Part shown: piece by piece, positions 1-64,000 of the stretch
Layout: every line of letters starts with the position of its first letter
How positions within the stretch are numbered: position 1 is the first letter of the stretch
Virus record (IMG/VR): IMGVR_UViG_3300011337_000669
Reading direction: 5' to 3' (one strand)
DNA from: a virus
Taxonomy: Duplodnaviria; Caudoviricetes
DNA: 64,000 nucleotides
Made by a program: the position numbers and the translations under genes
Notes under the pieces: model-generated
The model's database searches: none
What the model saw: only the letters and a program-made list of their open reading frames with translations
What the model was told of the DNA's origin: nothing

Positions 1-1277
1 CCATATGTTCCTTTTGTACCTGAAGATCCACTTGTGCCAGTAGTTCCTGAAGAACCTGATGTTCCACTAGTTCCTGAAGCACCAGATGTTCCTGTTGTAC
101 CTGAAGAACCAGATGTTCCACTTGTTCCTGATGAACCAGATGTTCCTGTTGTACCTGAAGAACCACTTGTTCCTGAAGAACCACTTGTTCCTGATGAACC
201 AGATGTTCCTGTTGTACCTGATGTTCCTGAAGAACCATCTGTACCATCAACACCACTTATTCCAGATGTACCTGAGGTACCATTCAAACCGCTAGTTCCT
301 GAAGTACCAGTTGTTCCGCTAGTTCCTGAAGAACCAGATGTTCCTGTTGTACCTGAAGAACCAGATGTTCCACTAGTTCCCGAAGACCCAGATGTTCCAC
401 TAGTTCCTGACGTACTATTAGGAATTACTACTGTAATATTACCATCTCCATCATCAATAACAGTCGCTCCACTGAATGTAATACCTGAAACGGGAAATAC
501 AGGTGTACCACCATCACCAACTGATAATGCCGAACCTGAACCTGATGTAATTCCCGTTATTTCAACATTACTACCATCACTATTATTAAGTGTTAAAGTT
601 TCCGTTCCACTATTATATGTACCTCCAGTAACCGTACCCGTAAACCCCGTAATTGTTATTGTTCCACCTGTATTATTAAATAACTCTAATGTAGTAACTG
701 CAGAAAAATACGTACCACCCGTAATCTGAACGTCAGTTCCTTCAAACTTTTTCCATCTAGCATTTTCCCTTGATACCCCATCAACTCCTTCAATAGTCGA
801 TCCCGTCCACGCATTAATGAAGTCTCGACCCTCGGCAGACCTACTATTGACAATTGTACTATAATCGGATTGTGTGATTGCAGAATTTCCTGTCAATCCC
901 GATAAACTATTCCAAAGTAGTTCGTAGTCAGGTATTTGATATTGATAAACAGTTTCTGTTTCTTGAACAAAAACCTGCATACCCAACCTTCTTCTTCCTG
1001 AAGATATATTGTCTGAATTTAATGTTACAAAATCAGGTGAAAAAGCAGAACCAGTACCTTTGTTAAAATTTATAGGAATTGTATTGGCAGATAACTGAAT
1101 ATTTGCAGGATAGGTTGATGCTGTAAGAGTTAATCCCAAGTCATTGAGGTCCCAAACCTCCATGTATCCACCAATATTTAATACCGAAAAAGTATTACCA
1201 AATGTTACAGTTCTCCCTACCGATTCCGCACCTGATAATTGTGTTCCAGTCGTTGGGTTTTTATATTCGAATGCCAT
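1..1277 (-). CDS. Collagen-like (Gly-X-Y repeat) tail fibre/virion protein, runs off the left edge
   Basis: Absent from the ORF track. ATG at 1277 reads MAFEYKNPTTGTQLSG..., and manual translation found no stop to the window edge. From ~420 to 1 it is continuous GTS/GSS/GTT triplets. Confidence 0.85.
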   Translation of the reverse strand, partial: MAFEYKNPTTGTQLSGAESVGRTVTFGNTFSVLNIGGYMEVWDLNDLGLTLTASTYPANIQLSANTIPINFNKGTGSAFSPDFVTLNSDNISSGRRRLGMQVFVQETETVYQYQIPDYELLWNSLSGLTGNSAITQSDYSTIVNSRSAEGRDFINAWTGSTIEGVDGVSRENARWKKFEGTDVQITGGTYFSAVTTLELFNNTGGTITITGFTGTVTGGTYNSGTETLTLNNSDGSNVEITGITSGSGSALSVGDGGTPVFPVSGITFSGATVIDDGDGNITVVIPNSTSGTSGTSGSSGTSGTSGSSGTTGTSGSSGTSGTTGTSGTSGLNGTSGTSGISGVDGTDGSSGTSGTTGTSGSSGTSGSSGTSGSSGTTGTSGSSGTSGTSGSSGTTGTSGASGTSGTSGSSGTTGTSGSSGTKGTY

Positions 1278-1296
1278 TTTAAATTTGTTATTATAA

Positions 1297-2415
1297 TTAA
1301 GTTTTAGTATCTCCTTTGAAATATAATGTGTCCCCTAATGGTACCGTGGCAGGTAATATAAAATTCCACAATACCCTATATATGCCCGCAGGAATTTGAC
1401 ATCCTGCCGGTACAGTCACATTTATCGCAGCCAACCCTGAATCAGGAATGTAATCATTAAATGTATTAGTTGCACAAGCAGTACCGTTACCTACGTCAAC
1501 TGTCATGTTATTTAAAGTTCCTCCAACACCATTGAGAGGTATCCAAACAGTATAACTATATTGTACATTCGGATTTACTTCAGATGTTGTAATTTCAATC
1601 GTTCCGAAGGTATATTGATTTTGAGTACACCCAAAAGTGTCAGTTCCAGATCCTGAAGTTTGCCTAATAGAACTTGAATTGTTAGAAATATTACTAACAA
1701 AATTACCATTACTTCCAGTCCATCCCGAATAAAGAATATAAATCGCCATATCCGAAGCGTAAGTCACAGTTGATGGAATCCCACTATTACCCAATCCATA
1801 ATATTGCATACTACCATTATCAGACATATATTGACCCAAATCATTTTGAGATGTCGAGTCTTGAGGTTCTGGTATTAAATAAGCGCTAAATAGTGGTAAA
1901 GATGTACTTGATGGTGTTGGTGTTGGAGTTCCAGTATTAGTTGGAGTTAGTGTATTAGTTGGTGTTGGAGAAGGTGTTTCACTAGGTGTCTGAGTTTGAG
2001 TTTGAGTTGTTGTATTAGTTGGCGTTGGCGAAGGCGTTTCACTAGGTGTCTGAGTTTGAGTTTGAGTTGTTGTATTAGTTGGCGTTGGCGAAGGCGTTTC
2101 ACTAGGTGTCTGAGTTTGAGTTGGAGTTGTTCCAACTGTAGCACTTGGAGTTGGAGTTAACGTAGATGTTAGAGTAGGTGTAGGTGTTGGAGTTGCACAT
2201 TCTAATACAACTACAATTCCATTGAACATATCGTTTCTAGTCGCGCCAGAATAATATATTACATCATCAACATAAATGTTGAACGGTCCTAGTGCATTTG
2301 AATTAGAAGCCAGCCTAACGATATATGAAGTACAACCATCAACTGAAAGTTGTTGCTCAATCTCTGTATTACATCCAGGAGCATTATTAGTAACTAAAAT
2401 AGAATATGTCGACAT
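1297..2415 (-). CDS. Putative virion protein with Thr/Pro-rich (TPTPT) linker between N- and C-terminal beta-rich domains
   Basis: 372-aa ORF with a long TPTPSETPSPTPTNT repeat, located among fibre genes. Confidence 0.7.
   Translation of the reverse strand: MSTYSILVTNNAPGCNTEIEQQLSVDGCTSYIVRLASNSNALGPFNIYVDDVIYYSGATRNDMFNGIVVVLECATPTPTPTLTSTLTPTPSATVGTTPTQTQTPSETPSPTPTNTTTQTQTQTPSETPSPTPTNTTTQTQTQTPSETPSPTPTNTLTPTNTGTPTPTPSSTSLPLFSAYLIPEPQDSTSQNDLGQYMSDNGSMQYYGLGNSGIPSTVTYASDMAIYILYSGWTGSNGNFVSNISNNSSSIRQTSGSGTDTFGCTQNQYTFGTIEITTSEVNPNVQYSYTVWIPLNGVGGTLNNMTVDVGNGTACATNTFNDYIPDSGLAAINVTVPAGCQIPAGIYRVLWNFILPATVPLGDTLYFKGDTKT
1951..2130. repeat. 60-bp in-frame coding tandem repeat, about 3 copies
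   Basis: 1981-2040 and 2041-2100 are identical, with near-identical partial copies on both flanks. Unit encodes ETPSPTPTNTTTQTQTQTPS. Confidence 0.95.
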
Positions 2416-2520
2416 TCAAGGTTTTTATTAAATAAATACCACAACTATTCTATTTCATTTACGTTATTATCAAAAATGTATAATGAATATTTTTTAATTA
2501 AGATAAACGACACCACAACT

Positions 2521-2856
2521 TTAATTTGTGGTGTATATTGAAAAATTACAGTTAGATTCTTGGATGTCCATATTAACAACACAAGACGCCAATTCAATGG
2601 TAATTTGGAATGAACATCCAAAAGTACATTGTAATATTTTGAATATCCCACAGTTGTTACCATCAACCAACGTCAACATAATTTCAGGTGCTGTATTAAA
2701 TATTGGTGGAATTACGGTGTTATATTCTACAGTAGGTGGGACTACAGAACTAATTGTTCCAAGCAAAGTTTGATTATTTCCATATACATCCGATATGTAA
2801 ACACTAAACGGATACGCCGTACTTCCTGATATGTCTGTTATTCTAACTTGTGTCAT
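2521..2856 (-). CDS. Small hypothetical virion-module protein
   Basis: ORF-track 2521..2865. Start moved to ATG at 2856, which forms an ATGA overlap with the upstream stop. Confidence 0.7.
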   Translation of the reverse strand: MTQVRITDISGSTAYPFSVYISDVYGNNQTLLGTISSVVPPTVEYNTVIPPIFNTAPEIMLTLVDGNNCGIFKILQCTFGCSFQITIELASCVVNMDIQESNCNFSIYTTN

Positions 2857-4988
2857 GATAAACAAATTATGTCATAAACTATGATTAAATCAATAACAAT
2901 TTCTTCGCCTTGTAGAGAAGTATTAGTCCTATTAGTTTCAATAGTGATTTGATTATTAAGTTGGTCTATTATAACATTTCCCACACCAGGTATTCCCAAT
3001 AATAACGTACGAATTGTGTCATAATAGTCATTATCAGTTGGTACTTGAACTAATGAAGTCGATGTAAAAAAGTTTTCAGTTGCAATTATTCCTGATGGAT
3101 TCACGGAAACTTTAACAGTAAAGGTCGCACTTATCAAATCGCAACTTGTGTTTCCTGATGTCAAATCAAAAAACCCTTCATTCAACATTTGTAATAAACC
3201 AAATTTGGTTGGTGATTCTATGTTGAATACCTCAGCTCCCATTACATAAGTTTGATATGATGTTGAGTTTGTGTTACAAGTTATTGTTGTATTTCTTGTT
3301 AATGAACAACTATTGGAATCAACAACTGTTAAAGAATATGTTCCCGCAGTTAATCCAGTAACTTGTATTTGTTGTGGTTCATTTGGTACATTATCCGACC
3401 AATTAAAACTAAATGGTGGCTCACCTGAGGTTATGAATGCAGTAATTTTACCACTCGATCCACTACCACAAGAAGTACTATATAAAGAATAGTATAATGG
3501 TTGACTACTTGGTACTAAAATATTTGTAGTTTGAACACATCCATCAGCATCAGTCACAGAAACAACGTGAGTACCTGACGTTAGATTATTGAATGTAACC
3601 GCAGTTAAATTTGTGTCTATTACATTTTGTATCCCGTCAACAGAATAATCCAATGGTAAAGTCCCTCCACTTGTTGTAAAAATTGTAACCGACCCATTAT
3701 TTTGATTACAACTTGTCCCCACAACTTGAGTTGAAATAGTGAATTTATTTTGAGCAACTAAAGTTACCTCTTGTAAATAAGAACATCCACTATTGTCTGT
3801 GACACCTACAGTGTATGTACCTCCACTTAGATTTCCAAAAATTTGTGTACTTTGAGAATTACTAATATTTAACTGATTACCCGTTGGACTAATTAAAGTA
3901 TACGTATATGGTACAGTACCTCCAACCACATTTATAGTGATTGACCCATTAGAACTTGAACAGGTAGAGTTTTGTCCTTGAACTGAAACACTTGTAAGTC
4001 CTCCAGGTGTTTCAAGCGTCGTTCCCGCGAACATTTGACATAATCCCGCGTCTGTTACTTGGAAGTTATATTGACCCGCAGATAATCCTGAAATTGAAAA
4101 CGTTGTTGAATAAGATACTAAAACGTCTCCCGTAGATGCCGAATAATAAAATGGAGAAGTCCCCCCTGTTATGGTCATATTAATTACCCCATTCGATTGA
4201 AGACAAGTTGGTGCTGTTGAGGTAAATAATCCAAGTCCCACAGGACTCACGTCTATTATTGTTCCTTCCTTAGATAAAGTACAACCGAATGCATCTGTTA
4301 CCTCGACTGAATAGTTACCTGATGTTAATCCTGTAATTGTACTACCTGTCTGTCCATTACTCCATAAATAACTGTAAGGTGCTTGACCTGTTTGACCCGT
4401 TACAAAAATTTTACCTATCGGAGTTCCTCCACAACTTGAATTTGGTACAACATACAATCCATAATCTAAACTTTCTGAATCTTGAACTATGAATGTTGGA
4501 GTAAATGCGGTACATCCCCCTAAATCCGTAACACCCAAATAATAGGTACCAGCACTTAGTTGACCAAAAACAACCGCATCTGTGTTAGTTGTTGCAGAGG
4601 TTAGATAATTGTTATTAACATCAAACAAAGAAAAATTTGTTGATGAATATAAAGATGTCGATGACCCTGTAACAGAACCACTATTAGTTCCACAAGTTGT
4701 ATTTTGTATTGCGGTTATCGTTCCACATACACCACTTGATATTGGTATATTGAGCAAAAATTCATTATTAGTTGGTAAACTACTATCATTTACCCTAACC
4801 TGATAAACATTACTGGCTAACCCAACCAAAGACGCCGGCTGAACTGTAATAGTTTGAGACGCATAAGACGGGCTGATAAACTCTACGGTATATGGAGGTG
4901 TTCCCGCACTAACAAACAGATTAAGAGCACCCGAATTATTGTTGGAGCAATCACCTGTTACTGTTATATTATAATTTAATACCGCCAT
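2853..4988 (-). CDS. SprB-repeat-containing adhesin-like virion protein
   Basis: Several ~80-aa repeats with the GGT(A/P)PY(S/T)Y.W....GL..G.Y.V.VTDA.GC pattern characteristic of SprB repeats. Confidence 0.8.
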   Translation of the reverse strand: MAVLNYNITVTGDCSNNNSGALNLFVSAGTPPYTVEFISPSYASQTITVQPASLVGLASNVYQVRVNDSSLPTNNEFLLNIPISSGVCGTITAIQNTTCGTNSGSVTGSSTSLYSSTNFSLFDVNNNYLTSATTNTDAVVFGQLSAGTYYLGVTDLGGCTAFTPTFIVQDSESLDYGLYVVPNSSCGGTPIGKIFVTGQTGQAPYSYLWSNGQTGSTITGLTSGNYSVEVTDAFGCTLSKEGTIIDVSPVGLGLFTSTAPTCLQSNGVINMTITGGTSPFYYSASTGDVLVSYSTTFSISGLSAGQYNFQVTDAGLCQMFAGTTLETPGGLTSVSVQGQNSTCSSSNGSITINVVGGTVPYTYTLISPTGNQLNISNSQSTQIFGNLSGGTYTVGVTDNSGCSYLQEVTLVAQNKFTISTQVVGTSCNQNNGSVTIFTTSGGTLPLDYSVDGIQNVIDTNLTAVTFNNLTSGTHVVSVTDADGCVQTTNILVPSSQPLYYSLYSTSCGSGSSGKITAFITSGEPPFSFNWSDNVPNEPQQIQVTGLTAGTYSLTVVDSNSCSLTRNTTITCNTNSTSYQTYVMGAEVFNIESPTKFGLLQMLNEGFFDLTSGNTSCDLISATFTVKVSVNPSGIIATENFFTSTSLVQVPTDNDYYDTIRTLLLGIPGVGNVIIDQLNNQITIETNRTNTSLQGEEIVIDLIIVYDIICLS

Positions 4989-7972
4989 TAACTATTACAA
5001 TTTATACTTATATTTATTCCCGAGTTCAAAGAAAGTGTTTCATTAAGGTTTCTTTCCGTACAAGTAAGACTTGTGATTGTTAATAAGTTTCCATTTAAGA
5101 AGAATGTGAACCCATAATCATATAGTTGTGGAAGATATTGTATCAACGCGTTTCTATACATTGTATTAGTTGGTACATCAGTGAATCCATATCCAACATA
5201 AAATAACTCTTTAATTATAACATCACTACCAATTCTTAAATCAACATACCAATTACTCTCAACTGAATTTTGGATACAATCATTCAACGTCAATCCACTT
5301 TGGGTTAACATATTATTAACTCTATTAGATAATATACTGCTAAAATTACTAACATCAACATCTCCATTCAACCAAGGATATATATTAAAGTCGGTATATT
5401 CTGTTGTACATGTATAATCAAAAATATTTGATATTATAAAACATGGTTCAACAGGTACTGGCACAAATTGACACCCCCTTTGTCTTCGATAAACAAACTT
5501 CTGTCTTTGGAAGATAGAGTTTTCCATTCTAACTCCTGTATTCCATATTGTTGTAGCAGGAATCATTTGTTCCACCAATTTCATCCAATAAGGACCTATA
5601 CCATTCACATAGTCAATCAACTTTTGATAGGTATATTTGTTATTAGGTAATCCAACGGTGCTTTCTGATTCAATGTATTTCCAAAAGATAGATTGTAAGG
5701 TCGGATAACCACCTGTTTTACCATCAGTAATATATTGACGGTTCCTTACGTTAATCATGTTTTCCCAAAAAGTTTGAGAGAATTCAAAAAACGTTTTCTT
5801 TTTTGGCTGTGGATTAACAAAGGTAGAATCGACTCCACCAGGTACGGGATATCCAACCGTTAACCCTGACTCAGGGATTGGATAATCATATCTTCTTGAT
5901 TGTTCCCAAACATCATAAACTAAACCTTGTGCAGGATTTAAGAAAAGGTCTACGTTTTTAACATTCAACACCAACTTTTCGTTATCGACAAAATAGTATG
6001 CGTTGTAATCAGCAGAAGTTGAAACTCTTATTTTATCATCCTCTGCTAGCCAAGATTTATTATTATCAACCACTTTTCTAAGTTTGAACCCTTCTGTCAT
6101 ATATGGAAAATCTCTAAACCTATTTAGATAAGGTTGACCATATGTGAATGGAACTAATTGTGTTTGTATGTTGAAATTTTGTCCTGTGAATACCTGACCT
6201 GTTACCACAACCTCGTCAGGACTTCTATGTGATGGAGTTGATTCATACCAACCTGCACCTAATTGAAAGAAATAACTCTCGGAATTTACAGGGGCCTTTG
6301 GAAATCCTTCGAAATCTACAGGATAATCATCCAATCTTGTTGAGACATCTTCATATGTGTTGGTGGATGTAAATGCACTAAAAGTTTGACCTTTTATTTT
6401 ATAAGTTGATCCAGGTATAAACCCTGGAGTACTTTGAACATATGTTCCTCCTGATATCGCAGCCCATTGAATACCAAATTGGTCCATATTTATTTTTTGG
6501 TCAGCCAAATAAATGTGTTCATTAAACTCTATCAATGAATCAGGAGCCCCAATCAACCTTAACATAAATTCAACAGACCTTCTTGTCCCTTTTGATTTGA
6601 ACAAATAAGATGCATTCAAAATTAAATTACGATAGAACGTGTAGTTTAATTCTGTTGGTGTTAAAGCTCTCGCATAACCAGGATATGTTGGTGTTGATGT
6701 ATTACCAAATACCGAACTTAAAAAGTCCTCGTTAGTTATTGGTGAAAAATTTGAACTCCATCCAAGTGTTTGTGCCAAATTTACCAAAAGTTGTGACGGA
6801 ATATCATTTGAAGGATTATAACTAACCGAATTCATGTATGCTAAGGCATCTATGAATTGTTTAATTTGGTCAAAACTTCTACCATAAATTTGAAATATCT
6901 TTTCGACTTTTTGTCCTAATGTATCAAATTCTTTGAGGGAATCTGTAACCAAAAACCTCGATATCAAATTTGTCTTGAATGAATCCAAATTGATAGCAAT
7001 TTCCTCAAGTTGTCCTAAATAATTTTCAAATAAAAATGATTTAATATCTAAATTCCATGGACCTTCTTTAGGCCATGTAACTTGTTGATAATTTGTGTAA
7101 AATTGTCCTCCTTCATTTTGTTGTGGAACTTGGAATACCGCAGTATATTCAGGTCTTATAAGTCTGTTCAAAAGAAATTTTTGTACTTCATCAAAATCTT
7201 CTGCAAAAATTTTATCAACTATAAAATCGTTTGGTCTTACTTGAAATTCTTCATTAGATGTTGTTGCAGTTGTTCCAAATGGTGCTCCTGAAACAATAAA
7301 TTCAATGAATCCCGATGATAATGTTTGTGATGGAGTAAAAGAAACAACATTGAAAATATTGTCATTGATTGATATACAATAATCCAAATAAGTATTATAC
7401 AAATTTCTATATGGAGAAACGGTTATTTCCCTTACAGATAAATTTGTTACCGCACTCAAAGAATAATCGATATCGAATGGATTATTAATTCTACTAACAT
7501 CAATACGGAATGATGTTTCATTTGAAACCGAGTCGTAAGATATGTTAGTTGCTGTTGCTCCTGTTACGAAATCCTCGTTATTAAATAATATATCCAATGA
7601 TGCAGGAAACCTATGTATAATTTCAGTAATTGAAACCTGAAATCTCTTACTTAAAGACCCATACATTGAAAAGTTTAGAACTTGGGACACATCATAGTTC
7701 GGATATACTCTGAACTGTGTTGCCATTATTCTTCTACTCTCATCAACATCACCGATGTTCAACCCTTCCAAACTTATGGGCTCAGAGAATGCCCCAACAT
7801 TAAACGTTCTATTAACTTTTTCAGTAACCGAAGTTGTAAACTCAAAGTTACCTTGCGTGAGTCCTCCTCCTTCAACTGTTTGTAATCCTACAATATTGTC
7901 AGAGAAGGTTGCAGCACCACTACCTGGCCGTGGTGGGTAAAAAAATTTGGTAGTACTTTGAGTCGTAGCCAT
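4988..7972 (-). CDS. Baseplate wedge protein (T4 gp7 / P2 gpI-like domain)
   Basis: Motifs LLVNLAQTLGW and LFKSKGTRRSVEFMLRLIG resemble the tail protein I family. Located downstream of the gp6- and gp25-like genes. Confidence 0.6.
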   Translation of the reverse strand: MATTQSTTKFFYPPRPGSGAATFSDNIVGLQTVEGGGLTQGNFEFTTSVTEKVNRTFNVGAFSEPISLEGLNIGDVDESRRIMATQFRVYPNYDVSQVLNFSMYGSLSKRFQVSITEIIHRFPASLDILFNNEDFVTGATATNISYDSVSNETSFRIDVSRINNPFDIDYSLSAVTNLSVREITVSPYRNLYNTYLDYCISINDNIFNVVSFTPSQTLSSGFIEFIVSGAPFGTTATTSNEEFQVRPNDFIVDKIFAEDFDEVQKFLLNRLIRPEYTAVFQVPQQNEGGQFYTNYQQVTWPKEGPWNLDIKSFLFENYLGQLEEIAINLDSFKTNLISRFLVTDSLKEFDTLGQKVEKIFQIYGRSFDQIKQFIDALAYMNSVSYNPSNDIPSQLLVNLAQTLGWSSNFSPITNEDFLSSVFGNTSTPTYPGYARALTPTELNYTFYRNLILNASYLFKSKGTRRSVEFMLRLIGAPDSLIEFNEHIYLADQKINMDQFGIQWAAISGGTYVQSTPGFIPGSTYKIKGQTFSAFTSTNTYEDVSTRLDDYPVDFEGFPKAPVNSESYFFQLGAGWYESTPSHRSPDEVVVTGQVFTGQNFNIQTQLVPFTYGQPYLNRFRDFPYMTEGFKLRKVVDNNKSWLAEDDKIRVSTSADYNAYYFVDNEKLVLNVKNVDLFLNPAQGLVYDVWEQSRRYDYPIPESGLTVGYPVPGGVDSTFVNPQPKKKTFFEFSQTFWENMINVRNRQYITDGKTGGYPTLQSIFWKYIESESTVGLPNNKYTYQKLIDYVNGIGPYWMKLVEQMIPATTIWNTGVRMENSIFQRQKFVYRRQRGCQFVPVPVEPCFIISNIFDYTCTTEYTDFNIYPWLNGDVDVSNFSSILSNRVNNMLTQSGLTLNDCIQNSVESNWYVDLRIGSDVIIKELFYVGYGFTDVPTNTMYRNALIQYLPQLYDYGFTFFLNGNLLTITSLTCTERNLNETLSLNSGINISINCNS

Positions 7973-8880
7973 TAACTAGTTATATTTGTAAAGTTTTTAC
8001 TGAAATCAATATTATTACCTCTACTTTGTCTAACCTCATAAAGAAGAGCATTAAATTGGTCTCTAATTTCGTATAGGTTGTACTGCCGAAATATGTTATC
8101 ATTAGAGTCGTAGATAGTGTAGATACCGTCATCAATTGACTTACTTTGGTTTCCATATAGAGCAATAGCAAGAGAAGAAATATCGTACTCAACCATTTCA
8201 ATCTCAATAGATACTGGATTGAAGAAGGTGTTAGAAATAATAATATCTTGGTCAGGCTGTCCGATGTACGGAGTTGCGTTTGGTTTGTTTGTTGGTGATG
8301 AAGATGGTGAAAGAGTTAGGAATATCAAATTTGAATCTCCCTCAACATATCTATATCTAATCGCTTTTTGTGTTGTATTAACTTCATTTGTCACAACAGG
8401 TTCGCAGAAGAAACTTGATGTTACAACTCTAAAGAAATTAGGAATTTTTGACCCATCAGTATTTAGATATTCAACTCTGAATCCAACCAATCCTTGTGGA
8501 ACGAATTTATTTTGATATTGTGTTGGTACATCAGAAATGTCGATTACAATGCCCTTCACGTTCGGGAGTGCGCTTAGGACACCGCAATCACTAATAACCG
8601 TTCTAATTTCTGCAGGTCTTATATATAAGGTGTAGATACCTAGTGCATTAAATTGGTTTGCGGGTAATGTTAGATTATAAAGTCCTCCTAAAACTTCAAC
8701 ACCAGCGTTTCCACCTGTTTCCGAATTTGCAAAGTAAGGTCTTAATATTGTTTGTGCATCCAACTTTGTTAGGACAAACTGGTCTGTCACATCCCTTGTA
8801 GGTGTGTAATTCATAATGATATCAACATCCGCTGGTGAAACATCTGAAGGTCTTATTGTACCGTATGAGCCGATTGCCAT
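7972..8880 (-). CDS. Hypothetical virion-module protein
   Basis: 302-aa ORF abutting the wedge gene and preceded by the TATTTAT motif. Confidence 0.7.
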   Translation of the reverse strand: MAIGSYGTIRPSDVSPADVDIIMNYTPTRDVTDQFVLTKLDAQTILRPYFANSETGGNAGVEVLGGLYNLTLPANQFNALGIYTLYIRPAEIRTVISDCGVLSALPNVKGIVIDISDVPTQYQNKFVPQGLVGFRVEYLNTDGSKIPNFFRVVTSSFFCEPVVTNEVNTTQKAIRYRYVEGDSNLIFLTLSPSSSPTNKPNATPYIGQPDQDIIISNTFFNPVSIEIEMVEYDISSLAIALYGNQSKSIDDGIYTIYDSNDNIFRQYNLYEIRDQFNALLYEVRQSRGNNIDFSKNFTNITS

Positions 8881-8919
8881 GTTCTCTTATTTATTTTATA
8901 AATACTTTATTTCTTTTTT

Positions 8920-10014
8920 TCAATTAGGTCTTTCTTTATTAACTATATTAAAGAAACCATATCCGTAGTTCAGCATATCCCCGAGATTGTCGACCTCTCC
9001 TAATCTCATAACTCTCTCATAGGCACTATTCTTACCTCGTTCAACAAACACGTTGGTTTGTATTTGTGCTTGGTCAATTACTTTAAGTAAGACCTCGTCT
9101 TTTGTAATAGGTTGTGCGGTTAAATTATTTGATGTCAGTCCTGAGGATTCTTGGAAGAATATTGTAGTTCCATCATTGTAATCATAGTAATGAACTCCAG
9201 TAATTGTATAGGCAGTGTACACAGGATTTATATCTGATATTGCTCCCCATATTTGTCCATAACTAATTACAGGTACACCAACTTGGAACTTTGGACTGCC
9301 ATATAACGCCAATTCATTTACTCTAGATTTTGTATTTCCCGAAACCATGAATGGAACTGTAACATAATTGTTCGAAGTTTGTGCTGAAACTTCATTGACC
9401 GCATCTCCTGAAAATATATAATCGTAAGATACTGGTGTCCCAATCCAATTCCCTGTGGAAGGTGCAAAAAATGCTTGACCTTGTGGGTTATAAACTATAA
9501 CATCCGTGAATGGCACATTGATTGTTTTTGATACCTTTGTTATACCCCACGGATTTGTTTGTTCCAATGTTATAGTATATTGTTTGGTTGCGGTTGGGTA
9601 GGTATGGCTTATTGAATTGGGGGCGTAAGTCGTTATAGTTTGTTTGGGACTACCATCTCCCCAATCCACTCTGTATACTGACAATTCCAAAAACTTTTGG
9701 AACTCATCCGAAGTATTATAAACATTCCATACGTATGGATTAGTTGTTGTTGAGGAGAATAAAAAGTTTGTTACAACATCTTTTTGTAACACCGCACCAT
9801 CGAACGGACTATAGTATCCCGCATCAACCGCAGTTTGTCTTAATAAAATAGGTACTGACAAATTGGTTAACAACGAAGTACCATTAGGACCCGAACTAAC
9901 AACTTGCGTCATAGCAGAGTAAACCCCAACAGGAGTACCACTATAATTTACAACGGATAAGTCCCTTGCAACATTCTCAGGTGAGACAATAAATCTATAA
10001 GTATCCTGTGACAT
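8920..10014 (-). CDS. Hypothetical baseplate-region protein with PKD-like motif
   Basis: YRVDWGDGSP...ISHTYPT matches the PKD WGDG...H.Y pattern. Confidence 0.6.
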   Translation of the reverse strand: MSQDTYRFIVSPENVARDLSVVNYSGTPVGVYSAMTQVVSSGPNGTSLLTNLSVPILLRQTAVDAGYYSPFDGAVLQKDVVTNFLFSSTTTNPYVWNVYNTSDEFQKFLELSVYRVDWGDGSPKQTITTYAPNSISHTYPTATKQYTITLEQTNPWGITKVSKTINVPFTDVIVYNPQGQAFFAPSTGNWIGTPVSYDYIFSGDAVNEVSAQTSNNYVTVPFMVSGNTKSRVNELALYGSPKFQVGVPVISYGQIWGAISDINPVYTAYTITGVHYYDYNDGTTIFFQESSGLTSNNLTAQPITKDEVLLKVIDQAQIQTNVFVERGKNSAYERVMRLGEVDNLGDMLNYGYGFFNIVNKERPN

Positions 10015-10844
10015 TACTGTGGAGGATTTACATATTCATACCATTTTATGGGAATGTTGGTTCCCACCCTTTGTCCACTTGTATTTACCACTTGGTAAGT
10101 TTGTGTATCATAATCAAGTTTAACCGTATAATAAAAAAACTGTGTGCTGTCAAAAGCATATTTGTTTCCTGTTAAATAAACCTGAGGTCCATTTGTTAAG
10201 TCCAATGGATTTGTACCTCTACCCGTCATCATTCTTGTGAATTGTCCAGTTTTAGCATTGAAAAACTTCGCGGACATATAGAATGTATTGATATTGAGGA
10301 AATTTCTTTTCTTTAACCAATAGATAAAAAATCCTTCTTTATCTCCAACATAATCCAAAACAAATTGTGGTTTTCTAATATTAACCAAAGTTCGTTGCAT
10401 TTGTGCCTCCATCATTAAACCTTGTTGTGTTGGTAATATTATTGTAAGATAATTAGTTTGTTGTTTCTCATCTGGAGTATCATAAAAGTCCAACTTGAAA
10501 AATGAATTGGAAAATACATCATTGTAGTAATAAACCTCTTGTGGTGTGAATCCTTCACTTAAATAATTGATTCTCCAATTACTTAGGTCATTCAGTGACC
10601 CACCAGAATAAAAATAAAATTCATAATTGATTAATGTATCATTCGTAGTTCCTGTGGCAGGCGCATGAGCAAATCTTGAAACCTCAAAATCTCTACCGGT
10701 ACCAATTACGTCTTTAATTACTTTGGTCTCATACTCATCAATCGCCAAGTCTAATCCCAAATAATCCCACTTGAGTTCCACAGGTATATTGATTTGTTTA
10801 TCAACACCAACATCTTGTCTAATTACAAATTTATTCACACTCAT
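10014..10844 (-). CDS. Hypothetical baseplate-region protein
   Basis: 276-aa ORF overlapping both neighbours within the operon. Confidence 0.7.
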   Translation of the reverse strand: MSVNKFVIRQDVGVDKQINIPVELKWDYLGLDLAIDEYETKVIKDVIGTGRDFEVSRFAHAPATGTTNDTLINYEFYFYSGGSLNDLSNWRINYLSEGFTPQEVYYYNDVFSNSFFKLDFYDTPDEKQQTNYLTIILPTQQGLMMEAQMQRTLVNIRKPQFVLDYVGDKEGFFIYWLKKRNFLNINTFYMSAKFFNAKTGQFTRMMTGRGTNPLDLTNGPQVYLTGNKYAFDSTQFFYYTVKLDYDTQTYQVVNTSGQRVGTNIPIKWYEYVNPPQ

Positions 10845-12528
10845 CTATCAGTGGTTTTATTGCAAAGTCAAATCCATCAAGATTATCGTTATAATTTATT
10901 CCTTCAGGAATCAATCTAAAAATTGACTGAGTATAAGGATAATGAGCAGAGTTTAAGTATGGATAATCAACACCACGTCCCAAATTGTCTATAAACCCAT
11001 AAGTATAAATATCCCTCCATCGAAACTGTTGGTCCTCAGTTGAATAAAATGCCCAACTCGGAACATTGTCAATCAACCCTAATTCCGCAGTTTCAATATA
11101 ATCCGAAAATACTTTCAACACCATTGAGTTGTGTGGTTTATAATAATATCCCGGTGAGTTTGTAGAAAAATTATTGGTAGTTTGAAATACAGTTTGATTG
11201 AACTTTATCTTATGGTAATATGGAGATACAACACGTTCAACTTGTTCATAGTCATTCCACTCACAAAAATCACCATCCATAATATCTCCAACTTTCAAAT
11301 CATCATTGTAATAAAATGTTTTTGTCGCACCATTGGTGAGAGTATATGCAGAAACAGGTATGCTTGTGTTTGACCTTTGATTATTCAAATCCCACCAAGG
11401 AGTTGGGGTTTTTGCCAAATTGAACCCCCATCCCTGTTTCAACCCAACACTGTTGAATGGCTGATTGAAATATCCCGAATATCCTTTGTTAACTATTGTT
11501 AAACTAATTTCATTCAATGGTCTTTTTTGATTGTCCAACAAACCCGCAAAGTTCAAATCATAGTTAGAAGTTACGTCATAAGTATTACTACTTGTCTTTT
11601 GAGATATTCTTGTAACATTGTTTGGTGTAATAGAACTGTATTCAAGTTTTTTTTCTTCTCCGAACACATTTTTTTCAAATCCCGCCTTAGTTATTGCAAG
11701 GTCAGTAAGGTTAGTTAAGACCTTATATTTCTTAACATAATATTTAGATCTTGTTTCAGTTAGATTGGCGGGGTTGATTACTCTTCGAAATGTTCCAATT
11801 GTACCATTATTAAAGGTAGATCCTGTAAATCCAATATTAAATAGATTGAAAACATGTGTATCGCTTCCAAGTAATCCATTACCAATGGTATATACCTGAA
11901 ATATATTAGAACCCCTATAAGTCAAAGATAACTCAACATATTCTCCCGTAGTTAATCCATGAGGAGCAACACAGACAAATGAAACCAAACCATTGCCATT
12001 TTGTGTACTATTAACTATTGAAAATGGTATTCCACTAGACGCAATCCAGTTGACATCATTATTTGTTGTCGAGTAGTATGTTAATTGTCTATTACTATCA
12101 TTCTCGTACGGGTATGTTAAGTAATACGTCCAATTATAAGTGTAGGCACTTTTTGCTTTGTACTGGAAGTGATTGTCACCTATATTAGGTCTATAAAAAT
12201 CAAACTCGTAATACTGAGGAAACCCTCTCCATATACCACTTTGTTTTGAAGAGATAGGGTCGGTATAATAAAGATTATATTGAAACGGTAAATAAGTTGT
12301 TGTACCAGTATAAGTATTGTCATACAAATACGTAACCTTGAATGTTGGTCTAAATATCGTACTTGTCTGTCGTTCATCATCATAAATCTGAGCCAAATTC
12401 AAGGTCGAAGCCCTATCATATTCAGTGAGTTCTTGACTCTGTTCCTGAAGCGTTACCGAAAGTTCCTCATCTATTGATGGAGCTCCTTTATATCTAAGCC
12501 CACTCGGTATTATTGTATACTTATTCAT
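10831..12528 (-). CDS. Hypothetical baseplate-region protein
   Basis: 565-aa ORF overlapping both neighbours. Confidence 0.7.
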   Translation of the reverse strand: MNKYTIIPSGLRYKGAPSIDEELSVTLQEQSQELTEYDRASTLNLAQIYDDERQTSTIFRPTFKVTYLYDNTYTGTTTYLPFQYNLYYTDPISSKQSGIWRGFPQYYEFDFYRPNIGDNHFQYKAKSAYTYNWTYYLTYPYENDSNRQLTYYSTTNNDVNWIASSGIPFSIVNSTQNGNGLVSFVCVAPHGLTTGEYVELSLTYRGSNIFQVYTIGNGLLGSDTHVFNLFNIGFTGSTFNNGTIGTFRRVINPANLTETRSKYYVKKYKVLTNLTDLAITKAGFEKNVFGEEKKLEYSSITPNNVTRISQKTSSNTYDVTSNYDLNFAGLLDNQKRPLNEISLTIVNKGYSGYFNQPFNSVGLKQGWGFNLAKTPTPWWDLNNQRSNTSIPVSAYTLTNGATKTFYYNDDLKVGDIMDGDFCEWNDYEQVERVVSPYYHKIKFNQTVFQTTNNFSTNSPGYYYKPHNSMVLKVFSDYIETAELGLIDNVPSWAFYSTEDQQFRWRDIYTYGFIDNLGRGVDYPYLNSAHYPYTQSIFRLIPEGINYNDNLDGFDFAIKPLIDECE

Positions 12529-15500
12529 CTACAGAATACTTTGTTTTGAATTTATCCAAAGCGGTTTGTCCAACAATAGTTCCAAAATAAAATTGGAATG
12601 GTGCACCAACCACAAATTTTTGTTTCAATGCTCCCGTTGCGGTATATTGCCCATCCCCAACAGTTCCATTAACATTAAAAATATATCCACGAGCATTCAA
12701 ATCATTTGACATAAAATTAGACCCCAAGAAATAAGGAGTGTCTGTAGAATATCTATCTAAAGACTGATATCTAGTATTCTGAGTAATGTCAGATGAAGAT
12801 GTCGCCCAATTGTTATATTGGTTTCCGAATATCAAATTTGTGTTTGCTAATTTCCATTGATAAAAAGGAACTTGTTGGGATTTAATTCCATATGGATATG
12901 GATAATAACCAATATCATCACTACCTCTAAAATTGATTCGTCCTGGTGTCAAATAATCTTTTGTCTGCAAATCTTCTGTAGTAGATGAAAACCAAACCGC
13001 AATTGTTGGATCCTTTGCAGTTCCTAAAATTTGTGTAGGTGGATTTGTATCTCCTGAAAAAATATCATAATATTCTGGAGAAAAATTAATATTACCAATT
13101 TCACTATTAATTGACATCAGTTGTGCTAAATCTCCATCTATTCTTCTGTTATCCCCATCTCTTGAAAATAACTGATTAATTGAATTATCTCCCAAAGGAA
13201 TCAATTGTTGCAGGAAATTTTCATCAGTAATTCTTGATATGACAAATAAATTAACCAAGTCAGATGTATCCCCATAACTTGTCGGACTAATATTTGGTAG
13301 TATAAACCCTCGAGTTGATGAATCAAAAGTTATCTCAGAATAGAAATAATCTTTCATACCTAAATTGATAATAGTCGTTGGGAATAATAAATTCAAATCA
13401 TTTACACTCCCATCATTGTTTGTTTTTTTACCAACAAATCTATTAGTATTAAAATTATAAGGACTACTTCTATAATAGAAGTTATTACTGTCTCTATTAT
13501 AATAAATTACATCTTCACAAAATCTAACTTGGCTTACCTTATTTTGTTTATTATAGAATGTATCAACTTGGATAGGGAAAAAATATAAGGAACCATTAAC
13601 CCAATTGTTCATAAATGATTGTGATAGAACTCCTCTACACAGACCGTAAAAAAATCTAAATCTGAAAGCCCATTCTCCAAAGTTTCCAAGATCTTTAGCC
13701 AAATCCAAACCGGGTCTCCTCATAAAAATGTAACAACCTTTTTCAACCGCATCTTTAGTTGTACACTCCTGATTAACTTCAAAGTTATCACCAAAACCTG
13801 TATAACAATCCAATCCAACCATATTCTCACAATCAAAACTTGATAAAACAGTTACTTCATTTGGTAATCCTTCTAAATCTGCGGTAACGATTTCCGCACC
13901 AGTTGCATATCCAACCAAAGCATCAGGTTGATCTAGCTCAGGTATATCGTAGAAAATAAAATTGTTATTCTGTTGTAACAAAGCTGGATTTGTAGTCCAA
14001 GCACTACCGTTCAACGCATCGGATGAAGGTAGCCTATCAGTTCTCATTACATTGTTAATCTTGGATGAGATTGGCATCGGAGATCCAGTTAATTGAGGAT
14101 ACGCATTGGGAGTGAAATATTGGAACCTCACATCTCCATACCCAAAACTTAGCCCCGCAGTGATGTTAGCAAATATGTACGATGCACCAGAAACATCTTC
14201 AGATAAATCATATTTTGCAGCGTTTTGAGTCGATGAGTAAAAATCATTATTAGTTGTTGATACCATACCAATCACGCCCCCAATATTTCTTTGATTCAAT
14301 CGATTGGTATTAAATGTGGAATCTAAACTACCATAATACCCAACAGTTGAAGTTGTGAACCCACTGAATTCACTTCCAGCCTGAAAGAAATAAGATGGGT
14401 AAAACATCCCACTTTGAGTGAAAGGTTGAACCGAAATATTTGTCTGAGTCATCTTTTGAATAGGTATATTCAATCTAGTCGTCGCAGTTATTGTTAAACT
14501 TGAATCATCTATGTTTTTACCGAAAATTCTACCGAGTTTATACTCATTAGTATACTTTGGGGAATACGGGTCAACTCCTCTCTGAAGAATGAGTATGTAT
14601 TGGGTATCTATATTTTCTAAAACTGAAAGTGGACTAATTAACGTTCCATCATCATCCCTATATCCTGTTATAGGGGTAGTTCTTCTCTTTGCTAAAAATA
14701 TTCTTGATGGAGCACTCAAAACATTTGGAAATGTTTCTATATTACTTGTATCCCATATTTTAATTGCTTCTGATATTGTTATCGCAGTAACAACTTGGAA
14801 ATATTCTCTATCCTGTGGATATTGTTGACGAGTCACAGTACTACCTGTTGGTAATGAATACGAAACACTGCCATCTGTCAATTCAGTTAATGCATAATTT
14901 ACTGTTACATTTGTTGACCCTTGTATTGTAGTTCCTGTAATACCATTTACCAACCCATTATCAGATTGAGTTACATATAGGAAATTTTTATCGGTAGATG
15001 TTGAAGGGTTTACTGTTGTTAACAATTGACCTGATTCATAAAATTGGTTTGCCAAAACAGTTACAGTATTGTCAAAATGATATTTACCTATGTTTGTATT
15101 GTTAGAAAACGTCACTTTGATTTTATTCAAATCTTCAAAATATGATTTTCTTGTGTTAAATAAATTTATTCTTTCTCCCAAAGTGAGACTTTTAGCATAT
15201 GCGAAATGTTTCTTCTCATCAGATTCATCAGATAAGAATCGAACGACTTGTGATACCGGTGTTTTGAATATATTCAAATCAGTTACAGAATCATTATTAC
15301 CTGCAATAGCCTCCGAATAAATTAATGATTTCAACTGAACGTCTTCTGATGGTGTTCCATCGGCACCAAATAAAGACTGTAGTCCGTCATAATAACTTGT
15401 TGGTGAAGAAACATATGTTAATGCCCCATTGGTCCCTCCCAAAAGAGCGGTGGATTCTACGTTTGTCTCTTTACAAGTACATGACTGGCAATCCGGATAT

Positions 15501-17233
15501 GTTAACATTGGTAGCCGAACTAAAAAACTTTTCGTTTCACAACTCAATCTTAAAGCGTTACAAATAAACCCAAAAGGTCTTATTCCAAAAATTTTTATCC
15601 CACACAAGAAACACAACGCTCTTATAACCGTTGTGTAAATAAAAAGCAAAAGGTGTGCAACAACTAAAAGAACCGAACCAACGAATTGAATTACCGTAAA
15701 AATTATTGAAAATAAGAAATACAATAAATCGAAATTTTTGAACCCATCATTTACAGGAAACTTATTGACGGTACTAGAACAGGTATCATCATCAATTTCT
15801 TTAATACCAATAAATCTTCCTCGCCCACCTTTCTTATATTGGTCAATCAATGAGGAAATAGTATAAACTCGATTGAATTGAAACTCATAGAATGTGTCTT
15901 CACAATCGATTATTTCGTTCAATATATCTATCTGTTCTGACCCTGTGAACCCATTCGTATATCCACTCCATGCTAACCCGAAATAATATGAACTTTCTTG
16001 TATATCTTTTCTTGTTTGGTCTCCCGAGTTTGTCGGGTCTGAAAGTGGATTATTCCATCCATACTCTTTTACGTTTGGAACCAAATAACTTGGTCTTCTT
16101 GTTTGAATTGTTAAATCATTTGGCTGTGTCCATTTAATTTTGAATCTATACTTGGCTTTGCTTGGAATCCCAATAGTCGAATCATTTGACAAAACTCTTT
16201 CACCAAATTCATTGGTAACTATGTAATCCATATTCATTGGTAACTCAGTTAACCAAGTTCCATCACCATCAATAATGTTTCCCGCTTGTTCCAACTCAAA
16301 AACTTCCAAAACAGGATTACCATCCTCATCTTGTTGAACAGTTTGTCTAATTGCTAATATTTGACCTGGACCTGAAGTTAAATCACATAGGTTCCCTAAA
16401 TTATCTTTAGGTTTGCAATTTTTTCTAATCCTAAATTTATCAGGGGAAGAAAACATAGACCCCATAAAAACGGAAGTTGGCTGAATGTCTACATTTGCGT
16501 CATCTCGTAAATCAAAATCTAATCTATTGATTGATATATCACATATTTCAGGGTCTCCCCATAAAGGCGATATTTCCGCGTTTTTTGTTAGGTTAATGAT
16601 TTGTGGTAAAGAGTTCAAATCATTTGATGTTCGAAATCTGTTGCCTGCAACTTGTGCTTCAGTTGCTAATCCCATTCTAATTAAATCTTGTGGTGTTAAG
16701 GAGAACTCACCTATGTCTGAAAGGTCAACATCCATCACAATGGTCTGTTCTCCAAGTGGAACACCCATAATCATGTAATCCCCACTATCATTAGTTTTTG
16801 TTGTAAACCTATAATACTTGTCGTAGATTTCTACCGCAGTACTCCCTGTTAGAACATCAGATTTTGTTGGTAATGTTCCAGTTGCCGCATGTTTTGAATA
16901 AGAAGGAGTATATGGTAATAAATTATATCGGTACCCATCATCATTTTTGTCACTTGGTGATTTGTATGGGTAGATACTTGTAATTATTGGATTAGATTCA
17001 TCAACCTGTTCAATAGGTATGAATATAGAAACTCTGGCATTTGGTACTCCAAATCCATTGTTTGCGGTGACTCTACCAACTAAAACACCATAATCAGCAC
17101 AACTTCTTGTGTAGATATCTGTTTGTTGTATTTTAAGAGATAAAATTTCTAAGAACTCAAACTCTTGGTCTAATTGTACATTAATTGATTTGTTAATCCC
17201 AAGTTCGGTTCTAATTCTATATGAATCACCCAT
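12521..17233 (-). CDS. Large structural-module protein with N-terminal carboxypeptidase-regulatory-like (prealbumin-fold) domain and an internal hydrophobic segment
   Basis: 1570 aa. GVLVGRVTANNGFGVPNARVSI...TTKTNDSGDYMIMGVPLGEQTI fits that fold. Hydrophobic run LLYFLFSIIFTVIQFVGSVLLVVAHLLLFIYTTVI. Confidence 0.6.
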   Translation of the reverse strand: MGDSYRIRTELGINKSINVQLDQEFEFLEILSLKIQQTDIYTRSCADYGVLVGRVTANNGFGVPNARVSIFIPIEQVDESNPIITSIYPYKSPSDKNDDGYRYNLLPYTPSYSKHAATGTLPTKSDVLTGSTAVEIYDKYYRFTTKTNDSGDYMIMGVPLGEQTIVMDVDLSDIGEFSLTPQDLIRMGLATEAQVAGNRFRTSNDLNSLPQIINLTKNAEISPLWGDPEICDISINRLDFDLRDDANVDIQPTSVFMGSMFSSPDKFRIRKNCKPKDNLGNLCDLTSGPGQILAIRQTVQQDEDGNPVLEVFELEQAGNIIDGDGTWLTELPMNMDYIVTNEFGERVLSNDSTIGIPSKAKYRFKIKWTQPNDLTIQTRRPSYLVPNVKEYGWNNPLSDPTNSGDQTRKDIQESSYYFGLAWSGYTNGFTGSEQIDILNEIIDCEDTFYEFQFNRVYTISSLIDQYKKGGRGRFIGIKEIDDDTCSSTVNKFPVNDGFKNFDLLYFLFSIIFTVIQFVGSVLLVVAHLLLFIYTTVIRALCFLCGIKIFGIRPFGFICNALRLSCETKSFLVRLPMLTYPDCQSCTCKETNVESTALLGGTNGALTYVSSPTSYYDGLQSLFGADGTPSEDVQLKSLIYSEAIAGNNDSVTDLNIFKTPVSQVVRFLSDESDEKKHFAYAKSLTLGERINLFNTRKSYFEDLNKIKVTFSNNTNIGKYHFDNTVTVLANQFYESGQLLTTVNPSTSTDKNFLYVTQSDNGLVNGITGTTIQGSTNVTVNYALTELTDGSVSYSLPTGSTVTRQQYPQDREYFQVVTAITISEAIKIWDTSNIETFPNVLSAPSRIFLAKRRTTPITGYRDDDGTLISPLSVLENIDTQYILILQRGVDPYSPKYTNEYKLGRIFGKNIDDSSLTITATTRLNIPIQKMTQTNISVQPFTQSGMFYPSYFFQAGSEFSGFTTSTVGYYGSLDSTFNTNRLNQRNIGGVIGMVSTTNNDFYSSTQNAAKYDLSEDVSGASYIFANITAGLSFGYGDVRFQYFTPNAYPQLTGSPMPISSKINNVMRTDRLPSSDALNGSAWTTNPALLQQNNNFIFYDIPELDQPDALVGYATGAEIVTADLEGLPNEVTVLSSFDCENMVGLDCYTGFGDNFEVNQECTTKDAVEKGCYIFMRRPGLDLAKDLGNFGEWAFRFRFFYGLCRGVLSQSFMNNWVNGSLYFFPIQVDTFYNKQNKVSQVRFCEDVIYYNRDSNNFYYRSSPYNFNTNRFVGKKTNNDGSVNDLNLLFPTTIINLGMKDYFYSEITFDSSTRGFILPNISPTSYGDTSDLVNLFVISRITDENFLQQLIPLGDNSINQLFSRDGDNRRIDGDLAQLMSINSEIGNINFSPEYYDIFSGDTNPPTQILGTAKDPTIAVWFSSTTEDLQTKDYLTPGRINFRGSDDIGYYPYPYGIKSQQVPFYQWKLANTNLIFGNQYNNWATSSSDITQNTRYQSLDRYSTDTPYFLGSNFMSNDLNARGYIFNVNGTVGDGQYTATGALKQKFVVGAPFQFYFGTIVGQTALDKFKTKYSVDE

Positions 17234-17331
17234 GTAATATCTTTAGTTTATAAATAGTTTATGTGTAATTTTTAAGAATCAAATAGACACACATAGTAAA
17301 TTATAAACCAAAGATTAGGATAATAAACCTA

Positions 17332-19170
17332 TTAAGAGAATGTAGTGGATTGGAAGTTTACTACTGAAACTTTAATATCCTTACTTGGATATCTTATTTG
17401 GTATACTTGGGAAGGTTGTGCAAAAATTGTATCCGCAACTGGCGCAATTTGTCTTGTTTCAGGATCGGAATATTGCATAGATGTTTCTGCCGAAGAATAT
17501 TGACCCCCAACATTATTGAAAACTTTTATTCCTGCGACAGTAAGAACACCATTTTGGTTTTGTACAATACTCTGTATTTCAGACAAATAAACATTTTGTC
17601 CCAATTCTCTTACCTGTGGATTGAAGTAAGTTGAAATTCTATCTACAACATCAGCAATAACTTGTCCTGAGTTCTGCGCTGAGGTTAATACAATCGATAC
17701 TTCCAAACTTAAGTCAATAACCTCTGCAGTAAAAATAGATATGTAATCATTCATCATCCTATAGTTCGACAGATAAGTTGCGACATTTTGCTTCAAAGTA
17801 TTAGAAACAATGTTTGTCAATTTTCCTGAAGTATCATAAGATAACAATTGAATTAAAATTTTATTGTTATTTTCTGTAACGGAAACTTTTGCAGGTGCCC
17901 CAAACTCTGATGGCATGTTTCTGATAATAGATTCATAATCTTGAACTGTAACAGCTCTTTTCTGTGCTGAGAAGTTGAATGAAACGTAATTTCTAATTTC
18001 TTCTAAAGAAGGTAATCCAGCCCCGCCAATCGCTGCGGTTACGTTATTACATCTTAAAGAATTAACTACCGATGAATTTGTAAGTTCCGATGGTCCATTA
18101 ACAAAGAAAGATACGGTACCAATTTGAGTAATAACATTTGTACCCAAGTTAGTCCCTAATCCACCACCCACTCGGTATTGAACAAATAAAGTTGAATTCG
18201 GTGTTAAAGCTGAACCTAAAGATAAATTGTTTGAATATCTTTGTAAGTCTATTGTCGCTCCTAATGTTGTGAATTGATTCAAAGCATCTTGAGCAGTATT
18301 GGTTCCTCCACCAAAAGTTAATTTCTTAAATCCTTCGGGAGTATATTCACTAATGAATCTATTTTGTGTTTGAATATATCGACCAACTTTGATACCAGGT
18401 TGATCAGATACTTTTGTCGGGTCTTCAATGAAAACTCTATCTTCAGCAAGTGCATCCACCTCATACCATTTATTAGAAACTCCTAAGAATTCCGCAGTTG
18501 TAGGTATATTTGTATATGAAGTACCACTCTTAAGTAAGACACTTGTAATTCCCAAAACATTTTTTTCAGGTAAGAATAATTCAAAAAATGGTTTTACATC
18601 ATTTGGAGTAATAACTCGTTTGAAAACTTTAGTAATACCGTTAACCACTAATTCTCTTTTGGTTATAGTATAATTCACCAAAACATTGTTCGCATTGAAG
18701 TTAGGAACCTTAAGTCTATTAGGAAATCCTTGAGCGTTGTATGGTGATGTAAAATCAACATCATATATATTCTCAAAAACAATACCCGCACCTGAAACTT
18801 GTGAACCTCTCGATAAAATTCCAAGATATCTTTCATCTTCTTTATCACCGAAGGCTGGTACCGTAATTGAAAAATCTACTAAAGATACTGATGGTCTTTG
18901 CCCAGGTAGTTTCAACCCATAGGTTCTTGCAATATTATATATTGAAGACCTTTGTTGCGCATATTGTAGTACTGTTTCTTGAATACTTCTATCTATATGA
19001 TAGTGTAGGTTGTCAGCAACCGCAGCATTCAAGTCTAAAAATACAGAGAATACAGATGCATCATTAAAATCTTGTATCAGTTCAGGATAATATGTCCTTA
19101 CATAATTCAGTAACTCAGTTCTTATCCCCTGATAATCTCTAGTTGTATATGAAATTTTACGATTTGCCAT
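17332..19170 (-). CDS. Baseplate wedge subunit (T4 gp6 / baseplate J-like)
   Basis: N-terminal YTTRDYQGIRTELLNYVRTYYPELIQDF, plus VQYRVGGG, AAIGG and QKRAVTVQDY motifs. Follows the gp25-like gene. Confidence 0.88.
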   Translation of the reverse strand: MANRKISYTTRDYQGIRTELLNYVRTYYPELIQDFNDASVFSVFLDLNAAVADNLHYHIDRSIQETVLQYAQQRSSIYNIARTYGLKLPGQRPSVSLVDFSITVPAFGDKEDERYLGILSRGSQVSGAGIVFENIYDVDFTSPYNAQGFPNRLKVPNFNANNVLVNYTITKRELVVNGITKVFKRVITPNDVKPFFELFLPEKNVLGITSVLLKSGTSYTNIPTTAEFLGVSNKWYEVDALAEDRVFIEDPTKVSDQPGIKVGRYIQTQNRFISEYTPEGFKKLTFGGGTNTAQDALNQFTTLGATIDLQRYSNNLSLGSALTPNSTLFVQYRVGGGLGTNLGTNVITQIGTVSFFVNGPSELTNSSVVNSLRCNNVTAAIGGAGLPSLEEIRNYVSFNFSAQKRAVTVQDYESIIRNMPSEFGAPAKVSVTENNNKILIQLLSYDTSGKLTNIVSNTLKQNVATYLSNYRMMNDYISIFTAEVIDLSLEVSIVLTSAQNSGQVIADVVDRISTYFNPQVRELGQNVYLSEIQSIVQNQNGVLTVAGIKVFNNVGGQYSSAETSMQYSDPETRQIAPVADTIFAQPSQVYQIRYPSKDIKVSVVNFQSTTFS

Positions 19171-19175
19171 CTATA

Positions 19176-19646
19176 TTAAATATTAATAATAACAAAATCA
19201 CTTTGAGCAAAAGTTGATCTGTTATTTGAGTAATCTATTCTAATTTTTGCAGTATATTCTGAAGTACCTTTTCCCGGTAATCTGTAAATTGGAGATTCAC
19301 TTGTGCCAATAGTATTTTCACCTATCATAGTATCAACTTCTTCCATTGGGTCAGCTGGTGTAATTGTTATTTGATTCAATAAAAGATTCGGCATAAATTG
19401 TTGAACCGCTTCTCTAATGTCTGATTGAATTGCATCAAAAGTCAAACCATCAAATGGTTCGAATAAGAATTCGTATAATCTAGTACCAAATTCAGGCAAA
19501 TAATATCTACTTCCTTTTCTTGTTAAAAGTAAGTGAATCAAATCAGATTTTACCTGTTGAGCTTCTAACTGGGTAAGTTCTAAAAAATCACCTCGTCTCG
19601 AATCTCTGAATGGAAAATTAATACCATATGTAACTCCGTTTGCCAT
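19176..19646 (-). CDS. Baseplate wedge protein gp25/GPW-like
   Basis: QVKSDLIHLLLTRKGSRYYLPEFGTRLYEFLFEP is the gp25 family signature. Confidence 0.9.
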   Translation of the reverse strand: MANGVTYGINFPFRDSRRGDFLELTQLEAQQVKSDLIHLLLTRKGSRYYLPEFGTRLYEFLFEPFDGLTFDAIQSDIREAVQQFMPNLLLNQITITPADPMEEVDTMIGENTIGTSESPIYRLPGKGTSEYTAKIRIDYSNNRSTFAQSDFVIINI

Positions 19647-19693
19647 AAAGATAAATATAAGTCCCTTGTTTTTCCTTATAAATAGCCCAAAAT

Positions 19694-19719
19694 AAAAAAT
19701 CCCGATATATATCGGGATT
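19694..19719 (-). terminator. Intrinsic terminator after nrdA
   Basis: Stem aatcccgat/atcgggatt with 4-nt loop, followed by a T-run on the minus strand. Confidence 0.85.
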
Positions 19720-19729
19720 AATTATTTAA

Positions 19730-22156
19730 TTAAGAAGAACAACCGAAACATTCAATTTCAATTCCTTCAGGTTTTGGTGGTAAATTCATATTACTGTAAT
19801 CTACTTTAGGAACTTCAACGTTTGGTTTAGATTTTTGTACCTTCGACATATCCAAGGCTAAGTGTTTTGCTCCAGTTGAAATTGCCTTAGTTCTCACATA
19901 GTAACATAATGTTTTTAACCCTTTTTCCCACGAATGAAAGTGAGATGATGTAATCTTGGACAATGTAGGGTTTGACATGTAGATGTTCATTGATTGAGAT
20001 TGGTCAATAAATGGTGCTCTGTCGGCCGCCATATCAATTAATTCTCTCTGTGATATCTCCCAAATTGTTTTGTATTTCGGAATTAGATGTTCAATTCTTT
20101 TAACTTTTTTGTTGTACCCCTTGTCTTCGACATCAAGATATTGATTGAAGTTAATATTTTGAATTGAACCTTCGTTCAAAATAATTTCATTCTTCAAGTC
20201 CTCCGACCAAATACCAATTTTTTCGAAGTCATTAATCAAATACTTGTTTACAATCAAAATTTCACCACCAACAACTCTTCGGTTAAATAATGCTGAGTGG
20301 GCAGGTTCAGTCATCTCGAACGACCCTGTAATCTTAGCAGATGATGCAACTGGCATCTGAGCGGTAAATAATGAATTACAAACTCCAAATTCTTGTACAT
20401 CTTTTTTCAATGTATCCCAATCTAAACTCAAATCAGAAGGATTAACTCCCCACATATCAAATTGGAAAATACCTTTAGACATTGGAGACCCTTTGAAGAA
20501 CTCATAAGGTTTTCTAATACCTTTCTTACATAAGTCATTACTTTCAGTAATTGACGCAAAATAAATCGCTTCAAATATTTTTTTGTTCAAGTCCTTAGCT
20601 TCATCCGAAGTAAAAGAATAGTCCATTAAACAAAAAACATCCGCCAGTCCTTGAACTCCAATTGCAATTGCTCTTTGTTCAAGACCACCTTTTAATCCTT
20701 TTTTAGTTGAATAACTATTTTTATCGATGACATTGTTCAACGCCCTAACAGCCTTTCTTACTTCATGTATTAAAAGTGTATAATCAAATTTACCTTCAAC
20801 AATAAAGTTCTTCAATACAATAGAAGATAGTGTACAAATAGCAGTTGTTTCCTCATCAGTAAATTGATAGATTTCATTACATAGGTTGGACTGTTTAATA
20901 ACACCGATATTTTGATGGTTTGTTTTTCTGTTAGCACTATCCTTAGCACATAAGTATGGAACACCCGTTTCAACTTGAGATTCAATTACTTTACTCCAAA
21001 TCTCCTGAGCCTTGACCTTTTTACCAATACCAGCGTCAATCGCAAGTTGATAATTTTTTTCATACTCCTCACCATAACACTCTTGTAATGGTTTTATACC
21101 AGCTTTAAGAATATCATTAGGACAGAACAAGTACCATTCTTCGTTATTCTTAACCGCTCTCATAAAGTTATCAGGAATCCACAAAGCTGTGAACAAGTCT
21201 CTCGCCCTTAATTCTTCTGCTCCTGTATTTTTCTTGATATCCAACAAATCCATAATATCTTTATGCCATGGTTCTAAGTAGATTGCGGCACTACCAGGTC
21301 GTCTTCCCTGTTGATTAAAGAATCTTAGTGATTCATTAACAATCTTCAAGTACTTTAATAGACCACCAGCAAATCCTCCTGAAGATTTAATCCGACTTTC
21401 TTTACTTCTAATGTTAGACATAGACAATCCGATACCCGCAGCATCCGAAGAATAAGTTGAAATATCATTCAATGATTTGAGTAATCCATCTCTCGAGTCT
21501 GAGTTATTATAATGTAACACACAAGACGCTAACTGAGGAACTTTAGTACCAGAGTTAATCATGATTGGAGTTGCCTTGGAAATCCTTTGACTTGACAAAG
21601 ATTCATAATAATCCATCGCCTCTTCAAAAGTATTTGTTACCCATAGAGCAACTCTCATATACATGTGTTGAGGTCTTTCGATTACTTTACCTTCAGGTGT
21701 TTTCAACAAATACATCTCCTGCAAAGATCTCCAAGCAAAGTAGTCGAAATTATAATCATTATCATGATTAATTACTTCATCAATTTTACTTGGTCCATAT
21801 TTTTCAATGATTGACATTAGTTCATCGTGAACAACACCGTCAACATGTAACGCATGCATTGTGTTTGAAAAACTTGGATCAGTATCTTTGTGATAAGAAG
21901 AAATCGCCACCGAAGATGCAAGTCTGGAATAATCATAGTGACTACCAGTATACGCGGCAGCAATCTCGTACACAAGTTTATCCAACTCCTTAGTTGTTAT
22001 GTTTCCCTCAGTAGGTACTGATGTAATAACTTTGATGAAGATTTCATCAGAGTTAACATTCAACCCTTTTGCGGCACGTTTAATCCTGTTATAAATTTTT
22101 TGAGGGTTGAACGACTCTCCTTCCCCCCCTCTTTTTTTAATTTTCAATGACATCAT
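19730..22156 (-). CDS. nrdA: Class Ia ribonucleotide reductase large subunit with N-terminal ATP cone
   Basis: ATP cone (IKKRGGEGESFNPQKI), ATPIMINSG, QLASC, QSNLCNEI, AQMPVASS, KTLCYY and C-terminal CFGC. Confidence 0.97.
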   Translation of the reverse strand: MMSLKIKKRGGEGESFNPQKIYNRIKRAAKGLNVNSDEIFIKVITSVPTEGNITTKELDKLVYEIAAAYTGSHYDYSRLASSVAISSYHKDTDPSFSNTMHALHVDGVVHDELMSIIEKYGPSKIDEVINHDNDYNFDYFAWRSLQEMYLLKTPEGKVIERPQHMYMRVALWVTNTFEEAMDYYESLSSQRISKATPIMINSGTKVPQLASCVLHYNNSDSRDGLLKSLNDISTYSSDAAGIGLSMSNIRSKESRIKSSGGFAGGLLKYLKIVNESLRFFNQQGRRPGSAAIYLEPWHKDIMDLLDIKKNTGAEELRARDLFTALWIPDNFMRAVKNNEEWYLFCPNDILKAGIKPLQECYGEEYEKNYQLAIDAGIGKKVKAQEIWSKVIESQVETGVPYLCAKDSANRKTNHQNIGVIKQSNLCNEIYQFTDEETTAICTLSSIVLKNFIVEGKFDYTLLIHEVRKAVRALNNVIDKNSYSTKKGLKGGLEQRAIAIGVQGLADVFCLMDYSFTSDEAKDLNKKIFEAIYFASITESNDLCKKGIRKPYEFFKGSPMSKGIFQFDMWGVNPSDLSLDWDTLKKDVQEFGVCNSLFTAQMPVASSAKITGSFEMTEPAHSALFNRRVVGGEILIVNKYLINDFEKIGIWSEDLKNEIILNEGSIQNINFNQYLDVEDKGYNKKVKRIEHLIPKYKTIWEISQRELIDMAADRAPFIDQSQSMNIYMSNPTLSKITSSHFHSWEKGLKTLCYYVRTKAISTGAKHLALDMSKVQKSKPNVEVPKVDYSNMNLPPKPEGIEIECFGCSS

Positions 22157-22174
22157 TTGTATTAATATATTAAA

Positions 22175-23122
22175 TTAAAAGTCAGAATCAAATGATATTG
22201 TTTCATTCAATTTTGCTTTTTGGTATTCCATAGTTCTTGACTCAAAAAAGTTACCTTTAGTCTCAACGGCAATTTGTTCCATAAATTTGAATGGTTGTTC
22301 AACATTGAATTCTTTTTTACATCCGAATTTAACCAAAAGACCATCGGTTACGAACTCAAGATATTGTTTCATCAAGTTAGAGTTCATACCAATTAGTGAA
22401 ACTGGTAGGGATTCTGTAATAAATTCTTTCTCAATCTCGAGTGCTGACAATAGAATTTCTTTAATTCTTTTTTCGCTTGGTTTGTTTTCCAAGTGGTTAT
22501 TCACCAAATGAATAGCGAAATCACAGTGTAGGTTTTCATCTTTGAAAATCAAACTGTTCGCATTACTTAGTCCTTGCATGATACCTCTTGACTTCAACCA
22601 GAAGATTGAACAGAATGATCCTGAAAAGAAGATACCTTCAACTGCCGCAAATGCAATAAGTCTCTCAGCAAAAGTTGAATTTTCTATCCAATCTAATGCC
22701 CATTTTGCTTTCTTCTGTACTGCAGGTAGATTATCTAACGCAGTGAAACACAGTTGTTTTTCCTCCTCGTTTGAGATGTAGGTATCAATCAATAGTGAAT
22801 ACATCAAACTGTGGATATTCTCCATCATCAGTTGAAACCCGTAAAAAAACTTTGCCTCAGGATACTGTACTTCCTTCAAGAAATTTTCCGCAAGGTTTTC
22901 ATTCACAATACCATCCGAAGCGGCGAAGAATGATAAAATATTCTTTATAAAATATTGCTCATTTTCGGTAAGGTTATTCCAATCTCTAATGTCATTTGTT
23001 AAATCAACTTCTTCCGCAGTCCAAAACGCAGCTTGATGAGATTTATAAAATTCCCAAATGTCATCGTGTTGAATTGGAAAAATAACAAATCGGTCGGGAT
23101 TCTCTACTAAAATTTTTTCCAT
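22175..23122 (-). CDS. nrdB: Class I ribonucleotide reductase small subunit
   Basis: [22 protein letters not shown] (radical Tyr), EGIFFSGSF and KDENLH diiron ligands. Confidence 0.97.
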
Positions 23123-23141
23123 AATTAATTATTTGTTTTTG

Positions 23142-24527
23142 TTATATTGTTTGTCTTTGTTGTTCATCTTTTTGTTTTCTCTTCTCCATCAATTCCTTAA
23201 CTCTGTCTCGTTTTTTCTCCTCTTGTTGTTCTTCAAACCCTAAGAATGTAACCGAACTTTCCGTATCGATTTCCAATAGTTCATTGTTGAATTTACAGTT
23301 TTCGAACACAACTCCGTCTTTACCTAAACGAGATTTTGTTATCGCTATCGTAGCCAAATGTAATTCTTTTTGTTGAAGAGTTTTTGCCACCGTAATGATT
23401 ACGTGCCCAACTTGAGCTTTCTTAATTGACCCTCCCATTTGGTCTGTTGTTACAACCTCAGCAGAAATAGAACTTCTATTACCCTGCGTAGCGGTCCAAC
23501 CAACCAAATTAAGTTCGTGACACATCGCCTCAAACCCTCTCATCACCGAACCTTCTGCTTTCCATTCATCTCTCGATGTTGATTCAGGTAACACACAATC
23601 AATGTAATCCATCAGAATCATATCAATTTTATTTCCATCAGCGATAATTTTTCTGACTTGGTTTTTGATTTGATTCATCGTCATAGTATCCGATGCTAAT
23701 TTCTTCAACACAAGTTTGTTCTTCATAGTTTCTTGTATCTCGGTAACCTTACTCATTACATCTTCTCTGTGTTTCGATAATTCATCAGGTGGTATACCCG
23801 TCCAAATCGTAAAATGTTTACGTTGAACAATTTTTGGATTGTCTTCAAAAAACACCTGAAGAACATTGTACCCCAAGTTAAACGCTGTGTTTGCAATCTT
23901 GGTTAAGATAGTAGTTTTACCCACGCCTGTTGGTGCAAGGATTACACCTATCTCACCCTTCGCCAGTCCACCTTTAAGTAATCTGTCGATACCTGGTATA
24001 CCCATAGGTATCGGATGTCTGTAGTCCTCATCTAACACGGTCTCTAAACCTGAGAAAATATCTGTTTGACCCTTCTCAATTTCACCAACTTGTAACGCCT
24101 CTCTAACTAACCCCTCGACTTTATCATAGGATTCAAAATCACCTTGAGTGATGATTTTTTGAGCCTTGTCCATCGCCTTCTGAAGTTCTTGTTGTTTACA
24201 GAATTTCAAAGCCTTTTCTTGAACAAACTGTGTTCCTTCGACTGGTGCGTCTTTAACTTGTTTAAGTGTGTCTAAAACAATTTTAGCAACTAATTCTTGA
24301 GAAACTTCAGACTTGATAATTTGTTCGAGAGTTTCGAAGTTAGGGGTTGATTCATACTTCACATAGTATTCCTTAATCATCTGTAACATGATTTTGAAAT
24401 ACTTGTTATCAAAGTATGTGGACTCGATGACATCAAGAATAGACGATGAAAAATCTTTATCTACCACAATCTGATTCAATAGCTGAATCTGGAAAGTGTT
24501 TCCTAAGTAATCGAAATTTTTGTTCAT
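23142..24527 (-). CDS. DnaB/gp41-like replicative helicase
   Basis: Walker A LAPTGVGKTT, MDYID, ATQGNR and KSR motifs. Confidence 0.93.
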   Translation of the reverse strand: MNKNFDYLGNTFQIQLLNQIVVDKDFSSSILDVIESTYFDNKYFKIMLQMIKEYYVKYESTPNFETLEQIIKSEVSQELVAKIVLDTLKQVKDAPVEGTQFVQEKALKFCKQQELQKAMDKAQKIITQGDFESYDKVEGLVREALQVGEIEKGQTDIFSGLETVLDEDYRHPIPMGIPGIDRLLKGGLAKGEIGVILAPTGVGKTTILTKIANTAFNLGYNVLQVFFEDNPKIVQRKHFTIWTGIPPDELSKHREDVMSKVTEIQETMKNKLVLKKLASDTMTMNQIKNQVRKIIADGNKIDMILMDYIDCVLPESTSRDEWKAEGSVMRGFEAMCHELNLVGWTATQGNRSSISAEVVTTDQMGGSIKKAQVGHVIITVAKTLQQKELHLATIAITKSRLGKDGVVFENCKFNNELLEIDTESSVTFLGFEEQQEEKKRDRVKELMEKRKQKDEQQRQTI

Positions 24528-24562
24528 ATATTTGTATTGCTCCCCTGTGTATTATTAAATAC

Positions 24563-25015
24563 TCACTTACTCAAATCAAAATCCAAATATTGATAACTTA
24601 ATCTTTGTTCTGAAAAAATGTCAGTCAATTCTCTGAGAATGTCTTTCAAAAATGGTCGTACGTCAACGGTATAACGAACTTTGGGTGGAAAATATTTTCC
24701 ATCAAAAATTCTATGACAAATTGTCGTGTCGCCATTTTTTACGAAAATGTTGAAGATTTCTGGTCCATCAGTATAAGAAGTATCCATAACTGATGGGTCA
24801 TGCATAATGGATTCACTATTATCCGTCATGTAAATAACAGTCTTCATTTTTAAGTGATACTGTAGGTCATCTTTAATCTCATTAATGAGGTCATAGAATT
24901 CAATTGAGTTTTTTGCATTTGGATTGTAACCTCTAACATTGAAATACCTTTGAACAACAATGTTGTCGTTAAGGGTTAGAAGAAATTCCATTTTAGTGCT
25001 GTCTTGCTCTTTCAT
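24563..25015 (-). CDS. Hypothetical protein in replication block
   Basis: 150-aa ORF between the exonuclease and helicase genes. Confidence 0.7.
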   Translation of the reverse strand: MKEQDSTKMEFLLTLNDNIVVQRYFNVRGYNPNAKNSIEFYDLINEIKDDLQYHLKMKTVIYMTDNSESIMHDPSVMDTSYTDGPEIFNIFVKNGDTTICHRIFDGKYFPPKVRYTVDVRPFLKDILRELTDIFSEQRLSYQYLDFDLSK

Positions 25016-25031
25016 AAGGTTTTTTTAATTT

Positions 25032-26033
25032 TTAATGTTTGTTTGTGTTTCGTTTTTCTTTTCGTGTAAGTTTCATAAATGGTCGGAGGAAATTTACCCA
25101 AGCCTCATCATTCTTGGGTAGGTACTTGAAGAGTCCGTCCTCCATCATCATTCTCATCAAGTTTTTGTATCCACGGTCGGTGGGGTCTATTGTGTCTGTA
25201 TGTATCTGTTCCACAAGTTCTTTCCCATCCTCAGTGATTAATGGATTGTGAAGATCCACGATTTTTTTGTTTATTTCAAAGAATTGTTCTCCAAATGTAC
25301 CGCTTTTAGTTTTACCAATCAAAATGTTTTCTAAAGCCTTTGGTTTTTTCTTTTGCTCGATATTTCGTGCGTTATCTAATATTTCCTCGATAGTGCATGA
25401 TTTTTCCAACATCTGAGGAAATAATTTCACCAAAGTCTTTTCCCCCAACATTTCAATACCATCTATGTTGTCAGACTTGTCCCCCGTTAGAATCTTAGTT
25501 AATAAGACGTTTTGGTGGGGTATGTTGACCTTATTGATAGTAATCATGTCTCCATACCTATAATATTGTTTGGAGGTCGGAGAATAGATGGTTACCCGTT
25601 CTGATATAAGTTGGGTTAAGTCTTTGTCTGCCGAGAATATAATAATTTCTTCATTAACAGATAGTTTGGTGTAATACGCAATAAGGTCATCAGCTTCGTT
25701 GTTATCCATTTCAACCTGACGAACAAAAATTTCCTCAAGGTATTGTTTAACACGCGATTTCTGTTGAAGATATGACTCGTACTTAAACTCGTTCATATCC
25801 TGCCGTCGATTTGCTTTGTATTGGGGGTATATGGATTTTCTTATGGAAGAGTTTGACTCTCCATCCCAAAATATAACCACTTTGTCATGATTATGTTCTT
25901 CGAGGAATTTTCGAATAGTGTTTATAAAATGGTATATCCCACCTAAGTGGTCTCCACCATTGTACAACTCTTTAACTCCATGAAAGCCTATTTTGAATAA
26001 ATTGTCTCCGTCTACTAATAATGTCTTAATCAC
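25032..26033 (-). CDS. 5'-3' exonuclease / T4 RNase H-like (PIN/FEN fold)
   Basis: LLVDGDN, YKANR, EADDLIA, SADKDLTQL and GDKSDNIDGI motifs. Confidence 0.93.
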   Translation of the reverse strand: MIKTLLVDGDNLFKIGFHGVKELYNGGDHLGGIYHFINTIRKFLEEHNHDKVVIFWDGESNSSIRKSIYPQYKANRRQDMNEFKYESYLQQKSRVKQYLEEIFVRQVEMDNNEADDLIAYYTKLSVNEEIIIFSADKDLTQLISERVTIYSPTSKQYYRYGDMITINKVNIPHQNVLLTKILTGDKSDNIDGIEMLGEKTLVKLFPQMLEKSCTIEEILDNARNIEQKKKPKALENILIGKTKSGTFGEQFFEINKKIVDLHNPLITEDGKELVEQIHTDTIDPTDRGYKNLMRMMMEDGLFKYLPKNDEAWVNFLRPFMKLTRKEKRNTNKH

Positions 26034-26043
26034 AACTCGTGAT

Positions 26044-26709
26044 TTAATTGGTGAATACTTTGTTCCCTTTACTTAAATTGTCTCCCGCCCATAGAGGTTG
26101 AAGGTTACTATAATGACATAACTTATAAAGTTCTTCTTCAGTTTTTGCCGACGATAATGGAATGATGTGGTCAATGTGCCATCCACCCTGATTTTCCCAT
26201 GTCATTCCATTAATGAACTGTTTTTCTAAATGTTCTTTGAGAGATTGAGGTGTACACCCTACAATGTCAAATGTTTTGTTTTTTTTGGTAATACTCATTA
26301 ATTTCGTATATTTCCAAATTCTACATCTCACTCTATTAATTAAATTAAAGACAGGGTCATTATCTCTTCGTTCTTTTCTTTGTTCTTGTTTTCTCGGTTT
26401 ATAATTTTTACGGTATTCTTTTCTTTTTTCAGGATTTTTTTCTAACCAATTTTCCCTTATTTCTTTAACTTTTTCCGGATTTTCTTCTCTCCATTTTTTG
26501 TGACGATTATAAACCCATTCAGGATTTTTTGCCGTCCACTTTCTATGTCTCTCTAATGTTTTTTGATAATTTTCTTTAACATAGTTTTTACCTCTCTCAT
26601 TATTACATTTTTTACAACAATATAATAACCCATCTTTAGATGATTTTGAATAACCAAATTCCCAAACATTTTTTTCTTTTTTACATTTAGAACAAACTTT
26701 AGTTTCCAT
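26044..26709 (-). CDS. HNH endonuclease with N-terminal CxxC..CxxC zinc ribbon (cassette 1)
   Basis: CSKC...CKKC at the N-terminus and HIDHIIPLSSAK...NLQPLW..DN at the C-terminus. Confidence 0.88.
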   Translation of the reverse strand: METKVCSKCKKEKNVWEFGYSKSSKDGLLYCCKKCNNERGKNYVKENYQKTLERHRKWTAKNPEWVYNRHKKWREENPEKVKEIRENWLEKNPEKRKEYRKNYKPRKQEQRKERRDNDPVFNLINRVRCRIWKYTKLMSITKKNKTFDIVGCTPQSLKEHLEKQFINGMTWENQGGWHIDHIIPLSSAKTEEELYKLCHYSNLQPLWAGDNLSKGNKVFTN

Positions 26710-26851
26710 TTTTGATATATTCTTTTAATAGTTTATTAACAAGGGAAGATAAGTTTATTGATTTATCCTTAAAGTATTGTGGCATTTCGGGATCAAGAGA
26801 CACCGCCAGTTTTACTTTCTTTTTGTCATCATCAATTTTTTTTCTTCCCAT
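26699..26851 (-). CDS. 50-aa ribbon-helix-helix / CcdA-like protein (cassette 1)
   Basis: Manual translation MGRKKIDDDKKKVKLAVSLDPEMPQYFKDKSINLSSLVNKLLKEYIKNGN. Overlaps the HNH start by 11 nt and is homologous to three other copies. Confidence 0.82.
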   Translation of the reverse strand: MGRKKIDDDKKKVKLAVSLDPEMPQYFKDKSINLSSLVNKLLKEYIKNGN

Positions 26852-26896
26852 ATTAATAAATATCTGTAAATATAGTAAAAGTATAATTATTTATAT

Positions 26897-27907
26897 TTAA
26901 TTATCTTCTTCTTCGTTTTCTTCCTTCAAATCAAAATCACCATCAGTACCGATTATATCTTTCCAATAATCAGCGTATTCTTTTTTATATTTTTCAATAT
27001 TAGTTTTTTCCTCGGTAGAATCTTTACCAGCCAAAAAACCATGTGGAGTGACAATAATTTTTCCGTCATCATAACCCAATCCAGAGATGTGGTTTTTCAT
27101 TACAGAAACTTTACTTCGTATTGCGAATTTAATTGACCTTTTATCCTTAGTTGCGGTAATCTTAGTAGTTCCCGCCTCTTTTTGATTACCAAATAAAAAT
27201 ACTAAAGATGAATTTAACCAAATTGCCTCACCACCCTTGCTCTTAATCTTAGGTTGTCCAAATGGATTATCTGGAAGACTTACCCACGGTTGATTTATTA
27301 TAACCAAAGTATTTTCATACTTTGACTCTGATTTTCGAGATCCTGAAATACGCTGATTAATGCCCATCCCAATTTTGTCTGCTAAGACCCCAGCATTATG
27401 CATCTTCCCACCGCGACCTTCGTAAGTCATCTTACATGGGACACTACCCACACTATCCCATAGGAACAACAAACTATAATCCAAATCACCCTTTTCTTGA
27501 GCATCTAATAGTTCATTGATGTAGTCAGTAATTTGCTCAATATAACTAAAGTTATTGTTGAAGATGTAAAATCCATTCCAATCTAATTCACCTGTCTCTT
27601 CGTCAACAACCTCTTCACATTGGAGACCCATCAACTTACAGTGTTCGAAGGACCACTTCTGTTCTGTAATGATGAATACTGGTAGAATTCCTTTCTTCTG
27701 AGCATCAACAGCAGCCTTTACCATCGCAGTGGTTTTTCCTGTATCAGAATGACCCAAGAACATGTTAAGATGTCCAATGGCTGGACCAGGAAGTCCTACG
27801 GCATCCAAAAAGTCAGGACCCAAATCAAAAAATCTTTGAGGTTTATATTTTGCCGAAGTTGAGAATTTTTTCTTCAAACTTTCGAAGTCGTTCTTCTTAA
27901 TTGCCAT
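26897..27907 (-). CDS. recA: RecA/UvsX-like recombinase
   Basis: Walker A GHSDTGKTT, FLWDSVG, LVIINQ, KSKGGEAIWLNSS and VMKNH motifs. Confidence 0.88.
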   Translation of the reverse strand: MAIKKNDFESLKKKFSTSAKYKPQRFFDLGPDFLDAVGLPGPAIGHLNMFLGHSDTGKTTAMVKAAVDAQKKGILPVFIITEQKWSFEHCKLMGLQCEEVVDEETGELDWNGFYIFNNNFSYIEQITDYINELLDAQEKGDLDYSLLFLWDSVGSVPCKMTYEGRGGKMHNAGVLADKIGMGINQRISGSRKSESKYENTLVIINQPWVSLPDNPFGQPKIKSKGGEAIWLNSSLVFLFGNQKEAGTTKITATKDKRSIKFAIRSKVSVMKNHISGLGYDDGKIIVTPHGFLAGKDSTEEKTNIEKYKKEYADYWKDIIGTDGDFDLKEENEEEDN

Positions 27908-27920
27908 AAGGAATGTGAGT

Positions 27921-27951
27921 AAAACTCGGACACTAAAATAGTATCCGAGTT
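27921..27951 (-). terminator. Putative intrinsic terminator after SSB gene
   Basis: Stem aactcgga/tccgagtt followed by TTTT on the minus strand. Confidence 0.65.
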
Positions 27952-27962
27952 GAGTTATTTAA

Positions 27963-28811
27963 TTAGAATGGTAAATCTGATGATGGTTCGTCGTCCATCT
28001 GTGGATCTACATACGAGGATTTTTTGGACCCTCCACCGAATGATTCGGTTTCAACTGAACTGTCTCCGTAAACGTAACCACCTTTTTCTGAATCCCACTT
28101 AGGAGTTTCTCCTCTTGCAATTGCTTCAAGATAATCAACAGGTTTTTTGGAATAAACATCCAACCAAGTCAATTCATCTTCCATCCAAGCCTTTGCCTGT
28201 TGTTTATCTTCATGTACAGGATTTGGGTCATCATACATAATAGTTGATACTGTTGTATATTCTTTACCCTTTGGGGTTTTTGCTTTAGCAAGTTCAATGA
28301 CTAAGTCACGTCCTTTTTCAGGGTCAGTAATATCTCCTTTGTTTCTCCAAATAGGAATAATTTTGTCAAGGATACCATCATTCTTGAAGTTGTGTTTGAA
28401 TCTCCAAAACTTTGGACCATCTTCTTCGTGGTCTCGGTCGATTACCTTTACAATATAGAATTTTCTTGAACGATACTGAGCTGCTAATAATTTGTCAGAC
28501 TCTTTACCTGTAGACATCAATTCTTCGTAAACCTCATTCAAAGGTGAACGTTCGTTGTCATTTTTTCCTGGATCGTAGAATTTCTGCCACTGTCCACCCA
28601 CTTGAATTTCGTGGTACCATGCCTCTTTGAATGGTGATGAACCATCTGGAGTTGGGAGAATTCTAACTCTCCTCTGTCCTGATTTCTCTTTATCACCTAA
28701 GATTAAAGCGAAATACTTCTTCATTCTTTCGTCTTGCGACATTTTCGATTGGGCCCCGCCCCCTTGCTGATTTTTTTCGTACTGTGCCAATACGGCGTCT
28801 AATGAACTCAT
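27963..28811 (-). CDS. gp32-like single-stranded DNA-binding protein
   Basis: RVRILP...PFKEAWYH, DPEKGRDL and acidic C-terminal tail DDEPSSDLPF. Adjacent to the recombinase. Confidence 0.85.
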   Translation of the reverse strand: MSSLDAVLAQYEKNQQGGGAQSKMSQDERMKKYFALILGDKEKSGQRRVRILPTPDGSSPFKEAWYHEIQVGGQWQKFYDPGKNDNERSPLNEVYEELMSTGKESDKLLAAQYRSRKFYIVKVIDRDHEEDGPKFWRFKHNFKNDGILDKIIPIWRNKGDITDPEKGRDLVIELAKAKTPKGKEYTTVSTIMYDDPNPVHEDKQQAKAWMEDELTWLDVYSKKPVDYLEAIARGETPKWDSEKGGYVYGDSSVETESFGGGSKKSSYVDPQMDDEPSSDLPF

Positions 28812-28845
28812 GTTTTTTATGGATTAAATTAATAAATTGTTTATA

Positions 28846-28876
28846 CAAATATAAGTAAAACTGTGACTATGTCAAA
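28846..28876 (-). promoter_or_regulatory. Bacteroidota-type primary-sigma promoter for the SSB gene
   Basis: Minus strand reads TTTG-N19-TATATTTG, an exact fit to the -33 TTTG / -7 TAnnTTTG consensus. Confidence 0.75.
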
Positions 28877-28877
28877 T

Positions 28878-28904
28878 AAAAAAAGGTACCTCATGGTACC
28901 TTTT
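28878..28904. terminator. Intrinsic terminator (symmetric)
   Basis: aaaaggtacc-tcat-ggtacctttt. Confidence 0.85.
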
Positions 28905-28921
28905 ATGTAGTTTGTTCGATG

Positions 28922-29599
28922 TTACCTGAACGATGTTTTATAGACTTCCTTGTCTAAACCTCCTCCAGGTTGAAACGAATTTTTTATATCACTTACATTT
29001 ATATCTGTAACTTCGTCTGAAGTTAAAACATAATCATTTTTTCCTGTCTTTTCCATTTCTTCTGACTTATCATCGAAAAATTGTGAAAGTTTTTGACTAA
29101 ATGGATATGAATCATAGGTTCTTAACTCTAACTTTTCTTGTGGAGTTTTTTCTCTATACTTCTCTATTTTACTTTCAAGGGAGTTAAGTTTATTCATAAT
29201 GTTATCCATTTCACCTAACTTAGATTGTAAATCATTAAGTTGGTTGAATAAGTTATTAAAATACTCTTCTTGTTTTGTCTCTATATTTTTTTGTGAGTCA
29301 ACCAATTCAGTGATATCTAATTCTTCTGTACCACTTTCTTCTGATTTTTCTTCTGATTTACCTTCGTCATCAATCTTTTCAACATCAGGATCTGATTCGA
29401 CATCGATAGGTTGTGGTTCAGTTTCTGGTGCTGATGGAGGTGTTGCTTCTGCAGGTGCCGGAGCAACCTCAGCTCCAGGTATTGGCGCTAATGCACCTAA
29501 TGCGTCCTCTTCGGGTGTTGCTCCGACTTGTTCTAAAATATACTGATTGATTTTTCTATGTCTTTCAATCTCCTTGATAATTTTTTTATCTAAACTCAT
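28922..29599 (-). CDS. Acidic, Pro/Ala-rich coiled-coil hypothetical protein (possibly virion-associated)
   Basis: 225 aa with a low-complexity linker and a heptad-like segment NQLNDLQSKLGEMDNIMNKLNSLESKI. Confidence 0.65.
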   Translation of the reverse strand: MSLDKKIIKEIERHRKINQYILEQVGATPEEDALGALAPIPGAEVAPAPAEATPPSAPETEPQPIDVESDPDVEKIDDEGKSEEKSEESGTEELDITELVDSQKNIETKQEEYFNNLFNQLNDLQSKLGEMDNIMNKLNSLESKIEKYREKTPQEKLELRTYDSYPFSQKLSQFFDDKSEEMEKTGKNDYVLTSDEVTDINVSDIKNSFQPGGGLDKEVYKTSFR

Positions 29600-29602
29600 T
29601 GG

Positions 29603-29827
29603 TTAACCATTTAATAATGTTTTTATTCCGTTAGCGGTTTCCACTCTAACTCTACGGTTAGCAGTAGTTTGGTGTCCAGCTCTTTCTATAAGACCGTCTC
29701 TTTCTCTTACTGTGTAACAATCTCCTGTATCCAAGTCACAAACTTGTTTGGTTCCGTCTCCGTTGTCTTCCTGTGAAAATCTTACAGATTTACCAAGATA
29801 ATTGTCTAATGCTGATTTAATGTTCAT
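29603..29827 (-). CDS. Small hypothetical protein
   Basis: 74-aa ORF preceded by the TATTTAT motif and co-oriented with neighbours. Confidence 0.7.
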   Translation of the reverse strand: MNIKSALDNYLGKSVRFSQEDNGDGTKQVCDLDTGDCYTVRERDGLIERAGHQTTANRRVRVETANGIKTLLNG

Positions 29828-29858
29828 AAGAATCTTTTTATATAAATATGTTGTTATG

Positions 29859-32800
29859 CTATAAAGTGAATTTTTGCGAACTTACCGTAAAGGTTGAACC
29901 AGGTGAATTAACATCAGTATAAGTCAAAATCATTTGGAACTCCCCTAATACCTTTATTTCTAATATATTTGTATATTTTGTATCAGGTCCATTTTCAATA
30001 ATCACTTCTAATTTATTCAATTCGGGGAATCTTACAATTTTGGTTTGTGTTACAGTCAAGTTTGTAGTTGGAGTAAATTGGAAAGTGTAGTATCCTCCAT
30101 TTGGTTTTACAACATTGTAATAACTATTCCCCATATAATTTGGTAATTCACCTGAATTGGTATCGGATACTAAAATAGTTTTTCCAATTCCTGATGGAGA
30201 TTGTTGTGGCACATTTAGTAAAAATTTATAATTTAATGGGTCATTTTTAGGATTTTCTGTTCTGTCGTCAGGTATTGCCGTCAAAGTAATATTAACCTCT
30301 ACTCTTATGTTTTCAGATTTGAATTCATCAAGATTCAACAAAGTACTCATTTGTTGTTTATTTATAGAGAACTCTTGTTGGTCTTGTGAAACAAAATTTT
30401 TAAGGTTTTGGTTTTTTTGTTCCTTAATTAGTTCTTCTTTTAGAACATTATTTGGTCCGACAATTAATTTTTTAATTGTATAACTGTAAACATTGGTTTC
30501 ATTAATTTTCCATCCTTGTACCTGAGGATTTACTTTTACATCTAACTCCAAAGTATTACCCAATTCGTCTCGAAGAATTTCATAGATAAAAGGTAACAAT
30601 CCAGTATTTTGAGGATTAAGATTCGATCCAGCTTTATCTTGCTGTTGTACACTCGATTGTTGTTGGGTTGTAGTATCCGCATATGCCCCTGCCGATGACG
30701 TTGTTTTATCTTTCAATGATGGATTAAATGTAAAATCCACCAAACTTTCTTTATCACCATATTCAGTTATAACTGTTATTCTTCCTGTAGCAACATTTTG
30801 CCCCTCAGGTATTTGAATATTAGGTAAAACAAATCTTAATGTTTCAGAATTGAACACTGTAATATCCTTCAACTCAACATCTTTATTAATTACTTTGATT
30901 GATTTCACAGACTCAAAATTTCGTCCATTAACTTGAACTATTGTTCCTGTATATCCAGCAGCAGGTGAGAATGTTGATACAACAGGTGGTGGACAAATTT
31001 GACCTATATTCGGAGGCACAGGAGATGGAGTTGGAGTTACACCAGGTGTACGTCCTTCATCTTGAACTTTCTTATCCGCAGAACTAAATTCTACCGCGAG
31101 TTCTTGAGGAATCAATCCTGCATCTTTTGCGGATGCCAAACCTTTATTCAAGGTATCTATCGTTTGTTTGAACTCTCCGACATTTGAATCAAAATATTCT
31201 TCTGATATATTTTTCTCAGGCCAGTAACAAACATAATACTTAGACATACTAATTTGTCTTATCTGCGTGACTCTTTCACGTAATCTTCCAGCCATGAAAT
31301 TTATGTAGTCATCTAATGAATTAAAATGAATGATTGGTTGAGATGAATTTTTTGAAGGATTAGTTTTAATATTCACACAACTATAGTTTTTTCCAAACAA
31401 ACTTACTGAGGCTCCCCAATCAACACTAAGAGATAATGTCCCTAAGTTATTGTTCCATCCATTGAAACTCCCAACGTTTGTGTTTGCATCTGATTGGAAT
31501 GTTCTGATGTAAGAAATGAGATAAATAACTGATTGTAAATCCACCTGATTAGGTAAAAGTCGTTTTAGTGCATTTGCAAAATCAACAGGTGTGACTTTGG
31601 TTGACTGACCATTAACGGCAACATATCCAGGAAATGCATTCAAATATACAGGTGCAGTAATTTTCGAACTACATGAATTCGTTGTATCTGCAGTGTTATC
31701 GGCTTTCTGTACAACTTCAGTTGATTTAACATTATCTGTTGTTGCCGGTAAACTTACTTGGTCTTTCTTAATTTCTAACGCTTCTTCTAATTTTGTTATC
31801 AAATTTTGATTAATACTTTGTAGTAAATTATCTATTTGTGGTAAATCGAAATAACCTTGTCTAGTACCATCAAAAACAGTTTGGAAACTTCCTGGTTGTA
31901 TTGAGTGGTTCACACTAGTAATCATATATGAACCATCAAACATTGGCACGTGTCTCAAATTAAAATACATCATAGGTTGTATTAATGCATTTCCTAAACA
32001 TGTTATTGTTGACTTATAAGACCTATATTTGTATATGTCGTATAAACTAATATTTTGTGTCGACACAGGACGACCAGATACTTGATTTGACATATCAAGT
32101 ATGGCGTTTATTGATTCTGACGTAGCCTTTCCATTATCTTGTGAAACTGTCATCGAATAAAAAATATTTTGATTTCTTGTCCCGACATCAACATTAAATC
32201 CTACACATCTATTAGAAAGTGCCCAATCTTTTTTTCCTTGTTGATTTTCAATCAAAGGATTAGGTTGTCGACTCATGTCAAATCCATCACTTCTAAATTT
32301 GAAAGTCTCTTTTTGAAGGTTTGGATATTGGGATGGTTTACCAACATAAAAACAAACTAACTTTGGACTCGCGTTCCTATAATCTACGTTCAAAAAAGTA
32401 CCCCACATGTCATTTGCGAATTCGGAAGAAGCTTGCGCTTTAGGTGTTGCAGTGACATCCACATCTTGAATACCATAGAAGTTTACATAAGCTGGAAGTG
32501 GCATCACAGTGAAGTTATTATTCATCAAAATTGTGCTGATGAAGGTATATACACTCATCGTTTGATTCAATGAGTTTGTATTAAACATGTTTTGGAGACT
32601 GAATATATCCAATATTATTGTTTCCCCTATGTTTCGGGATGCTCTATCCAAAAATAAAAAGTCCTCAAACAAAGTTTTTGATTTGTAATCCCCACCAGCA
32701 ATCCATTTGTCGTTAAGGGTTTTGAATACTTCATACATTTCCACTTTACCTTGTTCACCTGAAATCACACTATTAATTGCCCGTTCAGGTAATTGTTGTT

Positions 32801-35800
32801 GTTTTGGAAGTACTGCTCTTAAGCCACTTAATACTCCATCCAAAAAGTTATTTTGAATTCCAGTTTCTCTTTGTAGATATTGACTCAATTGATTTTGAAA
32901 TTGGGATGCACTCAAATTTGGATTGACTAACTTTTGAGTTGCGTACATTTTGATAATAGGTGCCAACAATGTGATGTTTCGGCTTGAGAACTCAATATTA
33001 TTATCAATAAAAAAATCTGTAATATATGACCCTAAAGAACTATATCTAACATTAGGGATTGTTGAAAACCCTACCTCAGTTTCTAATGTAGTCCATGCCT
33101 GTCTATTATTAATTTGAGATTGACTTAATGTTAAATTACTACCCACCTGTGGTAATGAATTCGGAACATATGGTTCAAACTTAATTGGGTCGACGACAAC
33201 TTGTAAATTGTTGTGAGACAAATAAGAATCGAAAATTCTTCTTTCATAGTTAGATGGATTACCATATTTGAATATAATATCAAACTCCATAAAGGATTTT
33301 ATCCCATTTTGAAAGACACCAAATTGATTGTTGATTGTATTTGTAAAATATTGTTCCTCTGTTTCTGATTGTGTTTTTCTTGGTACTGTCATCAAACTTT
33401 TGAACAATGATTGGAAGTTTTTGAAGTTTGCATTAGTATTGACTGTGGATTGTCCAAATGTAGTTACATTAGTCCCAACAGTTGCATTAGCCATTGGTTT
33501 ACAGAAATTCAAAAATTCAAGTTCGAATGAATCTAAAATTTTCTTTTCGAAAACAGAAAAGACCTCTTCAATTTTTGTGTAATTGTCTTGAGTTAAGAAG
33601 TATAATGGAGTTTGGTTATTATCAGTTGTGATAAAGTTCAAATAAGAATCTGGTTCAGGAAATGCCAATTGGTTGTTATCAAAATATCCAAAGTTTGGTG
33701 CTGACCATAAACATCTGACCGTTCCGTTATACATGTTCGGATTACTAGTCAAATTTACTTTAGTCGTAGGTGTTGTCGTTTGATTTACGATACAAGAATC
33801 AATTGTTTGATTGAATGGTGTACCAAATGAAGGTACCACAAAATAATCGTCTCCTTGAGTATTATCCTTAGGATTACAATCAATCGGAAGTTGTGGTGTT
33901 ATATTTGGTAGTAACACAGACCAAGTCGTCAATCTTAAATTTTTATCCCCTTGTTTTACATTATTAATATTAGAGGAACTGAAATTATATAACTTCATAC
34001 CTGAATTAATACTATTCTGTATTTCCTCATTTGTATAAAATTGATACAAATCATATCCAGTATAAAAGACATTCAAATCGTTAATCACTTTAGGATAAAA
34101 CCCGACTTGCATTCCTATACTAGCAACACCTTCACTTTGTAATTGAATATCTTTTGTAGACCCTTGATATTTGAAAAAATATACTTGAGTAGTTGAACTT
34201 GTGGGAGGATAGTAATTTCCCGCATAATCAAAGTTTTTCCAAGCACTTTCTAAGATATCAACATTAGTTTCTTTGTATTTTTTGTACCTGTGCCAAATTG
34301 AACCATATTTCAAAATCCAAGCATAAGGTAGTTTGTGGATAGCCCCAAATTTTTTCAATGCTGACGAAATATAATCCAAATCACTTGTAACATCATTTGT
34401 TAAAGATTTGTATTTTTCTCTCAATGTCGCCAAAGGTAATGAGTTCAAAAACAAATATGCCGCTTGTACATATGGATAGGTATTCCCTGATACCCTTGAA
34501 TTATAAACACCGTTTTGTATTGCGTTTATAAAGTAAGGAGTATTCAACATTGAAGTAGTACTTCTCGGGCTAAACACACCTGTTGGGGTAGTCCCGTTGA
34601 CATATCCTTCAGTCGGAACAAAAGTATTAGGAGTTCTACTTAAATAAAATGCGTTTAGTCCAACAGGACCATATGTAATATAATCAGAAAGTCCTGATAG
34701 GTCGATGAGTGAAGTTGGGTTTTCATTTAATATATAAGAAAAATTAGTTACAGGTCTATTGGTCGTATAATTATAAACGTCTGTAAAGTTGGCAATAATT
34801 TTCCTTGGCTCGAAAATAGTTAAAGACTTGTTTGTATTATAAACCTGATTTGATACCGCGCTATTTCCTTGATTCAAATTGTTTAGACACCAAGTTTGAT
34901 CAGTATAAGGTAAAGTATCCACAATGAGAGGGTCATTCGAAGCATTCAAAACTAAAGACCTTAATGCATCAGACTTCGTTGTGACTTGTGGTATCTTTCC
35001 AATATCTAATGTATTTAGAATTCCGAAAGAATTCTGAGTTAATCCTTTAATATACGGAGTGACAAAGAAATCCCTGATATAATCTTGATATGCTCGTCCT
35101 GTGCCTGAGTTCGAAATGTTTTCGAGAAAATCAGGATAATTTGCTGCTGTGAGGTTAAAGTTTTTTAATTTTAGTGTTAAATATGGAGAACTAATACCAA
35201 GTTTCTTCTGTAGGTTATTAACTTCAGTCTCAATATTCAATCTATTCAATTCATCAACTTGGCTGGAATTAGCACGAATCAATCCTGAATAATGTGAAGT
35301 CAAAAACTGACGTTCCCAAATTTCATAGAAAAATTTAATTTCTTCTTTGTTTGAATACGCAACTCCTGTTGATGGAAATTCTATGGCGTTGATGTTAATA
35401 ATACTTGTGTCTCTCTCACTTTCCAATGGTGGAGGTGAAATAGGACTTTGAAATTTTTGGGTTAATCCCCTCAAATATTCCTCGACAAACTCGACTTCAG
35501 GCCACTTGTCAAAAAGATACCCTTGAGTCAAATTAACAACAGAAGGATCTGCAATATATTTTAATTGAAATTTATTTTTATCCTCAGAAGATTCCACCGA
35601 GAATTGTGGCCAAGGATAAACTGGTATTTGGGAATTCACCGCATCCGCATTCAATTGATTTTCGTTGAATAATAAAAATTCATCTCTTGAAACCAAATCT
35701 CTCGAATCACTACTCGGAGCAGATGACGGGTTATAAAATATTGCCCTACTACGAACTGGGTCATATTTTACATTCCAAGCATTAGTATGAACATCATCCA

Positions 35801-37577
35801 ATAATCGAATAAAACCCTCAGCTGATGCCATTATCACAGCAATCATGTTTCTAACAGTAGGCTTAAATCCAATACCTGTATCAGTGTCTTCAATTTTTCT
35901 TAAAAGTAACGCAGAAATCTCACTTTCGGCCTCGGACAATTTTTGGTTTGCTTGTGACTCCATTGAAGAAATTTCTTTGATAAATCTTCCTTCTCCCTCA
36001 AATATAAACCAAGATTGAGGAACTGGTTTTGAGTTTGATAAACTTAAAAGTGTATTTATCGCTCCTACAGGATTTGTTGAGGATTCACGTTCAGTTGGTA
36101 TAAACAAATATGCGAGACTATTTTTCAAATTAATTTGGTCTTCTATTGTTGGATTACTAATACCTGTTTGTATTCTAACCGTTTCAAACCAATTAAGACT
36201 ACTCGTCTCAGGAGCAGTTATTGAAATCATGTCGTACTTTATTGGATTAGGAATTGGTGCCGTACCTTTTGAACCTAGTGTAGGGTTTTCGGATAAACTC
36301 TTATTATATTCGATAATGTCTCCTTGTAATTTAGAAATGGCAGTGTCTTTAACTTCACGCGACAAATCTTTGAAGACATATGCCCTCTCTCCCGATTTCA
36401 ACACTATCGGTTTCGGATTCATGTAAGTCTTGAACCAAGAGTTTTCTCCACCAACAATAGCAGTAAAATATCGATTTATAGTATCTTTATAATTTCTAAT
36501 GTTCGTTAGAGGTTCTACGTCAGCCTTTTCAAAAGACCTAAAGATGTTTGCCTCGAATTGTTGCAACTTATTCATAAGTTGTACCAAAGTAAGTTCAGGA
36601 AAATCTAAAGGGATTAAACCCTTGGACTTATACTCACTATAAACTTCAATTATTTTTTGATAACCTTTTTCAGCAACTAATTGTGTCACCACAGCGGTGT
36701 CCGACCCTAAATTGTTTGCACCCTTTTCAGCTTGTGTACTTGCTTGTGATTCAGCCGCTTTATTAGGTTGTTGTGGGCCATCTAAAGTTTGTGTAATATC
36801 AAACCTTTGGCTATACATGTGAGGAGCAGCAATAAGATGTCCCATTGAAATTTCCCCCAATATGTTAAATTTATATCCGATAAATTTTAATCTTACCTGA
36901 TAATTCCCGCTAAACCCATTGAATGAAGCGTGGAATGTTTGTAAGTTAAGTTGATACCTAATTGCTTGTCCATAATACCCTTTTAGTGTAAGATAGAATG
37001 GAGGATAAGGCATGTTGAAGAATGCCGCATAAGGTGAACTATCACCAAATTCAAATAGTCCTCTACCTTGTACATCCTCCAAAAGTATTTCAACTGTAGG
37101 CACAAAACTTGTGTTTGTCACTATATTGATTGAGGTAATACCCAATAATCCAGTATCAATAATTTCTCGTTGATTTACGGATGTATTAAGTAAGTAAGGA
37201 TCTTGAGAACTATTAGTAGTATTTGCAATTTCGTTTGGTTGGTTAACTGCATTAAATTGGGTTGAGTTTTCTCCAGTCAATTCATCATAATATCCTGCAC
37301 CTAAAGATGAATTTTTTGTTGGTTTTAGAAAATTCATTTTAGCAACTGAAATAGTTACTAATCTATTATCAGGACTTCCACCAACCGCTAGTTTAGTTCT
37401 TGGAACCACATCAGCTTCCAAATTGGCATACATAACGAGATTTTCATGGTCAACAAGTCTTTCTCGAATATTTCCAAAATCATCGGTAGTCTTGTTTGGG
37501 TCAACCACAATAATATTGTTTTCGTCAACTTCAACAAAAATATTTCCACTTGTGTCTGCCTGTATGTTACCTGCCAT
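29859..37577 (-). CDS. Very large baseplate hub-like protein with a C-terminal IPT/TIG domain
   Basis: 2572 aa. MFDGSYMITSVNHSIQPGSFQTVFDGTR resembles the gp27/VgrG hub end. PVVSTFSPAAGYTGTIVQVNGRNF is TIG-like. Follows the LysM gene. Confidence 0.6.
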   Translation of the reverse strand: MAGNIQADTSGNIFVEVDENNIIVVDPNKTTDDFGNIRERLVDHENLVMYANLEADVVPRTKLAVGGSPDNRLVTISVAKMNFLKPTKNSSLGAGYYDELTGENSTQFNAVNQPNEIANTTNSSQDPYLLNTSVNQREIIDTGLLGITSINIVTNTSFVPTVEILLEDVQGRGLFEFGDSSPYAAFFNMPYPPFYLTLKGYYGQAIRYQLNLQTFHASFNGFSGNYQVRLKFIGYKFNILGEISMGHLIAAPHMYSQRFDITQTLDGPQQPNKAAESQASTQAEKGANNLGSDTAVVTQLVAEKGYQKIIEVYSEYKSKGLIPLDFPELTLVQLMNKLQQFEANIFRSFEKADVEPLTNIRNYKDTINRYFTAIVGGENSWFKTYMNPKPIVLKSGERAYVFKDLSREVKDTAISKLQGDIIEYNKSLSENPTLGSKGTAPIPNPIKYDMISITAPETSSLNWFETVRIQTGISNPTIEDQINLKNSLAYLFIPTERESSTNPVGAINTLLSLSNSKPVPQSWFIFEGEGRFIKEISSMESQANQKLSEAESEISALLLRKIEDTDTGIGFKPTVRNMIAVIMASAEGFIRLLDDVHTNAWNVKYDPVRSRAIFYNPSSAPSSDSRDLVSRDEFLLFNENQLNADAVNSQIPVYPWPQFSVESSEDKNKFQLKYIADPSVVNLTQGYLFDKWPEVEFVEEYLRGLTQKFQSPISPPPLESERDTSIININAIEFPSTGVAYSNKEEIKFFYEIWERQFLTSHYSGLIRANSSQVDELNRLNIETEVNNLQKKLGISSPYLTLKLKNFNLTAANYPDFLENISNSGTGRAYQDYIRDFFVTPYIKGLTQNSFGILNTLDIGKIPQVTTKSDALRSLVLNASNDPLIVDTLPYTDQTWCLNNLNQGNSAVSNQVYNTNKSLTIFEPRKIIANFTDVYNYTTNRPVTNFSYILNENPTSLIDLSGLSDYITYGPVGLNAFYLSRTPNTFVPTEGYVNGTTPTGVFSPRSTTSMLNTPYFINAIQNGVYNSRVSGNTYPYVQAAYLFLNSLPLATLREKYKSLTNDVTSDLDYISSALKKFGAIHKLPYAWILKYGSIWHRYKKYKETNVDILESAWKNFDYAGNYYPPTSSTTQVYFFKYQGSTKDIQLQSEGVASIGMQVGFYPKVINDLNVFYTGYDLYQFYTNEEIQNSINSGMKLYNFSSSNINNVKQGDKNLRLTTWSVLLPNITPQLPIDCNPKDNTQGDDYFVVPSFGTPFNQTIDSCIVNQTTTPTTKVNLTSNPNMYNGTVRCLWSAPNFGYFDNNQLAFPEPDSYLNFITTDNNQTPLYFLTQDNYTKIEEVFSVFEKKILDSFELEFLNFCKPMANATVGTNVTTFGQSTVNTNANFKNFQSLFKSLMTVPRKTQSETEEQYFTNTINNQFGVFQNGIKSFMEFDIIFKYGNPSNYERRIFDSYLSHNNLQVVVDPIKFEPYVPNSLPQVGSNLTLSQSQINNRQAWTTLETEVGFSTIPNVRYSSLGSYITDFFIDNNIEFSSRNITLLAPIIKMYATQKLVNPNLSASQFQNQLSQYLQRETGIQNNFLDGVLSGLRAVLPKQQQLPERAINSVISGEQGKVEMYEVFKTLNDKWIAGGDYKSKTLFEDFLFLDRASRNIGETIILDIFSLQNMFNTNSLNQTMSVYTFISTILMNNNFTVMPLPAYVNFYGIQDVDVTATPKAQASSEFANDMWGTFLNVDYRNASPKLVCFYVGKPSQYPNLQKETFKFRSDGFDMSRQPNPLIENQQGKKDWALSNRCVGFNVDVGTRNQNIFYSMTVSQDNGKATSESINAILDMSNQVSGRPVSTQNISLYDIYKYRSYKSTITCLGNALIQPMMYFNLRHVPMFDGSYMITSVNHSIQPGSFQTVFDGTRQGYFDLPQIDNLLQSINQNLITKLEEALEIKKDQVSLPATTDNVKSTEVVQKADNTADTTNSCSSKITAPVYLNAFPGYVAVNGQSTKVTPVDFANALKRLLPNQVDLQSVIYLISYIRTFQSDANTNVGSFNGWNNNLGTLSLSVDWGASVSLFGKNYSCVNIKTNPSKNSSQPIIHFNSLDDYINFMAGRLRERVTQIRQISMSKYYVCYWPEKNISEEYFDSNVGEFKQTIDTLNKGLASAKDAGLIPQELAVEFSSADKKVQDEGRTPGVTPTPSPVPPNIGQICPPPVVSTFSPAAGYTGTIVQVNGRNFESVKSIKVINKDVELKDITVFNSETLRFVLPNIQIPEGQNVATGRITVITEYGDKESLVDFTFNPSLKDKTTSSAGAYADTTTQQQSSVQQQDKAGSNLNPQNTGLLPFIYEILRDELGNTLELDVKVNPQVQGWKINETNVYSYTIKKLIVGPNNVLKEELIKEQKNQNLKNFVSQDQQEFSINKQQMSTLLNLDEFKSENIRVEVNITLTAIPDDRTENPKNDPLNYKFLLNVPQQSPSGIGKTILVSDTNSGELPNYMGNSYYNVVKPNGGYYTFQFTPTTNLTVTQTKIVRFPELNKLEVIIENGPDTKYTNILEIKVLGEFQMILTYTDVNSPGSTFTVSSQKFTL

Positions 37578-37890
37578 AATAATAAAAATGATTTTCTAAT
37601 GCCCCTTTATAGTCTTGTAATGATGGTAGAAGAGGAAATGGAATAATCAATACTGCCCCATCATAAATATTATTTTCAAGACCCCCGAATTGTGGATTCG
37701 CCTGAAGAATTAACCATCCAAACACAGGTGAGTTATAATATTCTTGTGAAACTTTATCTAATCTACTTTTTGCCACTTTATAAATAAATGCCTTATCCGT
37801 TGGTTTTTGAGGCAAAGAAATATATGGGACTACTGTTTGTTCCCCATTAATAATAAAATCACTATATCTATTCCAATATTGATATGCCAT
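37567..37890 (-). CDS. LysM-like baseplate protein (gp53 / P2 gpX-like)
   Basis: SRLDKVSQEYYNSPVFGWLILQANP...GAVLIIP. Confidence 0.8.
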   Translation of the reverse strand: MAYQYWNRYSDFIINGEQTVVPYISLPQKPTDKAFIYKVAKSRLDKVSQEYYNSPVFGWLILQANPQFGGLENNIYDGAVLIIPFPLLPSLQDYKGALENHFYYYGR

Positions 37891-40800
37891 TAGTTTAGTT
37901 TTGCTTTTGATATATATGCATTAGGTAGATTTCCATTCAAATCATTCCAAGTTAATACATTCGTATTTTGGTTTGTTGTGTTAGCTAATCCTTTTATCAG
38001 ATTTTCTTTTGTTTGTTTTTCTGATGGACCAGAAGGGTCGACACTTGTAAAGGTAAAGTTCCTCTGTTTGTTTGAATCGAATGGAGTATAAATTAAATAA
38101 TTTTTCAAATCGGTTTTTTCCAAATTTTCAATAAATGATTTTGTGATATTATTTTCCTCCAAGAAAACTGGTCTTACAGTTTTAGTCCAATATGTATCAA
38201 ATATTGCCTCAATGTCAACAGACCCGTTACCAAGCAATGATTGATTTCCAATAATGTTACCAATAAGTTCTTGTTTGAACGTTTCGTATTTTTTTTCATC
38301 GATAACATCATCAGACACAATCATATAAACTCTTCGGAATGGTTGACTACTAAACTGTGGATTGGTGCTAAACGGTTTGAAAACTTCTTGGACAGTAACC
38401 TCGTTCGATTTTCCATTAATAGTTTTATATACTAGAACTCCTTCATACTCTGTGCTAGTCGCAGGATAAATAAACTTTGTCTTACGTTCAATTACAGTAT
38501 TAAATTTTTTAATATCATCTTGAATTTTTGCGGTATCTTGAACCAACTCCAAATAAGTATTTGAACTTGTAGATGATTTATGTACATCTGTTGTTCCTGA
38601 GGTTACATATATTGTTACCGGTCCATTTTTAGCTTGAAAACCATCGGTTCCATTACTACTACTCACAGGACTATAAAGTATAGTATTCAACCTACCGAGA
38701 GTTTGAAGATAATTTTGTTCTTCATTCACTAAACTTTGAGTTATTGTCGATATTGCATTTTCAAATGACCCACGTTTTCTTGACACAAAATTGGAATAAT
38801 TTTGTTTAATCGTTCTGATTAGTTTTGGTGATAAGTTTTTGGATGGATCAGAAATATATTCTATAAATCCTTCTGTATTATCCGTTATATTTTTAACTAA
38901 TTCACCAAATATGGTATCGAACCTTTTTTCAACATTGTTAGGTTTTCCAAATAATATTACATCATCTGTATTAATTTCAAAATTACCTTTAGTATAATTT
39001 CTTTCCAACATCCATTGTTGTCTTACCGCATTATTATATTGATTAACACTCTCTTTAGATTTATTTACAATATTTGTGAAATATGTTTGGGTGGTACTTA
39101 CTACTTTATTCATAAAAGTACTGTAACTCAAAATTCCTGTTGTATTTCCACTTGTATCCGTAACATTACTAAGAATATTTCCAATAGTACTATTGTTATC
39201 TTGACCGTTATTCGGAGCACCGTTATTAATACCAGGTATTGGTGGAGGAACTTCGCCTGCTAAAAATATTTGGTCTAATATTCTTGAAGACTCAATATCT
39301 GTAGCATCCGCTCTATCGTCATAAATCTCAGTGTTGGCATAGTAGTTAAATGTCAATGCGTTCTGTAACTTATCAACCGACTCTTTTAACCCACTACCTC
39401 CGACAAATTTGAAATTCATCGAAATATTCGCAATCATAGGTTGTACACCAATACCCTCAGGATTGATATCTAAACCTTCGTATGTGATTGAAAGTCCATC
39501 AGGGATAATCTTTGTATTATAAAAATCCCCTACTCTCAACACCAATACTGGAGGTGCACCAAATGATGTATTACTAGCGTCTTTGTTATAGTTTAGAGTC
39601 TGTGTCTCACCATCTTGTTTAACTGTAGGAATAGTATCACCAGGCCTCATACATTGCTGTAAGAATGTCAGTCTTGAGTTTAACCCTTCTGGTGTTATTG
39701 AATGGAATGACGGTTGGAAAAACTTCAACTTGTCTTTCAAATTATCAAAAACCATTGGTGTTGTTTCCTTAATAACTTCGAAATAATCACACTCTGATAA
39801 CAAGGCTCTCACAACTCTTTTAGTTATATTATCTCTTGGTTCCCATCGTTGTTCAATGACAGGTTCTGTTACAGTTTGTGTGACGACATTACCAATCAAC
39901 ACTGGAACTGTGCCTGAACCCGAATTTGGGTTTGTCTGTCCTCCTGGAATTGATTGGGTATTTGGACCAGTTTGAGGATTATTCAGAGTTGATTTAATAT
40001 TGGAAATGAAAGATCTTCTACATGCCATGGCTGGCACAGTATATATATCTTTAGATCCTGCTTGAGTATCCCCACCTACAGTATTTACATCTTTATCTGT
40101 ACAATTGACCCTTTTTCCTGTATCAAACGGAAGAGTATACGGAGCGGATGTTGTTTTAGAAACTAATGGTTCAGCATTTGTGTTTTCCCCAAAAGCGTTT
40201 TGTGGTTTAACTAATAACCTCTGATTGGCCACGTACTTTGATGTCGCAGGATTTTCAGCAAAAAATTTAATCATTGATTTAATTCTTCTATCCGATAATT
40301 CTTTGTTATATCCTTGAGTCGCAGGTGCTGAACAACTAGAATCAATGTCTATCGTTACTGTTCCTTGAGTATTAACTTCAAGTTGTTTACCTAACTCGAT
40401 AGCAAATTGATTAATTACATCATAATTTGGGGTGACTACTGTGTCAAAAAATGTCGCGGTTTCACTAGCGTTTGATTTAGTAGCGTATTCTGGTTTTTCT
40501 CCAATATATCTTACATATTCTTCTGTATAATTTACTTCGGTTTTCGGTTTTGGATAATCATTTCCAAAATAAAATCCAAGTTGTACATACTTCTTAAAGT
40601 CTAAGTCTGTGTTACCCCCTCCACCCGATTGAGCAACTGGTACATCATATCCATTAGGAGAGAAAGCACCTGATTCTATTGTTCCACGAGTATATATAAT
40701 TTGTTCTCGTGACATTTCTTTCGAAGTAATCGCTTGTTGCAATTCAAACAAATCATTTGGATTTACATTGGAATACAATTTTGCCAATTCATAGATGTCG

Positions 40801-42980
40801 TACTTTCTACATCCTGCAAAAAAAGATTCCAAAATACTATCAATACGAGTCTTATTAATTTCATTACCCAAAACTTTATTAACAATGACATTTAGAACTG
40901 ATGGATGGTCTACAACAATTTTCCATTGAAGAGTTCCAGTTCTCGATGTATTTTTGTAAGTATAAATTGGTTCAGGTCGACCCAAAAAATCAGATTGATT
41001 CCAGTTTGTGGATACGCTTTCAGTAAATGTCAATCCATAAGGTGGAAACCACATAACTCTACCACCATTAGGACCTCTCTCACAAACAGGTAAATCAGAC
41101 GTAGAAAAACCTGGAGTACTAGATGTTCTCCATGCCAAGTTTTCCAATGAGAACATATATTTCTTTGCAACCGCATTGTTCACGGTTCCAATTATATTTG
41201 TGGAATCCTGACCACCTTCTTGTTTATTTGGGGCTATGTTTAAGTTATATGTCTTATCAAGAACGGAATACGCAAATCTTCTTCCTTCAGTTGTAATACC
41301 ATCTGTTTTTTGTAAATCGTTATATTGTAAGTATGGTAAATCTTTGGCAAACACACGACAATATTCTGTACCAACTTCTTGGCCAATAGCACCGACATAT
41401 TTATAAACTCTTGAACCTTTAGTAAGTTCTTTATATCCATCATGGAATACTTTACTTACTTGGTCTATTGCATTTCCTACGTGTTGAAGACGTTTACCTC
41501 CTTGTGGTTGGCTATCAATTAATCTTTGTGTGTCATCAAGTATCGAACCTTGTCTGAATTCGTTGTTTACTGATTCGGTATCAACATAAGATGAGGCCAG
41601 ATTCGAAAGGGCTGAATCTGATGATGCGGGTATAATCTCACCACCAATACCTACTTTCTTACCAGCGTTACCTTTATACTTTGGTGAAACCCAAGTGAAA
41701 CCACCTTCGATTCCACCTCCATTACTGTAGGTAGGACCGTTCGCTCCCAATCTAATAGATCGACTTGGTCCTTCATATAACTGTGCCAACTCTGAAGGTC
41801 CATAAACTGGTGATTGTTGTTCAACCCCAAATTGATTAACGGGTACATCTCCAACAGGAGAAAATACTTGGGAAGGGTTGGAAGTTATACTTCCAACATA
41901 AAAATTACTATTGTCTGATACAGTACCCAATAGAGCTCCTCCTACTCTTTGGAAAAAGTTTCTTGGAAAATTTGGTTTGTATCTATTGAAATCTATGTTT
42001 TTGAACAATCGAGACCTTTGTCCCGCTCCCATGTTATTGAACATGATTTGAGAACCAGTCTCTCCTCCACCCATTAACCTATTAACAAACTTACCAACAC
42101 CACTTCTTCTAAAAGCGTTGGAAATTTGTTGTATCGTCGTTGGTTGTCCTAAAGTCGTATTTGGGTCAAAATATGAACCTGGTATAGGTGAAACAGGTAA
42201 TATACTTCCTCCCAATCTTAGTGCAAAGTTTGCTGCGGCAAGTATTGGGTTTGCAGTTACTGTAATGGTATAAACAGGTTCTATGATAGGTACCACACCT
42301 GTCAAAATGTTAACAAGGTCAGTACCACTACTAACATTAAGGATGTTTGCTCTTCCTAAAGTATCTTGTCGTATCTGCGCAGCAATTCTTTGTTCAAACT
42401 CTCTTCTCAAAGTTTGAGCACCTAAACGAGCAATAAATGAATCTTGACTCAATAAACCATTATTTCCACTTGGATCAGGGGACAATAATATTGATACAGG
42501 AGTATAATTAGAGGATACAAATGTTGTTGGATATGGTTGATTGTTGGAAGTATTCGTTGTAATCGGCCTATTTAACGAACCAAAAAACTCAGCACTATCT
42601 AATGGAAGTTGGTTTCCATTTGAAAAAACGTTTAGAGGTTTCCACTTTTGAGATTCTGGTAACGATTGACCTACAATATTTGCGTCTTGGTATCCGTATT
42701 CTCCCTCATTTGATTTTGTATTTAATAATGATCCAGGGTCAGGTACTTGTTCATAACCACCCTCATTACCATATTGGTTCAGTGGATATAGTTTGTTTGC
42801 AAAAGATGGTACATCAATTAATTGATCGGGACTATCTTGTACAGAAGTATCTGACTGAATATATTCAGTATTAATAGCTTGGGTTGGTCTATTGGGAGCC
42901 TTAGCATATGGAGTTAAGTTCCTAACAATAAGTTTCTTTCTAAACCCATCTGAATTTACAAAATCTAACGGACTTGCCAT
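37890..42980 (-). CDS. Large tail protein with tube-initiator-like and OmpA-like domains
   Basis: FPPYGLTFTESVSTNWNQSDFLGRPEPIYTYKNTSRTGTL is gp48/gp54-like. SAPATQGYNKELSDRRIKSM is OmpA-C-like. Confidence 0.6.
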   Translation of the reverse strand: MASPLDFVNSDGFRKKLIVRNLTPYAKAPNRPTQAINTEYIQSDTSVQDSPDQLIDVPSFANKLYPLNQYGNEGGYEQVPDPGSLLNTKSNEGEYGYQDANIVGQSLPESQKWKPLNVFSNGNQLPLDSAEFFGSLNRPITTNTSNNQPYPTTFVSSNYTPVSILLSPDPSGNNGLLSQDSFIARLGAQTLRREFEQRIAAQIRQDTLGRANILNVSSGTDLVNILTGVVPIIEPVYTITVTANPILAAANFALRLGGSILPVSPIPGSYFDPNTTLGQPTTIQQISNAFRRSGVGKFVNRLMGGGETGSQIMFNNMGAGQRSRLFKNIDFNRYKPNFPRNFFQRVGGALLGTVSDNSNFYVGSITSNPSQVFSPVGDVPVNQFGVEQQSPVYGPSELAQLYEGPSRSIRLGANGPTYSNGGGIEGGFTWVSPKYKGNAGKKVGIGGEIIPASSDSALSNLASSYVDTESVNNEFRQGSILDDTQRLIDSQPQGGKRLQHVGNAIDQVSKVFHDGYKELTKGSRVYKYVGAIGQEVGTEYCRVFAKDLPYLQYNDLQKTDGITTEGRRFAYSVLDKTYNLNIAPNKQEGGQDSTNIIGTVNNAVAKKYMFSLENLAWRTSSTPGFSTSDLPVCERGPNGGRVMWFPPYGLTFTESVSTNWNQSDFLGRPEPIYTYKNTSRTGTLQWKIVVDHPSVLNVIVNKVLGNEINKTRIDSILESFFAGCRKYDIYELAKLYSNVNPNDLFELQQAITSKEMSREQIIYTRGTIESGAFSPNGYDVPVAQSGGGGNTDLDFKKYVQLGFYFGNDYPKPKTEVNYTEEYVRYIGEKPEYATKSNASETATFFDTVVTPNYDVINQFAIELGKQLEVNTQGTVTIDIDSSCSAPATQGYNKELSDRRIKSMIKFFAENPATSKYVANQRLLVKPQNAFGENTNAEPLVSKTTSAPYTLPFDTGKRVNCTDKDVNTVGGDTQAGSKDIYTVPAMACRRSFISNIKSTLNNPQTGPNTQSIPGGQTNPNSGSGTVPVLIGNVVTQTVTEPVIEQRWEPRDNITKRVVRALLSECDYFEVIKETTPMVFDNLKDKLKFFQPSFHSITPEGLNSRLTFLQQCMRPGDTIPTVKQDGETQTLNYNKDASNTSFGAPPVLVLRVGDFYNTKIIPDGLSITYEGLDINPEGIGVQPMIANISMNFKFVGGSGLKESVDKLQNALTFNYYANTEIYDDRADATDIESSRILDQIFLAGEVPPPIPGINNGAPNNGQDNNSTIGNILSNVTDTSGNTTGILSYSTFMNKVVSTTQTYFTNIVNKSKESVNQYNNAVRQQWMLERNYTKGNFEINTDDVILFGKPNNVEKRFDTIFGELVKNITDNTEGFIEYISDPSKNLSPKLIRTIKQNYSNFVSRKRGSFENAISTITQSLVNEEQNYLQTLGRLNTILYSPVSSSNGTDGFQAKNGPVTIYVTSGTTDVHKSSTSSNTYLELVQDTAKIQDDIKKFNTVIERKTKFIYPATSTEYEGVLVYKTINGKSNEVTVQEVFKPFSTNPQFSSQPFRRVYMIVSDDVIDEKKYETFKQELIGNIIGNQSLLGNGSVDIEAIFDTYWTKTVRPVFLEENNITKSFIENLEKTDLKNYLIYTPFDSNKQRNFTFTSVDPSGPSEKQTKENLIKGLANTTNQNTNVLTWNDLNGNLPNAYISKAKLN

Positions 42981-43054
42981 TTATAATTCTTTTTTAATAA
43001 ATAGAGAAAAAGTAATTTTTATACGAATTGTATTGTCTCCGTTTTAGATTTCCG

Positions 43055-44854
43055 TTATGCATCCTTTTTGGATATCTCCTTTATAATATTTTCGAATTCT
43101 TGACTTGCAAATTTATCTTTTAATATCATTGACAATTCATCTTTTTGTTGGATACTAAGTCCGATAGGAAAATTATCAAAGTTTACATTAACATCTATTT
43201 CTCCATCTAAGTTAAGATTTGTAGGATTCCCTTGGTTTTGTGGTTGTGTTGTTCCTAATGGACTTGAACTATTTGGGACAATTGGAATTGTTTGGTATTT
43301 TGTAGTTCCCTGTTCTGTAGTTGAAGCTTCGGTTTTGAACATATTTCGAGATAAATTTCTGAGAGTTTCATCTAAATTAGGAATCTCTCCACCACTTTCC
43401 CTCAATTTTTCTTTAATACTTTCTGAAGCTTTATTAATCAGTCCTTTAGTTGATTCCGTAAGATCTCCAAATTTACTCATAGCAATAGCTCCAATACTAT
43501 CCGCTATTTCTTCTGGATTTATGTCTCCCTTCGCAATTTTACCCTTGAGTTCATCAATAGCACCCGCCATTTGGTTAGTCAATGTTTCAGATTTTTCCCT
43601 AACATCTTTTGTTGTGACTTTTTCTCCAGCTCCTCTCAAAAACGCATCTGATGCCGTTCGTGCTTGTTCTGTCAATTGTTGAATATTTTTATCTGTCAAA
43701 AGTCCACCAGTAAGAGCATATTTGATTGCGGCAACATCATTTTTTACTATTTCATCAATACCCAATTGAGCTCTAGCATAATCTTCAAGTGTTTTAGGCC
43801 CATTTTTTTGAGCTTCTATTAATTTGTTGAATTCATCTTGTTGTAAGTCTGCTAATTGTTGTGGTCTCCCGTCCTCCAATGTAACTGTGTAAACTCCATC
43901 CTTTAACTTAAGAATGTTTGCTAAATATTGTTTGTCTTCTTCGGTTGCAATTTTAAGACCCGCAGCATCAACTGCTGAAAGTCTTTGGTCCAATTCAGCC
44001 GCCGAAACCCCCAACTTTGCCATTTCAGCTGCCGAGATTCCTGTGGTTTCAGCCAATTCTCTGAATCTTAAGATTCCATCTTGACTTACTTTGAAAGATT
44101 TTGTTTTATCGTCAAAATAAGTAAACTGTTTAGAAATTTCAATCAAACTATCTTGTATTCCTGATGGGTCATTTAGTGATTGACTCAGCAGTTGAAGTGG
44201 GTCTCCAAGTGAACCTACCGCCAATCCTAGTCTTTGAAATGAAGAGGCAGCTTCAATTGCTGCTTCTGGTGATAAAAGTTTATCCGCAAATGCAAAGGTT
44301 TTACCCATGTCAAATCTTAACATGGAAGCTTGTGCCGCCATCTTTGTTAAACCCAAAACACCATTATCAAACTGAAAACGATTCATTTGGTCCATGTTTT
44401 TCGACACATCTTGCATGACTTGTCTAGCATTCCCTCCAATACTCTGAACGTATTCGACAGATTCTTCAAGTGTTTCAGAAATGTGTTCCAAACCCATACC
44501 AACGTTCAAAAAACCATCAGTCAGATCTTTAGCACTGACACCTAAAACTTTAGAGGCGGCATATAACTTTTCAACATCTTCTTGATTTGCAATAACATTT
44601 CGTCTTGAGGCTTGTGCTACTTCATCGATTACTTTAGCGGTTGACCCGATATCTCCACCAAGTCTTCTAATATTTGGCAACGCATCCATAATAGACCGTT
44701 GGAACTCAAATACACGTTCTCTTCCTTGTGTGAACGTACCAATAATTTGATTACTATACTGGTCTAAAAGTTGTCTTGACTTATTAATGTCAAAACTTGC
44801 TAACGGGTCTAATTTTTCAGATTGTCCTCCAGGTGTTGCGTCTTGAAAAAACAT
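43055..44854 (-). CDS. Tape measure protein-like
   Basis: Helical Ala/Leu/Gln-rich 599-aa protein directly downstream of the tube and chaperone genes. Confidence 0.7.
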   Translation of the reverse strand: MFFQDATPGGQSEKLDPLASFDINKSRQLLDQYSNQIIGTFTQGRERVFEFQRSIMDALPNIRRLGGDIGSTAKVIDEVAQASRRNVIANQEDVEKLYAASKVLGVSAKDLTDGFLNVGMGLEHISETLEESVEYVQSIGGNARQVMQDVSKNMDQMNRFQFDNGVLGLTKMAAQASMLRFDMGKTFAFADKLLSPEAAIEAASSFQRLGLAVGSLGDPLQLLSQSLNDPSGIQDSLIEISKQFTYFDDKTKSFKVSQDGILRFRELAETTGISAAEMAKLGVSAAELDQRLSAVDAAGLKIATEEDKQYLANILKLKDGVYTVTLEDGRPQQLADLQQDEFNKLIEAQKNGPKTLEDYARAQLGIDEIVKNDVAAIKYALTGGLLTDKNIQQLTEQARTASDAFLRGAGEKVTTKDVREKSETLTNQMAGAIDELKGKIAKGDINPEEIADSIGAIAMSKFGDLTESTKGLINKASESIKEKLRESGGEIPNLDETLRNLSRNMFKTEASTTEQGTTKYQTIPIVPNSSSPLGTTQPQNQGNPTNLNLDGEIDVNVNFDNFPIGLSIQQKDELSMILKDKFASQEFENIIKEISKKDA

Positions 44855-44880
44855 AGTTGATTGTTATATATATAAATATA

Positions 44881-44903
44881 AAAGGACTGATTTTTCAGTC
44901 CTT
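44881..44903 (-). terminator. Intrinsic terminator
   Basis: Stem aaggactga/tcagtcctt followed by a T-run on the minus strand. Confidence 0.8.
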
Positions 44904-45047
44904 CTTATTATTTTCAACCCATTTATCCAAAAGATACTTCCTAACAAATATTGGCATAATTAAAAAATCCGAATATGATATGTTCAAAAGTGTTTTGAGA
45001 TAATAAAGTTCATCGATTTGACCTTTTCTATAATCAGAAGAAAGGGC
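44895..45047 (-). CDS. Putative frameshift-accessed C-terminal extension of the tail chaperone
   Basis: Open +1 frame ALSSDYRKGQIDELYYLKTLLNISYSDFLIMPIFVRKYLLDKWVENNKKD with no upstream ATG. It begins at a TTT TTT C slippery site and ends at a terminator. Confidence 0.6.
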   Translation of the reverse strand, partial: ALSSDYRKGQIDELYYLKTLLNISYSDFLIMPIFVRKYLLDKWVENNKKD

Positions 45048-45777
45048 GAAAAAAGTCAACCCCAAATCCAACATTGACTGTTAGCTTCTCTCCTGATGGG
45101 GCCATTACTGTTCTCGTTAAATCTAATCTCGGTTCATTATCATCCATGAACTTTCTAATATATTTGGAATCTGCTATAGGCATCTGGTCAATAAATTTTG
45201 AAATTTCAGACCTATCAGTCACTCCATTAATTTCTATAATCTGTTTATTCAATCTCCAAGTTACTCTTGGAGCGGTTCTACCTTGTGGATACGACTCTGA
45301 CATTTTTTGAACTTCCAAAATTTCACCGTAAGTCATTGGTTTTAATTTTACTGTTGTTTGAGACTTTGGTAACTGAGTTATAAATGTACCATCGTCATTA
45401 GGTTGAACACCCTTAATAATATCTAATTCGTCCAATCTAACAGTTGATTTGAATGATTTTTTCGTAATCGGGTCGATTAAATTTAATTCCATTTCAGGAC
45501 CAAATGCTGTATTCCTTAAGAATATTAATATTGCCTCAATATCTCCTTCTAACATATCCTCAATACGAACATCTGGTTCATAAATTTTAGATCTCAATAA
45601 AATTTGAGTCATGTCATTACCACCAGCCATGAGAATGTTTTCATCATTTGCTGTAAGATATCCTACTTTAATAGACTTCTTTTTATTTTTGTAGAAGAGA
45701 CCTTGTGTCGGTAAAGGCACAACGTCGTGAGGTAACGAAAAATTCGATTGTCCGTGTTCTCTTGCTTGATTATCCAT
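45034..45777 (-). CDS. Tail assembly chaperone / baseplate hub assembly protein (gp26-like)
   Basis: LPHDVVPLPTQGLFY, YLTANDENIL, DIEAILIFLRNTAFG and C-terminal DFFRP. Lies between the tube and tape measure genes. Confidence 0.75.
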   Translation of the reverse strand: MDNQAREHGQSNFSLPHDVVPLPTQGLFYKNKKKSIKVGYLTANDENILMAGGNDMTQILLRSKIYEPDVRIEDMLEGDIEAILIFLRNTAFGPEMELNLIDPITKKSFKSTVRLDELDIIKGVQPNDDGTFITQLPKSQTTVKLKPMTYGEILEVQKMSESYPQGRTAPRVTWRLNKQIIEINGVTDRSEISKFIDQMPIADSKYIRKFMDDNEPRLDLTRTVMAPSGEKLTVNVGFGVDFFRPFF

Positions 45778-45784
45778 ATAAAAA

Positions 45785-45817
45785 TTTAACCGTAAAGTTT
45801 AGTTCTTTACGGTTAAA
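45785..45817. terminator. Inverted repeat, probable terminator after the free-standing endonuclease
   Basis: 13-bp perfect stem tttaaccgtaaag/ctttacggttaaa with 7-nt loop. Confidence 0.7.
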
Positions 45818-45836
45818 TATAATTCTAATTAATTTT

Positions 45837-46745
45837 TTATAAAGACAATTTTTTTCTTAACTCTGAAATAACCCATTCTGGTCTTTCATTAATGTCTTTT
45901 TCCCAATAACGAATTAAAGTAATATTATGGTTTTCACACCAAGTATTTTTTCTTTTGTCATTTGATAAATTTTTTTTCTGTATATCGTATTCCGCAGTTA
46001 AGTATTTACTATTAGGGTTACAATGATAAAAATCCCCATCAACCTCTATTATTATTTTATTATTGGGAATGTAAAAATCAAAAAAAGTTTTTATATTAGA
46101 AACTAAATGATTATGAATATAATCAATATCTTTAATATACCCAATCTCATCTAGTATTTTCATAAACTTATCCTCTAATTTGGAGGTTTTCACTATTGAA
46201 TTTTTTCTCATCCACTCCAACTTATATTGAGACTGATTAATCCTCAACTGTGGATTATCTTCGTAACGTTTTTTTTGTGAAATAGATAACTTTCGTTTAG
46301 ATTCTTCTGTTTTTGGAACACCTTTTAATTTTTCAGATATTCGTTTCCCTCTTTCTTTATTGTTTCGTAATTTTTCTTTAATACCTTCTATTTTGGATAA
46401 AGTTTCTTCAGATTTAATTTCCCACCATCCTTTATACTTTCCCTCTTTCCAATTTTTCTTTTGGGTTTGGAGAGCCTTTTTATGGGTTTCAGGATTTTTA
46501 TGGTAATTATTTTTACCTAAAACCCTATTATGGTGTGATTTAATAAATCTTGAGAATCCTTTCCCTATTGAAATAAAGGGGGGTATACCTCCACAACCAC
46601 ATTCACACTTCGGTTCTACACCTTTCAAAGCATATTCGATATAAATCTTATCACCACTTATATTGTGTTTTTGTACAGAATGACTTCTTAATGAATTAAG
46701 ACTGTCACATTTTTTTTGGCATATATTACAAACAAAAATTCCCAT
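45837..46745 (-). CDS. Free-standing Vsr/DUF559 (EDxHD-type) homing endonuclease with C2H2 zinc finger and NUMOD3-like motif
   Basis: CNIC...H....H, CECGCG, KGVPKTEESKRKLS, DFY...IIEVDGDFYH and LIRYWEKD. Start moved to ATG at 46745. Confidence 0.8.
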   Translation of the reverse strand: MGIFVCNICQKKCDSLNSLRSHSVQKHNISGDKIYIEYALKGVEPKCECGCGGIPPFISIGKGFSRFIKSHHNRVLGKNNYHKNPETHKKALQTQKKNWKEGKYKGWWEIKSEETLSKIEGIKEKLRNNKERGKRISEKLKGVPKTEESKRKLSISQKKRYEDNPQLRINQSQYKLEWMRKNSIVKTSKLEDKFMKILDEIGYIKDIDYIHNHLVSNIKTFFDFYIPNNKIIIEVDGDFYHCNPNSKYLTAEYDIQKKNLSNDKRKNTWCENHNITLIRYWEKDINERPEWVISELRKKLSL

Positions 46746-46806
46746 ATAAATAAATATATGGGAATTTAACAACATTGTAAATGGTTAGATATATTTTAGT
46801 AGTAAA

Positions 46807-47295
46807 CTAGTAAACCAACACACAACGATCCATACGAAGTGTAGCGTTGATTGTTGCCAATCCATCCTGTGCGTAACTCAAAGAGTTGAAGTTAACGTCA
46901 GTCAAGAATGTTCCATAAAGAATCCATTTTTCTACAACAACACCAGTTGGGTCCAGCATTTCAAGGTCAATATCTTTTTTGTAACCCGCAGCATAACCCA
47001 TACGACCTGTCACAGATTCTGCATGTAAACGTACCCATTCCATAAGAGCTTGTGCCGCAGAAGGTCCAATTGGATCTCTAAACACCGCTGGAATTGTTTG
47101 CCAAGTGAACTTACCAGCAACATAAGTTTCAGTATTCAAGAAAGGAATTGGAACGGAGTTTATAATAATATGTGGTCTTGCAGAAGATTCAACAAACCAT
47201 TCATTTATACCAAGAGATGATGGAAACCTTAGGATAAAACGATTCTGTCGTTTTGGTTCGTAAGGAATCGGCATTTTCATTAACAAATCAGCCAT
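46807..47295 (-). CDS. Tail tube protein (gp19-like)
   Basis: EPKRQNRFILRF, YVAGKFTWQTI, YKKDIDLEMLDPTG and W.LYG.F.TDVNF motifs. Confidence 0.93.
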   Translation of the reverse strand: MADLLMKMPIPYEPKRQNRFILRFPSSLGINEWFVESSARPHIIINSVPIPFLNTETYVAGKFTWQTIPAVFRDPIGPSAAQALMEWVRLHAESVTGRMGYAAGYKKDIDLEMLDPTGVVVEKWILYGTFLTDVNFNSLSYAQDGLATINATLRMDRCVLVY

Positions 47296-47388
47296 GTGTT
47301 TTTAATTTTTTTGTTTTTGTTATTTTATTGATAAATATATCCTTTCACAAAAATTTTTCTATTTACTTTTTTTTTGAAAATGATATTC

Positions 47389-48219
47389 TTATTTAACTTC
47401 CTGCTTAAATCCTCCAGCAGTAGAATAAGTCTTTACTATATTATCTGGTTTATTTTTGAAGTGCTTTTGCATTACTTCTATATTTTTTGGATCATCGTCA
47501 CTAAATCCTATTGATAAGTTTTCTGGATTAAATTTATTACTAATATCCTTTTTTAAGAATGCCTTTTTATTAAGTATTGCTGCCATAGCTTTTATGTAAT
47601 TTACAAAAGCCTCCATAGCCTCTACTTTAGCTTCTTCAGGATTGACAGCACCTTTGTCATCACCAAAAGAAACTGGATGGTACTTATTAAGTTCTAAATA
47701 TGACTTAATTAATTCTTCATCCGTCATTTCATCTTCACCTACAAAAGACCTATATTTTTTAAGATTTTTAATTAATTCGTCTTTATCTATCCCGTTGAAC
47801 CCTTCTATAATATAGTTATAAATTGCTTCTTTTATAGTGTTTGGGTTATGTCCCCTCGCAGTAATTATCGCAAATATCGAACCATTATTAATTGCTTCCT
47901 TAAAATCATCGAATGCCGGACCTTTTTTTGCTCTCATAGCATCCACCAAAAAATCTTTATCCCCATCGGTTCTAAAGTTTCTGAATGGTGAGTCACTATA
48001 ACCCACAATTGTATTACCTTTATAATTAAATGGTTCTTTTCCTATCTGATGTCTAAACTCCGCAAAATCATCAGTGGACATTCCAACTTCATTACCACTC
48101 TCATCTTTAACTAAAATTTTAGTTGGCATATGGACTATATTATCGTCCCAATCGAACGCATAATATTTTAAGTCTGGAGTACCCTCACTTTTGAATCCTT
48201 CTGTAAACTCTCTTTTCAT
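47389..48219 (-). CDS. HAD-superfamily phosphatase-like protein
   Basis: FDWDDN (DxD motif I), IITARGH (motif II) and GFSDDD (motif IV). Confidence 0.65.
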   Translation of the reverse strand: MKREFTEGFKSEGTPDLKYYAFDWDDNIVHMPTKILVKDESGNEVGMSTDDFAEFRHQIGKEPFNYKGNTIVGYSDSPFRNFRTDGDKDFLVDAMRAKKGPAFDDFKEAINNGSIFAIITARGHNPNTIKEAIYNYIIEGFNGIDKDELIKNLKKYRSFVGEDEMTDEELIKSYLELNKYHPVSFGDDKGAVNPEEAKVEAMEAFVNYIKAMAAILNKKAFLKKDISNKFNPENLSIGFSDDDPKNIEVMQKHFKNKPDNIVKTYSTAGGFKQEVK

Positions 48220-48228
48220 TTGGCTAAA

Positions 48229-48247
48229 GGGGGGATATTATCCCCCC
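48229..48247 (-). terminator. Putative terminator after sheath gene
   Basis: Stem ggggggat/atcccccc followed by TTT on the minus strand. Confidence 0.7.
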
Positions 48248-48258
48248 ATAAATTGTTA

Positions 48259-51200
48259 TTAGATATTTTCGAACGAAGCTCCTGTTGGAGTGATAAAGAA
48301 TTCGATATCGATGAATTCTAATGCCTTCGTTGGTTTTAAGTATATCTTACCTGTTAATGTATTTCTATCTAAGTCTTCAGGTGTTGAAGAAACTGTTACT
48401 CTGAAGTCATAAAGACCTCTGTCTCTTCTGATTGAATCTAAGATAGGGTTAACACTATCTAAGAATTGTTGTCTAACGATTTGGTCGTTTTGTTCGAACA
48501 ATAATCTTACAGCTACTGCTGAAATTAACTTTCTTGCTTGAAGTAACAATCTTCTTACGTTCAATCTGTTAAGTGCGGTATCAGCAACTTGTAAAGTTTT
48601 GTTACCCCAAATTACAGTTCCTACATCAGAGAAAGTTGCGATAGGGTTAATTCTACCTTGATACAATGTATCTCTATCTTCCTGAGTCAGTTTAACTCTT
48701 GCCTTGATTGAGTTCACAAGACCTCTTGTGTAACCCGCTGATGCGAACCAAGGGAATGCAATGTTATCTGTCAATGCTAAGTTTCTACAAACTTCACCTG
48801 TCGCAGGTAAGTAAATTTGTGTATTATTAACAGTATCTCTTGTAAGAATCCAAGGATAGTAAGTTGCAGTGTAGTTAGAATCAATTCCTGTGTTATCCAA
48901 GTTATCAACTGCTTCTTGAGAATAAATGATATCTTGAGGATTAGTAGCATCAGGAGTATACATGTTGTAATCAGGAGTAGTTGCAATGTAAACTGAATCT
49001 GCTCTTGAGAATTGTACCATGTCGATAGCTTCTTCTACAAGGTTAGAGTTGTTTACATAATCAATACTTGATGTTGCGAATACGTTGATGTTAGTTGATT
49101 CAGGATTTGCGAATGTCAAGATACCAAGTAAGTAAGCATAGTAGTCGGTGTTTGCAAAATCTTGAGTATTGTTTTGAACTACAATTCTTTTGAATAGACC
49201 ATCACCAGTTGCATTTGGATATCTTGTTGAAGCGGATGCTCCTGCCAAGTAACCTGCAGCTCCTAATTGGAATCTATCTTGATTAGTTCTAAACTCTCTA
49301 TAGATATCCCATCCATCAAATCCACCCGCAAAACATACTGTATATTTTCTTGAGTAAATAAAGTAGTAAGGGTTTTCTTGAGTTTCAGGATCAGTTGTGA
49401 AGTTTGCTACACCACATTCAAAAGCAGTTTGACCACTAGTTAAAAACGAATTAGCAATTGTTACAACAGTAGCACCTGAATCCATATGGAAACCTTTACT
49501 TAAGTAATTCCAAGATGAACCATCAACAGGTACTGGAGACGCAATCCAGTTCAATGGATTTTGTGTTCCTTTATATTGTAAGAATGAATCATCAACCCCA
49601 AATTGACTTGAGAAACCTAAATAACTTCTTCTCACAATGTCACCTGAAGATTCAACAACGTCAGTCGGTGCTCCGAAAGGAGGATTATAAATTACTTCAC
49701 CAGGGAAATAATATTTTGTTTTGAAAATTGGAACTGGTGAAGGGTTCGTTACTGATGAGTATTCTCTTTGAGTATACCCGTAGAAACCACAAGGAATTGC
49801 ATCAATTGGTGCTTCATCCGCCAATTCAATCATTATATATCGTGAAATCAAAGCGTATTCACCATCAGTAGAACCTATTTTCTTAGCAACAAAGTTGTTA
49901 GAAGATGGGTCCATGTTACAGTTAGTAAATTTCTCAATAACAACTGGATTTGCATCGGTGTCGAAGAAATTTCTTACCAATACGTCAAACGTCATATTAT
50001 TAAAAGATAAATTAGCAATTGAAACTTTCACCTCAGTGTTTGCTGCGTTACCGTCAGAAATTGAAACAAATTTGAATAAGTTATAAACTTTATTACCTCT
50101 TAATTCAGAAACTAAGAATGGTGTACTTGGTGCTTTATATTGTGTTACGTTATAAGCGATTGATGTTGGGTCTTGACTTCTTGCGTCTGGTAGATTAATT
50201 AAATTACAACTTAAACCACGAATATATCCTTGGTTATAAGCGTAATTCAAAGTATTAGGGTAAATCTCTTCAACATAAACAGGAACCTCGTTTCTTGATT
50301 TACCGAAGTTATCAACACCAAGAACTTTAGTGATGAACTTAGAAGACGATGCCGCCATTGAAGTCTCAAAAGAGAAATTGTCTCCGTCTTTTGTTACACC
50401 TGAAATTAAGAATGATTCAAAAGGAGATTGAGTAACACCCGAGTATTGTCCACTACAATTCAAAATTAAATCTGATAATGTGTTAACTTCATAAATCGGC
50501 CCGTGGTTGTCACTTGTAGAACTATTAGTGTATAAAGATATACCTCTTGAACGTAAAGTCGCAACAACCATGTTGTTGTATTCTGAATACGCAGTTCCTG
50601 AGTAATTGTAAACACTTCCAGATATTGTACCTGAGAATGTTGAAGATGCTCCCGAAGTTAATGAAGAAACGTAATAGAAGAATGAATATCCGGAATATGC
50701 GTTACCTGATGTAATATCAAAGTTAGCATAATACCATGGGTCATTCGCGTCAGATGATAAGTCGTTAGTCGCAAGATTAACTGTATCACATCCATATTCA
50801 TTTATTACGTTTGAATAAGTTGCTGTCAAGTCATAAAAGTCAGATTCAGGCATCGCTCCATAAACAACCGCAGTATTAGCGGATAAAGAAGGAGTATCCA
50901 TGATATTGTCAAGGTTACTTGTGAAATCTAATCCTAAAGTTGATGTACTACCATCAGACAATCTATATTGAGTGTTAAAGTTTGCAAGAACTTGCGGAGG
51001 TAATGCCCCACCTGTAAATGTTACAGTATTTCCTGAAGATGAACCTGAGAAATTTGCCGTCCATGTAGTTCCAGTCGCAGGATTAAGACCGATAGTTAAC
51101 GGGTCAACGTTTGCGGTTACTTTAATACTCCAAGAAGGTCCGGCATCATAACCTGATAGACCTAATACTCTTGTTACAAAAAGTTGATTAGATTGTTGTA

Positions 51201-51459
51201 AATATGATTTTGCAATATATGCCGCCTCATATTTCGGAATTTGTGTGTTTATAAATTTTGTAGGTTCAGTCCCCCCAAAATATGCTTGAAACTCATCGTA
51301 GTTTGTGATAAAAATTGGTTCGAATGCGGGACCTTTAATTGTTTCTCCCACTAAACCTAATGTAGTTACACCTACACTTTGAGCTACAAATGATAAGTCA
51401 GTTTCAGACGTATATACTCCAGGCGATACGTATACCTTTTGATTTACTTGTGTTGCCAT
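48259..51459 (-). CDS. Tail sheath protein (gp18-like)
   Basis: SPGVYTSETD, GETIKGP, PWFASAGYTRG, RINPI, WGNKTLQ, RLNVRRLL, FEQND and PTKALEFI motifs. Confidence 0.97.
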   Translation of the reverse strand: MATQVNQKVYVSPGVYTSETDLSFVAQSVGVTTLGLVGETIKGPAFEPIFITNYDEFQAYFGGTEPTKFINTQIPKYEAAYIAKSYLQQSNQLFVTRVLGLSGYDAGPSWSIKVTANVDPLTIGLNPATGTTWTANFSGSSSGNTVTFTGGALPPQVLANFNTQYRLSDGSTSTLGLDFTSNLDNIMDTPSLSANTAVVYGAMPESDFYDLTATYSNVINEYGCDTVNLATNDLSSDANDPWYYANFDITSGNAYSGYSFFYYVSSLTSGASSTFSGTISGSVYNYSGTAYSEYNNMVVATLRSRGISLYTNSSTSDNHGPIYEVNTLSDLILNCSGQYSGVTQSPFESFLISGVTKDGDNFSFETSMAASSSKFITKVLGVDNFGKSRNEVPVYVEEIYPNTLNYAYNQGYIRGLSCNLINLPDARSQDPTSIAYNVTQYKAPSTPFLVSELRGNKVYNLFKFVSISDGNAANTEVKVSIANLSFNNMTFDVLVRNFFDTDANPVVIEKFTNCNMDPSSNNFVAKKIGSTDGEYALISRYIMIELADEAPIDAIPCGFYGYTQREYSSVTNPSPVPIFKTKYYFPGEVIYNPPFGAPTDVVESSGDIVRRSYLGFSSQFGVDDSFLQYKGTQNPLNWIASPVPVDGSSWNYLSKGFHMDSGATVVTIANSFLTSGQTAFECGVANFTTDPETQENPYYFIYSRKYTVCFAGGFDGWDIYREFRTNQDRFQLGAAGYLAGASASTRYPNATGDGLFKRIVVQNNTQDFANTDYYAYLLGILTFANPESTNINVFATSSIDYVNNSNLVEEAIDMVQFSRADSVYIATTPDYNMYTPDATNPQDIIYSQEAVDNLDNTGIDSNYTATYYPWILTRDTVNNTQIYLPATGEVCRNLALTDNIAFPWFASAGYTRGLVNSIKARVKLTQEDRDTLYQGRINPIATFSDVGTVIWGNKTLQVADTALNRLNVRRLLLQARKLISAVAVRLLFEQNDQIVRQQFLDSVNPILDSIRRDRGLYDFRVTVSSTPEDLDRNTLTGKIYLKPTKALEFIDIEFFITPTGASFENI

Positions 51460-51579
51460 GCTTTAATTATTCTATTGCAGATTTATTTTAATGATAAATA
51501 TTCATATCTATGTGAAAAAACTTGACTTTTGAATATCTATTTGTAAGGAGTATGAATTTATTCTACCTTTTTTCTACCT

Positions 51580-51741
51580 ATGAAAACAATTAAAGAAATA
51601 AAGAATATAAAAATATCCCCAGAATCACACGAGATATTAAAAAAGTACTGTGAAAAGCGTGGGATAAAAATTTATAAGTTTTTGGAAAATCTTATAGTGG
51701 AGAAGTGTAAAGAAAAGAAAGATATCTATGGAGAGGATTAA
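51580..51741 (+). CDS. 53-aa stand-alone ribbon-helix-helix-like DNA-binding protein
   Basis: Manual translation MKTIKEIKNIKISPESHEILKKYCEKRGIKIYKFLENLIVEKCKEKKDIYGED. Fills the gap between sheath and terminator genes. Confidence 0.7.
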   Translation: MKTIKEIKNIKISPESHEILKKYCEKRGIKIYKFLENLIVEKCKEKKDIYGED

Positions 51742-52778
51742 ACCAACTGAGATTCAAACTTAATGGTGGACTCTAAGTCATTGTCTGTCTTCACAACATC
51801 TATCCTCAAAATATCATTTGTTGTTATTTGAATTTCAGAAACGTCAGTTCCAAAATAATCTCCATTAATGTAGACATCAAAACTATCTACGTTGGTCGAC
51901 CCTAATAAAGAAAGGTTCGCAGTGAAATCAATAATCTCACTTAAAGTATCATTTCCAACTCTGTATAAAAAGTTGGATAAAAATTCATCGGGATTTTCAG
52001 GAAACTTTGGTCTCCTTCTTTTTAATACGGTGGTATCCAACTCCATAATTTGGGCAACTCTGGCAATCGCAGGTTTAACTTCGAACTCCTCCTCATCAAT
52101 CAAATAACCTAACATTGTAAAATCATAATTTTGAACAAAGTATTTTCTCGATTCAAATCCAAGTTGAGATTCATCCGAAATGTTATTTAATACAATAGGA
52201 ACATATTGTCCTTTAATAAAAGTATATGCTTGTCTTGAAGAAAACTTTTGCATAATAATCTTATTAAGTTGGTTCAACTCCCTCATTCTATTACAAACAA
52301 TTTTGACACTATAATTAATATCTACCGGAACAGGTTGGGGTATTGTATAGATATCCATTCCTTGTACGTTCCCATTCCAAGTTGGAACTGAAGCGTAATA
52401 AAATTGTTTTCTATTTGGTATTGTATATTGTAAGGAGGGATTTGTACCGAATTTAACTTCAGGTTGTCTAACCACAGTTATGAATGGAGGTTCAGGGTTG
52501 AAGTCGAGATTGGTAAATAATGCCGTCTCTACATACTGAGTCCAATTTTGTGTAGTAATAATGATATCAAGCATAGGAATAATTTTCCCAGCAGTTATTA
52601 CTTGAAGGTCTTCTTTAACAAAATCCAGCATACCCCTATCCAAATCAGCATGTAATACTGACTTAGGTAAGTAAGTTCCATCTTTGTTTATAAACTCAAG
52701 AAGTTGTTCTCTTCTGGCGTACAAAGTTTTCTTCGGAACTAAAGGTAATGTAGGTTTAACTTGTTTTGGTAAAGGCAT
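51738..52778 (-). CDS. Tail terminator / sheath stabilizer-like protein (gp15-like)
   Basis: PQPVPVDINYSVKIVCNRMRELNQL pattern. Located between neck and sheath genes. Confidence 0.7.
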   Translation of the reverse strand: MPLPKQVKPTLPLVPKKTLYARREQLLEFINKDGTYLPKSVLHADLDRGMLDFVKEDLQVITAGKIIPMLDIIITTQNWTQYVETALFTNLDFNPEPPFITVVRQPEVKFGTNPSLQYTIPNRKQFYYASVPTWNGNVQGMDIYTIPQPVPVDINYSVKIVCNRMRELNQLNKIIMQKFSSRQAYTFIKGQYVPIVLNNISDESQLGFESRKYFVQNYDFTMLGYLIDEEEFEVKPAIARVAQIMELDTTVLKRRRPKFPENPDEFLSNFLYRVGNDTLSEIIDFTANLSLLGSTNVDSFDVYINGDYFGTDVSEIQITTNDILRIDVVKTDNDLESTIKFESQLV

Positions 52779-52779
52779 T

Positions 52780-52953
52780 TTATTTATTGTCTAAATCTTC
52801 AGAGTTATCATGTCCACATTTGTGACAAGTGTACGGGTCATCCCCCCCATCAGATAATTCCCATGACCAACCACAATTATCACAGATAACCTCACCATTG
52901 GTGATTACTTCCATAATTTTATTTAATTGTGATTCTGTTATAATGTAATTCAT
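52780..52953 (-). CDS. 57-aa zinc-ribbon microprotein
   Basis: Manual translation MNYIITESQLNKIMEVITNGEVICDNCGWSWELSDGGDDPYTCHKCGHDNSEDLDNK. TAATG coupling to the upstream gene. Confidence 0.75.
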   Translation of the reverse strand: MNYIITESQLNKIMEVITNGEVICDNCGWSWELSDGGDDPYTCHKCGHDNSEDLDNK

Positions 52954-53468
52954 TATATTCCTCTAAATTCATTCTCACTCACATAGTTGGCGATAATTGT
53001 TCTGTAAAAAGGCTTGTATCCACCGTATGTATGTTTATTGTCTGATTTCACATAACCATCGTCATTAACTACATAGTATCTAACTCGGTCCTCAGATTCA
53101 TAGTAACCAATATAATCTCCCAAGAATATTTCAACCCCCATGTCTTCGAGAGTTTTTTGGTAAATACTAAACTGCATGTTACCAGGTTCTTTTAGTTCAA
53201 CTTTCGAAGTACCAATAAATTTAGTTGTAGGCGCATTGACTTTGACTAACCCTTTTAACTCCACAGGTGCTAAAAATTGAATTCCATCTTCCAAAACTTC
53301 ACCATAAACATCATCAGTTTTGGTCTTTCGTCTATCTATACGATAAAGAACTACGGTGAAATTCATATCACCAACCAACCATTCTTCACCCATACCAATA
53401 TCTAAACTATAATCTTCAGCCCCGAAGAACTTACCTAATCTTGTTATTGGAACTAACTTTTCTGCCAT
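52953..53468 (-). CDS. Head-closure / neck protein (gp14-like)
   Basis: VVLYRIDRRKTKTDDVYGE...GDYI pattern and position in the head-tail joining block. Confidence 0.65.
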   Translation of the reverse strand: MAEKLVPITRLGKFFGAEDYSLDIGMGEEWLVGDMNFTVVLYRIDRRKTKTDDVYGEVLEDGIQFLAPVELKGLVKVNAPTTKFIGTSKVELKEPGNMQFSIYQKTLEDMGVEIFLGDYIGYYESEDRVRYYVVNDDGYVKSDNKHTYGGYKPFYRTIIANYVSENEFRGI

Positions 53469-53543
53469 TATATTATATGATTACCTATATGTTGATAAAT
53501 ACTCAGTTTATAACTATATTTAAGCCAAATATTTTTCTTATAG

Positions 53544-55295
53544 ATGGATGTAAGTCTAGAATCGAAAGCATTATCACTATTGGAGTCTTATGAAGGTGGA
53601 AATAACTATTTACTTGAACTTAAACGAAAGTCTCAAATAAATAAAAAATTCTACCCTACAAGAAGCCAATCCGAGTATATAATCAATAACCATAAAAACC
53701 AACCTAAGGTTGCAAAGAAGTGGGTAATTTTAGACGCATATTTTGCGAAAAAGTTAGCGGATGACAAACTCTATACCTTAATACCTGATAAGGTGTGGGT
53801 TGAAAAGTTATTATGTGACACTGAAAAGGCTTTTCACATTTGGGGTAGAGTTTTTGAAAGTGAAGAATATCACGATTTTTGGTTACCAAAAGCCGCAATT
53901 ATAAAAGACAATTCAGTCAAAGATGTTGTAATTGATTACGAAAAATATTCTCACAGACCTCCACTACAACATCAAAAAGAGGCAGTACAAAAACTTGTTG
54001 AAAACAAAAAATTCATATTAGGGGACGATATGGGTTTGGGGAAAACTACTTCAACTATTATTGCAGCATTAGAGACAGGAGCAAAGAAGATTCTTATCAT
54101 TTGTCCTGCAACTCTTAAGATTAACTGGAAACGAGAAATTGAAAATTATTCAGACAGGTCGATATTCATATCTGAAGGAAAAACATTTAGTACCGAACAC
54201 GATTTTGTCATCATAAACTACGACATTATTAAAAACTTTCATGACACTAAGAAAAAAGATGAATCGCAAGTTATTGCTGCCAATTTTGATTTGGTGGTCG
54301 TTGACGAAGCTCACTATATCAAAAATCCTACAGCCCAAAGAACAAAACTAATAAACGACATTGCCAAAAATGTTGATAGATTATGGTTGTTAACAGGTAC
54401 TCCGATGACATCTCGTCCAATTGATTATTATAATCTATTAAACCTTGTTGAATCACCTGCCGCTAGAAATTGGATGGCTTACGCCATCAGATATTGTAGT
54501 GGATATCAGTTCAATGCTGGAGGTAGAAAAATATGGAATGTAACCGGATCCAGTAACCTTGAGGAGTTGAGAGATAGAACATCAGGAACAATATTAAGAA
54601 GACTCAAAGAAAATGTTTTGGATTTACCTGAAAAAATAATTACCCCTGTTTATCTTCGATTGAAATCCAAAGCATATGAAGAAGTTATGGGGGAGTATTA
54701 TGATTGGTATGATAAAAATCCAGAAGAGTCAAAGTCATTGACAGTTCAATTCACAAAATTGACGAAAGTTAGACAAATCATTGCGGATGAAAAAATACTT
54801 CAAACAATCGAACTTGCGGAAAATATTATCGAACAGGGTAAGAAAGTAATTATTTTTTGTAATTTTACAGATTCGTTAAATAAGATTGTGGAACATTTTG
54901 GTAAAACATCGGTTAAACTTGACGGATCAATGACCCAACACCAAAGACAATATAGTGTCGACCAATTCCAAGAAAATGATAAAATAAAAGTTTTCGTCGG
55001 TAACATAAAAGCATCTGGAACTGGAATCACTTTAACCGCTGGTGAGGCCGCAATATTTAATGACCTATCATTCCTCCCTTCAGATCACGCACAGGCGGAA
55101 GATAGGAGTTATCGATACGGTCAGAAAAATAACGTTTTGGTTTATTACCCTATTTTTGACAACACTATTGAGGCAATAATTTATGATATTGTAAACGCAA
55201 AGAAAAAAGTTATTGCTACTGTAATGGGTGATGACAAAAATTCTGGAGATATTGCCGAAGAAATATTAAATAAAATAAATAATTTAAGAAAATAA
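53544..55295 (+). CDS. SNF2-family helicase/ATPase
   Basis: GDDMGLGKT, VVDEAH, LTGTP, LRRLK and QAEDRSYRYGQ motifs. Confidence 0.93.
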   Translation: MDVSLESKALSLLESYEGGNNYLLELKRKSQINKKFYPTRSQSEYIINNHKNQPKVAKKWVILDAYFAKKLADDKLYTLIPDKVWVEKLLCDTEKAFHIWGRVFESEEYHDFWLPKAAIIKDNSVKDVVIDYEKYSHRPPLQHQKEAVQKLVENKKFILGDDMGLGKTTSTIIAALETGAKKILIICPATLKINWKREIENYSDRSIFISEGKTFSTEHDFVIINYDIIKNFHDTKKKDESQVIAANFDLVVVDEAHYIKNPTAQRTKLINDIAKNVDRLWLLTGTPMTSRPIDYYNLLNLVESPAARNWMAYAIRYCSGYQFNAGGRKIWNVTGSSNLEELRDRTSGTILRRLKENVLDLPEKIITPVYLRLKSKAYEEVMGEYYDWYDKNPEESKSLTVQFTKLTKVRQIIADEKILQTIELAENIIEQGKKVIIFCNFTDSLNKIVEHFGKTSVKLDGSMTQHQRQYSVDQFQENDKIKVFVGNIKASGTGITLTAGEAAIFNDLSFLPSDHAQAEDRSYRYGQKNNVLVYYPIFDNTIEAIIYDIVNAKKKVIATVMGDDKNSGDIAEEILNKINNLRK

Positions 55296-55300
55296 AATAA

Positions 55301-55343
55301 TTTTGTGAATATTCACACTTTTACCACATTTGTGGATATTTAT
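55301..55343 (+). promoter_or_regulatory. Cassette 2 leader: host-type promoter with embedded palindrome plus TATTTAT box
   Basis: TTTG-N19-CACATTTG. The palindrome TGTGAATATTCACA (55304-55317) overlaps the -33 box and spacer. TATTTAT at 55337-55343. Confidence 0.55.
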
Positions 55344-55347
55344 TATT

Positions 55348-55509
55348 ATGGGAAGAAAATTGAAAACAGAAGAAGAAAAAAAAACTAAAGTATCGGTTGC
55401 TCTTGAACCAGAATTATTATCATATTATAGAAACCTTCATATTAATTTATCGTCACTTGTTAATAAATTACTCAAAGATTATAGAGAAGATGGGAAGAAA
55501 AATTTGTAG
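55348..55509 (+). CDS. 53-aa ribbon-helix-helix / CcdA-like protein (cassette 2)
   Basis: MGRKLKTEEEKKTKVSVALEPELLSYYRNLHINLSSLVNKLLKDYREDGKKNL, with a 20-nt overlap with the HNH gene. Confidence 0.85.
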   Translation: MGRKLKTEEEKKTKVSVALEPELLSYYRNLHINLSSLVNKLLKDYREDGKKNL

Positions 55510-56158
55510 TAAATGTAAAATTGAAAAAGATATTTGTAATTTCAGTCGTAAAAAATCAAACCAATCAGAACTTCGTTCAGAATGTAAAGAATGTAATAGA
55601 ATAATCAGTAAAAAATATAGAGAGGAAAATAAAGTAAAAGAAATAAATAGAAGTAAAAAATACAGAGAAGAAAATAAAGAAAAACTCAAAAAAACCTATA
55701 TCGATAATATAGATTATTTCTTATCTTATAGACAAAAAAATAAAGAGTACTTCGAAAATTATAATAAAATCTACTACGATAATAATCGAAGTAAAATTAT
55801 CGAATATAAGAAAGAGTATCAGAAGAAAAAAAGAGATTCAAATCCAACATATAACTTTATTTGCAACATTAGAGGTCGGGTTTATCATTATTTGAAATTA
55901 AAAAACATTACAAAAAAAAATAAAACTTTCGACATTGTTGGGTGTTCCCCTACTTTCCTCAAAGAGTACATTGAAAAAAAATTCACCAAGGATATGTCTT
56001 GGGATTTGGTGGGAAAAGAAATACATATTGACCACATAATACCATTATCTTCAGCAAAAACAGAGGAAGAAATTTATAAATTATGTCATTATACAAATCT
56101 TCAACCCCTGTGGGCTGAAGATAATCGGAAAAAATCTAACAAGTTGGATTATTTATAG
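55490..56158 (+). CDS. HNH endonuclease with zinc ribbon (cassette 2)
   Basis: Start moved to MGRKICSKCK at 55490 to match paralogues. HIDHIIPLSSAK...NLQPLWAEDN. Confidence 0.88.
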   Translation: MGRKICSKCKIEKDICNFSRKKSNQSELRSECKECNRIISKKYREENKVKEINRSKKYREENKEKLKKTYIDNIDYFLSYRQKNKEYFENYNKIYYDNNRSKIIEYKKEYQKKKRDSNPTYNFICNIRGRVYHYLKLKNITKKNKTFDIVGCSPTFLKEYIEKKFTKDMSWDLVGKEIHIDHIIPLSSAKTEEEIYKLCHYTNLQPLWAEDNRKKSNKLDYL

Positions 56159-56174
56159 TAAATTAAAGCCAACA

Positions 56175-57713
56175 ATGACAAAAATACAACAGAAGATTGA
56201 ACAACTTGAATTACAAATTGTAGAACAAAAAGTGACGAGAGAAAAAGAGTTTTTAATCACAGAAATGAAAAAAATTGGAATAGAAAAACTACCTTATTCC
56301 TACACTGCTCTCAAACAATTTATTGACCCCGAAACAATGGAGATACATTATTCGAGGCACTACAAAACTTATGTTGATAAATTAAATGATGCTCTCTCCA
56401 AAAAAAAGTACGGAGATTTGGAGTTAGAACAAATAATCAAAACAATAAGTCGGTTTGACAAAACAATCAGAAACAACGCGGGTGGAGCATTTAACCATGC
56501 TTTGTTTTGGAATTTTTTAACTCCCGAACCAAAAAGACTCAAAGGAGATTTACAGAAAAAAATTATTAAAGAGTTCGGTAGTTTTATTTTATTCAAGAAA
56601 AAATTCGAAGAGATTGCCAAAGAAAGATTTGGTTCAGGATGGGTTTGGTTAGTTTTGACAGGGAGAAATAGTTTGAAAATTATGTCTACACCAAACCAAG
56701 ATAATCCTTTGATGAATATTATTGAAGGTGGAGGATTTCCGTTATTAGGTTTGGATTTATGGGAACACGCATACTATCTCAAGTATAAAAACAAAAGGGA
56801 TGAATATATTTCTAACTTTTGGAAAGTGGTGAATTGGGAATTTGTTTCCAAACTTTATGATATGAAAACAGAAACAAAACTTTTGGAATCTGTTGAAATG
56901 AAAAAAATTATCAAAGAGTTCAAAGAACCAAAATTTTGTGATTCAAATGAAATTACTTTTTATAAGGAATTAATCAACAATCCAAAGATAAAAAAATTAT
57001 ATCAAGATGGTGTCACTGATGTTTTGAAAAAAGTATTTCATGAATATTGGGTGGAGAGTAATGAGAAAGAAATGTCAGGATTTTATGGTATTGAATCCGA
57101 CAGTGCTAGATCTGTTTTGAATAACTTGAATACCAACTTCAATACTTTTTGTTTATTAACAAAAGCAATCAATAGACAAATAGAGTCAATTAACAAACCG
57201 AACAAAAAATTCGATTTTTCCATCAAAGAGAAACGAACAATTAGTGAGGTCAATAGACTTATAGCGGCATTAGATTATTTCAAAAAAGAAATTTTTACAA
57301 AAAACAACGAAGATTTTGTTAACATCATTAGTGTTTTGTTAAAACTTTGGGATAGAGGACAAAAATCTGAAGACAAAGTTCTTTCTAAAATAGAACAATA
57401 TTTCGGTAAAGATTCTTCAGTTGAAAAGATAGGTGGACATGGCCAAAAGAGTGACGCATTCAAAGGTATTGATTTGATTGTTAATGTTGGTGGTAAAAAA
57501 CACACCGCTCAAGTGAAACCTTTTTCTTCTATAAAAAAAGAAGGAGACAAAATCACAGTTTTGAATACAGGCAACGTTAAACCATATAACGTAGATTGGA
57601 TGATATTTATAAACACTAAGTCTAATAAAATTCTAATTATCGAGAATAATCCAATTCAGAGTCGTGGACAATATGTTTTCGACGCTTCTTCTCTTATTCA
57701 CGAAATAGATTAA
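56175..57713 (+). CDS. Mn-type superoxide dismutase fused to a C-terminal PD-(D/E)xK nuclease-like domain
   Basis: SOD ligands in IHYSRHYKTY, GGAFNH and DLWEHAYY, plus the NQD Mn-type signature. C-terminal GQKSE...D...GIDL...AQVK. Confidence 0.8.
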   Translation: MTKIQQKIEQLELQIVEQKVTREKEFLITEMKKIGIEKLPYSYTALKQFIDPETMEIHYSRHYKTYVDKLNDALSKKKYGDLELEQIIKTISRFDKTIRNNAGGAFNHALFWNFLTPEPKRLKGDLQKKIIKEFGSFILFKKKFEEIAKERFGSGWVWLVLTGRNSLKIMSTPNQDNPLMNIIEGGGFPLLGLDLWEHAYYLKYKNKRDEYISNFWKVVNWEFVSKLYDMKTETKLLESVEMKKIIKEFKEPKFCDSNEITFYKELINNPKIKKLYQDGVTDVLKKVFHEYWVESNEKEMSGFYGIESDSARSVLNNLNTNFNTFCLLTKAINRQIESINKPNKKFDFSIKEKRTISEVNRLIAALDYFKKEIFTKNNEDFVNIISVLLKLWDRGQKSEDKVLSKIEQYFGKDSSVEKIGGHGQKSDAFKGIDLIVNVGGKKHTAQVKPFSSIKKEGDKITVLNTGNVKPYNVDWMIFINTKSNKILIIENNPIQSRGQYVFDASSLIHEID

Positions 57714-57731
57714 CAAAGATATTTATATTAT

Positions 57732-58859
57732 ATGTCAGCAATACCAGAACCAGAACGAAGTAGGATATACACTAGAATTAAACACCAATTAGGTGCTCCA
57801 CTCAGAAGTGTAGAACTTGAAGACGAAATGTTGGATTCACTAATGGAATTAGCAATAGGGGATTATGAAGAATATATCCTTCAATGGTTAATTGATTCTC
57901 AGTGGGTTAATCTTGTAAACTTAAACATGAACGAGAGGTCCGTAGCTAGAGCATTAGTCACGAGGACAATGGATTTCGAACAACAATTCAGTTACTCATA
58001 CTCCAAAATTGTGGGTCTCCAAACCGTAGGTCCGTGGGTTCTAAAGAAAGATTATTTCATTTTAAGCGCAAACACACAAACTTATGAAATACCTGCAGGA
58101 CGAGAGGTTAATGAACTATTATGGTTTTCTAATCAAGCCTGGAACGCATTTGGTTTGGGGGGAGTCGGTGGATTTGGTATGGGTGGTGTTGGATTAGGTG
58201 CCAGTGAAGCGGGTTATGCTCAAATGGGCTATCAAGGATCTTATTTTATGATGTCAGGGTTTGATTACCTAATTAGAATGCAAGAGGCTAACATTCTTAA
58301 CAGAATTCTTGGAGGTTCATTGACTTATAGAATTACAGGTCTTCCTGATGGTAAAAAACTTATTCACTTATACAATACCCCTGGTGGAAGATTCAATTGG
58401 AACAATTATAGTTTATATCAAGGGAAGGCAGTTTGGTATTGGTATTATGATGTTGAACCAGATAGTAGAGCTGATTGTTTAAAAAACAATCCTGATATTA
58501 TCAAACTTCCTACTGACGTACCAATCGAAGAACTTACTTGGACAGACATAAATGTACCAGGTCAACAATGGGTTAGACGATGGTTTACCGCGTATTGTAA
58601 AGAAACATTAGCGAGAGTGAGAGGAAAATACTCAGGTAACCTTAAGACTCCTGATAGTGAAATTACAATGGACTATCAGAGTTTGTTAACTGAAGCTAAA
58701 GATGAAAAAACTAAATTGATTGAAGAATTAATTGGAGCTGAAGGATGGTTAACAAGATTAAGACCTGAAAAAGTAATGGAAAGAGAAGCATTAATCGCAG
58801 AAAACCTAAATAAACAAATGAAATTTAGAGCAATGCCTCGACAAATTTACGTAATATAA
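57732..58859 (+). CDS. Neck / head-tail adaptor protein (gp13-like)
   Basis: IYTRIKHQLGAPLRSVELEDEML...A and KETLARVRGKY motifs. Preceded by the TATTTAT box. Confidence 0.8.
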   Translation: MSAIPEPERSRIYTRIKHQLGAPLRSVELEDEMLDSLMELAIGDYEEYILQWLIDSQWVNLVNLNMNERSVARALVTRTMDFEQQFSYSYSKIVGLQTVGPWVLKKDYFILSANTQTYEIPAGREVNELLWFSNQAWNAFGLGGVGGFGMGGVGLGASEAGYAQMGYQGSYFMMSGFDYLIRMQEANILNRILGGSLTYRITGLPDGKKLIHLYNTPGGRFNWNNYSLYQGKAVWYWYYDVEPDSRADCLKNNPDIIKLPTDVPIEELTWTDINVPGQQWVRRWFTAYCKETLARVRGKYSGNLKTPDSEITMDYQSLLTEAKDEKTKLIEELIGAEGWLTRLRPEKVMEREALIAENLNKQMKFRAMPRQIYVI

Positions 58860-58860
58860 T

Positions 58861-59196
58861 ATGGCAATTATTAAATCTATATCATCCAAAAGAATAATTA
58901 GAGGTGAAGTTATCAACGCTTCCGAAATTTCTGTAGTTTCAGAAACCACTTACAGAACTAACGGAGAAAGTTGTGTTATTGTAAGAGGTGTTGCTCAATC
59001 AGTAATCATATTAGATTCAACTAACACAGACCACGTGGTTGTTAAAGCAATGACTAACCTCACCATACTTCCTGATGTCGGGCTAATCGACGAAGAATAT
59101 GATGAGGTTGTTGTTGATAAATTTGCCTGTATTGAATTCAGATTTGTTGGTGGTAACTGGTATGTGTTGAGCTCAGATGGACTTAAACAATCATAA
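58861..59196 (+). CDS. Hypothetical beta-rich protein
   Basis: 111-aa ORF directly after the neck gene and before a terminator. Confidence 0.7.
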   Translation: MAIIKSISSKRIIRGEVINASEISVVSETTYRTNGESCVIVRGVAQSVIILDSTNTDHVVVKAMTNLTILPDVGLIDEEYDEVVVDKFACIEFRFVGGNWYVLSSDGLKQS

Positions 59197-59224
59197 AAAA
59201 AAGTGGATATAATCCACTTTTTTT
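59195..59224. terminator. Bidirectional intrinsic terminator between convergent genes
   Basis: A-run + gtggat / ata / atccac + T-run. Confidence 0.88.
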
Positions 59225-59822
59225 ATGTCACTCTATTTCCCTTTTTCATATTATCCTTTCCCCACAATGGTTGTAGATTAGTATAATTAGATAGTCTGAT
59301 AATATCTTCTTCATTTTTTGCGGAAGATAATGGAATTATATGGTCAATATGCCATCCGTAAAATCCCTTGTTATCCCAGGTCATACCTTCACTAAATTTA
59401 TCTTCTAAGTATTTTTTCAAAAATGTTGTATCACACCCTAAATAATCTATCGAGCGATTTTTTTTAATAAGATTATTATCTCTAAAAATATCTTTTAACC
59501 TATTTCGATAATTTGTAATTAATTTAAATAATATATCTTTGTTATATCTTTCTTTATTTTTCTTTGACTGATAATTCCTAATTTTATCTTTGTTTTTATC
59601 TCTCCATTTTTTATTATATTCGTATAATCTTCCCGGATTTTTTTTAAGAAATTTTTTTTTAATGTCGTCAGATTTTTCCTGATTATTTTTTCTCCAATTC
59701 ACACTGTTCTTATTTTGACATTTTTTACAGTTAGACCTTAATCCATCATGAGAATCCCCATTTCTATAAAATTCACAAACATTTTTTTCCTCGTTACACT
59801 TACTACAAATTTTTGTTTCCAT
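59223..59822 (-). CDS. HNH endonuclease with zinc ribbon (cassette 3)
   Basis: METKICSKC...CKKC and WHIDHIIPLSSAK...NLQPLWGKDN. Confidence 0.88.
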   Translation of the reverse strand: METKICSKCNEEKNVCEFYRNGDSHDGLRSNCKKCQNKNSVNWRKNNQEKSDDIKKKFLKKNPGRLYEYNKKWRDKNKDKIRNYQSKKNKERYNKDILFKLITNYRNRLKDIFRDNNLIKKNRSIDYLGCDTTFLKKYLEDKFSEGMTWDNKGFYGWHIDHIIPLSSAKNEEDIIRLSNYTNLQPLWGKDNMKKGNRVT

Positions 59823-59964
59823 TTTTTCTATAATCTTTAAGTAATTGACTAACTAATGAAGATAAATTAATATGAAGCCCTCGATAATAAGTTAATAGTT
59901 CAGGGTCTAACGCCACTGATACTTTAGTTTTTTTTTCTTCTTCCGTTTTTAATTTTCGTCCCAT
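59803..59964 (-). CDS. 53-aa ribbon-helix-helix / CcdA-like protein (cassette 3)
   Basis: MGRKLKTEEEKKTKVSVALDPELLTYYRGLHINLSSLVSQLLKDYRKNGNKNL. 45/53 identical to the cassette 2 copy, with a 20-nt overlap with the HNH gene. Confidence 0.85.
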   Translation of the reverse strand: MGRKLKTEEEKKTKVSVALDPELLTYYRGLHINLSSLVSQLLKDYRKNGNKNL

Positions 59965-60015
59965 ATTAATAAATATCTACAAATATATCAAAAGTGTGGT
60001 AATTCACAATTTTAT

Positions 60016-62796
60016 TTACATAAATTTTTCCCACCCTTCTTCAGCTAAGTCATACATATAATCAGGACTTAGACCTCTTTTTTCCCAATACTTGAGTTCC
60101 AACTCAGTAATATCCAATACGTCTTCTTTTAACCTGTCTTGGTCTCCATCACTTAATGGATGACCATTAATAAGTTCACACTGAGATGTTGTGAAGATAC
60201 CTCTTTCTGATGGGTTATTAACAATTAATCCATTTCTTACCTCATCCTTGAAAACAACCATTAAAGGTTCAATTCTTTTGTTAAATGTCGCAATTGCTCT
60301 TGGAACATTATAGTCCCCTGTTAAATCAGGGTTATTGTCTAAAATATCTTTATCCAACATATAACAATTAATCATAACTCCATCCGTAATGGGTTTTGTT
60401 TTGACCCCATTAAACTCATTAAGGGCATTAATATCTTTAATTTGTTTTGGAGTCATCTTCTGAACATCACCTTGTGATGATTTAGTCCCATTATTAACAT
60501 ACATAATAACATCACCTAAACTCACATTCAAATTATTTTGTATTGCCAATTCCAAATATGCCATCCGGCTCATACTATTACCCGATTTAGTTTTGGTGTT
60601 TAATCTTTTTTTATATTCTTCAATAGTCAATTTAACCTTGGCTCTTTGGGCTATCTTACTTAACGGAATCTTTTTATCATAAATGGTTTGAAGATACTCA
60701 TAATAGTATTCAACGAATGCTTTCCCATCCCCTTGTAATAACATCTTAATCCCCTTATCTAAGAATGTCTCAATATAAATCGGAAGTTTTTTTGACTTGA
60801 TACTGTTACCTGTAAGTTTGATTTTACCCTTCGCATCCATAACCGCATAGTTCTTACGAGCCAAGTTGATACATGATGGCCAAACACCATCGGTATCCAA
60901 AGCCATTTCACCTCTCATGAATATATCGTTATACTCCGCAACATCCGCCTCAGGCCCGAAATATTCTTTACCCAACTTAACCTTCCAATTCAAACCACGT
61001 CCAACGTATTTACGATTCTTAGCATCCTCAGGTGTAGAAAAGTTCACACCGTCAGTATCCATTACCAACGGAACATATCCTTTCGACATAAAAAACTTAA
61101 TCATCTGACGAAGATATTGTCTTCCAGTGCAGGTAATCTGCTCGCCCATGTACATGTCACCCCAAGCATAAACCTGAGGGGCGGATAACGCACCGAACAT
61201 CGAGTTGATAAAAATTTTAATCGGTAATTGTTTGTTACCATAGGACTCTGACTTTTTACGATCGGTCTCATAATATTGCTCCGCCAAGTTCTTGTACTTG
61301 ATACGAGTATCTCGGAACCACTTTAACATACCTTTCATCGCGCCTGTTACGTCACAGTCAGGAAATACGTCGTGCACCAACTGAATGGAGGGGTATAGAG
61401 ACGAGAAGTCAAGCTTCAGTACGTCCTTACTATATCCCACCTTAAGTAGTCGTGAGAGACCTCCTACGAAGTCAGTCTTGGATTCCTTGGCAGGAATTGC
61501 TATGTTGTGTTTATATGACCACGCCATCATTAGCATCTTCCACAAAGTTGCCGTACCCATAGTGGATACTCTCTCATAGGTAGTCGGAATCATCGCCGCA
61601 AGTAAGAATGAACCTTGATTGAATTCTTGGTCAACTTTCAAGGTTTCGTCCAAGTCATCGTCAAGATATCTTTCAACCAAGTTGTCTCCCGTTACTTTAA
61701 GATAAACATCACTTCTACTCTCACAAATCTCATCTATCTTAGGGTCTTGTCCAACCTTACGGTAGTTTCCATTCTGTGTATTCAACCAAAACTCTTCTTT
61801 CTTGGTATAGAATGGAGCAATGTCCAAGTGGTCAATATAAACTCGGTCAGGGGCTTCAGCATTGATATACTGTGTAATATATTTCAAACCCGCAGACTTA
61901 ATACTTGAATTGATTGCTTGTGCTCTACGAACCGCATGAATAATATCAATAACATTATATCCCCAAATTGAAGTTTGAGTATATAACTCAACTTCGTTGG
62001 CAAGTTTTAACATACCTTCTTTTCTTGTGAATGAATGGTCGGGGTGTAGGGAACGACAAATCTTCTTGGGGTCAATACCCAAGATTTTACATCGTTCAAA
62101 TATCCAATGCCAGTCGAAGTTTGCTGAATTGTATCCACCAATAATGCTTGGTTTCAACTCATTAATGATACTAAAAAACTCTATGATGGCACCTCGTTCT
62201 TGAGATTCGTCAATACATTCAATTACTTTATGGTATCCTTTGTTTGTTTTAATTCCAATCATGAATATACGACCGTCTTTGGGTTCCAATGCGGTCGTTT
62301 CCAAGTCAAATACCAATCGGGTTACTTGATTATAATCCTCAAATCCTTTGAACAATCTTTTTTCTTTTGAAACAAGATATTGTTCAACAGGAGACAAAAT
62401 AATTATTTTATCTTTTGTTCTCTCACCCCACGGATCACATCCACCTTCTCTAAAAAATTGCACAAGTTCACGGTAACCTTTAAGAGATTTGACCATAAAG
62501 GTCATACCCTTTTCTAATCTTTTATTACCGTATGTTTCAAGTTTATCAATCATGATACCATGTTTGGTCATGGCTTCCTTCTGTGCGGCTTTTGAACCTC
62601 CATAGAAGTTAATATCCCGTAAGTCGCCAACCCAAGCGAATGGCGTAAAATTGTCTTTACGAATTTCTTTACCTTTGCCTGGAATTTCCTTGATCTTGAA
62701 GATAGTGTTGGAAGCGTAGTCGAACTCGATGGCGACTATAAATTCTTCGGGATCGTTTCCATGTAGGAACGATTCAATTTCTTTTTCTGTAAACAT
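60016..62796 (-). CDS. Family B DNA polymerase with 3'-5' exonuclease
   Basis: FDLETT (ExoI), GYNSANFD (ExoII), DFSSLYPS, KIFINSMFG and MDTDG motifs. Confidence 0.96.
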   Translation of the reverse strand: MFTEKEIESFLHGNDPEEFIVAIEFDYASNTIFKIKEIPGKGKEIRKDNFTPFAWVGDLRDINFYGGSKAAQKEAMTKHGIMIDKLETYGNKRLEKGMTFMVKSLKGYRELVQFFREGGCDPWGERTKDKIIILSPVEQYLVSKEKRLFKGFEDYNQVTRLVFDLETTALEPKDGRIFMIGIKTNKGYHKVIECIDESQERGAIIEFFSIINELKPSIIGGYNSANFDWHWIFERCKILGIDPKKICRSLHPDHSFTRKEGMLKLANEVELYTQTSIWGYNVIDIIHAVRRAQAINSSIKSAGLKYITQYINAEAPDRVYIDHLDIAPFYTKKEEFWLNTQNGNYRKVGQDPKIDEICESRSDVYLKVTGDNLVERYLDDDLDETLKVDQEFNQGSFLLAAMIPTTYERVSTMGTATLWKMLMMAWSYKHNIAIPAKESKTDFVGGLSRLLKVGYSKDVLKLDFSSLYPSIQLVHDVFPDCDVTGAMKGMLKWFRDTRIKYKNLAEQYYETDRKKSESYGNKQLPIKIFINSMFGALSAPQVYAWGDMYMGEQITCTGRQYLRQMIKFFMSKGYVPLVMDTDGVNFSTPEDAKNRKYVGRGLNWKVKLGKEYFGPEADVAEYNDIFMRGEMALDTDGVWPSCINLARKNYAVMDAKGKIKLTGNSIKSKKLPIYIETFLDKGIKMLLQGDGKAFVEYYYEYLQTIYDKKIPLSKIAQRAKVKLTIEEYKKRLNTKTKSGNSMSRMAYLELAIQNNLNVSLGDVIMYVNNGTKSSQGDVQKMTPKQIKDINALNEFNGVKTKPITDGVMINCYMLDKDILDNNPDLTGDYNVPRAIATFNKRIEPLMVVFKDEVRNGLIVNNPSERGIFTTSQCELINGHPLSDGDQDRLKEDVLDITELELKYWEKRGLSPDYMYDLAEEGWEKFM

Positions 62797-62860
62797 TTTT
62801 CATATACGAGTGGTTTATTGGCTTTCACACTAACGTGAAGTTTACCTTACTCATCGTCTA

Positions 62861-62891
62861 TAAATATAAAAGAAATTTGTGTCTTGTCAAA
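62861..62891 (-). promoter_or_regulatory. Bacteroidota-type promoter for DNA polymerase
   Basis: Minus strand reads TTTG-N19-TATATTTA. Confidence 0.6.
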
Positions 62892-63269
62892 TTAACAACA
62901 AGCAGTTTCGGAAATGAAACTGTCTTGGATGTTGATGTATAGTTCCTCTCGGATTGGAAGAATCAGGTTTCCTTCGTCATTCTTAATCAAGAATTGACCC
63001 TGATATCTACCAGGAGTATTTGTATCTCTTGAACTGAACTTGAAATAAATGTAGTACTCAGGTGCGGCACCTAAAGGTAGAATTAAATTAACGATTTCGC
63101 AAGGTGCTGAAACAATCTTCGGAATTCCCGTTTCCACATCAATCATGGTAAAAAATATTGTCGAGACCTCAAGGTCTTCCATGAGTTGTTGGTAACCTGA
63201 TCGTCCATCTTTTACAACTTGGAGTTTCAAAATTGGTAAGGTAGCCCCTTTTTTAATATACCATTCCAT
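62892..63269 (-). CDS. Hypothetical protein, possibly BppU-N-like baseplate domain
   Basis: IKKGATLPILKLQV...DTNTPGRYQGQF...ILP pattern, preceded by the TATTTAT box. Confidence 0.5.
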   Translation of the reverse strand: MEWYIKKGATLPILKLQVVKDGRSGYQQLMEDLEVSTIFFTMIDVETGIPKIVSAPCEIVNLILPLGAAPEYYIYFKFSSRDTNTPGRYQGQFLIKNDEGNLILPIREELYINIQDSFISETACC

Positions 63270-63350
63270 TCTTTTTCTTTATTAATAAATATATAGCACA
63301 TTTGTTTTGATAAAGTGAAACTTTTACTATCTTTCGGATATTTATAAAAT

Positions 63351-63506
63351 ATGGCAAGACCTACAAAATTAGAAGAAGACCGAAAAGTAAAATTTGGTAT
63401 CAGTTTAGACCCCGAAATTTTTAACCGAATGGTTAAAGACAAAATAAAAAAATCTACCTTAATCGAAAAATTACTGAAAGAATATTATGGAAAAAAAGAT
63501 TTGTAG
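63351..63506 (+). CDS. 51-aa ribbon-helix-helix-like protein (cassette 4)
   Basis: MARPTKLEEDRKVKFGISLDPEIFNRMVKDKIKKSTLIEKLLKEYYGKKDL, with a 20-nt overlap with the HNH gene. Confidence 0.8.
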   Translation: MARPTKLEEDRKVKFGISLDPEIFNRMVKDKIKKSTLIEKLLKEYYGKKDL

Positions 63507-64000
63507 TAAGTGTAAAATTGAGAAGGAGGTTTGTGAATTTTATAAAAAAAATAAAAACTCAAACTTATATAGGGGACAATGTAAAAAATGTACGGACATA
63601 ACTTCATCTGTATATAAGAAAAACAATGCCGAAATTATATCTGAAAAATCTAAAAAATTCAGGAAGGAAAACCCTGAAATTAACAAAGAGAAATGTAGAA
63701 TTTATAGGGAAAAAAATCCTAAATCATTCAAAAAGTGGTTAGAAAAAAATAAAGAACATAGAAGAATCTATATAAATAATTATAACCAAAATCCTAAAAA
63801 TAAAATTAAAAATTCTTTGAGGTCAAGAATAAATGAACTGATGAACAAAAAATATGACAACCCAAGAACCATTAATTTGGTCGGTTGTGATTATGATTTT
63901 TTGATAAAATATATTGAGAGCAAGTTCACTGAAAACATGTCTTGGGATAATTACGGATATTATGGTTGGCATTTAGACCACATTATACCTTTATCATCGG
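63487..64000 (+). CDS. HNH endonuclease with zinc ribbon (cassette 4), truncated by the window edge
   Basis: Absent from the ORF track. Reads MEKKICSKCK...CKKC...GCDYDFL...MSWDNYGYYGWHLDHIIPLSS. Confidence 0.85.
   Translation, partial: MEKKICSKCKIEKEVCEFYKKNKNSNLYRGQCKKCTDITSSVYKKNNAEIISEKSKKFRKENPEINKEKCRIYREKNPKSFKKWLEKNKEHRRIYINNYNQNPKNKIKNSLRSRINELMNKKYDNPRTINLVGCDYDFLIKYIESKFTENMSWDNYGYYGWHLDHIIPLSS

Follow-up and report, generated by a model that had tools for sequence, protein, structure and literature searches.

A conserved leader and a ribbon-helix-helix microprotein precede mobile nuclease genes in phages: candidate autorepressed homing cassettes

Homing endonuclease genes are customarily viewed as single-gene parasites. 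The window analyzed here, a 64 kb stretch of freshwater phage DNA, raises the question of why each of its four HNH nuclease genes is preceded by an overlapping open reading frame (ORF) for a protein of 50–53 aa and by a conserved leader of 45–52 nt. A first-pass annotation had described these pairs as two-gene cassettes lying between core genes in both orientations, each with its own leader, had likened the small proteins to ribbon-helix-helix (RHH) regulators, had regarded the unit as mobile and as either an autorepressed homing endonuclease or a toxin-antitoxin-like module, and had proposed structural modeling of the small ORF and a comparison with relatives lacking the insert. We confirmed the four cassettes, with all eight ORFs (4 RHH and 4 HNH) at the positions given in Table 1; these four are the only copies in the whole 84.8 kb record. 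Two lie on the plus strand and two on the minus strand: cassette 1 between a recA-like (UvsX-like) gene and an exonuclease gene, cassette 2 between the SNF2 helicase gene and the next gene, cassette 3 after polB, and cassette 4 divergent from a gene for a 125 aa protein. The end of the RHH gene overlaps the start of the HNH gene by 11 nt in cassette 1 and by 20 nt in cassettes 2–4. A metatranscriptome contig spans the RHH/HNH junction at 55446–55639, a weak hint in favor of the autorepressed cassette proposed below, with DNA carry-over as another possible source.

Table 1. Positions and properties of the four cassettes and of an adjacent hairpin in the 64 kb window
Feature	Coordinates	Strand	Description
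Cassette 1 leader	26852..26896	-	Takes up the entire spacer behind the recA-like stop; elements ATAAATAATTATAC, ACTTTT, TAnnTTT-like element, GATATTTAT
Cassette 1 RHH microprotein	26699..26851	-	50 aa; beta-strand KVKLAVSL; CcdA 20.6 bits, profile positions 1-37
Cassette 1 nuclease	26044..26709	-	221 aa; zinc ribbon, helical repeats, HNH domain; PHROG 1035, E 3.5e-24
Cassette 2 leader	55296..55347	+	Perfect palindrome TGTGAATATTCACA at 55304-55317, then ACTTTT...GATATTTAT
Cassette 2 RHH microprotein	55348..55509	+	53 aa; beta-strand KTKVSVAL; CcdA 25.6 bits (cutoff 22.4)
Cassette 2 HNH nuclease	55490..56158	+	222 aa; PHROG 1035, E 2.2e-17
Cassette 3 leader	59965..60015	-	Imperfect palindrome TGTGAATTACCACA at 59995-60008
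Cassette 3 RHH microprotein	59803..59964	-	53 aa; CcdA 24.3 bits; 85% identity to cassette 2 protein
Cassette 3 HNH nuclease	59223..59822	-	199 aa
13-pair hairpin	59196..59224	.	Flanked by T runs on either side; lies between cassette 3 HNH and the converging 111 aa gene
Cassette 4 leader	63270..63350	+	Divergent from minus-strand upstream gene; inverted repeat AAAGT-GAA-ACTTT at operator position
Cassette 4 RHH microprotein	63351..63506	+	51 aa; beta-strand KVKFGISL; RHH_3 17.1 bits, below cutoff
Cassette 4 HNH nuclease	63487..64000	+	Cut by window end; complete in the 84.8 kb record (G000:C1:19303-19911)

The small protein is an RHH domain and nothing further. The Pfam CcdA profile (PF07362) recognizes the proteins of cassettes 2 and 3 above its cutoff and that of cassette 1 below it; the cassette 4 protein matches RHH_3, under the 21.6-bit cutoff of that profile, and BrnA is a weaker Pfam match. 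The CcdA matches span only the N-terminal half of the profile, with alignments stopping at position 35–37 of 71 and the small proteins ending 5–8 residues later. In an AlphaFold model of the cassette 2 protein (pLDDT 70), an extended segment precedes helices at residues 21–29 and 34–48, and RHH proteins fill nearly all of the top ~38 rows of an exhaustive structural search, including the omega repressor (Z 3.8), ORF56, DinJ, CopA, ParG, the RHH domain of PutA, RelB, NikR, AmrZ and Arc (Z 2.4–3.8 over 39–50 aligned residues for the top neighbors); a Foldseek search with the model returned no match. Model and neighbors thus share a strand-helix-helix topology of ~45 residues, and together with the above-cutoff CcdA matches they bear out the RHH assignment. 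A dN/dS of ~0.15 over 36 distinct RHH coding sequences, and of 0.11 between cassettes 2 and 3, indicates that the microprotein is a real protein under purifying selection. The other small proteins of the window are 42–56% identical to that of cassette 1, and the family comprises 472 cluster representatives in 1.8 billion proteins, the best 150 of which are 45–134 aa long and include no nuclease fusions. Searches of 185,579 species genomes of bacteria and archaea yielded no relatives, and those of PADLOC and NCBIfam no matches; the JGI label on members of the family is 'post-segregation antitoxin'.

The HNH proteins of the four cassettes are 40–49% identical and combine an N-terminal zinc ribbon, a variable series of helical repeats, each roughly 14 residues long, and an HNH motif (HIDHIIPLS...NLQPLW...DN) that is invariant in 27 sequences. 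They match PHROG 1035 (E 2e-17 to 3.5e-24) and score 13.7–18.3 bits against Pfam HNH, below its cutoff of 21.4; the modeled catalytic part has a pLDDT of 40–60, with Hpy99I as the best Foldseek row (E 0.83). The N-terminal and middle region is probably responsible for DNA recognition. Each nuclease gene opens with an ATG or GTG of its own, and the conserved N-terminus METKxCxKC begins exactly there.

Mobility was assessed by comparing three intergenic sites (recA/exonuclease, SNF2 and polB) across the 80 nearest relatives. About 62 of 77 close relatives have an empty recA/exonuclease site, with only 12–25 nt between the genes, and the SNF2 and polB sites are each empty in more than 70 of the 80. 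The cassettes are therefore mobile, showing presence/absence polymorphism at the same intergenic sites, and the proposed comparison with insert-less relatives defines the empty site at all three positions. Insertion of cassette 3 altered the final codons of polB, and the hairpin beside this cassette, which from its sequence looks like a bidirectional terminator, is missing in empty-site relatives. Broken or partial copies fit a cycle of invasion and decay: a split HNH gene (L151), a frameshifted RHH gene beside an intact HNH gene (L140), a solo RHH gene (L160) and a nuclease gene broken by an insertion element (L012). A solo RHH gene encoding 61 aa, with an intact leader, is kept on several contigs.

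Is the pair inseparable? More than 120 distinct cassettes were recovered, and an RHH gene precedes 63 of the 79 nearest HNH relatives. The first-pass annotation had held that HNH homologs lacking the partner would count against it; the other 16 of the 79 do lack an RHH gene, their HNH genes starting 2–5 nt after the upstream stop codon. Pairing is thus facultative rather than obligatory, and the benefit of the leader and RHH module is not essential. The same module also lies upstream of LAGLIDADG nucleases, NUMOD3/TnsA-like nucleases and a C5 methylase, with RHH proteins 73% identical before these structurally unrelated partners. Among 240 cassette pairs with RHH proteins at least 94% identical, 187 have HNH N-terminal/middle regions less than 50% identical. 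Alignment of the window with one relative (L033) gives 95–100% identity through polB, leader and RHH gene, 30–55% across the HNH gene and 78–92% after it; relative to two others (L004 and L005), leader and RHH gene are 95–99% identical and the flanking recA-like gene about 71–95%, mostly 80–90%. These patterns indicate that exchange often concerns the nuclease, or its N-terminal/middle region only, rather than the whole cassette. The earlier notion of a mobile two-gene unit holds as regards mobility and overlooked this finer level of exchange. RHH type is also independent of insertion site: the cassette 2/3 type of RHH protein is present at all three sites, recA/exonuclease, SNF2 and polB.

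Each cassette does carry its own conserved leader, as initially described. In the window, the motif ACTTTT-N(6-16)-ATATTTAT has exactly four occurrences, one ahead of each cassette (0.10 expected in shuffles, none of which reached 4), and the leader is conserved across 57 distinct leaders taken from numerous unrelated phage contexts, with 3 to 13 nt between its two invariant blocks. A loose TTG-N18-20-TAnnTT[T/G][G/A/T] pattern is present in 31 of 113 distinct leaders versus 2.0 in shuffles; the Bacteroidota-type promoter pattern fits only a minority of leaders, and sigma-70-like promoter matches in the AT-rich DNA of the window are at chance level. Cassette 4, being divergent from its upstream neighbor, would need its own promoter. 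Inverted repeats with arms of at least 7 nt are modestly enriched (25/113 leaders versus 11/113 in shuffles), and the palindrome is confined to leaders, with 26 matches at three or fewer mismatches against 31 expected. No terminators were found before the leaders. The bases at the palindrome position vary together with the class of RHH beta-strand: KTKVSVAL goes with TGTGAATAWTCAC, KVKLAVSL with ATAAATAATTAT, KVKFGISL with AAAGTGAA and KIRxSxTxD with AAAATGAT. As the two elements are ~50 nt apart, linkage alone could account for this co-variation.

The reading that we favor, with a probability of about 0.55, is that of a free-standing homing endonuclease carrying a portable promoter/operator and an RHH autorepressor. 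It builds on the RHH fold, the purifying selection, the cassette-specific leader, the presence/absence mobility and the modular exchange of nucleases. The ~50 nt leader, with its promoter-like and palindromic operator-like elements, would provide transcription wherever the cassette lands. A single message would encode both proteins, with translation of the nuclease coupled to that of the RHH protein, and RHH dimers would bind the palindrome within the promoter-like region and switch the cassette off after a pulse, so that nuclease expression would be brief and low. During co-infection, the nuclease would specifically cut relatives lacking the cassette, and recombinational repair would copy the cassette in. 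Autorepression appears to fit leader and RHH protein best, and the diversity of partners and the lack of fusions are best read as pointing to a role of the RHH protein at the DNA level, not tied to one protein. There is a precedent in I-TevI, which represses its own promoter through an operator overlapping that promoter (PMC2988022).

Among the alternatives, one tentative possibility is that leader and RHH gene serve mainly as a docking or homology segment for swapping nuclease genes or recognition modules; equally tentatively, they could form a shared, integron-like expression-and-exchange platform behind which at least three nuclease families and HNH recognition modules would be swapped by recombination. 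It is similarly doubtful, if conceivable, that the RHH protein acts in trans, a resident or solo copy silencing a competitor nuclease of the same operator class at co-infection, and, at much the same low level of confidence, that RHH/operator classes constitute immunity groups in which such a copy silences any same-class cassette that enters; the contest between selfish nucleases would then be settled by the specificity of the repressor. The identity breakpoints at the RHH/HNH junction, the leader and RHH gene being more alike than the flanking recA-like gene, the frequent divergence of nucleases behind near-identical RHH proteins and the solo RHH genes with intact leaders all speak for exchange or cross-silencing, and the common beta-strand and palindrome of cassettes 2 and 3 would lead one to expect cross-regulation within one genome. 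Such a platform could, however, coexist with autorepression; trans action is a supposition, breakpoints at gene borders could come from selection for intact genes, and solo RHH copies may be remnants of decay.

The other alternatives are less probable. A toxin-antitoxin-like pair, with the RHH protein neutralizing the nuclease protein as an addiction or phage-exclusion module, has the appearance of a type II operon, in which a small gene with an upstream palindrome overlaps a larger one, and the Pfam and JGI names agree with it. This option, raised by the first-pass annotation, is nevertheless disfavored and seems unlikely: the toxin-binding half of CcdA is absent, the partners are structurally unrelated, HNH genes exist without an RHH gene or next to a frameshifted one, PADLOC and NCBIfam returned no matches and no relatives were found in the 185,579 cellular species genomes. 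Dependence on a separate DNA-binding module is common among homing endonucleases, and the two proteins are apparently co-translated from overlapping frames, yet it is just as improbable that the RHH protein is an accessory subunit that recruits the nuclease to its target or shields the cassette-bearing genome from self-cleavage, since RHH type is matched neither to the insertion site nor to the variable region of the nuclease, fusions are absent among the best 150 representatives, and the palindrome occurs in leaders only. Less likely still, the module could insulate the host phage by blocking read-through from the strongly expressed recA-like, SNF2 and polB genes or by buffering neighboring genes. 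HNH genes without an RHH gene that begin just past the recA-like stop codon would depend fully on upstream expression, and RHH-bearing loci place a putative bound operator between the upstream gene and the nuclease; against this, the gene upstream of cassette 4 is transcribed in the opposite direction and the leaders have no preceding terminator. Finally, runs of 5–6 A in the overlaps, together with a +1 offset of the HNH frame from the RHH frame in cassettes 1–3 (the three checked), would allow a single fusion protein made by +1 ribosomal frameshifting. This is very improbable given the separate start and conserved N-terminus of every nuclease, the same first residue in HNH proteins without an RHH partner, the genome-wide A-richness and, again, the lack of natural fusions.

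The favored autorepressed cassette would be a compact, widespread two-gene design, suggesting a general solution in which a portable promoter/operator and a microprotein repressor can serve any nuclease; our literature search found no paper on a homing nuclease with such a leader and RHH gene. If confirmed, it would provide a simple model of self-limiting expression of selfish nucleases, explain how a conserved 50 aa gene beside many phage nucleases has been missed by annotation pipelines, and offer very small orthogonal repressor/operator pairs as well as HNH enzymes whose recognition modules have been exchanged in nature, a series suited to studies of target specificity.

Comparison with known systems places the cassettes among several familiar themes. 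HNH proteins of PHROG 1035, named 'endonuclease VII' in RefSeq phage annotation, belong to the same family with the same architecture (29–45% identity), and examples from Flavobacterium elemo phages and Rhizobium phage 16-3 have no RHH gene upstream: the elemo phages have no gene in that position, and in phage 16-3 the place is taken by an unrelated gene for 69 aa, a transcriptional regulator in RefSeq. CcdA, ParD and RelB-type antitoxins likewise have an N-terminal RHH domain encoded by a small upstream gene that overlaps the effector gene, but the cassette protein lacks the C-terminal toxin-binding segment, has interchangeable nuclease partners that are dispensable rather than one obligate toxin family, and belongs to a family not found in the 185,579 cellular species genomes; we therefore rejected it as a CcdA-type antitoxin. 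Arc and Mnt of phage P22, CopG and omega are, like the cassette protein, small (45–71 aa), RHH-only proteins with a basic N-terminal arm, and they autoregulate through short palindromic or repeated operators, as proposed here; they rank as structural neighbors of its model, sequence relationship is not detectable beyond the fold, and the cassette protein is coupled to a mobile nuclease. The free-standing seg and mob homing genes of T4-like phages similarly lie between conserved replication and repair genes, are sporadic in close relatives, show decay forms and have to be kept at low expression. In I-TevI the nuclease itself represses, whereas here the task would fall to an RHH protein dedicated to it and encoded by its own gene upstream, and, in contrast to both, the control module is common to at least three nuclease families. 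In restriction-modification systems, a small C protein gene lies just 5' of the nuclease gene, often overlapping it, and its product acts on palindromic boxes in its own promoter to time and limit nuclease expression on entry into a new cell. C proteins are helix-turn-helix regulators of a restriction enzyme with a linked methylase, whereas the cassette regulator is an RHH protein preceding a homing enzyme, and most cassettes, including all those of the window, have no linked methylase. The fold and the missing methylase led us to reject the RHH protein as a C protein in the strict sense, and the similarity in layout and presumed logic would be one of analogy.

Each of the four HNH nuclease genes is preceded by a small ORF, as the first-pass annotation had claimed (4 of 4 pairs; see table), and the stop codon of the small gene lies within the start of the nuclease gene (overlap of 11 nt in cassette 1, 20 nt in each of the other three). 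The four small proteins align easily, with invariant M1, R3, K12, K14, L19, P21, E22, I32, S35, L37, L41, L42, K43, Y45 and G49. The Pfam CcdA profile matched the cassette 2 and 3 proteins above its curated cutoff and that of cassette 1 just below it, solely over profile positions 1-37 of 71, that is, the ribbon-helix-helix (RHH) half, and the cassette 4 protein gave a weak RHH_3 match. An AlphaFold model (31 sequences) consists of an extended segment followed by two helices (21-29 and 34-48). Foldseek with this model found no match in the PDB, and an RHH profile search of PDB sequences returned only low-complexity matches to designed repeat proteins. With an exhaustive structural aligner, nearly all of the top ~38 rows were RHH proteins (Z 2.4-3.8 over 39-50 residues), among them omega repressor, ORF56/CopG-type proteins, DinJ, CopA, ParG, the PutA RHH domain, RelB, NikR, AmrZ, Arc and SvtR; so small a domain keeps absolute Z low, and the weight lies on which proteins fill the list. 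The RHH gene is under purifying selection, with a median pN of 0.15 and pS of 0.57 across 36 distinct 53-codon sequences (dN/dS ~0.15), and dN/dS of 0.11 between cassettes 2 and 3. Given the Pfam matches, the structural neighbours and this selection, the small ORFs are real genes that encode an RHH domain and little else, in agreement with the earlier RHH assignment.

Scanning IMG/VR with the RHH alignment yielded 79 loci, about 73 of which carry an HNH gene of the same family starting at +143 from the RHH start. A word-indexed search recovered 335 RHH clusters, mostly of 53 aa, and an exhaustive profile search 472 cluster representatives (E up to 0.001); with lengths of 45-134 aa, the best 150 of these leave no room for a fused nuclease. 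The replicons that carry one distant member (P0214) are small, encode Rep and have no nuclease gene, indicating that the outer fringe of the 472 matches is generic RHH; another (P0187) lies on a contig too short to reveal its context. In the search that started from HNH, the nearest relatives with upstream sequence had an RHH gene at -142 in 63 of 79 cases and none in 16, where the nuclease ATG lies 2-5 nt past the recA-like stop codon. The HNH relatives from cultured phages also have no RHH gene. Thus, RHH-HNH pairing is frequent yet facultative, and homologous HNH genes lacking the partner, which the first-pass annotation had named as a refutation, do exist.

No RHH homolog was confirmed in 185,579 prokaryote species genomes, tblastn against 50,697 deposited phage genomes gave no match, neither the RHH nor the HNH protein matched PADLOC or NCBIfam, and megablast with 20 kb of the window found nothing; the phage and the leader-RHH module are known only from metagenomes. 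The window belongs to an 84.8 kb IMG/VR virus record (CheckV completeness 28%) containing exactly the same four cassettes, and relatives reach 326 kb, which points to a large freshwater phage lineage. Seven metagenome studies of rivers, lakes and estuaries contain DNA nearly identical to the cassette 2 region, so the phage with this cassette has a wide distribution.

The four nucleases share an N-terminal zinc ribbon (CxxC...CxxC) and an invariant HIDHIIPLSS block. Between the ribbon and the catalytic domain lies a varying number of helical repeats, each ~14 residues long with the pattern (K/R)xY(R/K)xxNxEK(I/V)K and modeled with pLDDT above 90; relatives differ in length (185-257 aa) mainly by how many of these repeats they have. 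This variable part, ribbon plus repeats, is probably the DNA-recognition region. Searches with the HNH model by Foldseek and with its profile against PDB sequences returned nothing significant and no match, respectively.

In the HNH cassettes, the RHH gene is conserved far more strongly than the nuclease. Compared with L033, a relative's locus, the window is 95-100% identical across polB, leader and RHH gene; right at the RHH/HNH junction, identity drops to 30-55%, to rise again past the HNH stop. Compared with L005, HNH differs only in the N-terminal and middle 300 nt, with 94-100% identity over its catalytic end and over the gene that follows. Among 122 distinct cassettes, 187 of the 240 pairs with RHH proteins at least 94% identical have HNH N-terminal and middle parts less than 50% identical, with a median identity of 78% over the last 95 HNH residues. 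Behind the same leader and RHH gene, we also found NUMOD3/TnsA-like nucleases at the recA/exonuclease site (L009-L011, L334), LAGLIDADG nucleases (L381, L402), a C5 cytosine methylase (L323) and an unknown 288 aa protein (L330).

The mobility of the cassettes was borne out by comparison with 80 nearest relatives each, retrieved via the recA-like protein (86-91% identity) and via a 375 aa protein (86-97%). The recA/exonuclease site, mostly empty (see table), is a general insertion hot spot, and in L011 a methylase directly follows the RHH-nuclease cassette; of 80 relatives, more than 70 have no insert at the SNF2 site, and the same holds for the polB site. In the empty polB allele, polB and the convergent 111 aa gene overlap tail to tail; insertion of cassette 3 rewrote the last polB codons and brought in a hairpin, a probable terminator. 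In unrelated phages, the cassette follows genes for a DnaG-like primase or an SbcD-like phosphoesterase. A broken HNH gene in L151 and an L012 nuclease split by an IS607-like element, encoding a TnpB/Cas12f-like protein and a serine recombinase whose N-terminus is of MerR type, complete the picture of invasion and decay. Separately, L160, L346, L359, L384 and L396 carry an identical solo RHH of 61 aa that has its leader intact but lacks a nuclease; it may be either a remnant or a regulator that has been kept. The same intergenic sites hold other small inserts as well (L181 and L194 at polB, L195-L213 at SNF2, and L164), comprising 71-72 aa ORFs in 273-283 nt or a 530 aa ORF in 1.7 kb, none related to the cassettes.

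Features of the cassettes in the window and of loci in relatives (L-numbers)
Feature	Location or count	Strand	Detail
Cassette 1 RHH	26699-26851	-	recA-like/exonuclease site
Cassette 1 HNH	26044-26709	-	
Cassette 2 RHH	55348-55509	+	SNF2 site
Cassette 2 HNH	55490-56158	+	
Cassette 3 RHH	59803-59964	-	polB/111 aa gene site
Cassette 3 HNH	59223-59822	-	
Cassette 4 RHH	63351-63506	+	
Cassette 4 HNH	63487 onward	+	cut by window end
Perfect palindrome, cassette 2	55304-55317		TGTGAATATTCACA
Metatranscriptome contig	55446-55639		194 nt
Near-identical DNA in metagenomes	54800-56400		
Rewritten polB end	60016-60040		EEGWEKFM vs EEGWEEKLTTV in empty-site relatives
recA/exonuclease site, empty	about 62/77 loci		12-25 nt
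recA/exonuclease site, HNH only	5 loci		
recA/exonuclease site, frameshifted RHH, intact HNH	L140		
recA/exonuclease site, solo RHH	L160		
recA/exonuclease site, C5 methylase, no nuclease	4 loci		including L085:3514-4509 and L143
Methylase directly behind leader and RHH	L323:322-2460		712 aa; intein (Intein_splicing, Hint) with LAGLIDADG domain
Nuclease split by IS607-like element	L012:3563-5321		HNH C-terminus resumes at ~5394
Leader pattern before non-RHH-like ORF	L395:2650-3460		54 aa, MGRKSHNLTEEQKIERNRIYRMRCYRK...

The leaders of cassettes 1-3 span the 45-52 nt before the RHH start and occupy the entire spacer to the upstream gene; the RHH start of cassette 4 is 81 nt from a divergent gene. 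A motif common to all four, ACTTTT-N(6-16)-ATATTTAT, occurs in the window four times, always before a cassette, against 0.10 expected. Across 57 distinct leaders from many contexts, the retained blocks are (T)CACACTTTT and GATATTTAT-N4-6-ATG; compared with third codon positions, only these invariant blocks stand out, the grouping being confounded by variable spacing. The commonest leader class has a palindrome directly 5' of ACTTTT, perfect in cassette 2, and the bases at its positions vary between RHH classes together with the beta-strand residues. This co-variation fits a putative operator read by the RHH sheet, although linkage alone could produce it, the palindrome and the beta-strand codons being ~50 nt apart. 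The Bacteroidota promoter consensus is TTG, ~19 nt, TAnnTTTG; a similar pattern is enriched but confined to a minority of leaders (31 of 113, versus 2.0 in shuffles), with the palindrome inside its spacer. Sigma-70-type promoter matches were at chance level and uninformative. The palindrome shows no excess elsewhere in the window, so any regulation would be local. In L395, the leader pattern precedes an ORF followed by a 195 aa protein of GIY-YIG-like appearance without a Pfam match.

All the data fit most simply with a self-contained module that limits its own expression. Its leader would drive transcription of the cassette, the RHH protein and the nuclease would be made from a single overlapping message, and the RHH protein would then occupy the operator and shut the unit off. 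A weak hint of co-transcription comes from one metatranscriptome contig that runs across the junction between RHH and HNH in cassette 2; the comparison is at the level of contigs, in which strand and start are not readable and uncovered parts are uninformative. A programmed frameshift fusion of RHH and HNH was also considered and judged unlikely.

The first-pass annotation had offered a toxin-antitoxin pair as an alternative, and JGI labels family members 'post-segregation antitoxin'. This label is probably misleading and the reading weak: the toxin-binding half of CcdA is absent from the RHH protein, the partners belong to unrelated folds and are dispensable, and the family was not found in the scanned cellular genomes. 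A predicted complex of one HNH and two RHH chains scored 0.21, against a mark of 0.34, and counts as evidence neither way. The RHH protein is equally a poor candidate for a targeting subunit of the nuclease, because RHH type tracks neither the insertion site nor the nuclease recognition region. The leader and RHH gene may also form an exchange platform with a role in cross-immunity, the most novel of the readings but a less probable one than the self-limiting module.

Our literature search found no paper on RHH-coupled homing endonuclease cassettes. The self-limiting module proposed here would follow the same logic as the C proteins of restriction-modification systems and the autorepression of I-TevI.
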